Source: Scyliorhinus canicula
Lineage: Eukaryota
Assembly: GCF_902713615.1 (NCBI RefSeq)
Contig: NW_024056015.1
Location: 1 to 64,000, forward strand
DNA: 64,000 nucleotides
Direction: 5' to 3'
Shown: piece by piece, positions 1-64,000 of the stretch
Position numbering within the stretch: the first letter of the stretch is position 1
Layout: the number at the start of each line of letters is the position of its first letter
Made by a program: the position numbers and the translations under genes
Notes under the pieces: generated by a model
The model's input: only the letters and a program-made list of their open reading frames with translations
Told to the model about the DNA's origin: nothing
The model's database searches: none

Positions 1-300
1 GGAACAAACCATTACATGGGGACATAAACTTAAGGTGAATGGTGGAAGATTTTGGGGGGGATGTCAGATGTAGTTTATTTACCCAGAGAGTAGTGGGGGC
101 ATGGAATGCACTGGCTGTGGAAGTAGTTGAGTCAGAAACATTAGGGACCTTCAAGCGGCTATTGGATAGGTTCATGAATTACGGTAGAATGATGGAGTGT
201 AGATTAATTTGTTCGTAATCTAGGAACAAAAGTTTGGCACAACATTGTGGGCCGAAGGGCCTGTTCTGTGCTGTATTTTTCTGTGTTCTATGTTCTATGT
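1..300 (+). mobile_element. 3' end of CR1-type LINE
   Basis: CR1-like 3' sequence (tttacccagagagtagtgggggcatggaatgcactg) ending in gggccgaagggcctgttctgtgctg and a (gttctat)n tail, as at the end of the 26050-29400 element. Confidence 0.75.
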
Positions 301-555
301 CTTTGCAATGGGTACAGGAAATTATTGTACCCTCTGTTACTTAGTGTTCTGTGCAGAGGCAAATGGTGGGGATGCCGAGGATGAGCAGTGTTTCAGTCGA
401 TTTCCCTGGGCCACGGAACACAATACAGAATTAAGCGCGAACTGTGTCCTTGAATAGACTAGATTTTCGCACTCTGTGCTGTTTATACCAAGGTGGTCAA
501 AACAGGTGGTCGTTCACACCATCTGAGCCAATTTCCGAAAATTTAAAAATAAATT

Positions 556-758
556 CAGAATGCCCAATTATTTTTTCCAATTAAGGGGCAATTTAGCGTG
601 GCCTCTCCACTTAACCTGCACATCTTTGAGCTGTGAGATGAAATCCAGGCAGACACGGGGAGAATGTGCAACTCCACATAAACAGTGACCCGGGGCCGGG
701 ATCGAATCCGGGTCCTCAGCGGCGAAGGCATCAGTGCCAACCATTGCACCACTGTGCC
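556..758 (-). mobile_element. tRNA-derived SINE (shark HE1-like)
   Basis: Reverse complement of the SINE head and body seen at 34347-34685. Confidence 0.8.
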
Positions 759-1693
759 AACCATTGCATCAATGTGTGGATTCTCCAGTTTTTTTCTTTG
801 CCGCTTTGGAAAATGTTCGGTGCAAATGACAAGGACGAATGGGATTTGGAGCAATATATATGTTTGAATGAACAGGCAGATTGAATGCCGTGTAACAAAA
901 TGTGGCGTTATCGACCATGGAACGAAAACTCATGACAGCATTAGGTCTTGAATGATGGGAGAAGGGAAAACATTTTCATTCAGTTGGACCTGTGTAACCT
1001 TATTATTGAATCACAGCAAGTTAACAGGCAGAGAAATGAAATAATTGGGAAGGCAAATTGTCAATTAGTTTTAATAACGAATGCATTAATGGATAAGATA
1101 AAGACGTGTTATTCAAATTAGGCAGAGAATCGGTGAGCTAATATCTGACTTGTGTATGCAGTTTTAGCCTCCTGAGCTAATGTAGTCTTATTTGGCGTCC
1201 AATGGCTCACTGGGTGTTTTCCTTGCATGCAACTATTTTTCTATGAGGAGGGATTGAGTGGACTAGATTTGGTTTTCCAGAACTTCGAAGAATTGCGGGT
1301 TATCTAATATTCTTCCTGGCCGGGAAAGCATACACAAAATAAATAACTTGCGATTTACGGCTGTAATGAGACGACATTTTTTCAAATCATTGCGTAACTT
1401 CTGCATTCTCGCCAACAGAGAACAGAGGAAATTCAGAAATTTCTAAAGTGACGAGAAGGGATCTTCCCATTTAGGTTCCTCGCAGAATGTTCGCAAAGGC
1501 ACCTTCCTATCAACTCCCTCAGTCTGATTACTGACGGTGACAGAAGTACACAGAACATTTTCATTTAAATTCATATTGTAATATTGTCAGTTAGATGTGG
1601 GGGGGGGGGGGGGGGGGCAGCTGGGAAGGAAGATCAATATTACAGCCAGGCTCGGAGAACAGAAAAGGGCAATTGAAAACGAGAGAACATTAC

Positions 1694-3300
1694 CAAACAC
1701 GGCCAACTATGCGTCACCCAAACATGGCGAATTGTATGTCTATCAAGTATGGCCGACTGCACGTCGCACACACATGGCAGACTGTACATCACAGAAACAT
1801 GGCAGACTGTACATCACACAAACATGGCAGACTGTATATCACACAAACATGATAGACTGTACATCACACAAAAATGGGAGGCTGTACATCACATAAACCT
1901 GGCTGACTGTACATCACACAAACATGGCAGACTACATCACACAAACATGGCAGACTGTACATCACACAAACATGGCAGACTGTACATCACACAAACATGG
2001 CAGACTACATCACACAAACATGGCAGACAGTATATCATACAAACATGGTAGACTGTACATCACACAAACATGGCAAACAGTATATCACACAAACATGATA
2101 GACTGTACATCACACAAACAAGGCTGACTCTACATCACACAAACCTGGCAGACTGTACATCACGCAAACATGGCGGACTGTACATCACACAAGCATGCCA
2201 GACTGTGCATCGCAGAAACGTGTTAGACTGTACATCACACAAACATGGCAGACTGTACATCATACAAACGTGGCAGACTGTATATCACACAAACGTGGCA
2301 GACTGTACATCACACAAACATGGCAGACAGTACATCACACAAACATGGCAGACTGTACGTCACACAAACATGGCAGACTGTACATCACACACACATGGCA
2401 GACTGTACATCAGACAAACATGGCAGACTGTACATCACACAAACATGCCAGACTGTACATCACACAAAAATGGCAGACTGTGCATCACAGAAACGTGTTA
2501 TACTGTACATCACACAAACGTGGCAGACTGTACATCACACAAACATGTCAGACTGTACATCACACAAATGTGGCAGACTGTACATCAGACAAACATGGCA
2601 GACCGTACATCACACAGACATGTCAGACTGTACATCACACAAATGTGGCAGACTGTACATCAGACAAACATGGCAGACTGTACATCACACAAACGTGGCA
2701 GACTGTACATCACACAAACGTGGCAGACTGTACATCACACAAACGTGGCAGACTGTACCTCACACAAACATGTCAGACTGTACATCACACAAATGTGGCA
2801 GACTGTACATCACACAAACAAGGCAGACTGTACATCACACAAACATCGCAGACTGTATATTACACAAACATGGTAGACAGTACATCACACAAACATGGCA
2901 AACTGTACATCACACATAAATGGCAGAATGTACATCACAGAAACGTGTTAGACTGTTCGTCACACAAAGATGGCAGACTGTACGTCGCACAAACATGGCA
3001 GACTGTACATCACACAAACGTGGCAGACTGTACATCACACAAACGTGGCAGACTGTACCTCACACAAACATGTCAGACTGTACATCACACAAATGTGGCA
3101 GACTGTACATCACACAAACAAGGCAGACTGTACATCACACAAACATCGCAGACTGTATATTACACAAACATGGTAGACAGTACATCACACAAACATGGCA
3201 AACTGTACATCACACATAAATGGCAGACTGCACATCACAGAAACGTGTTAGACTGTTCTTCACACAAAGATGGCAGACTGTACGTCGCACAAACATGGCG
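1694..3300. repeat. Minisatellite, 25-bp unit AAACATGGCAGACTGTACATCACAC, ~64 copies
   Basis: Direct tandem repeat; the translated ORFs show a 25-aa periodicity (3 x 25 nt). Confidence 0.95.
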
Positions 3301-3664
3301 AACGTCCTTTTGTTGTATGTCTGACGCTTGTGGCCCACATTTGAGGGATATTTCGTGTGAACAACCACTTTCTCGGGAAAATCGTAAAATACAGCCCTGA
3401 TTTTAAAAGAAGTCTGAGTTGATCAGTAGGTAGAACAGTTCAACTGTCTCATTGATTCTGTGACGGATTTCTCCGCCTAATTCTATTCTCTAGTTTGTTT
3501 TGTCGGCCGCTGCTGGAAACATATTTGTGACAGTTTGATTCGAGGTTAATGTGGGTTCTGCCATCGATTTGAGTTTGAGCGCCTGACAGCGCCGGTGATA
3601 AGTGTGGCTGCGTCTGCTCTAGATTCTACACACGAAGAGGAGCTCTCACTTACAATGTAAAAAC

Positions 3665-3703
3665 AGTTTTTGTACAGGGGTGAGGCTGCTTTGCATCACT
3701 GTG
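3665..3703 (-). other. 23-RSS of TCR V1 (CACAGTG-23-ACAAAAACT)
   Basis: On plus strand: AGTTTTTGT 3665-3673, 23-bp spacer, CACTGTG 3697-3703, abutting the V exon end. Confidence 0.95.
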
Positions 3704-4010
3704 AGGCTGAAAGCGCAGTAATACACGGCAGCATCACTCAGCTGCAGATCCCCGATAGTCAAACTGAGGAATTTCTTCGAGGTCTGGAGGTCAGTTGAGA
3801 AACGGACTTTAGCAAAGTCTGCTTTATCTTCATAACCCCCCGAGTGCTTCCTGAGTAAAAACTCGAGCTGTGAGTCTGGATGTTGGCGGTACCAAAATAA
3901 ATAATAGTTGCTTTGTATCGTATCATAGGTACAGTTCAAAATCACCGCTTTTCCTTCCGTCTGAACATCTGAGGACAGCGGCTGAGAGACAGAATCTCCA
4001 TGACTCTGAT
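3704..4010 (-). CDS. TRAV/TRDV: TCR alpha/delta variable segment V1, V exon (DQSHGDSVSQPLSSDVQTEGKAVILNCTYDTIQSNYYLFWYRQ...DAAVYYCAFS)
   Basis: Open frame with the V-set Cys, WYRQ and D-x-A-V-Y-Y-C motifs; acceptor tgttttgcag; followed by a 23-RSS. Sequence character is TCR Valpha/delta rather than VH. Confidence 0.92.
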
Positions 4011-4116
4011 CTGCAAAACATGTTCAAACGATTAAAGATCAGACGGACATGTGCTCAAAATTCAGATCCGACCCATGTTTTAGAAATGAAAAAAAATATG
4101 ATGTGTCCACAAATAC

Positions 4117-4162
4117 CTGTTAGAAATGCTCCCCACACAACCCAGATGCTGAGGAGCCGCAT
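4117..4162 (-). CDS. TRAV/TRDV: Leader exon of TCR V1 (MRLLSIWVVWGAFLT)
   Basis: 46-nt hydrophobic signal exon with a phase-1 G|GTATTT donor, in frame with the V exon across a 106-bp intron. Confidence 0.88.
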
Positions 4163-4233
4163 TGCCGCTGACCGCTCTGTAAAAGGGGAATCCGAGATCT
4201 GAAACCGTCCGTCCTCATCCCCACCCTCAATAA

Positions 4234-4267
4234 TCTGATGACGTATTTCAGAATGCTCAGACGTCAG
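4234..4267 (-). promoter_or_regulatory. CRE-like motifs of the V1 promoter (TGATGACGTA; CTGACGTCTG on minus)
   Basis: Two TGACGT cores 70-105 bp upstream of the ATG, with CCAAT-like gattgg further upstream; CRE-like elements are a known feature of TCR V promoters. Confidence 0.55.
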
Positions 4268-4325
4268 TTCCGTATTTCGCCAGTGGCACGGTGTGATTGG
4301 TTGATTAGAACTGGCTGTCACTGAA

Positions 4326-4428
4326 TGGGTTGTTGGGTTACGGGTATAGGGTGGATACGTGGGTTTGAGTAGGGTGATCATTGCTCGGCACAACATCGAG
4401 GGCCGAATGGCCTGTACTGTTCTATGTT
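4326..4428 (+). mobile_element. 3' half of HE1-like SINE
   Basis: Near-identical to 34570-34685. Confidence 0.8.
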
Positions 4429-4674
4429 CTAGATGCTGGAAGGATGATTCCCCTTTTGCGGGGAATCTATAAACAGGGGATGCAGCTTACAATATGGAGT
4501 CTCCCAATAATGCTGGAGATGGAAGGAATTCGTTTTCTCAGAGGGACATTAAACTTTGGGATTCTTTTTCCCAGAGAACACTGGAGGCCGGGTCATTGAA
4601 TAATTTTGGTGGAGGTCTTTGAATTATAATGGGTGTCAATGTGTCATAGGGATCAGGCGGAAATGTGGAGTAAA

Positions 4675-4849
4675 GGGGCTGGTTTAGCTCACCAGACTAA
4701 ATCGCTGGCTTTTAAAGCTGACCAAGCAGGCGAGCAGCACAGTTATATTCCTGTACCAGCCTCCCTGGACAGGCGCCGGAAGGTGGCGACTAGGGGCTTT
4801 TCACAGTAACTTCATTGAAGCCTACTCGTGACAATAAGCCATTTTCATT
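4675..4849 (+). mobile_element. Second tRNA-derived SINE family
   Basis: GGGGCTGGTTTAGCTCA head and gcttttcacagtaacttcattgaagcctact tail; a reverse copy lies at 21942-22124. Confidence 0.75.
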
Positions 4850-5269
4850 AAAGGCAAAGATCAGATCAGCTCTGGTCTGACTGAATGTCAGGACAGGTTC
4901 GAGAGCAGAGTGCTCGATTGGAACTCTTTGTTCTTACATTTGTCCGTACATATAGGTGAATTAGCTGCCCAAAACTTTGCTGTGTTGGTTTTATTAAAGG
5001 CGGAAGAAAGTCAGTGAAGTCTAGTTTCCTGTTTATTATTCCTGAAATAATATAGACATGTACTGTGGGTACTGCCCTAAATGATGGCATAACAGAAGAA
5101 CACATCAGGATATAATGTTTTCATTGTGCAGTTAATTTTGACATTGCTGACTTCTTCAAAGGACCATTCAGGAATAAATAGTTACAGTTTTCGTTTGTAG
5201 TTATTTCGAACGCAACATAGACGGGAAAGTAAGCATCAATAACACCCTCTTCTCATTCATCACCCCATG

Positions 5270-7620
5270 GGGTGGTGGTGGTGTAGTGATAATATCACTG
5301 GAAAAGTAATTCAGGCATCCATATTAATGGCTTGGGGAAAGTGTTGCAAATCCTGCCCTGGGAGCGAGATAAATGTAAATTTAATTAATATGAAAAGCTA
5401 GTGTAATTAATGGCACCCGGAAACTGTCGGTGGAAATCTACCTGGTTCGTTCGTGTACTTTATGGGAGGAAATCTGCCTGCCATACCTGCCGAGGCTGTG
5501 TGTTACTCCAAACCAAAGGTATGGCTTTTTAAAAATATCTTTTACGGAATGTGGGATTCGCCGGCTAGGGGAGCATTTGTTGCCCCTGCCTAATTGCCCT
5601 TGGCAAGGTGGCAATGAGCTGCCTTCTTTAACCACTGCAGTCAATGCGATGTAGTCACGCCCACTGTGGTATTGGGGAGAGAGTTCCAGGATTTTGACCC
5701 AGCGACAGTGAAGGAACAGCAATAGATTTGCAAATCAGGATAGCGGGTGACTTGGAGGGGAACGTCTAAGTGGGGGGGGGGGGGGGGCTTCCCAGATATC
5801 TGCTGCTCTTTACCTTCCAGATTGCAGTGGTCGTGAGTTTGGAAGGTGTTGCCAAAAGAGACTTGGTAAGTTCCTGCAGTGCATCTTGCAGTTGGTACAC
5901 ATTGCTGCTACTGTGCATCAGTAGTGGAGGGAGTGAATGTTTGTAAAGGGCCTGCCAATCAAGCGGCTGTTTTGCCCTGGATAGTGTTGCGCACGTCTTG
6001 AGTGTTGTTGGAGCTGCACAAATCCAGGCAGGTGGAAGTACTCTATCACACTCCTCAGTTGTGCTCAGTAGATGTTGGACAGGCTTTGGGGAGTGAGAAG
6101 GTGAGTTACTCGCCCCAGGTTTCCGCGCCTCTGACCTGCTCCTGTAGCCACAGTATTTAGATGGCTAGTCCGGTTCAGTTTCCAGTCAATGGTAACGCCT
6201 AGGATTTTGATAGTGGGAATTTAGTGATGGCAATGTTATTGAATCGCAACGGGGAGCGATTTGAATCTCTCTTATTTGAAATGGTAATTGCCTGGAAATT
6301 TTGTGGCGCTTGAATATTACTTGCCACGTGTTAGCCTTATCGTGGGTGTCTGGGTCTTGCTGCTTTTGCACGCGCACTGTTTCAGTGTCTGAGGATTCAG
6401 GAATGATGCTGAACATTGTGCAATCATCAGCGAACTTCCCCACATCTGATCGTATGTTGGACAGGAGGTCACTGATGAAGCAGCTGAAGATAGTTGGGCC
6501 TGGGACACAACCCTGAGTTACTCCTGCAGTGATGCCCTGGAGCTGAGATGACTGACCTCCAACAAACACAATCATCAATAATCTTCCTTTGTGCTAGGTA
6601 TTACTCCGGCCAGTGGATGCCTCTTCCCCCCCCCCCCCCCCCCCCACCCCCACCATGGACTTCAGTTTGGCTAGGGCTCCATGACGCCATACCCGATCAC
6701 ATGCTGCTTTGATGTCAAGGGCAGTCACTCTCACCTCACCTCCGAAGTTCTCGTTTTTCCATGTTTAAAGCAAGGCTGTAAGGAGGTCTGGAGCTGAGTG
6801 GCCCTGGCCGAACCCAAACTGGTGTCAGTGAGCACGCTATTGCAAATATGTGCCGCTTTATAGAAGAGTTGAGGACCCCTTATAACACGCTCCTGATAAT
6901 TGAAAGTGGACTCATTGGGCTGGTAATTTGTTATGTAGGATCTGTCCTTTTTTGTGAAAGGGAGCTAATTCGACAATTTTCCACATTGCCAGGGAGATGC
7001 CAGTATTGCAGCTGCACCGGAACAGCTTGGTCAGGCGTGTGGTAAGTTCTCGATTAGAAGTCTTCAGTACTTTGCCGGAATATTGTCAGGGCCCATAGCC
7101 GTTGCACTATCAGTGCTGTCAGCCTGCTCTTGCTACACGTGGAGTGAATCCTATTGGCTGAAGTCTGACATCTGGGATGCATGGATCTTTGCAGGAGATC
7201 GAGATGGATCATCCAATCAGCATTTCTGGTTAAAGATTATTGTCTTTTTCACAAATGTGCTGGGTTCCTTCACCATTGAGGATGGCGATGTTTGTGGAGC
7301 CTTCTCCAGCAGTGAGTTGTTTAGTTGTCCACCACCATTCACGGCTGGATGTGGCAGGACTGTGGAGCTGAGATCTGATCCGTTGGCTTTGTGATTGCTT
7401 AGCTCATCCCACCACTTGTTGTTTATGTTGTTTGGCATGCAAATAGTCCCGTGCTGTAGCTTCACCCGGTTGACATCTCACCTTTCTGGCATTTCCTCTT
7501 GCACCCGTCATTGAACCAGGATTGATCCCCTAGTTTGGTGATAATGGTAGAGTGGGGGTTATGGCTGGTCCTGAGAGGTTACAGATTATGGCTGAGTACA
7601 ATTCTGCTGCTGATGATGGA
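5270..7620 (-). mobile_element. Degenerate CR1/L2-like LINE (RT fragments) with an adjoining plus-strand SINE-like head
   Basis: Minus-strand ORF 6186-6578 contains AGVTQGCVPGP and FADDC reverse-transcriptase motifs; multiple frameshifts. Confidence 0.7.
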
Positions 7621-7824
7621 CCACAACTCCTCATGGTGCCATGTCTTGAGTTGCTAGATCGGTTATGAATCTACCTCATTTGACTCGATGGTATTACCAA
7701 ACAACATAGTGGACGGTATCCTCAATTTTAAGCCCAGACCTCATCTCCACAAGGACTGTGCGCTGGTCATTCATGCCAATACTGTCATAGCCAAATGCAT
7801 CCGCTGCAGCGCTTTGGTGAGGAT

Positions 7825-8225
7825 GAACATAGAACATAGAACATTACAGCGCAGTACAGGCCCTTCGGCCCACGATGTTGCACCGTCCTGTGATACCTTT
7901 CTAACGTCCATCTACACTATTCCCTTATCGTCCATATGCCTATCCAATTACCATTTGAATGCGTTTAGTGTTGGCGAGTCCACTACTGTTGCAGGCAGGG
8001 CATTCCACGCCTTTACTACTCTCTGAGTAAAGAACCTACCTTTGACATCTGTCCTATATCTATCTCCCCTCAATTTAAAGCTATGTCCCCACGTGCTGGA
8101 CATCACCATCCGAGGAAATAGGCTCTCGATGTCCACCCTATTTAATCCTCTGATCATCTTGTATGCCTCAATTAAGTCCCCTCTTAACCTTCTTCTCTCT
8201 AACGAAAACAGCCTCAAGTCCTTCA
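7825..8225 (-). mobile_element. 3' end of CR1 LINE
   Basis: ORF 7948-8226 LFSLERRRLRGDLIE...FFTQRVV plus a reversed (gttctat)n tail. Confidence 0.9.
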
Positions 8226-8475
8226 TATTATCCTTTCCTCATATTATCTTCCCTCCATACCAGGCAACAGGACTAGTATGTGTTTCCTTATTTCTGGTTT
8301 CCTCGCTACCTGTCACAGACCCAGTTTAGCAGTTATGTCCATGAGTACCTAGCCAGCTCGGTCAGTAATGATGTTACCCAGCCACTCTTGGTAATGGACA
8401 TAATCAGCAGGATATTTCCGTGACCATGTTTGACCATGAGATTGAATGCGGTCCAGAGTCAATATTTAAAAAATT

Positions 8476-8689
8476 TTTTTAGAGTGCCCAATTCATTTTT
8501 TTCCAATTAAGGGACAATTACCGTGGCTAATCCACCCACCCTGTACATCTTTGGGTTGTGGGGGCGAAACCCACACACACAAAGGGAGAATGTGCAAACT
8601 CCACACGGACAGTGACCCAGAGCCGGGATCGAACCTGGGATCTCGTCGCCGTGAGGCAGCAGTGCTAACCCTGCACCACCATGCTGTCC
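8476..8689 (-). mobile_element. HE1-like SINE
   Basis: Reverse complement of the SINE consensus seen elsewhere in the window. Confidence 0.8.
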
Positions 8690-8699
8690 TGCCGAGTCA

Positions 8700-9230
8700 A
8701 TATTGAGGACTCCCAGAGCATCTCCCTCCTGACTGTATACTACTGTGTCGCTATCTCTGCTGGCTTTGTCTTGCCAGTGACATAGGACATACCCCATGAT
8801 GTTGATGGTTGTGACTGGGACATTATCTATAAGGTATGATTCTGTCCGCATGACTATCGCAGGCTGGTGCTTGACTAATTTTGGGGGACTTTGCAGGGTA
8901 GACACGGCTCAGTTTGCCGTTGTGTCTGGGCCGATGCCGGGTAGTCCATCTGGTTTCTTTCCATTTTGTATTGACTTTGTAGCGGTTTGCTACAACTGAG
9001 TGGCTTGCTAGGCCATTTGACAAGGCAGCTAAGAGTCAACCATGTTGCTGTTGGACTGGAGGCACATGTAGGCCAGACCAGGAAATAACGGCAAATTTCC
9101 TTCCCTAAAGGACATAAATCAACAAGCTGTTTTTTTATTTACGACAATCGTCAATGGTTTGATGGTCATCAGTAGACTTTAATTCCAGATACTTATTGGA
9201 TTAAATTTTCACCACTTGCCCTGCTGGTGG
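8700..9230 (-). mobile_element. Degenerate LINE fragments
   Basis: Resembles the degenerate LINE-type sequence at 5270-7620; no long ORF. Confidence 0.45.
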
Positions 9231-10439
9231 AAATGTAATCAAAAAAATTAGGTTATTATCATTTGACCAACGGTAATATCTAAGGTCCAGCAGTCAGGAG
9301 GACCAGGGAATTTTTGAATGGGAAGGGAACGTTATGCGATAAGTGATGCAATGTTTCAGCTTCATTCACCCTGAGTCTGTAACCATGCAGTTCGGGGAAT
9401 TTCAGTTGGAGCAGGAACACAAATCCTCCCCACACCAACCCCGCACCACAGCCGCTGCCAATAGCAATGGTGCCACAATGATTGCCTCGATCATTTCCAG
9501 TTGGCAATAGCAAAAACATGTAACAACTGCACCATCTACCGGTGACCCAGGGAATTTTATTGTGTCCGCAACATCAATTAATTGTAAGTTCGTCAATGCG
9601 CAGTTTCCCACGACTTTTTATTGAGAGCACTGTTTCGCACAATTCGACTACAGAAATAGATCAAGAGAAATATCAATGAGGTGAAAGGAAAATGCATTCT
9701 CCGTAATTCCGGAATATATTCTTTGTCTCATTTTCGGACCTTTGGGCTGTGTATTCGCACTCGTTATATGTTCCTTTCTTTGATTTCTCCTTTCTCACAA
9801 TTCCAATTTCGATCCTCTGCACGAGGTCGTAAAGAGAGAATTCGCCCTTTCACTCAATAATACATCGAGGAATTATATTGTTTCGAAACATTGTGCTCAC
9901 CTTGTTATTCTGAGTTCCCAGTGATATTGGAATGCAATGCGTTATTGAGGTCACTCCCTCGGGGTGTTAGTGATCATAAACTCTCACTCATTTGGCCATG
10001 ATCACGCTTGACAAAGTGCTGCAGTGGTTTGCCGTTCTGTTCAGCACTATGGCTGATAACGAATCTCTCCCGCACTTATCACCTGTCATCAGGCATATTG
10101 GAAGGATTAATAGGTTGGTATCAACTTGTTTGAAACATGCCTTCTGTGGCCACCATGTCCTGAGGTAGGACTTGAACTCTGAGTTTCTGAGCCAGAAGTT
10201 CGGTCGCTACCACTTCACCAGAAAACCTCATTTTGTGCGAGAGAACCCGGAATTCAGATATAGGCCCTAAAAAAAATAATTGTTTGCAGTGAAGAGTAAC
10301 GGGGGCAAGAAACACTCAGCCGTCAGCTCCCTCCGCGGTGAATTGGCGGCTCATCAAGTTTGGGACAAAGACAGGTCTTCGAGCGAGATCTGGTGCAGAT
10401 CCACGTGTGAAACAGCGATTCTCGATTTATTCGGGAATA

Positions 10440-10618
10440 TTACTGAATGGTATTGCTTTTTTTAAACCCTTTTATTCACCACATTTTCATCATTTCAATC
10501 ATACAAACAACAAAACAAACAACCAACCGCAAAAACGGATCCGTCAATATACATTCTGAAACATCGTCTCTCAAATTCTAAAAAAATAAGTTAAAAAACA
10601 GAGATAAGAAGCCAACCC

Positions 10619-10649
<31 letters not shown>

Positions 10650-11620
10650 ACAGCGTTGGACAACAAGTTCCCGAAAGTGCATGATAAATAAACCACATGA
10701 ATTGTAGACCTCTTAGCATCTCTTAGCTCAAATGTCACCTTCGCCAGGGTCAGGGATTCCTATCTGGCCCCCGCCACGCCGAGGTACAGAGTGGAGAAGC
10801 CGACCGCCGCCCCAGCAGGACCCACCTCCGAGCAATCAGCGAGGCGAAGACGGGAACGTCTGCCCCCACACCCACCTGAAGCTCGGGCCGGTTCAACATC
10901 CCGAAAATGGCCACTAGGGGACCCGGCTCCAAATCCACATGCAACACACCCGACATGATGTCAAAAGATGTCCCTCCAATACCTCTCCAGTTTGGGCAGG
11001 ATCCAAAAACATGTACATGCTTTGCGGGGCCCATCCCATAGCGCACGCAAACATCGTCTACCCTTCAAAGAATCGACTCATCCTTATCTTTGTGAGGTGA
11101 GACTTTACAAGACTTTCAATTGTATCAGCACCAACCTCGCTCAGGAGGTTGGGGCATTCGCCCTCACACTACAGACCTTCTTCCATTACCTCCCCCAACT
11201 CTTCTTCCCATTTGGATTTAATTCCTTCCATGGACACCCTACCTTCCTCCAAAATCTTCCCATAAATCGCCAACACAACCCCCTTCTCCCACCCTGTCCA
11301 CCAACAGCGAGGGTGCTGGCGCTATTGGGATGCTCGGAAACTCCTTACTTACAAAGTCTCGCACTTGCAGATACCTAAACGTTTCCTCTTGTGCCAATCC
11401 GATCTTCCGCCCTAACTTCTCAAAACTTCCTCCCGGGAACAGATCTTTTCTGACCTTAATCCCCCTCTCCTTCCATTTCCGAAACCACCTATCCAGCCTC
11501 CCCTGCTAGAACCTATGATTCCCCCGAATCGGCATCCCCCTGACCCAGCCCCCAACTTAAAGTTCTGCCTCAACAGCCTCCAGATCTTCAACGTTCTCAC
11601 CATCACAGATTCCCAGAGGC
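10440..11620 (-). mobile_element. L1/Tx1-clade LINE ORF2 C-terminal fragment, degenerate
   Basis: ORF 10750-11046 begins with ..GPAKHVHVFGSCP.., resembling the CCHC knuckle (H-M-F-W-x-C-P) at the end of L1-clade ORF2; an A/T-rich tail lies on the left. Confidence 0.5.
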
Positions 11621-12774
11621 TGAAATGTTGCATTAGTTCATTTATTTTGCTGTCGAGCGTAAATTTGCAACAACCATTTCACCCTAAAACGTTTGTAGAT
11701 ATTGTGAACATGGCTTATAATAAAACAAGAAAAGTGATGCCTAATTAACAAGAAACAGAAGCACAGCTTACCTGACACTTTCGGTGTTTATTGTCCCTCT
11801 GTAAGTGAACTTCCCAACGTTTGAACCTTCCTAAGTGTCACTTCAGTAATGTGGTCTAGAATATCGTGAATCTCACTGAAGCCATGATCCATCTGGACAG
11901 AGAATGCAGACAGGACGTTAATAACAACAAAGGATTGTTTAACATTAACCAACAAGGGCATAAATTAGAGACGGTCTTGGCTGAAACGTACGGAGCTGTA
12001 GTCAACCAATAACAGAGACACTGTCTTCGTTGCTGAGGACCGTCATGCATCGGGGTACTGCACAAGCGATCCAAAAGCTTCGTTATTCAGTTTTAACTGT
12101 TTTGGTTGAAAGGAAAATCTAAAAATAATCTGTTAGGACTTCATCAACTAATCGTTGGACACACAGAAATTGAAGGATAGTTGGACCAATCGTCGTAAAA
12201 CGTGAGAGAATCAAAAACAACTGGAGTTTCCGACTGAACAACTGAGACTAATTGCAGCCGCTGGGGCTTTCTGAAAGGACAATCTAAACTGCATCCTCAT
12301 CCATCAACACCTTATGACTTTAAGTTGTTTTGTGCAATGAACACAGAAACATGATGACTGAGCCTCCAGTGGCAATGCAAGATAAATTGTTCTCTCACAG
12401 TTTCGGTTATTTGACCAGTTAAAAAAAGAATTCGGCATGGCCATCGACTGTGTCTACCTGTCTGTGAGGGTGTGTGTGTTCCTGTGTGTTTATTTGCTGA
12501 GAGTCTGTGCGGATTTCCAATGTTCTCCGTGAGGTTTGTGCTGTACAGCGGTGGGCGCTCTCTGATCACTTGATAGTGAGCATGATCCCCAGTTGTTCTT
12601 TCGAGATATGTAAATAGACAGGAAATTCCCGCTGAGCTGCTGAAACCTCAGCGCCTTTTCAATTCTATACCGCCTCCCTCCCCGGTCCCAGCATCAACAA
12701 CTTCACACTTATTAACCGTGTCGATGGTGGCTATGATGTGGAGTTGCCGGCGTTCGATTGGGGTGAGCACAACA

Positions 12775-12938
12775 AGAAGTCTTACAAAACCAAGTTAAAG
12801 TCCAACAGGTGTGTTTCGAATTACTAGCTTTCGGAGCACTGCTCCTTCCTCAGGTGAATTTGAGGAAGGTGCAGCGCTCCGATAGCTAGTGATTCGAAAC
12901 AAATCTGTTGGACTTTAACCTGGTGTTGTAACACTTCT
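12775..12938. repeat. Inverted pair of Penelope-like terminal sequences (hairpin, ~78-bp arms, 8-nt loop)
   Basis: Left arm 12775-12852 is the reverse complement of 12861-12938; the same sequence ends the Penelope element at 59175 and occurs alone at 56295. Confidence 0.85.
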
Positions 12939-13214
12939 AGCTGTATTCTTATTAACGATAGCGGATGAAATAAACTGAACATTTCCATCTACATTCAATA
13001 TTTATTAATTCGAGGCGAGCTATTTCAGATCAATTACATATCAAACGATCACTCTGACCAATTATGAATCGCCTCTCAGATCAAGTAGCGATCAATCCGT
13101 CGCTCGATCAATCAAGGATCAAATTGTTTACATGGTCTCCTCATTCTCTCTAATCTGCACAATGTCAGGTTAATGTCTCCTTGGCCTGCAGCGAACGGAG
13201 TTGCGGTTGCAGAT

Positions 13215-13300
13215 TGACATCAGACCAATCAGACCCAGCGTCCTCAGCTCCGCCTATGGAATGTTGTGAAGAAAGTGACATCAGACCACCATCAGCCAAT
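13215..13300 (+). promoter_or_regulatory. V2 promoter: TGACATCA (13215-13222), AGTGACATCA decamer (13274-13283), CCAAT boxes
   Basis: CRE-like decamer matching the known TCR V promoter AGTGA(T/C)(G/A)TCA motif, 85-155 bp upstream of the ATG. Confidence 0.65.
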
Positions 13301-13368
13301 CGCCTGTTCTTGTTCGATATTCTGCTCTGTGGGATGCAAAAAGTCCCTGCATTTTCCGAGAAGCAGCG

Positions 13369-13414
13369 ATGCGGTTCCCCACTCTCGCTCTGGCCTGGGT
13401 GATAGTCTTTGCTG
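13369..13414 (+). CDS. TRAV/TRDV: Leader exon of TCR V2 (MRFPTLALAWVIVFA)
   Basis: 46-nt hydrophobic exon with G|GTAAGA donor, phase-compatible with the exon at 14095 (680-bp intron containing degenerate CR1 3' sequence). Confidence 0.85.
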
Positions 13415-14094
13415 GTAAGAAGTTTGAAACTTTACAAATGTTTAAATTCAGGAGGGATACATTGGAAAGTCAGGGAATTCATATTAAACTTGTACCTGAA
13501 TTCGGCCTTGGTTTGCATTAAGCGTTTCTTGGATGTATTTTACAAGATGAATATAGGGCACAGAATACCACACAGAATATAATTTCATAAATGCGGCATA
13601 TTGTCATATAACACTACAACTCGGATATTGTTCTCCAGTAAACGGCGTTGCGAAGGGTAACCTAATAGAGTTATAATGACGAGTTAGATGGGAAATACAA
13701 GAAGATGTTTGCCCTTATGGAGAATTCCAAAACTGTGAGTTTCAACAAACGTCATTAAAACATCTAATGGGGAATTCCGCAGAAACTCGTCACACAAAGA
13801 ACGACGTGAGTGTGGAATTCACTACCACATGGAGTAGTTGAGGAAATGGTATTGATGCATTGGAGCAATGTAGAGAAACAGAAGATGAATAAAATAATGG
13901 GTTAATTTACTGATAGAGTGAGATGGAGAGGGAGGGGGTGGTTAACACTGATATAGCCAGTGAGGTCGAATTACTATCTTACATTCCCACTTCTATTTAT
14001 TTTTCTGTAACTCTGATTGCAAATTTTGACCGTCGGCTCAGTTTAGTGTAACGTTTAATCGATGACTAACACTTTCTATAATCGTGTGTTGCAG

Positions 14095-14398
14095 GTCTGA
14101 GCGATGGAGACTCTGTTACTCAGCGGGAATCCTCACTCACACAGACAGAGGGAGAAGATGTCACTTTAACCTGCACGCATACCGATGATGCTTATTATTT
14201 ATTCTGGTACCGTCAATACCCAGATAGAGAGCCCGAGTTTGCGGTCCGGATATACAAGAGCGGAGGTGATCCAGTGAAAGGGGATTTCGCTCAGGAACGG
14301 TTTTCAGTTACCCTCCAACAATCAGAGAAGTTGTACCGATTGACCATCTCGGAGCTGCGGCTGTCTGACACCGCGGTCTATTACTGTGCACAGCGTCT
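14095..14398 (+). CDS. TRAV/TRDV: TCR alpha/delta variable segment V2, V exon (GLSDGDSVTQRESSLTQTEGEDVTLTCTHTDDAYYLFWYRQ...SDTAVYYCAQR)
   Basis: Open frame, acceptor gtgttgcag, conserved Cys/Trp/YYC, followed by a 23-RSS. Confidence 0.92.
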
Positions 14399-14437
14399 CA
14401 CAGTGATGGCAACGAGTGAGGTCCTTGTACAAAAACT
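14399..14437 (+). other. 23-RSS of TCR V2 (CACAGTG-23-ACAAAAACT)
   Basis: Heptamer 14399-14405, 23-bp spacer, nonamer 14429-14437. Confidence 0.95.
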
Positions 14438-17066
14438 GCCGCTGCTTTCTGGGTCACAGCTGCTGTCTGTTTGGGGCTGACACTTGAATCCTTTCCTGTG
14501 CGCGGAGACCGCGAGCACAATCCACAGAAACAATTTTAATATAGTTCACATCGAATATAGATTCCGCCCAATTAATGCAGTAACACTGGGAGGGCAGAAT
14601 TGGCTGGCGTTTATTTCGGTATATCAGTGAACTTGACACTGTCATTGAGAATGCAAAAACCAGCCGGTGGCCTGGGGAACTACTTAAATCGCCGAATCAC
14701 AATGAACCCGTGGAAAATACACACATCATTATTGGTTTACAATTTCATTATGTATCAGATGATGGACCCAGGTGAGAAAAACCCTAATAATTTTAATAGT
14801 CTGACTGAGCACTTCGCAATATTAATATCTCTTAAAGCTAAGAATCTAGAGCGTAAACAAGTTCTTTGAGTTTATTTTCAGGGCATGATTTGATCTTATG
14901 ATCAATGTATATTGATGCCTGCTGGGTTAAAAGCATTGGAACAAATGGTCAGGAACTGACTGAATACAGAAGCTTGATTGCGAAGTCAATCAGAAAGATT
15001 GCTGTAGTGAGTTACACACCCTGAAAATGACTGCACTAAATAATAGAGCGACTAAAACTTAACGGATACGACACACATCTCAGAATGTGAATAATGCGAG
15101 TTTCAGGCAGTGAAGAAATATCAAGGATACTTTCAAGGATGGAATTCACGACCGAGGGCCAGATGTGATGTTTCGTCATCCTTGCAAGTGCCAGAGAAAG
15201 ACTGGGATGTTCATTTCAGCTGAAGACATCTTTTAGATCGAAGTTGCTCCCACTGCCAACCTGTACGCGTTGATCAAACATTATGTATTAGGGCAATCTG
15301 AATGGCTTGCTGCGCTTTGTCATGCACTAAATGTAACTACTGAATTACCATAACCGCTTTCCCTTCAAAATGTATTGTAAATGAAACTCGAAAACAATAA
15401 TTCCCTGTACTGACTAAAATATTGGTGGAAGAACCTCTAACACCTCCCAGATCTCTAGCAGCAAATCCCAGGAACCACGATTCAGCGACTGCCTGGAAGT
15501 TCCAATCTTTGCCAGTATTCTGCAGGGCACACATGGAATCAGCCAATAACTGCCAAACTAATGTTCCTCGCAGTAACTACAATCATGCTGCCCTAGGCCT
15601 TGTGAAAGAATCTCTGTGATTTCAAATCTTCCAGCGCTCCAGGGACCTATTTGGATTGTTCAGCTTATTTTTCTTTGTCACATTCGAAAGCGCACAGATA
15701 AAATAAATACAGCTTTTGCTGATTTCAATAAATGTTAATACCCATTTTGTCAACAATGTTACAATCAAGTTTGAGTTGATATCCATTCAGATCACAAAAC
15801 CGATATTTTACGGAGGTACATTTCACATTTCAATCAGTCTCAGTTATTACCCCACTGATCTCTGTTTGTGTTACATTAGAGCCTGATTCATACTGTCTTA
15901 TACTCACAGAACACATGACCTGCACAGAGTTTCATAGGTGGACAATCATACCTGCTAGTGAGTGATCGCCGAATAAGTTACTGAACTTAATCATTTCCAT
16001 GCTTGTATCATAACAAATCCCATCTCTGCTTATATTGCACTGTACAATCCTCATGAATTACTGGACAACGCTCGGCCTGTGTTAATATTACTCTGGGCTC
16101 TGTATTTTCTCCCACTACACAAGACAGTGTCACTGTTTATTGTGCACGTTTCCTGCCTCCCGGTAAATTACGCTGGACCCTGTTTCATTTTAATGCATTG
16201 GGTAAATCATTTGGTTATATTACACTATCCACTGATTGAGTTGTCAATACAATATCTTATGCCTCTGTTTATAATGTTCAAGGAAATATTTTAGCTATTG
16301 CTCTACTGAACCTTGTATCCTATGCAGTGTATATCATGATAAACTCTACCCCAAACAATTGTGTAAAACACCACCTTTATCTTTGTATTAGACTCGGGTT
16401 TGCCTGAATTATTTTTGTACAGTTCTAATACTTTTCTCACTTATTCCTACATTATCAGGTGTCTTGGTTTCTATTCCACTGGGACTGCCGCAGTTTTTAC
16501 TGGCACTACGTCAGGCTCCTGTTTACCTTACAATCTGCATGCCTGCTGCATGACGCTGGGCCCTACCTCTGTTTCAGTTATTACTGCAGTAAACCTCTTC
16601 CTTGTTTATAATCCTCTGAGTTCATACTCCTCCCTACCGAGCCATTGCTTCATTCACTTGAGCATATCGCCTATGAATAGAATACAGAGGAAAGGAAGTT
16701 TTGTTAAATTCTGATTCGGACTGAAATGAAGGATTGTGGGCATCGCACGTGGGGGAGGATGTGAAGTCAGAAAGATGGATGCAGAAAATATTCCCGCAAA
16801 TGATTCCAGAGATGAGCAACTTGAGTTACCAAGAGAGATTGGAGACATTGCGACTGTTTCCCTTGACGAGCAGGTTGAGAAGCCATCTGGCAGATGTATT
16901 CGAAATCATGAGAGTTCGAGACAGAGTAGATATGGAGTGTTGCACGTTTTACTATGGGCGTAAAACGCGTTTATTGGGGTGTATTAACTTCCAAGTGCTT
17001 AACACCACTAGGCTCTGTCTTATGTATTTATTCAGCTTTAGGAGTCGCCAGTTGCCGTATAGACAA

Positions 17067-17896
17067 CGTCACGAGTATTCCAAGGTCAAGTTCAAAGTAA
17101 TAAAGACGATACACCGATTAGTAAGGTCCAAACGATAATATTTATTATACAGTTATAATAAATACTCATGCACACACTAAGAGACTAAGCTATGACTAAA
17201 CTAAAGTAATCAGAATACTTATCTAACAGGAACAGGCAAGGTCAGGGAGCGAGGCCTTCGTCCTGGTCTTGGGCTGCAACCTTCAGCAAGCATTCTGGTC
17301 ACTGGGGGTTCTAGCGGGCTTAGTTCGCGTAGCGAGCGTCGTACTGGCACTTACGGTTCGGCGGCTGGTGCTCGACGGCTGGAGTCAGTTTGGATCTTCA
17401 AGGTCTTGGTCAGAGCCGGAGCACGAAAAAGCAGACCGGACAACACGAGGTCCCTGTCTTTTATAGGGATTCCATTGTCCTTCCCTCTTCTTGGGCGGGC
17501 TTTACCTATTGGGTCAATTCCTCATCGATACTGTTTTAATTCCCCAATGCGAGGGGGTCTCCGTGATGGGGGGGGGGGGGGGGGGCGTTTCTTATGCCCT
17601 TTTGTTTGAAGGTTTCTGGTGCCTCGATGTCTGGGCCTTGATTCAAATGTGTCCATTCAGAATCAAATGTATCTATTATGTGGGTGTTCAGGTCTGATTG
17701 CCTCATTAGCATGCAAAGCGTTTTGCCATTTGCACCTAGCTAAGGTCTTCTCACCTGAGCCCAAACTGGTTTCTGCTGCTGCAGAATGGCAAAATGCTCT
17801 CTTTGCAGACTGCTGTTCTGGCTAAACTGTCTGTTTCCCAGCAGTCTTAGCGCTTGGCCTATTTTTGTAGCTCAGCATCCATTTTAGGTGGCCACA
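17067..17896 (-). mobile_element. Putative solo LTR
   Basis: (T/C)GTCACG...GGCCACA termini, minus-strand TATAAAA (~17460) and AATAAA (~17143) in LTR order; no target-site duplication found. Confidence 0.35.
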
Positions 17897-17915
17897 GGAG
17901 GAAGTGAACTCATTC

Positions 17916-18226
17916 GGCGGCGCGGTAGCACAGTGGTTAGCACTGTTGATTCATAGCGCCAGGATCCCAGGTTCGATTCCCGGCTTGGGGTCACTGTAAG
18001 TGCGGAGTCTGCATGTTCTCACTGTGTCTGCATGTGTTTCCTCCGGGTGTTCCGGTTTCCTCCCACAAGTCACCAAAGACGTGCTGTTAGGTGAATTGGA
18101 CAGTCTGAATTCTCCCTGTGTACCCAAACAGGTGCTGGATTGTGGCGACAAGGGGAGTTTTACAGTAACTTAATTGCAGTGTTAATGTAAGCCTACTTGT
18201 GACAATAATAAAGATTATTATTATTA
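17916..18226 (+). mobile_element. tRNA-derived SINE with (tta)n tail
   Basis: GGCGGCGCGGTAGCACAGTGGTTAGCAC head and GGTTCGATTCC B-box; a reverse copy lies at 58050-58356. Confidence 0.85.
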
Positions 18227-18999
18227 GTGGGCGATCATGTACCAGAGGATACAGATTGAAGGGAATTGGGAAAAGAATCATGGGGACATGAGAGAAACGT
18301 TTTCACCCAGTGAGTGGTGAGGATGTGGACTGGACTGTTTGATTGTGTGGTGGTGGCCGGGTCAATTGATGCTGACAAATGCTCAACCTAACTCATTGAG
18401 GCCCTGTATTCAAATCTTACCGAGCTGACAGTGGGATTGAATGTAAATAAAATGACCCAATAAGTTAATCAGTTCATGGGGTTAGAGAAGGTCACCAAAT
18501 GTTGGCCTTTCCATTGAGACCCACACCCCATGAAATAATTATTAAAAAATCAGAAACCGCCATAGCAAAGTTTGGCCAGTTGATGGCAGTGCAACCATGA
18601 TTGCTGACATTACACCAAGCATAAATTGTTACTGCAACGGACCCTCTGTGTTCATATTAAATTAGACTCTGTCTCTGCCTATATGAGACTAGGTCATGTT
18701 GCTGATTTTATGACAGCAGATCTCGGTTGTTTCTGTACTCGGCTAAATCCAAGTTTTTGATATTCTGAAGCAAGGCCCTCTTCTTATAACAATGGGAACT
18801 CTGGACGTTACAACTGCACTGAATCATATCACGGCTAATGTTATAAAAATCCATGTCTCAGTTGTTACTTCGTTAGACACAGCTTTAATTGATACAAAAC
18901 CAAAATATACACCTGTTTGTGTTACACGAGGCTCTGTCTCAGTTATTACGTTATGCGAACCAGCCACGTTCCTTAGTGTAGTGTCCTAAGTCCAACTAT

Positions 19000-19720
19000 C
19001 TTCAGCTGCTCAACAATGACCTTCCTTGCATCATAGGGTCACAGGTGGGGATTTTCGCTGATGAATGCACAATGTTCATCACCATTCTAAACTCCTCAGC
19101 CGTCCATGTTCCAAGAGAGCAACACCCGTGCAATATCCAGGCCAGTCTGATAAGTAACACGTTACATTCGCGCCAACCAAGTGCCAGGCAACAACTATCT
19201 CCAACAAGAGAGGATCCAATTATTGCCCCATGAGATACGCTGACATTGCCATCGCTGAAACACCACTATCAACATCCTGGGCGTTACAATTGACCAGGAA
19301 CCGAACTGGACTAGCCATATAAATACTAGAGCTACCAGATCAGATCAAATGGAAGGAATCCTCACTACAAGGTAAGGGGTATGATGAATCCTCTCCACTT
19401 GCCTTGATGCGTGAAGCTGCAACGACACTGAAGAAGATTGACACCATCCAGGACAAAACAGGACTTGTTTGGCAACCCTTCCACAAACTTCCAATTCCTC
19501 AACCACCGACAAACACAGGCAGCAGGTTGTACCATTCAGAAGATGCACTGTAGCAACTCTCGAAGGATTCCTAGGCAGCACATTTCAATCCCACGACTTC
19601 TACCATCAAGAGGGACTGGAGCAACAGATACATGGGATCCACTAACTGGAAATTTCCCGCTACATCGTTCTCTACCATGCCTTGGAAGTATATAGTTATC
19701 CCTTCACTGCTTATATTCCT
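19000..19720 (+). mobile_element. Degenerate LINE RT/3' fragment
   Basis: GIFADECTMF motif (ORF 19045); homologous to the 5270-7620 element. Confidence 0.65.
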
Positions 19721-20726
19721 GTAGCACCAATCTCAGTTTATATGACATTAGAACCTGTCCCAATTTATATTATATTAGCAATGTCTCTGTTTATAATTGA
19801 ACAGATTTTGTCTTTGTTATTATTGCGTACCTCATGTCTTTGTTTATAGTCCAAAAACCACGCTGATCATTAATACGCAAGAGTCTCTCTCAATAATGCC
19901 TTAACTGGGCCCAGTCTCCGTTCACATTGTTATTGTGACCGATTATTCCCGTTGACAGGAATAATTCAAACACCTGCAGCTTCCAGAGAATGTTCAATAT
20001 TTCTATTGCTACAATTTCTGGCTGTTATTTTAACCAATTCCACCACAATCACTCATTGGACTGATTTGTCTGTCTAAAGGTTGTATACCCTATATGTAAT
20101 TTTCGCTAAAATTAATTGTGACCTGCTGAAGCATTAAGAGATACCAGACGTGGTGTGATATACATATATTTGGATTGGTGGACGTGAAGTGCAGCGGTTT
20201 AAGAAGACAGCTCACCACAACCTTGTCAAGGGCAATGAAGGATGGGAAACCTATGCTGACCAACCCGCGACCAGTGCGTTCCATCACTGAATTAAAAAAT
20301 ATATTGCACCAGTAACAGAGACAAGATCTGGTCATATGTAGACAGAAATGTATGCTCGAGTAGTGATAATATTAACTTACCATGAGAGTAATATAAACCG
20401 ACATATGGACTATATAGGCAAAGGAGAGACAGGAGCTGAGATAACATTAGAAAGACATGTATTTGTGTGATCATAATCGTAGAAAGACATATAAATGAAT
20501 AACCGAAAAAGTCAAAAATGACAATATGGGAAACAGACTCTTACTCAGAACTGACAGGGATGCGTTTCCCTAAACTAATCATAGAGAATCAGAGCATTAA
20601 CATTGGAATGGTAGGCAGGCTATTTGTACAGATTTTACCGAGGAAACATGCTTGTCCACTCTTATTCTATATGATGCAATGAAAACAGCAAAGTCATCGC
20701 TTAATTTGAGAGGAAAAATGCACAGA

Positions 20727-21049
20727 AGCACAGTAGCACAGTGGTTAGCACAGCTGCTTCACAGCTCCAGGGCCCCAGCTTCGATTCCCGGCTTGGGTCA
20801 CTGCCTGTGCGGAGTCTGCACGTTCTCTCTGTGTCTGCGTGGGTTTCCTCCAAAAGTTCAAAGATGTGCAGGATCGGTGGATTGGCCATGATAGAATTGT
20901 CCTTAGTGTCCAAAAAAGGTTATTTGGGGTAACTGTGTTACGGGGATAGGGTGGAGGCGTGGCTTTAAGTATGGTGCACTTTCCAAGAGCGGGTGCAGAC
21001 ACGATGGGCCGAATGGCCTCTTCTGCACTTTAAATTTTATGATGATGAT
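20727..21049 (+). mobile_element. HE1-like SINE
   Basis: SINE head, body and (atg)n tail. Confidence 0.85.
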
Positions 21050-21941
21050 AACAGTTGCAATCTGCAGTTGCATCACTGAACACATCTCTGGATCGAGTCT
21101 CATGATGACATCGTGAGTATCTGGTGCAGCCAATTAACGTTGGATCTGAAATAATCGTGGGTGAGAGAGAAGTCAGCGTTTAATGTTCTAATAGAAAAAG
21201 CTGCCACTCATGCTTAATTTGACTCAAGCACCATTGCACTGTGAATTGGATGAAGTTAGTGTCAGGCAGATAGAATTGCTGGAATTTCTCTGCATGTCAA
21301 GCAGAATCTGAGGAGAGAAACAGAGTTCACGTTTCATGTCACTGACAGGTCACCAGCACCAGGTTCATTGCCCTGAAACTAAGTGCATTTGTCGCTGAAA
21401 ATGCGACCCGCCAGAGTAACACTTCTGTTTCTGAGCTATTTGACATGGGTTCAAATTCCACCCCAGGATGTGTTGACCATTGAAGGAGTGTTTGTACAAC
21501 TGAAACAGAATATTTATCAGCCTCCAAAATCCTTAATCCTCTCCGCACCTTCCTGTGAGACTGGAAATAATGTGAATGGACAAAAAACAAACAGATTTTC
21601 CATCCGCTTTTTGACCTTTGGGTCTTTCCAGCAGCTTCCGTGGTTATTGTAGATTTCTAGTCTATGTGGGTGGTGCATTCCCGTTGTATTAATGTAATGG
21701 GAACTGCGAACAGGTCTTGTCGGCATCGATTCATTGGTGGTACGCTTATGCCCTCAGTCAGAAAGTTGTGGGTGCAAGTTCCAGTCCGGAGCTGCGACAC
21801 AAAATATAGATCAATTCCCAAGATGATAGTTTGGATTAAAATCCTTGGTGTCCATTATCCATTATTTCAGAAACTCAGATAGAGGGAGTGAAGGAGATAA
21901 AAAATCTGGCCAGTCTCTCCATTCAGCGGAACACGGGTTAG

Positions 21942-22124
21942 TGAAATGAAATGAAATGAACATCGCTAATTGTCACGAGTAGGCTTCAAATGAAGTTACT
22001 GTGAAAAGCCCCTAGTCGCCACATTCCGGCGCCTTTTCGGGAGGCTGTTACGGGAATCGAACCGTGCTGCTGGCCTGCTTTGGTCTGCTTTCAAAGCCAG
22101 CGATTTAGCCCTATGCTAAACTGG
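21942..22124 (-). mobile_element. Second-family SINE with (tgaaa)n tail
   Basis: Reverse complement of 4675-4849. Confidence 0.8.
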
Positions 22125-22291
22125 CACATCATAGATGCTGTGAGGTCTCTCCCCCCCCCCCCCCCAACATACTCACCGCCCCACCCCGCCTCCCTCACAC
22201 ACACATACACTCACACACGCACACCTCACCGCTAATTCTGAGAAAACAACCAGCTTTTCTCCTTAGATTTGCGAAGTGGATTGCAACTGGC

Positions 22292-22768
22292 GGGTCCGGG
22301 GTCAGACTGCGGCCTGGTATAATAAAAATCACAGAGATTAATAATCCAGTGTATCAATAACAGAGACTGCCGGGCCCGGGGTCAGACTGGGGTCAGGTAT
22401 AATAATAATCACAGAGACCGGCTCCAGTGTATCAATAACAGAGACTGCCGGGCCCGGGGTCAGGCTGGGGTCAGGTATAATAATAATCACAGAGACCGGC
22501 TCCAGTGTATCAATAACAGAGACTGCGGGCCCAGGGTCAGACTGGGGTCTGGTATAATCATAATCACAGAGACCGGCTCCAGTGTATCAGTAACAGAGAC
22601 TGCCGGGCCCGGGGTCAGACTGGGGTCTAGTATAATAATAATCACAGAGACCGGCTCCAGTATCAATAACAGAGACTGCCTGCCCGGGGTCAGACTGGGG
22701 TCTGGTATAATAATAATCACAGAGACCGGCTCCAGTGTATCAATAACAGAGACTGCCGGCCCGGGGTC
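22292..22768. repeat. Minisatellite, ~78-bp unit (TATAATAATAATCACAGAGACCGGCTCCAGTGTATCAATAACAGAGACTGCCGGGCCCGGGGTCAGACTGGGGTCTGG), left part
   Basis: About 6 direct copies; the array resumes at 24309. Confidence 0.92.
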
Positions 22769-24308
22769 ATAAGAACATAAGAACTAGGAGCAGGAGTAGG
22801 CCATCTGGCCCCTCGAGCCTGCTCCGCCATTCAATGAGATCATGGCTGATCTTTTGTGGACTCAGCTCCACTTTCCGGCCCGATCACCATTACCCTTAAT
22901 CCCTTTATTCTTCAAAAAACTATCTATATTTACCTTAAAAACATGTAATGAAGGAGCCTCAACTGCTTCACTGGCAAGGAATTCCATAGATTCACAAGCC
23001 TTTGGGTGAAGAAGTTCCTCCTAAACTCAGTCCTAAATCTACTTCCCCTTATTTTGAGGCTATGTCCCCTAGTTCTGCTTTCACCCGCCAGTGGAAACAA
23101 CCTGCCCGCATCTATCCTATATATTCCCTCCATAATTTTAAATGTTTCTATAAGATCCCCCCTCATCCTTCTAAATTCCAACGAGTACAGTCCAAGTCTA
23201 CTCAACCTCTCCTCATAATCCAACCCCTTCAGCTCTGGGATTAACATAGTGAATCTCATCTGCACACCCTCCAGTGCCAGTATGTCCTTTCTCAAGTAAG
23301 GAGACCAAAACTGAACACAATACTCCAAGTGTGGCCTCACTATCACCTTATACAATTGCAACATAACCTCCCTAGTCTTTAACTCCATCCCTCTAGCAAT
23401 GAAGGACAAAATTACATTTGCCTTCTTAATCACCTGTTGCACCTGTAAACCAACTTTCTGTGACTCATGCACTAGCACACCCAGGTCTCTCTGCACAGCG
23501 ACATGCTTTAATATTTTATCGTTTAAATAATAATCCCGTTTGCTGTTATTCCTACCAAAACGGATAACCTCACATTTTTCAACATTGTATTCCATCTGCC
23601 AGACCCTTGCCCATTCACTTAACCTATCAAAATCCCTCTACAGACTTCCAGTATCCTCTGCACTTTTCGCTTTACCACTCATCTTAGTGTCATCTGCAAA
23701 CTTGGACACATTGCCCTTGGTCCCCAACTCCAAATCATCTATGTAAATTGTGAACAATTGTGGGCCCAACACGGATCCCTGAGGGACACCACTAGCTACT
23801 GATTGCCAACCAGAGAAACACACATTAATCCCCACTCTTTGCTTTCTATTAATTAACTATCTCTATCCATGCTACTACTTTACCCTTAATGCCATGCATC
23901 TTTATCTGATGCAGCAACCTTTTGTGTGGCACCTTGTCAAAGGCTTTCTGGAAATCCAGATATACCACATCCATTGGCTCCCCGTTATCTACTGCACTGG
24001 TAATGTCCTCAAAAAAATCCACTAAATTAGTTAGGCACGACCTGCCCTTTTTGAACCCATGCTGCGTCTGCCCAATGGGACAATTTCTATCCAGATGCCT
24101 CGCTATTTCTTCCTTGATGATAGATTCTAGCATCTTCCCTACTACCGAAGTTAAGGTCACTGGCCTATAATTTCCTGCTCTCTGCCTACCTCCTTTTCTA
24201 AACAGTGGTGTCACGTTTGCTAATTTCCAATCCACCGGGACCACCCCAGAGTCTAGTGAATATTGGTAAATCATCATTAGTGCATCTGCAATTTCTCTAG
24301 CCATTTCT
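22769..24308 (-). mobile_element. 5'-truncated CR1 LINE (RT domain and 3' end)
   Basis: ORFs 23849-24304, 23638-23835 and 22930-23595 with GVPQGSVLGP, FADDTK and RPHLEYCVQFWSP; same subfamily as 63590-64000. Confidence 0.95.
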
Positions 24309-24522
24309 GGGGTCTGGTATAATAATAATCACAGAGACCGGCTCCAGTGTATCAATAACGAGACTGCCGGGCCCGGGGTCAGACTGGGGTCTGGGATAAT
24401 AACAATCACAGAGACCGGCTCCAGTGTCTCACTGACAGAGACTGCCGGGCCCGGGGTCAGAGTGGGGTCTGGTATAATAATAATCACAGAGACCGGCTCC
24501 AGTGTATCAATAACAGAGACTG
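24309..24522. repeat. Minisatellite, ~78-bp unit, right part
   Basis: About 3 further copies of the 22292-22768 unit. Confidence 0.92.
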
Positions 24523-24882
24523 ATGATAATCTTCGGTGAAGGGAGGCAGGGGATCTCATGAACAGCTGATTTTAAGAGGAAGTGAAACTATCAGAAAGCA
24601 ATGATGCTCCGGGCCCTCGCCCAGGCTTCAATATCATGCTGAGTGACAGGGATGTGTGTGGGAAAAGCGGATTGGAAACTGCATTGAGTGAGGTGCGTGT
24701 GATTGACTCCACCTCGGATCGTTTATACCCAATGGGAGGACAATTATGGCAGACTCTACAATGGTGCATCTGTCGGGGGAAACAAAAACATCTGTTTCTT
24801 CTCATTCTTACGAACAGTTCTCCATTTATACAGACACGCGAGAGCCGGTTCCGGTAGCTTATGAATGCTATATTTCTTTCGT

Positions 24883-25096
24883 AAATTTAGAGCATCCATT
24901 TATTTATATTTTCAATTAAGGGGCAATTTAGCGTGGCCAATCCACCTACCCATCACATTTTTTGGTTGTGGGGGTGAAAACCACGCGGTCACGGGGAGAA
25001 GGTGCAAACTCCACACGAACAGTCACCCAGGACCGGGATCAAACTCAGGTCCTCAGAAGCGTAAGCAGCAATGCTAACCACTGCACCGTACCGTCC
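24883..25096 (-). mobile_element. HE1-like SINE
   Basis: Reverse complement of the SINE consensus. Confidence 0.8.
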
Positions 25097-26049
25097 GAGC
25101 TTATGGACACTTATGTTTAAATTATCAGATCGGGACACAAAGACTAAAAGCCAAAGCCTCATCACAGGAAGAATTAGTGCCACAAATGTTAAAGATAATT
25201 GTTGTTTTTCGAAACAAATGCTATTTATTGTTACTTTGTCCAAAGTAGTGGATTGCAAACAGCGACGAACCTCTGAACGATTCGTGGCAATTATCTACAC
25301 ACACTCAGTCTCTGCCTAAAGACAGGATTAGCACAAGATCAAAGCTGTGTAATGATTGCATTTTATTCGGCCTCAATGAAGGACAGGGGTAGATACAGAA
25401 AAGGTGCTGGGTCAATGATTAGAGATGAACCACCCAACTGGTCCCATTCTTCTCATCCTTCAAATATTTATCCATCATTTTCCAAAGTTCCTGTTGAATC
25501 TGATTCCATCATACTTTCCAGATGTGAGTTCCAGTTTATAACAACTGGCTGTGTAAAAACAATCCTCCTGTTCAATACAGTAAATCTGTGTCCTCTGGTT
25601 ACAGACCGTCCTGCCAGTTGTAATAGTTTCTCTTTAATTATTCTACTCAAACCTTGATGGTTTTGTTTTAGAAGTTTAATTAAACAGACACACATAAAGA
25701 TGGAGAAAGATACACAGAGAGAGAGAGTGTGTGAAACTGAGCGAAGAAATTAGAAAAAGAGACGCGGGGTTGAGATATAAAATCTGAGAAACAGTAAAGA
25801 CAAATTAAACAGGGAGAGGGAGAATGATAAAATATTGAAATGGAACAAGATATCATTTCCTGGCTTCAGAGAACCGGGGAAACTCAGTGACTGATCCACT
25901 GACCATCCATTTATGTCCTGGAATGGAATTTTTAAACAGATCACAACAGGTTCATTTGTTAATGTCACCGCAAAGTGATCTGTGTGAGTCTGCCCTGACT
26001 CTGTGGGCAGATATAAGCCGCATTAACAGATGTCTCTGATCGTGTTTTT

Positions 26050-29000
26050 GGGATCCTTAAGGGGGAGGGGGAGCAGCCCCAAGTCGTGGTCCACATAGGT
26101 ACCAACGACATAGGTAGGAAGAGAGATGGGGAATTGAGACAGAAATTCAGGGAGCTAGGGTGGAAGCTGAGAGCTAGAACAAACAGAGTTGTTATCTCGG
26201 GTTGTTACCCGTGCCACGTGCTGCCGAAGTGAGAAATAAGGAGAGAGAGGAGTTGAACACGTGGCTACAGGGATGGTGCACGAGGGAGGGTTTTGGTTTC
26301 CTGGATAATTGGGGCTCATTCTGGGGTAGGTGGTACCTCTACAAACAGGATGGTCTTCACCTGAACCAGAGGGGTACCAATATCCTGGGGGGGGGGGGGG
26401 AGATTTGCTAGTGCTCTTCAGAGGGGTTTAAACTAATTCAGCAGGGGGATGGGAACTTAAATTGCAGTCCCAGTGTACAGGATGTTGAGAGTAGTGAGGT
26501 CAGGGATAGGGTTAAAAGTTCGAAAGAGGGCACCGGCAAGCAAGACGCTGGTTTGACGTGTGTCTACTTCAACGCCAGGAGCATCCGGAATAAGGTGGGT
26601 GAGCTTGCAGCATGGGTTGGTACCTGGGATCTCGATGTTGTGGCGATTTCGGAGACATGGGTAGAGCAGGGACAGGAATGGTTGTTGCAGGTTCCAGGAT
26701 TTAGATATTTCTGTAAGAACAGAGAAGATGGTAAAAGAGGGGGGGGGGGTGGCATTGTTAATCAAGGAAAGTATTACGGCGGTAGAAAGGATGCTTGAGG
26801 ACTCGTCTACTGAGGTAGTATGGGCCGAGGTTAGGAACAGGAGAGGAGAGGTTACCCTGTTGGAAGTTGTCTATAGACCTCCGAATAGTTCCAGAGATGT
26901 AGAGGAAAGGATTGCAAAGATGATTCTCGACAGGAGCGAGAGTAACAGGGTAGTTGTTATGGAGGACTTTACTTTCCAAATATTGACTGGAAATACTATA
27001 GTTCGAGTACTATAGATGGGTCAGTTATTGTACAGTGTATGCAGAAGGGTTTTCTGACACAGTATGTAGACAGGCCAGCGAGGCCACATTGGATTTGGTA
27101 CTGGGTAATGAACCCGGCCAGGTGTTAGATTTATATGTAGGTGAGCACTTTGGTGATAGTAATCACAACTCGGTTATGTTTACTTTAGCAATGGGCAGGG
27201 ATAGGTTTATACCGCAAGGCAAGAAATATAGCTGGGGAAAGGCAACTATGATGCTATTCGGCAAGATTTAGGATGTATAGGATGGGGAAGGAAACTGCAG
27301 GGGATGGGTACAATCGAAAGGTGGAGCTTTTTCCAGGAACAGCTACTGCGTGTCCTTGATAAGTATGTACCTGTCAGGCAGGGAGGAAGTTGTCGAGCAC
27401 GGGAACCGTGGTTTACTAAGGAAGTTGAAGCACTTGTCAAGAGGAAGAAGAAGCCTTATGTTAGGATGAGACATGAAGGCTCAGTTAGGGCACTTGAGAG
27501 TTACAAGTTAGCCAGGAAGGACCTAAAGGGAGAGTTAAGAAGAGCGAGGACACGAAAAGTCGTTGGCGGATAGGATCAAGGAAACCCTAAGGCTTTCTAT
27601 AGGTATATCAGGAAGAAAAGAATGACTAGAGTAAGATTAGGGCCAATCAAGGATAGTAGTGGAAAGTTGTGTGTGGAATCAAAGGAGATAGGGGAAGCGT
27701 TAAATGGATATTTTTCGTCAGTATTTACACTGGAGAAAGACAATGTTGTCGAGGAGAACACTCAGGTTCAGTCGACCAGGCTAGATGGAATTGAGGTTCA
27801 AAAGGAGGAGGTGTTAGCAATTTTTGAAAATGTCAGAATAGATAAGTCCCCTGGGCCAGATGGGATTTATCCTAGGATTCTCTGGGAAGCCAGGGAGGAG
27901 ATTGCAGAGACTTTGCCTTTGATCTTTATGTCGTCTTTGTCGACAGGAATAGTGCCGGAAGACTGGAGGATAGCAAATGTTGTCCCCTTGTTCAAGAAGG
28001 GGAGTAGAGACAACCCTGGTAATTATAGACCTGTGAGCCTTATTTCGGTTGTGGGTAAAATGTTGGAAAAGGTTATAAGAGGTAGGGTTTATAATCATCT
28101 TGAAAAGAACAAGTTGATTAGCGATAGTCAACACGGTTTTGTGGAGGGTAGGTCATGCCTCACAAACCTTATTGAGTTTTTTGAGAAGGTGACCAAACAG
28201 GTGGATCAGGGTAAAGCGGTTGATGTGTTGTATGGATTTCAGTAAGGCGTTTGATAAGGTTCCCCACGGTAGGCTATTGCAGAAAATAAGGAAGTATGGG
28301 ATTGAAGGTGATTTAGCGGTTTGGATCAGTAATTGGCTAGCTGAAAGAAGACAGAGGGTGGTGGTTGATGGCAAATGTTCATCCTGGAGTTCAGTTACTA
28401 GTGGTGTACCGCAAGGATCTGTTTTGGGGCCACTGCTGTTTGTCATTTTTATAAATGACCTAGAAGAGGGTGTAGAAGGATGGGTTAGTAAATTTGCAGA
28501 TGACACGAAGGCCGGTGGCGTTGTGGATAGTGCTGAAGTATGTTATAGGATACAGAGGGACATAGATAAGCTGCAGAGCTGGGCTGAGAGGTGGCAGATG
28601 GAGTTTAATGCGGAAAAGTGTGAGGTGGTTCACTTTGGAAGGAGTAACAGGAATTCAGAGTACTGGGCTAATGGCAAGATTCTTGGTAGTGTAGATGAAC
28701 AGAGAGATCTCGGCATCCAGGTACATAAATCCCTGAAAGTTGCCACCCAGGTTAATAGGGCTGTTAAGAAGGCATATGGTGTGCTAGCCTTTATCCGCAG
28801 GGGGATTGAGTTTTGGAGCCACAAGGTCGTGCTGCAGCTGTACATAACTCTGTTGCAGCCGCACCTGGAGGACTGCGTGCAGTTCTGGTCACCACATTAT
28901 AGGAAGGATGTGGAACCTTTGGAAAGGGTTCAGAGGAGATTTACTAGGATGTTGCCTGGTATGGAGGGAAGGTCTTACGAGGAAAGGCTCAGGGACTTGA

Positions 29001-29400
29001 GGTTGTTTTCGTTAGAGAGGAGAAGGCTGAGAGGTGACTTAATAGAGACATATAAGATAGTCTGAGTGTTAGATAGGGTGGACAGTGAGAATCTTTTTCC
29101 TCGGATGGTGATGAACAACACGAGGGGACATAGCTATAAATTGAGGGGTGGTAGATATAGGACAGATGTCAGAGGCAGTTTCTTTACTCAGAGAGTAGTA
29201 GGGGTGTGGAGCGCCCTGCCTGCAACAGTAGTAGCCTCGCCAACATTAAGGGCATTTAAGTGGTCACTGGATAGACATATAGATGCAAATGGAATAGTGT
29301 AGGTCAGATAGGCTTCAGATGGTTTCACAGGTCGGCGCAACATCGAGGGCCGAAGGGCCCGTACTGCGCTCTAGTGTTCTATGTTCTATGTCCTATGTTC
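26050..29400 (+). mobile_element. Near-full-length CR1 LINE (ORF1 esterase remnant, APE, RT), frameshifted
   Basis: VVHIGTND/DGLHL esterase motifs, CVYFNARSIRNK endonuclease, VPQGSVLGPLLF and FADDTK RT motifs, (gttctat)n tail. Confidence 0.95.
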
Positions 29401-30344
29401 TCGCCAGATTGTGGTCCCTGGATTTATTTTCTGATTAGCAGTGAGATGTGCGGTTTGGAACCGGCAGCAGAGAAACAGGAAGTTGTGTTACCTGAGAATG
29501 AAACAACAGGCTTCAGTTTCATGTTTGTCACCGTGAACAGTCTTCCTGCCTGTGAGGGTGAACTCACTCTGACAGCATCAAGAACACCCACACAGATTGC
29601 TGCCGCTCTCTGCATTACATTCACCTCACTTCCCATTCCCTTTAAAAAGTTAGATTATTTGTTTAGAAACACAGTAACCGATCGGGAGGTGCACAGATGC
29701 TCTTCACTGGCATAATACTAATAACAATCTGGAGAGATGAAGGGAAATTAAAGCAACAATCTGTTAACAGAGGTTATACTAAAGTAGAAAGTTTAAAGTA
29801 ACTTGATGTCAGAGCGAGAGAGAGAGGGGGGGGGGTGGGAGAGGGGGGGGGGAGAGAGGGGGGTGGGGGTTAGCGCGGTTAAGTGAATGAGCTGGTGCCT
29901 TTCTGGCACAGAATTTTCCTCTGATGACGTTTTGGTGCGTAATTATTGTCAGAAGTGCCTTCAGCAAAAAAGATTTAAACACGAGGTGCCATTTAAACAC
30001 TAGGTTCCAGACTCGGCTGGTGTGTGCCTGTGTAAGTGAGTTAAGTCTGAGAGAGAGAAGAGGGTTCAACTGATTTAGGTGCAGCCTGAGACAGATAAAG
30101 CGAGGTGAACCGATATGTAAGTAATTTGAAAGATTTATTTGCCTTTTCAATGGAATGGACATCATGATATTACTGTCTGGATCACTCAAGGCAATACATT
30201 ACAAGTACATATTGAGTGTAGCATAGGATGTGGAAGGTAATCTCAACAAAATGTCGTCATCTGCTGAAAAAGAATTGCAATTATTGGCAACGCCATTTTG
30301 CAAACAATGAATGATGATGTGTTCCAGACTAACCGGCCCACAGA

Positions 30345-30428
30345 GACATCCAGGCACACACATAGACACACATATCCACACACAGACACACACACATACA
30401 CACACGCACATACATACACACACACGCA
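30345..30428. repeat. (CA)n-rich microsatellite
   Basis: Direct inspection. Confidence 0.85.
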
Positions 30429-31053
30429 GTTTCAGACTCTGTCTCTCACAATCAGTGGCCACACCAAAAGCAAACAGAAATCCATTCAGCAAAAACGGTG
30501 AAAGGCAATTCGGACCATGAAAGGAAACAGCGGGTAATTGCCACAGATGAAGACAAATCTGAATTAACCATATCCAACACAATGGAGTTTGTGACTGTGT
30601 TGTGCAATGTGAAGATCAATATGGCTCCTGTGTTTCTGTTCCTCAGCCTGGTGATGAAGTGAATGTCACAAGATTCGCTCCAACCTTACAGCAAAATATT
30701 ACACATCCATTACCAGACCAATCACATAACACCAAATAGTTATTCATTGTGCTTTTGTGAGTGAATTAAGGCTGAGAGAGAACAGAGACATTAATTAATC
30801 TAGGTGTGGTCTGAAACAAAGAGATGAGAACAGATCGGCAGGAGTTTTAAAGATGTATTTGCCTTTGCAACAAACTTCCATATCAGCTAATAGTATTGAC
30901 ACAACAAAATGTATTCTTCCAAACACAAGTGAGTGCCGCTTTCCACGCACAAGGCAGTGGCGCAGTGGTATTGTCGCTGGACTAGTAATCCAGAGACCCA
31001 GAGTCAAGCTCTGGGGACCCGGGCTCCCACCACGGCAGATGGTGAAATTTCAA

Positions 31054-31848
31054 NNNNNNNNNNNNNNNNNNNNNNNNNNNNNNNNNNNNNNNNNNNNNNN
31101 NNNNNNNNNNNNNNNNNNNNNNNNNNNNNNNNNNNNNNNNNNNNNNNNNNNNNNNNNNNNNNNNNNNNNNNNNNNNNNNNNNNNNNNNNNNNNNNNNNNN
31201 NNNNNNNNNNNNNNNNNNNNNNNNNNNNNNNNNNNNNNNNNNNNNNNNNNNNNNNNNNNNNNNNNNNNNNNNNNNNNNNNNNNNNNNNNNNNNNNNNNNN
31301 NNNNNNNNNNNNNNNNNNNNNNNNNNNNNNNNNNNNNNNNNNNNNNNNNNNNNNNNNNNNNNNNNNNNNNNNNNNNNNNNNNNNNNNNNNNNNNNNNNNN
31401 NNNNNNNNNNNNNNNNNNNNNNNNNNNNNNNNNNNNNNNNNNNNNNNNNNNNNNNNNNNNNNNNNNNNNNNNNNNNNNNNNNNNNNNNNNNNNNNNNNNN
31501 NNNNNNNNNNNNNNNNNNNNNNNNNNNNNNNNNNNNNNNNNNNNNNNNNNNNNNNNNNNNNNNNNNNNNNNNNNNNNNNNNNNNNNNNNNNNNNNNNNNN
31601 NNNNNNNNNNNNNNNNNNNNNNNNNNNNNNNNNNNNNNNNNNNNNNNNNNNNNNNNNNNNNNNNNNNNNNNNNNNNNNNNNNNNNNNNNNNNNNNNNNNN
31701 NNNNNNNNNNNNNNNNNNNNNNNNNNNNNNNNNNNNNNNNNNNNNNNNNNNNNNNNNNNNNNNNNNNNNNNNNNNNNNNNNNNNNNNNNNNNNNNNNNNN
31801 NNNNNNNNNNNNNNNNNNNNNNNNNNNNNNNNNNNNNNTTATTTTTTT
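31054..31848. other. Assembly gap, 795 N
   Basis: Run of n; both flanks are repeat-derived. Confidence 1.
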
Positions 31849-32392
31849 CATTCATTTGCGCGATATGGCGCCACTGATTGGGTCAGCAATTATGGCCCAT
31901 TCCAAGTTGCCATTCAGAAGGTGGTGGTGAGCTGCCGCCTTGAATCGCTGCGGTCCCTGATATGCAGTTACACCCATACTGTACTAGCGAGAGAAATCCT
32001 GCATTTTCACCCAGCCACGGTGAAGGAACGGCGATATATTTCCAAGTCAAAGTGTTGAGTGACTTGGAGAGGAACCTCCAGGTGTTGGTGTTCCAAAGTA
32101 TTCTGCTGCTCTTGTCCTTGTTGATGGTTGTAGCCGTGGGTCTGGTAGGTGCTGAATATGAAACCTTCATTAGTTCCAACAGTAAATCTTGTGGATGGCA
32201 ACAATCAAGCGACTGATTTGTCCTGGATGGTGTAAGCTAAACAATAACCATTTCCAGCAAAATAGAATCTAACCATCGCTCCTTGACATTCACTGATATT
32301 GTCATCGCTGAATTCCCCACGATCAATACACTGGGGTTACCATTGACCAGAAACTGTACTGGACTGACCATATAAACGCTGAGGCTACAAGA
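31849..32392. mobile_element. Degenerate LINE fragments (same family as 5530-5760 and 19200-19340)
   Basis: Shared sequence such as gaaggtggtggtgagctgcc and accattgaccagaaactg..actggact. Confidence 0.6.
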
Positions 32393-34110
32393 TCCGGTAT
32401 CCGGTAAATTTCTCGAAATCAATTGCTCGAAAGCTAATTGCTCAAAGTCAGTTGATCGAAAAATTATTTCTCGAACTATCAATTGATCGAATGATAGATT
32501 GCTCGAAAAGCAGTACTTCAAAAAAGGTATACCCAAGATGAACAAGGTTCATTACATAAAAAAGCAACTAATAAAAAAACAATTAATTGGTTCAATAAAT
32601 AATACCAACAATTACAATTCATAATTTTATTAGTCTTTACAATTTATAAAAAGTTTAAAATACCAACAATTACAATTCATAATTTTATTAGTCTTTACAA
32701 TTTATAAAACGTTTAGAAGATTTTAGTAAGAAAAAAATAAAGTTAAAATTCAGGATTGCCATTATATGTTGGCTACTCCATTAGTATGCAATATTGTGTG
32801 CAACACTTCTTAAATATTCTTCTACATTTCCCGTTTCGTTATATTTTGATACAATATCCTGTAATCGTTGTGCGCAGTCACGGTATTTTTTTCTGCTCAC
32901 AGCTGTACTCACACCTCCCACAAATTGTTCGAATTGCAACTCGTGTAAACTTTGCTCTCGCTTTAAGCCATCTATAAACTTCCAAATCGACGGATGACAA
33001 GCATTTAGTTGATGTTGGAAACTGTTGTGCCATCCCTCAATAGAATTGTTCGTTTTCGGCAATCCTTCTTTGACGTAATCGAAACAGTTCCACATTTCAT
33101 GTTTAAATATAGGAGTACGTCTACGGTTGTGTCCATACGGCCGACCAATCCACGTATCTTCAAAGTAATCCACTACTCCTTGAAGTTCATCTGGAAAAAT
33201 CTCATTTTCAGTTAAAGATTCGAATGTTGCCACAACATTGGGTATCGGTATAAATGCCAATGCAGATAAGAGACGAGCTTTAAAAGCAAATTCGGCATTG
33301 GTGTGGTATATAAGCTTTAGGCCACTTCCTTGAATTTTTCTATAAAGGGTTTGACAAAAATGAAAAAAACACCCACGACATTTAGACATTGGAAATTCTT
33401 GTTCTATGGCCTTAACCATGGCCATTTCAAAATCAATCATTATTGTCAATGGCTGGAATATAGGGATTTTTTCTTTTAAAGCCATCAGGAACTTCCTATA
33501 CGTTTCTTCAGTCTTATTAGGTAGCAGTGCATATACAAGGAGTATAACATTACCTGATTTCACACCATGTATTGTATACAATTGAGCAAAAATCGAGGGC
33601 ACAGTTTTAAATGTTCCATCAGCATACCAGTGCTCCGAACGTACTAAGATATCGAGATTCTTTTGGGTTGCAAAAATTAATGTACGGCCATCTGTGGGAC
33701 CAGAGTCATAAATAAGGAATAAATCTCCTTTGCTGGTTTTTGTAAACTCTTCAGGGATATCAAGATCGAGGTAACTAGTAGGCAAAGCATATCCAACATT
33801 CTTTCTTGCGCGTGTATTGCGTATGGTTCTTTTCATATTTTCTACTGAAGGGAGCTTCACAGCTGCAGCACCACTTACCTCTATTGAGGCACATGATACA
33901 ATATATTGCGGTGTATCTCGACTATTCATCGCATGTTCTTTCACTTTCTCCATTGCTTTAGCAATTCCGTGGCGAATCTCACCAATTGTCGCAAGTCACA
34001 AAGTTAAATAATGACATTATTCAATTATCATCAACACAACATAAGAAGTTGCATTCACCAATTATGATCCGCATTTTCTTTTACAAAATGTAAATACAAT
34101 TCATTTAAGA
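32393..34110 (-). mobile_element. Mutator/MULE DNA transposon remnant (one end with subterminal repeats)
   Basis: Contains the transposase ORF; an array of TTG(C/A)TCGAA-like motifs at ~32405-32510; a ~58-bp tandem duplication at 32601-32715; degenerate N-terminal (FLYWCH-like) region at 33960-34110. Confidence 0.8.
32781..33953 (-). CDS. MULE (Mutator-like) DDE transposase, 390 aa, probably lacking its N-terminal DNA-binding domain
   Basis: WYADGTFK (D1), MIDFE (D2), GCFFH (CxxH) and TNNSIEGWH (E) motifs in one uninterrupted ORF. Confidence 0.88.
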   Translation of the reverse strand: MEKVKEHAMNSRDTPQYIVSCASIEVSGAAAVKLPSVENMKRTIRNTRARKNVGYALPTSYLDLDIPEEFTKTSKGDLFLIYDSGPTDGRTLIFATQKNLDILVRSEHWYADGTFKTVPSIFAQLYTIHGVKSGNVILLVYALLPNKTEETYRKFLMALKEKIPIFQPLTIMIDFEMAMVKAIEQEFPMSKCRGCFFHFCQTLYRKIQGSGLKLIYHTNAEFAFKARLLSALAFIPIPNVVATFESLTENEIFPDELQGVVDYFEDTWIGRPYGHNRRRTPIFKHEMWNCFDYVKEGLPKTNNSIEGWHNSFQHQLNACHPSIWKFIDGLKREQSLHELQFEQFVGGVSTAVSRKKYRDCAQRLQDIVSKYNETGNVEEYLRSVAHNIAY

Positions 34111-34346
34111 GTGGTGGACTTGAGACCAGGAAGAGATCAGCCATGATGATTGAATGGCGGAGCAGGCTCGAAGGGCTTAATTGCCTATTTCTGCTCCTAA
34201 TTCTTTTCTTGTATGTTTAACATAATTTATTGAGATTAAACGTAATTGAGAGAGCATTGACTATTCTGTCACAAATAAGTCACATTGCATCAGAATTCAA
34301 TGTGAAATGGAATTATACCAGACCGAGGGTTATCTGCAGCATATAG

Positions 34347-34685
34347 GGGCAGCACGGTAGCATGGTGGTTAGCATAAATGCTTCACAGCTCCAGGGTCCC
34401 AGGTTCGATTCCCAGCTGGGTCACTGTCTATGCGGAGTCTGCACGTCCTCCGCGTGGGTTTTCTCCGGGTGCTCTGGTTTTCTCCCACAGTCCAAAGATG
34501 TGCGGGTTAGGTGGATTGGCCATGCTAAATTGCCCGTAGTGTCCTAAAAAGTAAGGTTAAAGGGGGGGGGGTTGTTGGGTTACGGGCATAGGGTGGATAC
34601 GTGGGTTTGAGTAGGGTGATCATTGCTCGGCACAACATCGAGGGCCGAAGGGCCTGTTCTGTGCTGTACTGTTCTATGTTCTATG
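34347..34685 (+). mobile_element. Full-length HE1-like SINE
   Basis: tRNA-like A/B boxes, body, and a CR1-shared 3' tail (gttctat)n. Confidence 0.9.
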
Positions 34686-36708
34686 CAGCTTCCCAGCAGC
34701 CTCTGCGCTGCATTGGTCAGTAATCTCCTCATCGTCACACAGAATCGCCAGACTGGAGGGTGAGATGATTTTTTAAGTGCCGGTAGAAATAAAAATGCCT
34801 TTACCTAATGTGACGTTCATGAATCTTTACTTCCCAAGTTGTTATTACACTGTTCTGGAAAGTAATTCAACATTTACAGCTGTCCACTGAGTTTCACACT
34901 ATTTCTGTTTTCACATTAATATGTTTTTAGTCTGGTGTCTTCATTAATTTGGGTGAGGATATCTTGAGTGACGTATTGTACACGAAATGGCCACATGTTC
35001 CAAATATTACAGCCGTCCCTCCTCAATGTAATCACCTTCCTGCTTTCGGTCTTTGAGATGACGGTTCGCCATCAACAGAGAAGAATCACCAGCACCGCAG
35101 GAATATCTCCAGTTTCCTCTTAGTGACGTCTAGCTCGTTACTTCACGATAGTCTGTGGAGGGAATTCACCCAGAAAGGCTTCAGCGCCCGAATGTATCAG
35201 GCGGTACAAATTATAAAGGAACAACTTTAATTTGTGAAATCATCAAGCGCAAAACTGAGAATGTAGAACAGCATATTTCAGGGCCATCTATCCATCCATC
35301 CATCAACTCCATTCACTGATTCCTCAATCACAATATTCAGGCATCCAACTAACACTCACCTCTACATCAAATCAGTGATCCCTTTATATTTTGGGGGGAT
35401 GGTGATGCAGTATTAATGTTATTGGGCCAGTAATAAAAATGCCCGGGTACAAATGCTCGGGTACAAATCCTACCATAGTCGGAGGGGGAATTTGATTCCA
35501 CTTAATAAATCTGGAATGCATATTACATGAAATCCGCTCTGTTTCACCAATGAAGGAAATCTGTCATCCCTCCCTGGCTTCACCTACATCAGGCTCCAGT
35601 CGGACAGCAACATGTCTGACTCTTTCGTTCATTCTGAACTGGCAAAGCAAACCACTCAGTTCAATAGTAATTAGGGGCAGGGTCTTGTCATTGAGTCCCA
35701 CAATCCATAAAAGTATATAGGGGGAAAACATGAATATATATGTTGGTCTGTTACAAATGGACCCTCTGTCTGATAGTCTGGTTGCATTTCTAGCCGTCAT
35801 CACAATGTTATGAGATGTGGGAGAGATCCTCCAGCGGGATATTGCTGCTAAGAGGGGCTACAAATCCTTTCCATAGAGATGAGAACAGTACAAATAGGTT
35901 CACAATTTAAAACATAAAATGATCTCCAGTACTGTTGCTGGGTAGATTTGTTTATAAATAGTCCTCATTGACAATGTTAAGAGTTTGAAGTTGGCTTGCA
36001 GCCAAGCGGTCAGTACTGAGCCAACAGATCTCTGAAAAAAAAATCCAGATGCTTCCTGTAAACAACATTGAACATTCGAGCCTCCCTGACTGCAGGTGGC
36101 TGGATTGCTGCCAAATACTGTGTGGGGCAGATTAACCTGAATATGAATGGATTAAATGGGATTTATCCATTCAAACAATAAATGTTTCAGTCGCACATGA
36201 AGTAAACTTTGAAATGGTGTTCCATTTAAATAAATATATTCAGTGAATGTTCTGTTCACTCTTAGATTAAACATGATCCGAAAATAGTAAATTGACTCGT
36301 GCTATTTAATTTATATACGTTCCGAGTAAAGGTCACTCTAGTCATTAAAGTCCGTTTGTGAAGAACCTAATGAAGTGAGAGTGAGTGGTGTTGATGGACC
36401 CAATCCACAAGCCCAATAAGATGAGGGGAATTGCAAAAAATATAAATTGAGTTAAAAGAAAATCATGAAAGTGCTCAAAACCCGCCGGAATTCCTGGAAT
36501 ATTTTCCAAGTTGTTGACCTCATTTAAACGGAGGCGTCTCTTATACCTGATCAGCACCGTGTTCTGTACAGTTTAATTTGTGCTGATTTCCATTATTTAA
36601 CAGTCCCTCTTATTGCTGCCAATGAGTGGAGAAATGACCAGTTCATGACCTGCTTTAGTGGAGAATAAAACATTTATTCCTGTGATATTATGTAATATGC
36701 CAACGAGA

Positions 36709-36798
36709 GGCTCGTTGGTCTAGGAGTATGATTCTCACTTTGGGTGTGTCGCTGTCGGAATTTGCGAGAGTTCGCGGGTTCAAATCCCAGACGAGCCC
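36709..36798 (+). tRNA. tRNA-Pro: tRNA-Pro(TGG)-derived gene or pseudogene with an 18-nt insert after position 37 (36745-36762)
   Basis: Matches the eukaryotic tRNA-Pro sequence GGCTCGTTGGTCTAGG..TGATTCTC.CTTTGGG / TGCGAGAG..C.GGGTTCAAATCCC.GACGAGCCC; mismatches in the anticodon and T stems; TTTT about 11 nt downstream. Confidence 0.75.
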
Positions 36799-36887
36799 TT
36801 CGAGGAAGTTTTCCGTTGGTCAAGCAACATGATTTCTTTCGACGGGATTTATTCACATTGGGTTTGCTTTGAGAAGCTGAGCTCAAA

Positions 36888-37201
36888 CAGCAGGGTAGCA
36901 TGGTGGTTAGCATAAATGCTTCACAGCTCCAGGATCCCAGGTTCGGTTCCCGGCTGGGTCACTGTCTGTGCGGAGTCTGCACGTCCTCCCCGTGTGTGCG
37001 TGTGTTTCCTCCCACAGTCCAAAGATGTGCGGGTTAGGTGGATTGGCCATGCTAAAATTGCCCGTAGTGTCATAAAAAGTAAGGTTAAGGGGGGTTGTTG
37101 GGTTACGGGTATAGGGTGGATACATGGGTTTGAGTAGGGTGATCATTGCTCGGCACAACATCGAGGGCCGAAGGGCCTGTTCTGTGCTGTACTGTTCTAT
37201 G
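36888..37201 (+). mobile_element. HE1-like SINE
   Basis: Near-identical to 34347-34685. Confidence 0.9.
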
Positions 37202-38055
37202 CCGCAAAGTCCTGATGTCTTAGAATATAGAACAGTACGCCCAAATATTGATTTGCAGAATACTTTAAAAAAAATATTTTTCTCCCCAGTTTAATAACTC
37301 CAGGCACTCTATTCACATATTCTTGTGTTCCAGTGAATGTTACACACCCGGTGGCCAATAAGATTAGCGGCAATGATTTGGATGCTGAAGGATAACTTTG
37401 CTCATCGTCCTGTCCGTTTTGATTCATTAACTTCTCTGTCAAATGTTATTGTCAATTTTATGTTTCTCTGTCAACTCACTGCTGAATTATCAGGCAAGCG
37501 GCTTATTTTACCGCTAATGTTCACAGGACTGTAACATTGTGTAATGTTAGGGGTCTCTCTTGTCTAGAGACCCATATTGTACAGTGATAGCCACCCACAA
37601 TGGAGATGGAATCCCTTTGTTCATTCCCGCATTTAGTTACTTAAATCGTTAACAATTCATCTGATAAATGATAGTTTTTTGCGGTAATGGGATACAATCC
37701 CAGAGTGTTGCAAATCTGACAGCCGATTTATTACCTAACAATATAATTTAATATGTTTATGTTCATTCCCTTATGTTGGAATGTAGAAATAAAGGGACTA
37801 ATTTTACAATGGAATACGTTTTTATGACCAGATGCGTAATTGTAATTTCGTCATTAGAACCAATGAAAACATTGCAATGAACCCATTCAGCTAAACAAAT
37901 ATCCCGATACAGATAACTGTCTATATTAACAATAACCTATAGTAAATCTCTGGGTCCATTCAGTTGGGGGTGTGGAAGGTGGGACGTGGATCCAGTCGCC
38001 GCCTCCACCAGGGAATCAACAGGCGGCGCCTGGAAAGCCGCCCCCTTCTGCCGGG

Positions 38056-38064
38056 TATTTAAAT
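38056..38064 (+). promoter_or_regulatory. TATA-like element of the VH promoter (TATTTAAAT)
   Basis: About 80 bp upstream of the leader ATG; no ATGCAAAT octamer seen nearby. Confidence 0.45.
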
Positions 38065-38142
38065 GCCGCTCACTGGGACCCGAATCCAACAGTCCGGGAG
38101 CTGGTTTGTTCACTGAGTTCCTGACACAACCATTTCCCCCAA

Positions 38143-38200
38143 ATGACCAGAAGGATGAGGTGGGCCATTTCTCTCAGTTTGTTGCTGACTTTCTTATCCC
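38143..38200 (+). CDS. IGHV: IgM VH leader exon (MTRRMRWAISLSLLLTFLS)
   Basis: Hydrophobic signal exon with C|GTGAGT donor, phase-compatible with the exon at 38327. Confidence 0.9.
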
Positions 38201-38326
38201 GTGAGTAGTTTTTATTGTCCAAGTCTCTCACTGTTACTGTCTCAGTGTTAGTCTCTCTGGAATGTTCCAGAGTCACCAATCATTTCACCAGCATTAATCC
38301 TCGGGCCTTTTGATATATTTTTACAG

Positions 38327-38628
38327 TTGTCCAGTCGGATGTTGTGTTGACTCAGCCAGAGGCAGAGACCGGGCGTCCCGGAGGCTCCCTGACACTGACC
38401 TGTAAAACCAGCGGCTTCGATCTCGGCAGCTACAGCACGCACTGGGTCCGCCAGGTTCCCGGACAGGGGCTGGAGTGGCTGGTTTGGTACTACAGTTCAT
38501 CAGACAACAGCTACGCCCCAGCCATTAAAGATCGATTCACTGCGTCCAAAGACATTTCAAACAACATCTTCTCTTTGGCCATGACGAACCTGAAGACCGA
38601 AGACACCGCAATCTATTACTGTGCAAGA
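38327..38628 (+). CDS. IGHV: Shark IgM VH exon ([42 protein letters not shown]...[10 protein letters not shown])
   Basis: Acceptor ttttacag, open frame, VH motifs [20 protein letters not shown] and YYCAR. Confidence 0.97.
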
Positions 38629-38637
38629 CACGTGGGT
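38629..38637 (+). other. IGHD: Probable germline V-D1 junction (CAC plus D1 remnant GTGGGT)
   Basis: No RSS directly after YYCAR; GTGGGT resembles the 3' end of shark IgM D1 as I recall it; only two ~390-bp inter-segment intervals are present instead of three. Confidence 0.65.
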
Positions 38638-38687
38638 CACAGTGCTGTGCACAGTGCTGTGCACAGCGACATCCTCATACAAAAACC
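38638..38687 (+). other. RSS with tandem heptamers: CACAGTG 38638, CACAGTG 38650, CACAGCG 38662; nonamer ACAAAAACC 38679-38687
   Basis: Spacers to the nonamer are 34, 22 and 10 bp; only the middle heptamer gives a usable (22-bp) RSS. Confidence 0.85.
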
Positions 38688-38999
38688 TCAGTGATAGAGT
38701 TTGTTCAAATTGGTGATCAGCGCTACAGCAGGATCGTCAATGTAAATGAGTTTTAAATAAAACAAAGTTTGGAAGTAATATTAGTTTGCAAAAAGGTATA
38801 AAAATCTTCCACTTTATCACTGTCGACCGACTCACTAAATCTGCCCAGAGGGTTTAAAGGTGTTCCGATCTTCTTTATAAATTTAATGACACGGACAAGC
38901 TGAAATAACTCACCCATTCGCTCTTGGAAGAGAGAGAGTTAGTTTTTTGGGAGAGCAGTGAAATCAAATCTCTGTATTTTACAGTTAACAGTCTGCCGC

Positions 39000-39063
39000 A
39001 GTATTTGACACGCTGTGTCTCACTGTGATAACTGGCACAGCAGTTACTGTCAATACAAAAAGC
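39000..39063 (+). other. IGHD: IgH D2 segment ATAACTGG (39028-39035) with 12-RSS on both sides
   Basis: AGTATTTGA-12-CACTGTG | ATAACTGG | CACAGCA-12-ACAAAAAGC. Confidence 0.9.
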
Positions 39064-39390
39064 CCCTCAGCACTAATTCACTGAGGCTGGCTCAGTGCTC
39101 GCTTTTACAATCCAACTTTATTTGCGTGAAGTATTATTCATGTCCAGCACTGCCTAAATAATAAGAATTAATTTGAAAAATCTGTGATAATTATTCACTC
39201 ATTTGTTAGTGATTTCAATAACATGTTCCTGTGTTACTCTGAAATATAAAACATTGGGGTCATTTCAGAACAGCAAGGGACATCCACAAATACAATTATA
39301 ATTTAATGAAAATTCATTACCTGTTTACTTTGCCGCTGGATTGTGAATATTTAAAATAATGATGGATTTCTGTCTATTTTGTGCAGGTGC

Positions 39391-39429
39391 GGTTATTGTA
39401 TGGTGCAGTCCAGGGAATGTGACACTGTG
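39391..39429 (+). other. 23-RSS of JH (GGTTATTGT-23-CACTGTG)
   Basis: Nonamer 39391-39399, heptamer 39423-39429. Confidence 0.92.
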
Positions 39430-39477
39430 ACTATCTGGGCTACTGGGGACAGGGGACCATGGTGACGGTGACTGCAG
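39430..39477 (+). CDS. IGHJ: IgM JH segment (YLGYWGQGTMVTVTA)
   Basis: WGQG motif, G|GTAAG donor in phase with Cmu1. Confidence 0.96.
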
Positions 39478-42400
39478 GTAAGAACTGTTCCATTATTTAT
39501 GAACTGTTTTACTTGAGTCTTTATTTCATTTATTTTTTTCTATTTTGACTATGCATTCGTTCACTGAATTGCGGGTTTGCTGGATTCTTTATTGAGATTT
39601 TGTTGTAATGTTTCATGTGATTCTGCTGAAAAAGGAATTTCTCTGCCTTTTGATAAAAGAAGCCGCCGAGGCATTCAGTCCCTGGTTGTTATGATTTGAT
39701 GTTTAATTGCTGAGGATACCGTGTGGCTGAGTACTTTAATACCGAACGTCTGTTAAACAGTTTGTATTTCTGCAATGTTTAATCTCGGTGATATCTGGTG
39801 GCTGCAGGTTTTACCACCTCCTGTACAAGTGTTAGAAATCTGCCCAATATTAACAAAATATGCTGAAGCATCTCTGTCAATTTATTGAACACTTCCCGCT
39901 TATTGACAATGCTGATGATATTCTTCCATATTTTTGTTTGTTATAATTGTTCATTCACTTGCTGAAAGGCGGATTTGGTGGGTTCTAGATTGAGATTTTC
40001 TTGAAATGCTGTTTGATTCTGTTGAAAGCGTTTGTAGAATTGAGATGGTTCTGCAAGAGGCGAATTTCAGCCCGTCGTTGATGTCATTTGGTGTATTTCT
40101 GCTCAGGAAATTCTGTCTGGGTGATTTTGAATGAGTAAAGTTTGTGAAACGGTTCTGGCGTTTCGATGTTCTTTAAACTCGTTGATATTGAGCGGTTCCA
40201 TGTTTTGTAATTGAATGAAAACAATACACGTGTTTGAAACTGCTTGACACGCGATTGTAGGCAGAAAACAGTCATGGTTTTAGAGTTTTAAAAAAGCGAT
40301 GATTGCAGATTAAACCACAGTTTAAAATGTTGTATCCGAACATAATTTGTGACTGCAATCACAGCCAGGCTTTTCTTCATTGTTCCATCTTGGTGGGATT
40401 GATGGATGCAGCTTTTATGTCTCCTGTCAACTGTTTAAATGCGTTTGAAATATGGCCCAACATGAATAAAATGTGGTAAAGTTTCAAAAATATTTGGACA
40501 TACCCCACATACTCACAATGCTATTACTGTTATCCTGTATTTCTAGTTAGTTTGATAATTCATACATGTGGTGGCGAACTGGTGTGCTGGATTCGATATT
40601 CGATGTTTTTGAAATGTTACGTTTGATTCTGTTGAATATAGAATTTAGCTGCTTCTCAATGAAACGTTCAGTCCTGGCGATGAGTTTTGGTGTTTTCCTG
40701 CTGAGGAGATAGTGTGTCTGTGTGACTTTGAATAAGTACAATTTGTGAAGCGGTTTTCTGTTTCTTCGTTGTTTCTGCATTGTTCAAACTGGGTGACATT
40801 GAGCAGTTACACGTTTTCTGGTTAAATGTAGAAAGGTTTGGGCGTTTGAATCTCCTTGAAGCACAATGGTAGGGAGTAAACGCGGCAGGTTTCGAAAATA
40901 AAGAAAGGAATTAAAGATTTGAGAGACATTTTAAAATTTTACCTAATGGTGACTGATTAAATTAAATCATGTCGTCATTAAGAACACAATTCGTTACTGC
41001 AATCTGAAACTATTTAATTAAAACGTTTGCAAATTAGTGAGTAAAATTAATGTAGCTTAAACAATTATAATGCGGTGTTATAACCATATTATCCAAATAT
41101 GTTTTCCTATTAATATCACTAATGATCAATCGCCTTCCACAATTCTGCTGTGCTCTGCACACCATTAGCATGGCCGGAAAATTTTCTGGGCTGGGAATAT
41201 TTTGTGATTATTTATGAAACTGTTTTAATAATAACATACTGATTCTACAGCACTGTTCAGTTACACAAGATATATTTGAATTATTTTTTATTTCTCTGAT
41301 TACGTTTGCAGTTACTTAAATAGGAGTTTTATATTGCAGTTTGGCAATTTATGTATTATTTATGTGCAGAAGCTCGAATATTATCTCTTCAGCGTCATTT
41401 GTCATTGTCTCTAATCTAATCATAAAGAGTTTCTCAGAGGTGGAAGTCGCTGACAGTGCAGGAATTGTTCTTATGATTGTATCTGAATTGTAGGAATGTT
41501 CATGCTGCTCATTGCTGGAGACGCAGTAAAAGCTTGAAATGCAAAGAGATTAATTTAATTACAAAAGGAAAATATTAGCTTTGCAAAAAATAATAACGTC
41601 CTATCTCGCATAGATGTGCTGTACACAATATAACATTATAGAAATAAAACAAATTATACAACAGAAGAATAGATTATATCTGAGCCTCAAGCTTATTTCT
41701 TATTAAATCATAAATTGAACAAGAACATTTCGCCATCATTTTCTCATTATGTTTCAGTGATGTAGAGGATCTGACTGAGTAGTTTTCACTAAGTTTTGCA
41801 CTCATTAATTTGGATCTCCTTTCTTTAAGCAATATTTTCAATAATAAAAAGTTAATCGAATTGCCTGAATGATTAAATCGCGGAAACACTTTTATTGATC
41901 ACAAACTACCAAGGAATTTATTGTTAGAGATGTAGTTTCGAGTTACAACAGTTTAGCAATTTGGGAGTACTGCTTTAACAAACAGATGATATATTACACA
42001 TGTCTGAATTATTCCATCCGATAATTTGAAGTTTAATATTTAATTAAATCCAAATTATTTAGCAAATTTCAGGCAGGAGCAGGTTTCGAATGACAGAGAA
42101 CCATTTTTTATTATTTATATTAAACAGTACAAATCAGCTGACAGGTCAACTAATTGACAATTGGCAATAACTTGCAACGTGACATTAGTACTAACTAATT
42201 CAACATAAATTAATTCCTACAATTGAGTAGTACACTGGCGTGCCATATCAAAGCTATTGGAGAATGTTTAATTGTACTGAAAATAATTTAGAAAATAATA
42301 CATTTATTTACTCAGGTTGAAGAGGTGGCCCGCCTCGATTGTTTTATTGATTGTATTTAATTAGAAAATTGCATCAAATCAGGTCATCGGTTTCCAATAT

Positions 42401-42919
42401 GAATGTTTCCTGGTTTGTTTATTTCTTAGCAAACACTGGATCTCTGTCACGGACATTAAACTCCTCTCAATCTGTTATAGTTAATGTGATCATTCTCCGT
42501 GATAATACATTGTGCCCAGTTCAGACAGGCAGGAGAAATAGCTGAAAGGCGAAGGGAGTTTGAAATTAATATCAGTTTCATTTCAAAGAGGTTATTGAAT
42601 TCTTATTGTGGTAAGTTGACCATTTATCAATTAGAATCGAGCAGTTTGAATGATTCGTTCCCCTGTGTTTCAGAGTGACATTGGACATTCTAAGTATTCT
42701 CTCATCCACACACTGTTTCTCCCTCACACACTCCCTCTCTCCCACAAACGCGGAGTATTCCTCAAACATACAGGCACTCTCTCTCACAGACACTCTCACA
42801 TACACAATAGCTCTTCAAAAACACACAGCCTCTCTCTCACACACACATTCGGTCACCCAGACGCACTACCTCACTCTCTCATTCTCTTACATACTCTCTG
42901 TCTCCATTAAGAACGGATC

Positions 42920-43420
42920 TAACCACCGCCCCTTGACATTCACTGGCATTACCATAATTGAATCCCCACTCGAAACCTCCTGGGGGTTACCATGAACCAG
43001 AAAGTGATCTGGATGAGTCATATAAATTTTGAGGCCAGAAGAACAGATCAAAGGTGAGGAATCCTGCGGTGAAAAACTCATCTCCTGACTCCCCAAAGCC
43101 TGTCCACCATCTAAAGATCCGCTGCAGAAACTCATCATGTCTCCTTAGGCAGCACCTTCCAAACCCCTGGCAGCGGCCATCTGGACAAGGACAGCAGACA
43201 CATGGGAACACCACCAACTGGAAGCTCAACTCCAAGTCACTCAGCATCATGACTATAAAATATATCACCGTTCCTTCAGTGCCGCTGGTTCAAAACCATG
43301 TAACTGACTCGGGGAAACACCACATGGACTGCACTGGTTAAAGAAGGAAGCTCGCCACCTTCTCAAAGGCAGTGAGGGATGGAAAATAAATGCTGGCCCA
43401 GCCAGAGACGCCGACATCAC
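42920..43420 (+). mobile_element. Degenerate LINE 3' fragment
   Basis: Homologous to 19200-19720 and 20170-20300. Confidence 0.6.
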
Positions 43421-43574
43421 AAGAATGAATAACCAGAACACACTGTCCGTGATACAATATGGCAAGAATTTTACAGGCAGAAAAATCCCATTTGCAAAAT
43501 GAAAATCCATTAAGTTGCAGGAATGATCATTGTCCCAGTTCTAAATTATTTGTGGAAAACGAAATTACATCGGC

Positions 43575-43956
43575 ATTAAAGCAGCTGCCCAGTGATCTAC
43601 ACTGCTGTCTGACTGTACACAGCCAGTGTTACTGAAAGTATTAAAGCAGCTGCCCAGTGATCTACACTGCTGTTTGACTGTACACAGCTAGTGTTACTGA
43701 CAGTATTAAAGCAGCTGCCCAGTGATCTACACTGCTGTTTGACTGTACACAGCCCGTGTTACTGACAGTATTAAAGCAGCTGCCCAGTGATCTACACTGC
43801 TGTCTGACTGTACACAGCCGGTGTTGCTGAAAGTATTAAAGCAGCTGCCCAGTGATCTACACTGCTGTCTGACTGTACACAGCCGGTGTTACTGACAGTA
43901 TTAAAGCAGCTGCCCAGTGATCTACACTGCTGTCTGACTGTACACAGCCGGTGTAT
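43575..43956. repeat. Minisatellite, 65-bp unit, ~6 copies
   Basis: ATTAAAGCAGCTGCCCAGTGATCTACACTGCTGTCTGACTGTACACAGCCGGTGTTACTGACAGT recurring at a 65-bp period. Confidence 0.95.
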
Positions 43957-44139
43957 CAAAGCTGATCAATGTGGAGAATCAGGACAGGATCGATGGTGAG
44001 GAAGAGGAGGAGGTGGGGGTGGTGGAGCCGAATGGAAGAGCCCTCAGCTCGGCTGTGGACAACAGGCAACAGAAAGCTGAGCCTGAGCTGAAAATCATCC
44101 AGATAAACATCGTCCTAATGGGCTGGGAACACCCGAGAA

Positions 44140-46765
44140 TGATCACTCACACATGTGCACTCACTCACCTATCTTCACTCATTCGCTTACCCTCACTCAC
44201 TCACCATACTCACAGTCACTGATTGACCCTCACTCCTCTATCCTCACACCCACCCTCACTCACCTACCCTCACACCCACCCTCACTCAGCTACCCTCTCA
44301 TCCACACTCACTCACCTATCCTCATTCACTCAGTCTCACTCACCTACCATTCCATTCATCCTCACTCACCCACCCTCTTTCACTCAACCTCACTCACCTA
44401 CCCTCACTCAACTATCCTCACACTCCCACCCTCATTTACCCACCCTCACTCCCCCCATCTACTGTCACACCCACCCCCACTCTTGAACACTCACTCAAGC
44501 ATACTCACACTTCCCACGCTCACTCACCTACCCTCCCTGACACACTCTCACTCACTCACCCTCCCTGACACACTCTCTCTCACCCACCCTCCCTGACACA
44601 CTCTCACTCATCCCACCCTCCCTGACACACTCTCACTCACCCACCCTCCCTGACACACTCTCACTCACCCACCCTCCCTGCCTCACTCTCACTCACCCAC
44701 CCTCCCTGGCACACTCTCACTCACCCACCCTCCCTGCCTCACTCTCACTCACCCACCCTCCCTGGCACACTCTCACTCACCCACCCACCCTGACACACTC
44801 TCACTCACCCACCCTGACACTCACTCACCCTCACTCACCCACCCTCCCTGACACACTCTCACTCAGCCACCCTCCCTGACACACTCACTCACCCACCCTC
44901 CCTGACACACTCTCACTCATCCACACTCCCTGACACACTCTCACCCACCCACCCTCCCTGACACACTCACTCACCCACCCTCACTCACCCACCCTCCCTG
45001 CCATACCATCACTCACCCATCCTCCCTGACACACTCTCACTCACCCACCCTCACTCACCTACCCTCACACCCACCTTCACTCACCCACCCTCACACCCAC
45101 CCTCACTCATCTACCCTCACGCCCACCCTCACTCAGCTACCCTCTCATCCACACTCACTCGCCTATCCTCATTCACTCAGTCTCACTCACCTACCATTCC
45201 ATTCATCCTCACTCACCCACCCTCATTCACTCAGCCTCACTCACCTACCATTCCATCCATCCTCACTCACCTACCCTCATTCACTCACGCTCACTCACCT
45301 ACCCTCACTCAACTATCCCCACACTCCCACCCTCATTTACCCACCCTCACTCACCCCCCCCGATCTACTGTCACACCCACCCCCACTCTTGAACACTCAC
45401 TCAAGCATACTCACGCTTCCCACGCTCACTCACCCACCCTCCCTGACACACTCTCTCACACACCCTCCCTGACACACTCTCTCTCACCCACCCTCCCTGA
45501 AACATTCTCACTCATCCACCCTCCCTGACACACTCTCTCTCACCCACCCTCCCTGACATGCACACACTCACCCACCCTCCCTGACACACTCTCACTCACC
45601 CACCCTCCCTGACTCACTCTCACTCACTCACCCTCACTCACCCACCCTCCCTGACACACTCTCACTCACCCACCCTCACTCACCCACCCTCACTCACTCA
45701 TCCTCACACTCCCACCCTCCCTGACACACTCTCTCTCACCCACCCTCCCTGACACTCTCTAACTCACCCACCCTCCCTGACACACTCTCACTCATCCACC
45801 CTCCCTGACACACTCTCACTCACCCACCCTCGGTGACACTCACCCACCCGCCCTGACACACTCACACACCCTCCCTGACACACTCTCACTCACCCACCCT
45901 CGGTGACACTCACCCACCCTCCCTGACACACTCACCCACCCTCCCTGTTACACTCTCACTCACCCACCCTCTGACACACCCTCACTCACCCACCCTGACA
46001 CACTCTCGCTCACCCACCCTCCGACACACTCTCACTCACCCACCCTGACACACAATCACTCACCCACCCTCCGACACACTCTCACTCACCCACCCTCACT
46101 CACCCACCCTACCTGACACACCATCACTCACCACCCTGACACACTCCCACCCTCCCTGACACACTCTCTCTCACCCACCCTCCCTGGCACTCTCTCACTC
46201 ACCCACCCTCCCTGACACACTCTCACTGACCCACCTTCCCTGACACACTCTCACTCACCCACCCTCCCTGACACACCCTTACTCACCCACCCTCACTCTC
46301 CCACCCACCCTCACTCTCCCACCCACCCTCACTCAATCTCACACACCCTGATTCAGTAACCCACACTCACTCACACATTCTCACTCATCCTCATTCAACT
46401 ACCATCACTCACCCTACCTCACCCACACTCACTCACCCTCTAACTCATCATCACTCTCCCGTCCTCCCTCACACGCCTACCCTGTTGCATTTCACCCTCA
46501 TTCACATAGCCTCACTCATTCACCCTCACTTACAAAGACTTGCACCCACCCTCTTTCATTCGCCTTCTCTCATACTTCCTCACTCACACACCGGACGCAC
46601 CTACTCTCCATCGCCCACTATCACTCACCCTCATTTACTCCCTCACCCACACTCACTCCCACTCACCCACACTCGCTCTCTCACTCTCATTCACGCACCC
46701 TAATTCACCCTCACTCACCCCCCCACCCCCCCCCCCCACCCCCTCACACACACACCCACTAATTC
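44140..46765. repeat. C-rich low-complexity array (CACTCACCCACCCTCCCTGACACACTCT-like, ~28 bp) with an internal duplication (~44270-44540 vs ~45120-45445)
   Basis: Direct inspection; the plus strand is almost devoid of G. Confidence 0.9.
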
Positions 46766-46773
46766 TCAATGAC

Positions 46774-47866
46774 GGGGGAAGGAACAGAGAGCCGGGGGAA
46801 GGGGCAGAGAGCCGGGGGAAGGGGCAGAGAGCCGGGGGAAAGGACAGAGAGCCGCGGGATGGAGCAGAGGGCCGGGGGAAGGAGCAGAGAGTCGGGGGTA
46901 GGTGCAGAGTGCCGGGGAAAGGAGCAGAGAGCCGGGGAAGGAGCAGAGAGCCAGGGGAAGGGCAGAGAGCCGGGGGAAGTGCAGAGAGCCGGGGAAGGAG
47001 CAGAGAGCCGGTGGAAGGGGCAGAGAGCCGGGGGAAGGGCAGAGAGCCGGGGGAAGTGCAGAGAGCCGGGGGAAGGGACAGAGAGCCGGGGAAGGGGCAG
47101 AGAGCCGGGGGAAGGAGCAGAGAGCCGGGAGAAGGGGCAGAGAGCCGGGGGAAGGAGCAGAGAGCCGCGGGAAGGTGCAGAGAGCCGGAGGAAGGTGCAG
47201 AGAGCCGGGGGAAGGAGCAGAGAGCCGGGGGAAGGAGCAGAGAGCCGGAGGAAAGTGCAGAGAGCCGGGGGAAGGGGCAGAGAGCCGGGGGAAGGTGCAG
47301 GCAGCCGGGGGAAAGAGCAGAGAGCGGGAGGAAGGTGCAGAGCGCTGGGGGAAGGAGCAGAGATCCGGGGAAGGGGCAGAGAGCCGGGGGATGGAGCAGA
47401 GAGCCGGGAGAAGGGGCAGAGAGCCGGGGGAAGGAGCAGAGAGCCGAGGGAAGGTGCAGAGAGCTGGAGGAAGGTGCAGAGAGCTGGGGGAAGGAGCAGA
47501 GAGCCGGGGAAGGAGCAGAGAGGCGGAGGAAAGTGCAGAGAGCAGGGGGAAGGAGCAGAGAGCCGGAGGAAAGTGCAGAGAGCAGGGGGAAGGAGCAGAG
47601 CGCCGGGGGAAGGAGCAGAGAGCCGGGGGAAGTGTAGGGACCCCGAAGAAGTGCAGAGGGGGTTTGCAGAGAGCTGGGGGGGGGGGGGAGTGCAGAGAGC
47701 CGGGAAAGGTGCAGCGAGCCGCAGGAAAGGTGCAGAGTGCAGGGGGAAGTGCAGAGAGCCGGAGGAAGTGCTGGGAGCCGGGGGAAGGTGCAGCGGGCCA
47801 CAGGAAAGGTGCAGAGAGCCTGGGGAAGTTGCAGAGAGCCGGTGGAAGTGCTGGGAGCCGGGTGAA
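46774..47866. repeat. G-rich minisatellite, ~20-bp unit GCAGAGAGCCGGGGGAAGGA, ~55 copies
   Basis: Direct tandem repeat; purine-rich on the plus (sense) strand. Confidence 0.95.
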
Positions 47867-48425
47867 GTGAGGACAGACGGAAGAAAGTCTATGGAGTGGG
47901 CGATAAGCGATAAGGATCGGGGTTAAGTGCACAGTGCTGGCGAAAGGCTCAAAGGGCCCGCAGAAAGTGCTAGGAACCGGGAAAAGCCCAAAGAACTGGG
48001 CAAAATACAGCGCTCAGCGCAGAGAGATGAGGGAACGCTCAGAGAGCGCGGGGCGGGGTGCGGGGGGATTGCAAACAACCCGGTCTCAGTGACAGGCGGA
48101 ATGTGGAGTTAACGCCACAATCAGCACAGCCAGGATCTTACTGAATGAGGGAGTAGGCTCGACGGGCCGAATGGCCGCCTCCCACTGTTAATGTGCATGA
48201 TCCGAAAATAGAGAATGTTGCTCTTACTTAAATATAGAGTTTTGTTGTAATTATATAAATGTGCATTCCGAAGGTATTTTTCAAGCAAAGTCACTATTCT
48301 GTGGTTTTGGGGGTGGGGGTAGTGAGCTGGAGAGAGGAGGGGGCATCAGTCAGTTTGAACAAAGGGAATTTCCCAAAACTGCAAAGATACAAATGAAGAG
48401 ACAACTTCTTTATCACAAAGTGCTG

Positions 48426-50927
48426 CTGATTGTGACGTACACAGCACAGTTCGCTGGCTTGTGACGTACACAGCTCAGTTAGCTGGATTGTGACGTGCAC
48501 AGCTCAGTTAGCTGGATTGTGACGTACATAGCTCAGTTAGCTGGTTTGTGACGTCCACAGTTCAGTTAGCAGGTTTGTGACGTACTCAGCTCAGTTAGCT
48601 GGATTGTGACGTACACAGCTCAGTTAGCTGGATTGTGACGTACACAGCTCAGTTAGCTGGATTGTGACGTACATAGCTCAGTTAGCTGGTTTTTGACGTA
48701 CACAGCTCAGTTAGCTGGTTTGTGACGTATACAGCTCACTTAGCTGGCTTGCGACGTACACAGCTCAGTTAGCAGGATTTTGACGTACGCAGCTCAGTTA
48801 GCTGGATTGTGACGTACACAGCTCAGTTAGCTGGATTGTGACGTACACAGTCAGTTAGCTGGTTTGTGATGTACACAGCTCAGTTAGCTCGCTTGTGACG
48901 TACACAGCTCAGTTAGCTGGATTATGACGTAAACAGCTCTGTTAGCTGGAATGTGACGTACACAGCACAGTTAGCTGCATTGTGACGTAAACAGCTCAGT
49001 TAGCTGGATTGTGACGTACACAGCTCAGTGAGCTGGATTGTGACGTACACAGCTCAGTTAGCTGGCTTGAGACGTACACAGCTCAGTTAGCTGGATTGTG
49101 GCGTACACAGCTCAGTTAGCTGGATTGAGACGTACACAGCTTAGTTAGCTGGATTGTGACGTACACAGCTCAGTTCGCTGGTTTGTGACGTACACAGCTC
49201 AGTTAGCTGGATTGTGACGTACACAGCTGAGTTCGCTGGATTGTGACGTACACAGCACAGTTAGCTGGATTGTGGCGTGCACAGCTCAGTTAATGGATTG
49301 TGACGTACACAGCTCAGTTAGCTGGATTGTGACGTACACAGCTCTGTAGCTGGATTGTGATGTACACAGCTCAGTTAGCTGGATTGTGACGTAAACAGCT
49401 CAGTTACTGGATTGTGACGTACACAGCTCAGTGAGCTGGATTGTGACGTACACAGCTCAGTTAGCTGGCTTGTGACGTACACAGCTCAGTTAACTGGATT
49501 GTGGCGTACACAGCTCAATTAGCTGCTTTGTGATGTACACAGCTCAGTTAGCTGGCTTGTGACGTACACAGCTCAGTTAGCTGGAATGTGGCGTACACAG
49601 CTCAGTTAGCTGGATTGTGACGTACACAGCTCACTTACCTGGATTGTGACGTACACAGCTCTCTTAGCTGGAATGTGACGTACAAAGCACAGTTAGCTGC
49701 ATTGTGACGTAAACAGCTCAGTTAGCTGGATTGTGACGTACACAGTTCAGTGAGCTGGATTGTGACGTACACAACTCAGTTAGCTGGCTTGTGGCGTACT
49801 CAGCTCAGTTAGCTGGATTGTGACGTACACAGCTCAGTTAGCTGGATTGTGACGTACACAGCTCAGTTAGCTGGATTTGACGTACACAGCTCTGTAGCTG
49901 GATTGTGATGTACACAGCTCAGTTAGCTGGATTGTGACGTAAACAGCTCAGTTAGCTGGCTTGTGACGTACACAGCTCAGTTAACTGGATTGTGGCGTAC
50001 ACAGCTCAGTTAGCTGGATTGTGCCGTACACAGTTCAGTTAGCTGGATTGTGACGTACACAGCTCAGTTAGCTGGATTGTGACGTACACAGCTCAGTTAT
50101 CTGGATTGTGACGCACACAGCTCAGTCAGCTGGATTGTGACGTACACATCTCAGTTAGCTGGCTTGTGATGTGCACAGCTCAGTTAGCTGGATTGTGGCT
50201 AAAACAGCTCAGTTAGCTGGATTGTGACGTATACAGCTCAGTTAGCTGGAATGTGGCGTACACAGCTCAGTTAGCTGGATTGTGACGTACACTGCTCTGT
50301 TAGCTGGACTGTGACGTACACAGCACAGTTAGCTGCATTGTGACGTAAACAGCTCAGTTTGCTGGATTGTGACGGACACAGTTCAGTGAGCTGGATTGTG
50401 ACGTAAACAGCTCAGTTAGCTGACTTGTGACGTACACAGCTCAGTTAGCTGGATTGTGGAGTCCACAGCTCAGTTAGCTGGATTGTGACGTACACAGCTC
50501 AGTTAGCTGGATTGTGACGTACACAGCTCAGTTCGCTGGTTTGTGAAATACACAGCTCAGTTAGGTGGATTGTGACGTACACAGCTGAGTTCGCTGGATT
50601 GTGACGTACACAGCTCAGTTAGCTGAATTGTGACGTACGCAGCTCAGTTAATGGATTGTGACGTCCACAGCTCAGTTAGCTGGATTGTGACGTACACAGC
50701 TCAGTCAGCTGGATTGTGACGAACACAGCTCAGTTAGCTAGATTGTGACGTACACAGCTCAGTAGCTGGATTGTGACATAGGCAGCTCAGTTAGCTGGAT
50801 TGTGACGTACACAGCTCAGTCAGCTGGTTTGTGATGTACACAGCTCAGTTAGCTAGATTGTGACGTATACAGCTCAGTTAGCTAGATTGTGAAGTATACA
50901 GCTCAGTCAGCTGGGCAGCTGGTTTGT
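48426..50927. repeat. AGCT-rich minisatellite, 29-bp unit CTGGATTGTGACGTACACAGCTCAGTTAG, ~86 copies
   Basis: Direct tandem repeat with two AGCT motifs per consensus unit; ends ~490 bp before Cmu1. Confidence 0.97.
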
Positions 50928-51412
50928 AATGAGGGGCGATCCCAACATCGCGGGTCCAATTGCTGCACCGGCTGAGGTTATTCATAAAGACCCCCATTCT
51001 CAACCTACCCCTCGCCTGAGATGTGGTGACCCTCAGGTTAAACCACCATCAGTCAGCTCTCAGAAGGAGAGCAGTCTCCGGGACTATGGCCTCATTCACA
51101 TTTTATATTACATGGTGGCTGAAATAATGGGGAAAACGCTCTGCTCCTCTCTTTCAATCCAACGAAAGTTACGCCATTCAGATTACATCAAAATGTGTTT
51201 ATTTCGATAGAGATGGAGAAAGAAATGTGGGTTTCTAAAGAGGGGGCAAAAAGTAGGTGAATCCCAACGATAGAACTGATTGAAGATTCAATGTGGATGT
51301 ATGATTAAATCGGGAAATGTTAGTTTAGTACTAGTCAAATTATGAAATGCTTGGTTACTTATAAATCACGAATACCAGAGTCTAACATGTTGGATCGGCC
51401 ATTCTCTCCCAG

Positions 51413-51712
51413 CGACACCGTCTCCGCCCACTCTCTACAGCCTGGTCTCCTCCTGCCAGCAACACAACACCGACGGCTCCGTAACCGTTGGCTGTTTGGC
51501 GATGGACTACTCCCCAGAAATCACCAGCCTTACTTGGAAGAAAGATGGGCAGCTGATCACCACTGGAGTTAAGAAATACCCGTCAGTGAGAAACAAGAAG
51601 GGAACCTACACCCTGAGCAGCCAGTTAACCATCACCGAGTCAGAGGGGGGATGCAGCAAAATCAGCTGTGAGGTTCGACACAGCGGCTCAGACAAGAGTA
51701 TTGAAATGCCAT
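51413..51712 (+). CDS. IGHM: IgM Cmu1 exon ([17 protein letters not shown]...[23 protein letters not shown]...[17 protein letters not shown])
   Basis: C1-set motifs, ctctcccag acceptor, T|GTAAGT donor, 300 nt in phase. Confidence 0.96.
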
Positions 51713-51916
51713 GTAAGTATTGTGGAACCTGTGACAAACAGAACTGCTTTGATTATTTTATTTACAACTTTGGTTATTTATGATACGTTTATGGTACTCT
51801 GCATAGTTCTGATTCTTGGCGAAAAATATTGACTGCAGATAAACAGTTAAAACATAATAAATCATTTTATTTGTTACAAGATCTTCTGCAAGAAATGTTA
51901 ACTTGTGTTTTTGAAG

Positions 51917-52228
51917 GTGGTGGAAATGACATCCATCCAAATGTTCTCCTCACCGTGAGTTCCAACGAAGAAATCTCAAGACAGAAATTTGCTACCATGG
52001 TCTGTTCAATCAACAATTTCCGTCCAAACTCAATTAACGTGAAGTGGCTGAAGAATGGACAAGCCATGGGTTCAGGAATTGTCACCTCCCCCGCCTGTGA
52101 ACTGAATGGGAACTTCTCGGCGAGCAGTCGGCTGACAGTCTCCGCTGGGGAATGGTTCAGCAAAGCGGTCTATACCTGCCAGGTCATTCATCAAGAGGTC
52201 ATCCAAAGTCACAACATCACCGCGTCTG
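51917..52228 (+). CDS. IGHM: IgM Cmu2 exon
   Basis: [23 protein letters not shown]...YTCQVIH; splice sites in phase, 312 nt. Confidence 0.96.
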
Positions 52229-52679
52229 GTAAGAGACACAAACAGAGGAAACAATAAATCATCCTGCACTCTGATGTTAATCCAAATCAGGAATTTACTG
52301 AAGTTAGTACAAAGCACAGAGTAACTTCTAATTTACTGCCATGTAGTTTGTGTTTCATTCTGATGTAAGAGCTGCATTAGGATTGCTCCCCATTCAGGAT
52401 GTTATCAGAACAGCAAAGAATGCTTCCACTATTTTGAAATCATTTAGTGAGTGAGGTGGAATTGATATCAGCTTTATTCCGAAACAGCTAATTATATTTC
52501 AGAGGCAGTGGGTGTCAGGAACCCTTTACTGATAACAGCTCCGGGGGAAAGTGTTGGAAAATTCATCCAACCTATTTATAAATTAGCATTCATGACTGCG
52601 TTCCCGAGGTCAGGAATTATGTATTGCATTGGGAATGCTGCAATACTGATTCATTAAAATACCGGGGCTAAACGATTTT

Positions 52680-53002
52680 CACAATAGTGGTTAGCATTGA
52701 GGCCTCACTGTGCCTGGGATCAGGTTCAATACTGACGCCGGGTGACTGTGGAATTTACACCTTCTCGCCGTCTCTGCACGGGTTTCCTCCAGGTGCTTCG
52801 GTTTCCTCCCGCAGGCAAATATGTGCAGGTTAGGTGAATTGGTCATCCTACATTGTCACTGAATGTCCAAAGATTAGGTGGGGTTGTGAGGTTACAGGGA
52901 TAGGGTGGGGGAATTGCCCAAGATAGAGTGCTCTTTCGAGGGTCGGTGCAGACTCCATGGGCCGAATGGTCCTCTTCTGCACTGTAGTGATCTATTATTC
53001 TA
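52680..53002 (+). mobile_element. Diverged HE1-like SINE in the Cmu2-Cmu3 intron
   Basis: Similar to the other SINE copies. Confidence 0.75.
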
Positions 53003-53175
53003 TAATAGTTTTCACAGAACACGCTGGTTTTCTATTGTATATCGAAGATTAAAGGCGGTCTGTCGGGGTTGATATTTTGAAGTTGCTTTATTCCCATTTA
53101 GAGAGTGAAGGCTGAATCATGCTATCCTGATTATGAAGCTGAAACTTGGGTTAATTTTCATGTTTTCAATCACAG

Positions 53176-53484
53176 ATCCTTCCCTTTGCACTGTTGCCTC
53201 AGTAACAATCCTGCCACCTCCAATAGAACAGGTCTTACTGGAGGCGACTGTAACCTTAACCTGCGTCATTTCGAATGCTCCTTATGGAGTCAACGTGTCC
53301 TGGAGTGAAGCGAAGAAGCCGCTGAAATCAGAGATTGCCGACCAGCCTGGGGCAGATACTGAGAGCGTGGTCGGCAAATTAAACATCTCGACACAAGCCT
53401 GGCTGAGTGGGGCTGAGTTTGAATGTGTGGCGAGCCATCAGGACCTGCCAACTCCTTTAAGAATTTCAATCCACAAAAAAATAG
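53176..53484 (+). CDS. IGHM: IgM Cmu3 exon
   Basis: [34 protein letters not shown]...[15 protein letters not shown]; cacag acceptor, G|GTGAG donor, 309 nt. Confidence 0.96.
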
Positions 53485-53699
53485 GTGAGCGGTGAGACTG
53501 AAGCAATAAGTGAGTCATTGTGTCTATTTCTAGTGCCAGTGCAGCGGTCAGTATTTAGCATTCAGTGTATTTATGGTCCATTCTGATTGGTAATTCCACT
53601 AACTAAATACTCTGGGCTCTTAGAGTTTAAGGGGGAAATTGACATGCAGACGAATGAACAATGGATTAAAAGCAGTGATATTGGGATTAGATGGAACGA

Positions 53700-55250
53700 G
53701 ACTGCAGACCATAAGACTTAGGAGCAGATGTAGGCCACTGGGCCCATCAACACCGGTCCAGCCTGCAGTGACGTCCTGACTGATCTGATGTGATAATCTT
53801 CAACTCCTCTTTCCCGCCTTATCCCCATATCTCTTGCCGTCTTTACTGATTTAAAATGCGCCTCTCTCAACCTTGAACATACTGAACAACCCAGAATCTA
53901 CAGCCCCCTGCGTTACATAATTCCACAGCTTCACGACCCTCTGAGAGAGGAAATTCCTTCTCATCTCTGTCTTAAATGGGTGAACCCTCACTTTGTGATC
54001 CTGCACTGCTCCGAGACGCTCCTACAAGGGAAAACAACCTCTCAGCGTCTATCCTAAGAAGCTCCCGGAGAATCTTTCATGTCTCAATTAGGTCGCCTTC
54101 ATTCTTCTAAACTCCAATAAGTACAACCCAGCACGGTAGCATTGTGGATAGCACAAGCGCTTCACAGCTCCAGGGTCCCAGGTTCGATTCTGGCTTGGGT
54201 CACTGTCTGTGCCGAGTCTGCACATCCTCCCCGTGTGTGCGTGGGTTTCCTCCGGGTGCTCCGGTTTCCTCCCACAGTCGGTAAGATGTGCAGCTTAGGT
54301 GGATTGGCCATGATAAATTGCCCTTAGTGTCCAAATTGCCCTTAGTGTTGGGTGGGGTTACTGGGTTATGGGGATAGGGTGGTGGTGTTAACCTTGGGTA
54401 GGGTGCTCTTTCCAAGAGCCGGTGCAGACTCGATGGGCCGAGTGGCCTCCTTCTGCACTGTAAATTCTATGTCTACTTAACCTCTCCTCTGAAGAAAATC
54501 CCTCCATACTCGGGGTCAACCTCGTGATCCTTCTCTGGACTGCCTTCAAAACCAACCTGTCTTCCTCAGATAAGGGCAACAAAACTATTCAAAGTGTATC
54601 AAGTGTAGTCTAACTAATGCCTTGTATAATTTGAGCTCGACTTCCCCATGTTTATATTCTATTCCCATTGAAATAAATGCCAACATTCAATTTGTCTCCA
54701 TCTTACCTGCAGAACTTGCTTTATGTGGTTTCTGCACGAGAACCCCCAATTCCCCCGTTACTTCAGCTTTCCCCAGTCTTTGTCCATCTAAATAATATTT
54801 CGTTATGTTCCTCCTCCGACCAAAGTGTCTCAGCTCACATTTTCCTGCATCATATTCCATCTGCCAACATTTTACTCAGTAACGTAAGCTGGCTCTGTTC
54901 CTCTGTAGACTTTATGTCCTCACCACTTGCCTTTCTACCTATTTTTGTATCTGCAGCCGTGGGAATAGCACATTCACTTATTAAACACAGTTTTGAAATT
55001 CATGTATATTACAACTATTGGTTTCCCTCTCTCTAGCCTTCTCGTTATCACCTCAAAAAATTGCAATAAATTTGTGAAGCATGATTTACCTTCGCAAAGC
55101 CGTGCTGACTCTGCTTAATTATATCCTGTATGTCTAAATGCCCAGCTGTTAAGGTCATTGGCCTATAGTTACCTGTTTTTGTCTCCCTCCCTTTTTAATA
55201 AGGGTGTTACATTGGCAGTTTCCAATCCTCTGGGCGTGAGGTAGGGGGAG
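53700..55250 (-). mobile_element. Degenerate CR1 fragment in the Cmu3-Cmu4 intron, interrupted by a SINE
   Basis: Reversed CR1 3' tail near 53710 and RT-like remnants (ORFs 54388-54582, 55169-55444). Confidence 0.6.
54129..54474 (+). mobile_element. HE1-like SINE nested in CR1
   Basis: Full SINE head, body and tail. Confidence 0.88.
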
Positions 55251-55529
55251 TTTAGTGTGAAGCTTATACACCAGCACAGAACAGTTGGGCCGAATGGCCT
55301 GTTTCCCTGCTGTACACTTTCTGAAACTTTCGAATCCAATATTCGTAAGTTCTCAGGGAAAAGGATTGTGTCCACCTCTGCTCCGAGCTGGGAACCCGGA
55401 CAGATCCCAAAGTGGAAAATGGAAACCTTTAAAATCCAACACAAAACACATTTCTCTCACATCTAACCCGCGGTTCCATTGTCTCCGGAATTCCCCATTT
55501 TATTGACATTTATTGTACATTTTCTGCAG

Positions 55530-55921
55530 ATCCCAATCCGTGGGAACCGTCCGTCTCTGTCCTCCTGCCCTCGGCTGAAGACGTCTCCGCTCAGAGATTC
55601 GTCTCCCTCAGCTGCTTAGTGAGAGGTTTCTCCCCCCGAGAGATCTTCGTCAAGTGGACCGTCAATGACAAGCCGGTGAATCCCGGGAACTACAAGAACA
55701 CCGAGGTGATGGCGGAGAACGGCAATAGCTCCTTCTTCATGTACAGCCTGTTATCCTTTGCAGCGGAGGAGTGGGCCAGCGGCGCTTCTTACTCCTGTGT
55801 GGTGGGACATGAAGCCATCCCCTTGAAGATCATCAACAGAACGGTTGATAAATCCAGCGGTAAACCCAGTTTTGTGAACATTTCCCTCGCTCTGATGGAC
55901 ACCGTTAATTCATGTCAATGA
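55530..55921 (+). CDS. IGHM: IgM Cmu4 exon plus secretory tailpiece (..[23 protein letters not shown])
   Basis: ttctgcag acceptor; [18 protein letters not shown]...YSCVVGHE; tail with N-glycan sequon and penultimate Cys; internal TM donor G|GTAAAC at 55860. Confidence 0.97.
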
Positions 55922-55948
55922 GAATCTATCAATTGCATTTCGAACTAA

Positions 55949-55963
55949 AATAAAAATAATAAA
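55949..55963 (+). terminator. Secretory IgM polyadenylation signals (AATAAA x2)
   Basis: AATAAA at 55949-55954 and 55958-55963, ~30 bp after the stop codon. Confidence 0.8.
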
Positions 55964-56294
55964 GGTTTTTTTCCCCTCCAATTGTGATTTAAATGTACAG
56001 CCGTTTAATTAATGGCACTTCCACTTTGCTGATATTAGATCTGTTCAATGAGACCCGGATTTCTACAGGTCTCAGCCCCGTCTGATACAACCAGAGCTCC
56101 CAGCTCAGATACACCCTGGGTTAGAGACAGAGTAAAACTCATTCATTCCAGGATTCAGCAAAATATCTTCATTGACTTTCCTCCCGCTGAGGAGAAATCG
56201 GACACTTTCCCATTTCAGACACATAAACCCATCGCATTTAGATCTCGGTGTTCCTGCTTCTCCCATTGTCCATCCCTTTAAAATTGATCACAGT

Positions 56295-56379
56295 AAGAAG
56301 TCTTACACAACCAGGTTAAAGTCTGACAGGTTTGTTTCAAACACTAGCTTTCGGAGCACTGCTCCTTCCTCAGGTGAAT
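56295..56379. mobile_element. Solo Penelope-like terminal fragment
   Basis: Same sequence as 12775-12860 and 59175-59258. Confidence 0.75.
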
Positions 56380-56489
56380 TTAAAATTAATGTCAGCTTTA
56401 AATTGCTGCATTACACCCACTGGGAACTGAATTGAGAATCAAACAGAAACATGGACCAACAATCACCCATCAAGGAGAGGGGAAAGAGA

Positions 56490-57150
56490 AATTGTGAATC
56501 CATTACATCTCCACCTCTCCTACAAAATCAGGAGGAGGGGCATTAGTAAATCCACTGTACCTCCACTTCCCCAGCAGAGACAGGAGGAGGGGCTTTAGTT
56601 AATCCACTGTACCCCCACTTCCTCAAAAGAGAGAGGAGGGAGCATAAAGTAATCAACTGTACCCCCACATCCCAAAACAGAGAGGGGGAAGGGGCAGTAG
56701 TTAATCCACTGTACCCCCACATCCCAAAATAGAGAGGGGGAGGGGCATTAGTGAATGCACTTCACCCCCACTTCTCCAATAGAGAGTGGGGAATGGACGT
56801 TAGCTCATGCCCTGCACCCCAACTCCCCAACAAAGAGGAAGGGGACTTAGTGAACCCACTATACCCCTCACTTCCTCACCAAAGCATATGGGGGGGGGGG
56901 GGGCAGTAGTTAATCCAGTGTATCACCGCTCCCCAACAAAGAGTGGGGGAGGAGCATTAATTATCACTGTACCCCCACTTTCCCACCAAAGAGCTGGGGC
57001 ATTAGTTAATTCACTGTGCAGCCGCTTCCAACAAAGAAAGGGAGAGGGCCTAAATTAATGCACTGTACGCCCACTTCCCCAATAGAGAGAGGAGGAGGGG
57101 CAATATAAACCAATTTTACCTCCACGTTCCCGACCAATAGAGGAGGAAGG
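56490..57150. repeat. Degenerate ~60-bp tandem repeat (GGAGGAGGGG..TTAATCCACTGTACCCCCACTTCCC..)
   Basis: About 10 diverged copies. Confidence 0.75.
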
Positions 57151-57639
57151 TGATGAGTGAACTCTCTGTATCTCCACCTCATCAGCAGGGGGAACCCAAA
57201 GATAATTTGTTCAGCTGACCAGAGAGGGAGAGACTATTAAATCACTATCTACCTACGCCCCAAGCAGGGAATTTGGGAGTGGATGTGTCTCTACACTAAG
57301 AATTCAGTTACTGACATTACAAGACGGCATGCAGCTTACTGGCTGAAGATTGTAAATGACAACATGCTAAAGATATTCTTAAAATATCTATTCACACAAC
57401 ATAATTTTCTTTAGCACCCTTGTTCCTCTTATCCATATGCGATAACTGATTTTGCATAATCCAAATCCAGACTGGTGATTGAATTCTCCCTGTGTTTTCA
57501 CTGTTCTCTCCTGAGGCACCTTGTATATTTTTACATTCGGTCACCTGATGTCAGCTTGCAACTCACAGAAAACACATTTATAAGCAGAAAGTTCAACATA
57601 TTCTACATCGGTATCAATAATACCCACAACTGGCAAAGC

Positions 57640-58049
57640 TACAGGCAGCTGATACAAATATACAGACAGATAAACAGGAATAAACACGTACCTGCACACG
57701 TACACACCCACAAACATACACACGAGCACACATAGACACAAACACACACCTAGGTTCACACACAGAAACACATGTATACATATCCACATAAATGAACAAA
57801 AATTTACAAACATGCACATAAACACAAAAAAGCACACGTTTATACGCACAGAGACACACGTGTACATACATACACACACACACACAAATCCACACACACA
57901 AGCCGGCACATAAGTACACACAAATATGCACATGCACCCACATGTCCACACAGATACACAAATATGCAAACACGAACATATAAAACCAGACAAGCAGACT
58001 GACACAAGAATATGAAACACAAATGTAAGCAATAACATATACATAATAG
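57640..58049. repeat. CA-rich low-complexity region (continues at ~58880-59160)
   Basis: Direct inspection. Confidence 0.75.
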
Positions 58050-58356
58050 TAACAATAATGTTTATTGTCACAAGTAGGCTTACATTAACACTGCAAGAAG
58101 TTACTGTGAGAAACACCGAGTCGCCACACGCTTGGCGCCTGTTCGAGTACACAGAGGGAGAACTCAGAATGTCCAAATTACCTCTCAAGCACGTCTTTCG
58201 GGACTTGTGGGAGGAAACCGGAGCACCCGATCGAAACCCACGTGGACACAGGGAGAACGTGCAGACTCCGCACAGACAGTGACCCACGCGGGAATCGAAC
58301 CTGGGTCCCTGGCACTGTGAAGCAACAGTACTAACCACTGTGCTACCGTGTCGCCC
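58050..58356 (-). mobile_element. tRNA-derived SINE
   Basis: Reverse complement of 17916-18226. Confidence 0.85.
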
Positions 58357-58544
58357 ATAATCACACCATTTCACAATGACAGTAATATTTCCATTAAAAC
58401 AGAGACAATAGTTCACATTAGCACACTTCTGCACACACGTAGACACATATTAGTATACTCGTACACATGCTAACACAAACACACATTAGTGCACATTGAG
58501 GCTTCAATACACAGCAATAGTTAGTTATAAACAACCATCAATGC

Positions 58545-58870
58545 ATAAATAGCACTGCTGCCTCACAGCGCCATAAACCCGGGTTCAATTCCAGCCTTGG
58601 TGATTGTCTGTGTTGAGTTTCCACGTTCTCCCATGTCTGTTCCCGTTTCCTCCACGTGCTCCGGTTTCCTCCCACAGACCAAAGCTGTGCAGGTTCGGTG
58701 GATTGGCCATGCTCTATTACCCTTTGTCGCCCAAAATGTTAGGTGGTGTTATGAGGTTCTGGGGATAGGCAGGGCGTGCAACTCGGTAGGGTGTTCTTTT
58801 GGCGGGTCGGTGCAGACACAATGGGCCGAATGGCCTCGTTCTCCAAAGTAGGGATTATGTGATGATGATT
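58545..58870 (+). mobile_element. Diverged HE1-like SINE
   Basis: SINE body and (gat)n tail. Confidence 0.75.
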
Positions 58871-59174
58871 GTATGCTGAAATACACGCATTAACAAACAC
58901 ACAGTCACACACACACACACACACACACAAACGCACTTATCCAGACACAAACATTAATACACTGACATGCAAGTTGAAGGCAAAAAGACACATTAACACA
59001 TATATTACTGGGCAGGAAAGTATAAACACATGTTAACACAGGCAATAATATATAAACATAGATTTCAACACAAACAATAAAACACTCATACATACACATT
59101 GACAGAGGATAAACAAAGTATACTCTCAGGCGATGACACACAAATACACAGATCAATACTCATTGACACAATGT

Positions 59175-60525
59175 AAGAAGTCTTTCATACCAGGTTAAAG
59201 TCCAACAGGTTTGTTTCAAACACTCGCTTTCGGAGCACTGCTCCTTCCTCAGGTGAATGAAGAGGTATGTTCCAGAAACATATATATAGACAAATTCAAA
59301 GATGCAAGACAATGCTTTGAATGCGAGCATTTGCAGGTAACTAAATCTTTACAGATCCAGAGATAGGGGTATCTCCAGGTTTAAGAGGTGTGAATTGGTA
59401 GGATTTCGCAAGCCCAGGCCAGATGGTGGGGGATGAATGTAATGCGACATGAATCCCAGGTCCTGGTTGAGGTCGCACTCATGTGTGCGGAACTTGGCTA
59501 TTAGTTTCTGCTCGGCGATTCTGCGTTGCCGCGTGTCCTGAAGGCTGCCTTGGAGAACGCTTACCCGGAGATCAGAGGCTGAATGCCCTTGACTGCTGAA
59601 GTGTTCCCCGACTGGAAGGGAACATTCCTACCTGGTGATTGTCGTGCAATGCCCGTTCATTCGTTGTCGCAGCGTCTGCATGGTGTCGCCAATGTACCAC
59701 GCTTCGGGACATCCTTTCCTGCAGCGTATGGGGTCGACAACGTTGGCCGAGTCGCACGAGTATGTACCGCGTACCTGGTGGGTGGTGTTCTCACGTGTAA
59801 TGGTAGTATCCATGTCGATGATCTGGCACGTCTTGCAGAGATTGCCATGGTAGGGTTGTGTGGTGTCATTTTCACTGTTCTGAAGGCTGGGTAGTTTGCT
59901 GCAAATAATGGCTTGTTTGAGGTTGCGCAGTTGTTTGAAGGCCAGTAGTGGTTGTGTGGGGATAAACTTGGCAAGATGTTCATCTTCAACGATGATGTCT
60001 TGAAGACTGCGAAGAAGATATCTTGGTTTCTTTGCTCCGGGAATGTACTGGACGATGAAGGGTACTCTGTCGGTTGTGTCCCATGTTTGTCTTCTGAGGA
60101 GGATGGTGCGGTTTTTTGCTGTCGCGCGTTGGAACTGTTGATCGATGAGTCGAGCGCCATATCCCGTTCATACAATGGCATCCTTCAGCGTCTGTAGATA
60201 TCTGTTACTGTCCTCCGCGTCTGAGCAGATCCTGTATATACGGAGGGCTTGTCCATAGGGGATGGCTTCTTTAATGTGTTTAGGGTGGAAGCTGGAGAAG
60301 TGGAGCATCATGAGGTTATCCGTGGGCTTGCAGTAAAGCGAAGTGCTGAGGTGACCGTCCATGTTGGAGATGAGTGTGTCCAAGAATGCAACTGATTTTG
60401 GAGAGTATTCCATGGTGTGTCTGATGGTGGGTTGGAACTTATTGATGTCATCGTGTAGTCGTTTCAGTGATTCCTCGCCGTGGGTCCAAAGGAAAAAAAT
60501 GTCATCGATGTATGACATGTATGTA
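59175..60525 (-). mobile_element. Penelope-like retroelement fragment (RT C-terminus and GIY-YIG endonuclease), disrupted
   Basis: YIDDIFFLWTHGE RT motif (ORF 60168-60569) and IRCRKGC..WYIGDT.Q.LRQRMNGH GIY-YIG motif (ORF 59628-59813). Confidence 0.9.
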
Positions 60526-61076
60526 AAAGCTAGCACTTTTCCAGGAGACTCATCCGGAGTGAGACTCATCCAGAGTGGGGATTGAAACTTGGTAATTTGG
60601 CGCAGTGAGGTAAATCAGCAAAGGTAAGTGGAAAATCTAATTCTGCTGTTTTTCAGTTAAAAGTGCAGTGTGGAGCTTAGTGTCTGATTGGTTGAAGCTG
60701 CCCCCACCCTAATTGCTGAGAGGCAGTTATCTGTCAATCACCTGAGGCCTGTTTAGGGGCACATTGTATTCTTCTCTTTGAAGTTAAGGTATTTTTTGAG
60801 TCACCGGTTAGCTGAGGTCTGTATAAAAGACAGACAGACAGCGCACACAGTAAGCTAGCACTTTTCCAGGAGACACATCCGGAGTGAGACTCATCCAGAG
60901 TGGGGATTGAAACTTGGTAATTTGGTGCAGTGAGATAATTCGGTGCAGAGTGTGAGGAGGTGCTTTTTAACCCTGGTAAGTGACTGGTAAGTAGTCTCTC
61001 TTTTTCTTTCCATTGTCTAATTTATTTATTTTTATTTTGAAATTCTAGTTGTTTAAGTTTACCATGGGTTTAAGAC

Positions 61077-62033
61077 ATGGCAGGAGATCCCAGACCCGTG
61101 TCATGCTCCTCGTGTGCAATGTGGGAGCTCAGGGACACGTCCACTGTCCCTGGCTCCTTCACGTGCAAGAAGTGTGTTCAGTTGCAGCTCTTGTTAGGCC
61201 GCTTGACGGCTCTGGAGCTGCGGATGGACTCACTTTGGAGCATCCGCGATGCTGAGGAGGTCGTGGATAGCACGTTTAGCGAGTTGGTCACACTGCAGGT
61301 GAAGGTTACTGAGGGAGATAGAAAATGGGTGACCAAAAGAAAGATCAAGAGTAGGAAGGCAGTGCAGGTGTCCCCTGCGGTCATCTCCCTGCAAAACAGA
61401 TATACCGCTTTGGATACTGTTGAGGGAGATGGCTCACCAGGGGAAGGCAGCAGCAGCCAGGTTCATGGCACCGTGGCTGGCTCTGCTGCACAGCAGGGCA
61501 GGAAGAAAAATGGCAGGGCTATTGTGGTAGGGGACTCGATCGTAAGGGGAATAGACAGGCGGTTCTGTGGACGCAATCGAGACTCCAGGATGGTATGTTG
61601 CCTCCCTGGTGCAAGGGTCAAGGATGTCTCGGAGCGGCTGCAGGACATTCTGGGTGTGGGGGGGGGGGGGGGTGAACAGCCAGCTGTCGTGGTGCACATA
61701 GGCACCAACGATATAGGTAAAAAACGGGATGAGGTCCTACAAGCGGAATTCAGGGAGTTAGGAGTTAAACTAAAAAGTAGGACCTCAAAGGTAGTAATCT
61801 CAGGATTGCTACCAGTGCCACGAGCTAGTCAGAGTAGGAATGTCAGGATAGATAGGATGAATGCGTGCCTCGAGAGATGGTGCAAGAGGGAGGGATTCAA
61901 ATTACTGGGGCATTGGGACCGGTTCTGGGGGAGGTGGGACCAGTACAAACCGGACGGTCTGCACCTGGGCAGGACTGGAACCGATGTCCTAGGGGGGGTG
62001 TTTTCTAGGGCTGTTGGGGAGGGTTTAAACTAA
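61077..62033 (+). CDS. CR1 ORF1p (zinc-finger-like N-terminus, coiled coil, SGNH esterase), 318 aa
   Basis: CSSC..CKKC, VVGDSIVRG, VVHIGTNDI and DGLHL motifs; stop codon overlaps the ORF2 ATG (TAATG). Confidence 0.85.
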   Translation: MAGDPRPVSCSSCAMWELRDTSTVPGSFTCKKCVQLQLLLGRLTALELRMDSLWSIRDAEEVVDSTFSELVTLQVKVTEGDRKWVTKRKIKSRKAVQVSPAVISLQNRYTALDTVEGDGSPGEGSSSQVHGTVAGSAAQQGRKKNGRAIVVGDSIVRGIDRRFCGRNRDSRMVCCLPGARVKDVSERLQDILGVGGGGGEQPAVVVHIGTNDIGKKRDEVLQAEFRELGVKLKSRTSKVVISGLLPVPRASQSRNVRIDRMNACLERWCKREGFKLLGHWDRFWGRWDQYKPDGLHLGRTGTDVLGGVFSRAVGEGLN

Positions 62034-63265
62034 TGTGGCAGGGGGATGGGAACCGATGCAGGAAGTTGGAAGGTAGTGAAACAGGGACAGAAGCAAAAGG
62101 AAGTAAGGGGCAAAGTGCAAGGCAGAGAAGACATAGTCAAAAATCTAAAAGGGCGACAGTACAAGGTACAGTGACTGAGGGGAGCTCAGTGAATAGGCCC
62201 AGTAATAACAAAAGGAATAAAACTGGAGATGTTAAGATTCAAAACAGAGGTAAAAAAACCAACATAAGTGTACTTTACGTGAATGCTCGTAGTATTCGGA
62301 ATAAAGTAAATGAGTTGATGGCACAAATCATCGTAAATGACTATGATTTAGTGGCCATTACTGAAACACGGTTAAAGGATGGTCACGGCTGGGAGTTAAA
62401 TATCCGAGGGTATCAAACTATTCGGAAGGACAGAGTGAATGGTAAGGGAGGTGGTGTTGCTCTGTTATTTAAGGATGACATCCGAGCAATAGTAAGGGAT
62501 GACATCGGTGCTATGGAGGATAAGGTTGAATCCATTTGGGTGGAAATCAGGAACAGTAAGGCGAAAAAGTCACTGATAGGAGTAGTCTATCGGCCACCAA
62601 ATAGTAACGATATGGTGGGGCAGGCAATAAACAAAGAAATAACTGATGCATGTAGAAATGGTACAGCAGTTATCATGGGGGATTTTAATCTACATGTCGA
62701 TTGGTTTAACCAGGTCGGTCAAGGCAACCTTGAGGAGGAGTTTATAGAATGTATCCGCGATAGTTTCCTAGAACAGTATGTAATGGAACCTACGAGGGAA
62801 CAAGCGGTCCTAGATCTTGTCCTGTGTAATGAGACAGGATTGATTCATGATCTCATAGTTAGGGATCCTCTCGGAAGGAGCGATCACAATATGGTGGAAT
62901 TTAAAATACAGATGGAGGGTGAGAAAGTAAAATCAAATACTAGTGTTTTGTGTTTAAACAAAGGAGATTACAAGGGGCTGAGAGAAGAACTAGCTAAGGT
63001 AGACTGGGAGCTAAGACTTTATGCTGGAACAGTTGAGGAACAGTGGAGAACCTTCCAAGCGATTTTTGACAGTGCTCAGCAAAGATTTATACCAACAAAA
63101 AGGAAGGACGGAAGAAAGAGGGAAAATCGACCGTGGATATCTAAGGAAATAAGGGAGAGTATCAAATTGAAGGAAAAAGCATATAAAGTGGCAAAGATTG
63201 GTGGGAGACTAGAGGACTGGGAAATCTTTAGGGGGCAACAGAAAGCTACTAAAAAAAAGCTATAA
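62033..63265 (+). pseudogene. CR1 ORF2 N-terminal part (APE endonuclease), frameshifted in an A8 run near 63251
   Basis: YVNARSIRNK, AITET, GDFNL and SDHN motifs; the RT continues in another frame. Confidence 0.85.
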
Positions 63266-64000
63266 AGAAGAGTAAGATAGAGTATGAGAGTAAACTTACT
63301 CAGCATATAAAAACAGACAGTAAAAGTTTTTACAAACATATAAGACAAAAAAGAGTGGCTGAGGTAAATATTGGTCCTTTAGAGGATGAGAAGGGAGTTT
63401 TAATAATGGGAAATGAGGAAATGGCTGAGGAACTGAACAGGTTTTTTGGGTCGGTCTTCACACTGGAAGACACAAATGCCAGCGACTCATAGAAATGAGG
63501 CTATGACAGGTGAGGACCTTGAGAGGATTGTTATCACTAAGGAGGGAGTGATGGGCAAGCTAATGGGGCTAAAGGTAGACAAGTCTCCTGGCCCTGATGG
63601 AATGCATCCCAGAGTGCTAAAAGAGATGGCTAGGGAAATTGCAGATGCACTAGTGATAATTTACCGAAATTCACTAGACTCTGGGGTGGTCCCGGTGGAT
63701 TGGAAATTAGCAAACGTGACGCTACTGTTTAAAAAAGGAGGTAGGCAGAAAGCAGGAAATTATAGGCCAGTGAGTTTAACTTCGGTAGTAGGGAAGATGC
63801 TGGAATCTATCATCAAGGAAGAAATTGCGAGGCATCTGGATAGAAATTGTCCCATTGGGCAGACGCAGCATGGGTTCGTAAAGGGCAAGTCATGCCTAAC
63901 TAATTTAGTGGAATTTTTTGAGGACATTACCAGTGCAGTAGATAACGGGGAGCCGATGGATGTGGTATATCTGGATTTCCAGAAAGCCTTTGACAAGGTG

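Follow-up and report, generated by a model that had tools for sequence, protein, structure and literature searches.

The question raised by this locus is whether antibody genes and TCR genes are true neighbors here, and whether the TCR-type genes among them are in use. The window, meaning the whole 64-kb stretch of scaffold that was analysed, carries two intact V genes of TCR alpha/delta type (V1 and V2) and one open IgM minicluster. The window probably belongs to the antigen-receptor complex of elasmobranchs, in which a single chromosome carries IgH miniclusters interspersed with V segments of TCR alpha/delta type. A strict RSS scan of the 64 kb returned exactly three V-type RSSs, each abutting a V-set reading frame, and the string CACAGTG-N23-ACAAAAAC occurs twice in the window and never in 100 shuffles. 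V2 and the IgM cluster both lie on the plus strand; V1 is a minus-strand gene, oriented head-to-head to V2. From the V2 RSS to the VH ATG the distance is 23.7 kb with the estimated length of an assembly gap counted in, in agreement with the ~24 kb given in the initial annotation. A tblastn search of the window using its own domains as queries found no further V or C exons. There is also no TCR D, J, or C within the window, which leaves the earlier description of the IgM cluster as standing “at the edge of the TCR V array” without support. An Rfam search of the window gave no match. ARAGORN made a single tRNA-like call in the window, at 36.7 kb, and nothing at the gap flank.

On the antibody side of the window, the ATG of VH is preceded, ~80 nt upstream, by a TATTTAAA box (38056–38063, plus strand); the Ig octamer ATGCAAAT is absent near VH. 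VH has a split leader, and all of the features that follow are on the plus strand. The leader exon (38143–38200) reads MTRRMRWAISLSLLLTFLS plus 1 nt, and the VH exon (38327–38649) is of IgM type, has the CDR2 YYSSSDNSY and the motif YYCAR, and matches Pfam V-set at E 1.3e-18. Its 3' end carries 21 extra coding nt, among them a heptamer-like duplication of 12 nt, and is followed by an RSS (38650–38687) made up of CACAGTG, a spacer of 22, and the nonamer ACAAAAACC. Between VH and JH there is one D segment, ATAACTGG (39028–39035), of the 12/12 type, with a 12-RSS on each side (39000–39063 with the flanking signals). JH follows, with a 23-RSS (39391–39429), a coding segment (39430–39477, YLGYWGQGTMVTVTA) containing the WGxG motif, and a splice donor GT at 39478. 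The V-D-J region is compact, spanning 1.3 kb. The extra coding letters of VH fit a germline V-D1 join, and are possibly such a join or else a 12-nt duplication.

JH is separated from Cmu1 by an intron of 11.9 kb, of which ~7 kb consists of tandem arrays (43575–50914, plus strand) with units of 65 nt x 6, 28 nt x 80, 20 nt x 55, and 29 nt x 86. Four constant exons follow on the plus strand, each matching Pfam C1-set: Cmu1 (51413–51712, E 9e-16, with splice sites read), Cmu2 (51917–52228, E 5e-19), Cmu3 (53176–53484, E 1.2e-08), and Cmu4 with the secretory tailpiece (55530–55921, E 2e-22). Residues 5–128 of Cmu4 and its tail match human mu chains in an end-to-end alignment at E ~1e-46, and the mu tailpiece has its N-glycosylation site and penultimate Cys. 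Downstream, the secreted form is provided with two AATAAA signals for polyadenylation (55949–55963, plus strand). With all exons open and all introns in phase 1, the open VH-D-JH-Cmu1-4 cluster with a secretory tail is present as first described. That it is “complete” holds only for the secreted form: Cmu4 has an internal GT at 55860, at the position of the membrane-form donor, and no TM exon was found on the plus strand in 55.4–64 kb, that is, within 8 kb downstream of Cmu4.

On the other side of the window, V1 and V2 both have the features of a TCR alpha/delta V gene, namely a split leader, a phase-1 intron, and a V-set exon with the conserved Cys-Trp-Cys, and in both a 23-spacer RSS stands directly after the coding end. 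The V1 leader exon (4117–4162, minus strand), as read from the sequence, gives MRLLSIWVVWGAFLT plus 1 nt with a donor GT at 4116. It joins the V exon (3704–4010, minus strand; TCR alpha/delta type, YLFWYRQ ... AVYYCAFS; Pfam V-set E 1.4e-14) across a phase-1 intron with the frame kept open. The V1 RSS (3665–3703, minus strand) consists of CACAGTG, a spacer of 23, and the nonamer ACAAAAACT. A large protein search with V1 returned no matches. The V2 leader exon (13369–13414, plus strand; MRFPTLALAWVIVFA plus 1 nt) is followed, after an intron of 680 nt, by the V exon (14095–14398, plus strand; TCR alpha/delta type, YLFWYRQ ... AVYYCAQR; Pfam V-set E 8.5e-17) and an RSS (14399–14437, plus strand) of the same composition, CACAGTG, a spacer of 23, and ACAAAAACT. 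Both genes had been described as open, with leaders and perfect 23-RSSs; the open frames, the leaders, and the spacers of 23 are borne out, but the nonamers have one mismatch to the consensus. Upstream of V2, ~90 nt from its ATG, lies a AGTGACATCA decamer (13274–13283, plus strand) with a CCAAT box after it. The decamer has one match in the window, compared to 0.87 expected by chance, and its surroundings align with the region upstream of V1, where there is a similar motif, AGTGACA..CCAATCA. From its position, the decamer is a putative promoter element resembling those of TCR genes.

Evidence of use comes from RNA contigs for V2. The leader-to-V splice (joint 13413 to 14094, GT..AG) is present in RNA contigs from two runs (X11 and X12). 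These contigs span the V2 exons only, and they end or depart from the germline exactly at 14398, the last coding base, beyond which one contig continues in frame into J-like sequence that is absent from the window. This junction sequence covers at least 10 J-like residues and does not reach an FG motif. It is the only V(D)J-type junction observed, joining V2 to non-local J-like sequence in a contig that ends before any C exon; no chimera between VH and a TCR chain was seen. Over 305 positions, the junction-bearing contig (X12) and the window disagree at 9; seven of these differences were listed, and four of those fall at third positions and are synonymous. The contig may therefore derive from an allelic copy or a closely related paralogue. 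Somatic hypermutation was considered for the same nine differences and was rejected as a first choice, given the four synonymous third-position changes among the seven listed. Leader-to-V splicing and the in-frame joining of V to J-like sequence from elsewhere thus mark V2, or a copy with at least 97% identity to it, as a V gene in use rather than an orphaned relic.

These observations suggest how the locus could work. V1 and V2 would be V segments of the conventional TCR alpha/delta type, and each would have a promoter of its own besides its split leader and 23-RSS. In T-lineage cells, RAG would join such a segment to a 12-RSS J (or D) outside the window, and splicing would then link leader, V(D)J, and C in the transcript. 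Both the splicing and the V(D)J junction were seen for V2 or its at least 97% identical copy, and the C exon would be supplied from elsewhere. The IgM minicluster, judging from its anatomy, would work on its own in B cells, the 22-spacer signal of VH joining the 12/12 D and the D joining the 23-RSS of JH. The JH donor would then be spliced over the 11.9-kb intron to Cmu1-4, giving secreted IgM through the tailpiece and AATAAA and membrane IgM through the internal Cmu4 donor and TM exons beyond the window. The proximity of Ig and TCR segments could in addition serve as the known substrate for “trans”-rearrangements of VH to TCRdelta. A more far-reaching reading, which we hold tentatively and with more doubt than confidence, is that IgM miniclusters are nested inside a working TCR alpha/delta V array, that V2-like V genes are routinely used, and that the amplified unit consists of TCR V genes plus an IgM cluster. 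If such nesting is true, a T cell using a V2-like V would delete or invert whole IgM clusters on the way to a distant J.

The linkage of the Ig and TCR-type genes depends on the two halves of the window belonging together. The assembly gap between them (31054–31838) is a counted run of 785 N, not the 795 N of the initial annotation, and lies inside dispersed-repeat DNA. Its left flank ends in tRNA-like sequence with the look of a SINE head, and its right flank begins in a dispersed repeat with further copies elsewhere in the window; self-BLAST of both flanks found no element bridging the gap. No exon or reading frame of V1, V2, or the IgM cluster crosses the gap, so the frame across it is irrelevant. 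The left half with V1 and V2 could have been wrongly joined at the N run to a right half with the IgM cluster that is no genomic neighbor, and the position of the gap in dispersed repeats, with different elements on its flanks and nothing in the sequence that bridges them, speaks for such a scaffold misjoin. We regard it as unlikely, as the gap length is odd and not a round placeholder, which suggests a measured size, and as the same Ig/TCR-V neighborhood is published for four species (PMC12227049). The placement of the IgM cluster and the TCR-type V genes on one scaffold stretch is supported, with their linkage resting on the scaffolded 785-N gap.

The class of V1 and V2 also had to be considered. 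The two are 57% identical to each other and each is ~30% identical to VH. They could, on another reading, not be TCR V genes but Ig-type or “intermediate” segments (light-chain-like, or TAILV, the TCRdelta-associated Ig-like V segments) that serve Ig clusters or nothing, which we consider quite improbable. In a PDB search with V1, TCR alpha and delta chains ranked best among single-V chains, which speaks for TCR, and one Ig heavy chain VH scored about level with the TCR alpha chains, which speaks for the other reading. The top 60 PDB matches of V2 were all multi-domain scFv chains and have no bearing on class. An AlphaFold model of V2 (pLDDT 76), compared by Foldseek to the Swiss-Prot models, matched all V classes at similar E-values, and the near-equal scores of VpreB, Ig lambda, VH, TRAV, and TRGV would again suit an Ig-type or intermediate V. 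V domains intermediate between TCR and Ig are, moreover, mentioned by Flajnik et al. (PMC12227049). Against this, framework 2 has the motif YLFWYRQ and not the WVRQ-GLEW interface of a VH, and the J-like sequence that V2 joins in the transcript is long (10 residues or more without an FG so far), non-local, and unlike the JH of the window. In addition, tblastn of the window found no J or C exon after V1 or V2, so they are not IgL-type miniclusters, and no J-C lies within reach downstream. Taken from motifs, one PDB ranking, and the J-like junction, the assignment of V1 and V2 as TCR alpha/delta-type V genes is probable. It is very improbable that V2 instead feeds the IgM cluster, its 23-RSS joining the 12/12 D 24 kb downstream to give TCR-V/Cmu chimeric chains, for although the shared orientation, the geometry, and the 12/23 rule permit such joining and the first contig letters after V2, ATACTGG, are similar to the D ATAACTGG, a seven-letter likeness is at chance level and the rest of the junction matches neither the JH nor anything else in the window.

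The preferred reading, a piece of the elasmobranch antigen-receptor complex with TCR alpha/delta-type V segments joined to segments outside the window, places this DNA within an arrangement that is already in print. Flajnik et al. (Sci Adv 2025, PMC12227049) describe an antigen-receptor complex (AgRC) of elasmobranchs, in which IgM, IgW, and IgNAR miniclusters are in linkage with TCR alpha/delta, with a synteny that includes PSMB5, UrIg2, IgW, and IgNAR. The same paper reports, for catshark, white shark, epaulette shark, and stingray, that some V exons of TCR alpha/delta type are situated between IgH clusters (PMC12227049). The mixing of Ig and TCR V genes is therefore a known arrangement, published in 2025 and reported in four elasmobranchs, and the window is a good example of it and no discovery (PMC12227049). 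The accompanying proposals, that proximity feeds VH-TCRdelta chimeras and preserves an old Ig/TCR linkage, coincide with the published view, and the wider case, that nesting of antibody and TCR genes explains the chimeric Ig-TCR receptors of sharks and bears on the origin of both receptor families from one locus, has likewise been made in that paper (PMC12227049). Splicing and V(D)J joining of a V2-like gene in RNA were not found reported in the sections of PMC12227049 consulted. The window contributes a cleanly annotated example of the known arrangement and lends modest support to the use, in rearranged transcripts, of a TCR-type V that neighbors an IgM cluster.

Compared to the AgRC, the window has the same combination of an IgM minicluster and TCR alpha/delta-type V exons on the same DNA, here with the 785-N gap between them, and there is no difference in kind; what the RNA adds for the window is the splicing and V(D)J joining of one such V. 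The classical shark IgM minicluster, of the horned-shark type, has the order VH-D1-D2-JH-Cmu1-4-TM, in which D1 carries 12/22-23 signals and D2 carries 12/12 signals. The cluster in the window resembles it in its compact V-D-J, its 12/12 D, and its 23-RSS JH. Its four C1-set exons are also shared, and so is the mu tailpiece, where an N-glycosylation site is present and the penultimate residue is Cys. The cluster differs in having a single free D instead of two, 21 extra coding nt in VH before the 22-spacer RSS, a JH-Cmu intron of 11.9 kb with ~7 kb of tandem arrays, and no TM exons within 8 kb of Cmu4. For nurse shark, two papers cite the presence of VH/TAILV segments within the TCR delta locus and the trans-rearrangement of IgM/IgW VH to TCRdelta (PMC12227049, PMC5931798). 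The window is like that locus in that Ig-type and TCR-type rearranging segments lie within mutual reach, and, in place of the lone VH of nurse shark, the Ig genes here form an entire minicluster that has C exons of its own.

A strict scan of both strands over the 64 kb, allowing at most one mismatch in the heptamer CACAGTG, a spacer within 1 nt of 12 or 23, and at most two mismatches in the nonamer ACAAAAACC, found exactly three V-type recombination signals (RSSs), each adjoined by a V-set reading frame that is open. Two exact matches to CACAGTG-N23-ACAAAAAC are present in the window, compared to no occurrence in 100 shuffles. The presence of T cell receptor (TCR)-type V genes and an open IgM cluster in one window, as claimed in the initial annotation, was confirmed, with corrections.

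Two of the V genes lie to the left of the N gap. As read from the sequence, V1 is on the minus strand, with a leader (4162-4117), an intron, a V exon (4010-3704) and an RSS (3703-3665), and V2 is on the plus strand, with a leader (13369-13414), a 680-nt intron, a V exon (14095-14398) and an RSS (14399-14437). As the two genes are oriented head-to-head, deletion cannot bring both of them to one J array. A 25-nt minisatellite (62 copies, 85% matches, 1749-3299) starts approximately 370 nt past the V1 RSS and gives long spurious open reading frames in three frames.

Both V1 and V2 are called as Pfam V-set domains and contain the FR2 motif YLFWYRQ; their mutual identity is 57%, and either is approximately 30% identical to VH, the V exon of the IgM cluster. 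An AGTGACA...CCAATC motif resides upstream of both genes, a motif match that by itself is at chance level. Among single-V chains in the PDB, V1 matched TCR alpha and delta chains on top, with one Ig heavy chain scoring similarly, and a large protein search returned no matches for V1. The PDB list for V2 was dominated by scFv chains, and its predicted model (pLDDT 76) matched Swiss-Prot models of VpreB, Ig lambda, VH, TRAV and TRGV with nearly equal E-values. On the basis of their FR2 motif and 23-RSS, the absence of a nearby J-C and a junction detected in RNA, V1 and V2 likely belong to the TCR alpha/delta class.

Four sequencing runs from a single 2021 study of this organism contained 41-85% of the V2 exon's words. 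For the 1.15-kb V2 gene region the best run (X9) contained no more than 21% of the words, which equals the exon's share of that region. Contigs of the four runs were aligned to positions 13000-14700, and as they cover the V2 leader and V exon and leave the intron and 3' flank uncovered, the runs represent RNA. Positions 13413 to 14094 (GT..AG) are skipped in contigs from two runs, confirming the V2 leader and intron as annotated. One 369-nt contig extends from the leader through the entire V exon, up to and including 14398 immediately ahead of the heptamer, and continues with letters absent from the window, reading in frame ...YYCAQRL DTGTGSAKP(V). This junction looks like V(D)J joining to a J, and the sequence presumably resembles long TCR alpha J segments, which we treat as a lead only. 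A 293-nt contig from a different run shows a single difference relative to the window and ends exactly at 14398. The junction-bearing contig differs from the window at 9 of 305 positions and, because four of the seven listed differences are synonymous, may derive from an allele or close paralogue rather than from hypermutation. RNA contigs also match two short non-exon stretches near V2 (13000-13116 and 13811-13843), the latter flanked by unrelated letters in two runs and therefore probably part of an expressed repeat.

To the right of the gap, the IgM cluster lies on the plus strand and has introns that are all phase 1. A TATTTAAA box (38056) is followed by the VH leader (38143-38200), the VH exon (38327-38649; RSS with a 22-nt spacer and a heptamer and nonamer that are both perfect), one D only (ATAACTGG, 39028-39035) with a 12-RSS on either side, and a JH (39430-39477) that has a 23-RSS and contains WGQGT. 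VH carries 21 coding letters past CAR, including a 12-nt heptamer-like duplication; within 38632-38687, its coding end reads CACAGTGCTGTG twice and then CACAGCG, and of the heptamers here only the second has legal 22-nt spacing to the nonamer. Given that just one D is free, this VH end may reflect a germline V-D1 join, which the 21 extra coding letters would fit, or else a duplication of 12 nt within the signal.

The 11.9-kb JH-Cmu intron contains four long tandem arrays (43575-50914): a 65-nt unit in 6 copies, a C-rich 28-nt unit in 80, a purine-rich 20-nt unit in 55, and a 29-nt unit in 86. The last (48428-50914, 88% matches) has two AGCT motifs per unit and ends approximately 500 nt ahead of Cmu1. 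Cmu1 (51413-51712), Cmu2 (51917-52228), Cmu3 (53176-53484) and Cmu4 with the mu tailpiece (55530-55921) are free of stops; Cmu4 residues 5-128 align to mu chains of human at an E-value of about 1e-46, and two AATAAA signals lie downstream. Searches by tblastn with the window's own domains yielded no further V or C exons in the window, and no transmembrane (TM) exon was found between 55.4 and 64 kb. The cluster, initially described as complete, is therefore complete for the secreted form only.

A single N run is present in the window (31054-31838), counted at 785 letters instead of the 795 first reported. No exon or frame of V1, V2 or the IgM cluster spans it, so the frame across the gap is irrelevant. 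The left flank ends in tRNA-like sequence resembling a SINE head, and the right flank starts in a dispersed repeat with more copies elsewhere in the window; as these are different elements, no part of the sequence links the two sides. Continuity of the V1/V2 side with the IgM side is a possibility favoured by the gap's non-round length, which suggests that it was sized, and by the published occurrence of the same Ig/TCR-V neighbourhood.

Between the N run and the IgM cluster there is an intact 390-aa open reading frame (32781-33953, minus) that encodes a MULE transposase domain (Pfam E 7.5e-18) and adjoins a 58-nt x 2 repeat (32601-32715). Three LINE copies (22930-24304, minus; 26553-29065 and 61077-63265, plus) carry reverse-transcriptase frames (Pfam RVT_1). 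The copy at 61077-63265, in which ORF1 is open and encodes a GDSL-esterase domain and is followed by an open endonuclease/RT start, sits downstream of Cmu4 and ahead of where the TM exons are expected.

The initial annotation viewed the Ig/TCR linkage as a substrate for chimeras. This interpretation has partial support but is not new, as it matches the published view: Flajnik et al. (2025, PMC12227049) describe TCR alpha/delta-type V exons located among IgH clusters in four elasmobranchs, a catshark included, and account for VH-to-TCRdelta transrearrangements by Ig/TCR proximity; nurse shark VH-TCR chimeras are likewise cited in PMC5931798. An IgM cluster beside TCR-type V genes is an arrangement already known, to which V2, through a contig that may come from an allele or close paralogue, makes a small addition: RNA evidence for splicing and rearrangement of a TCR-type V gene 24 kb from an IgM cluster.
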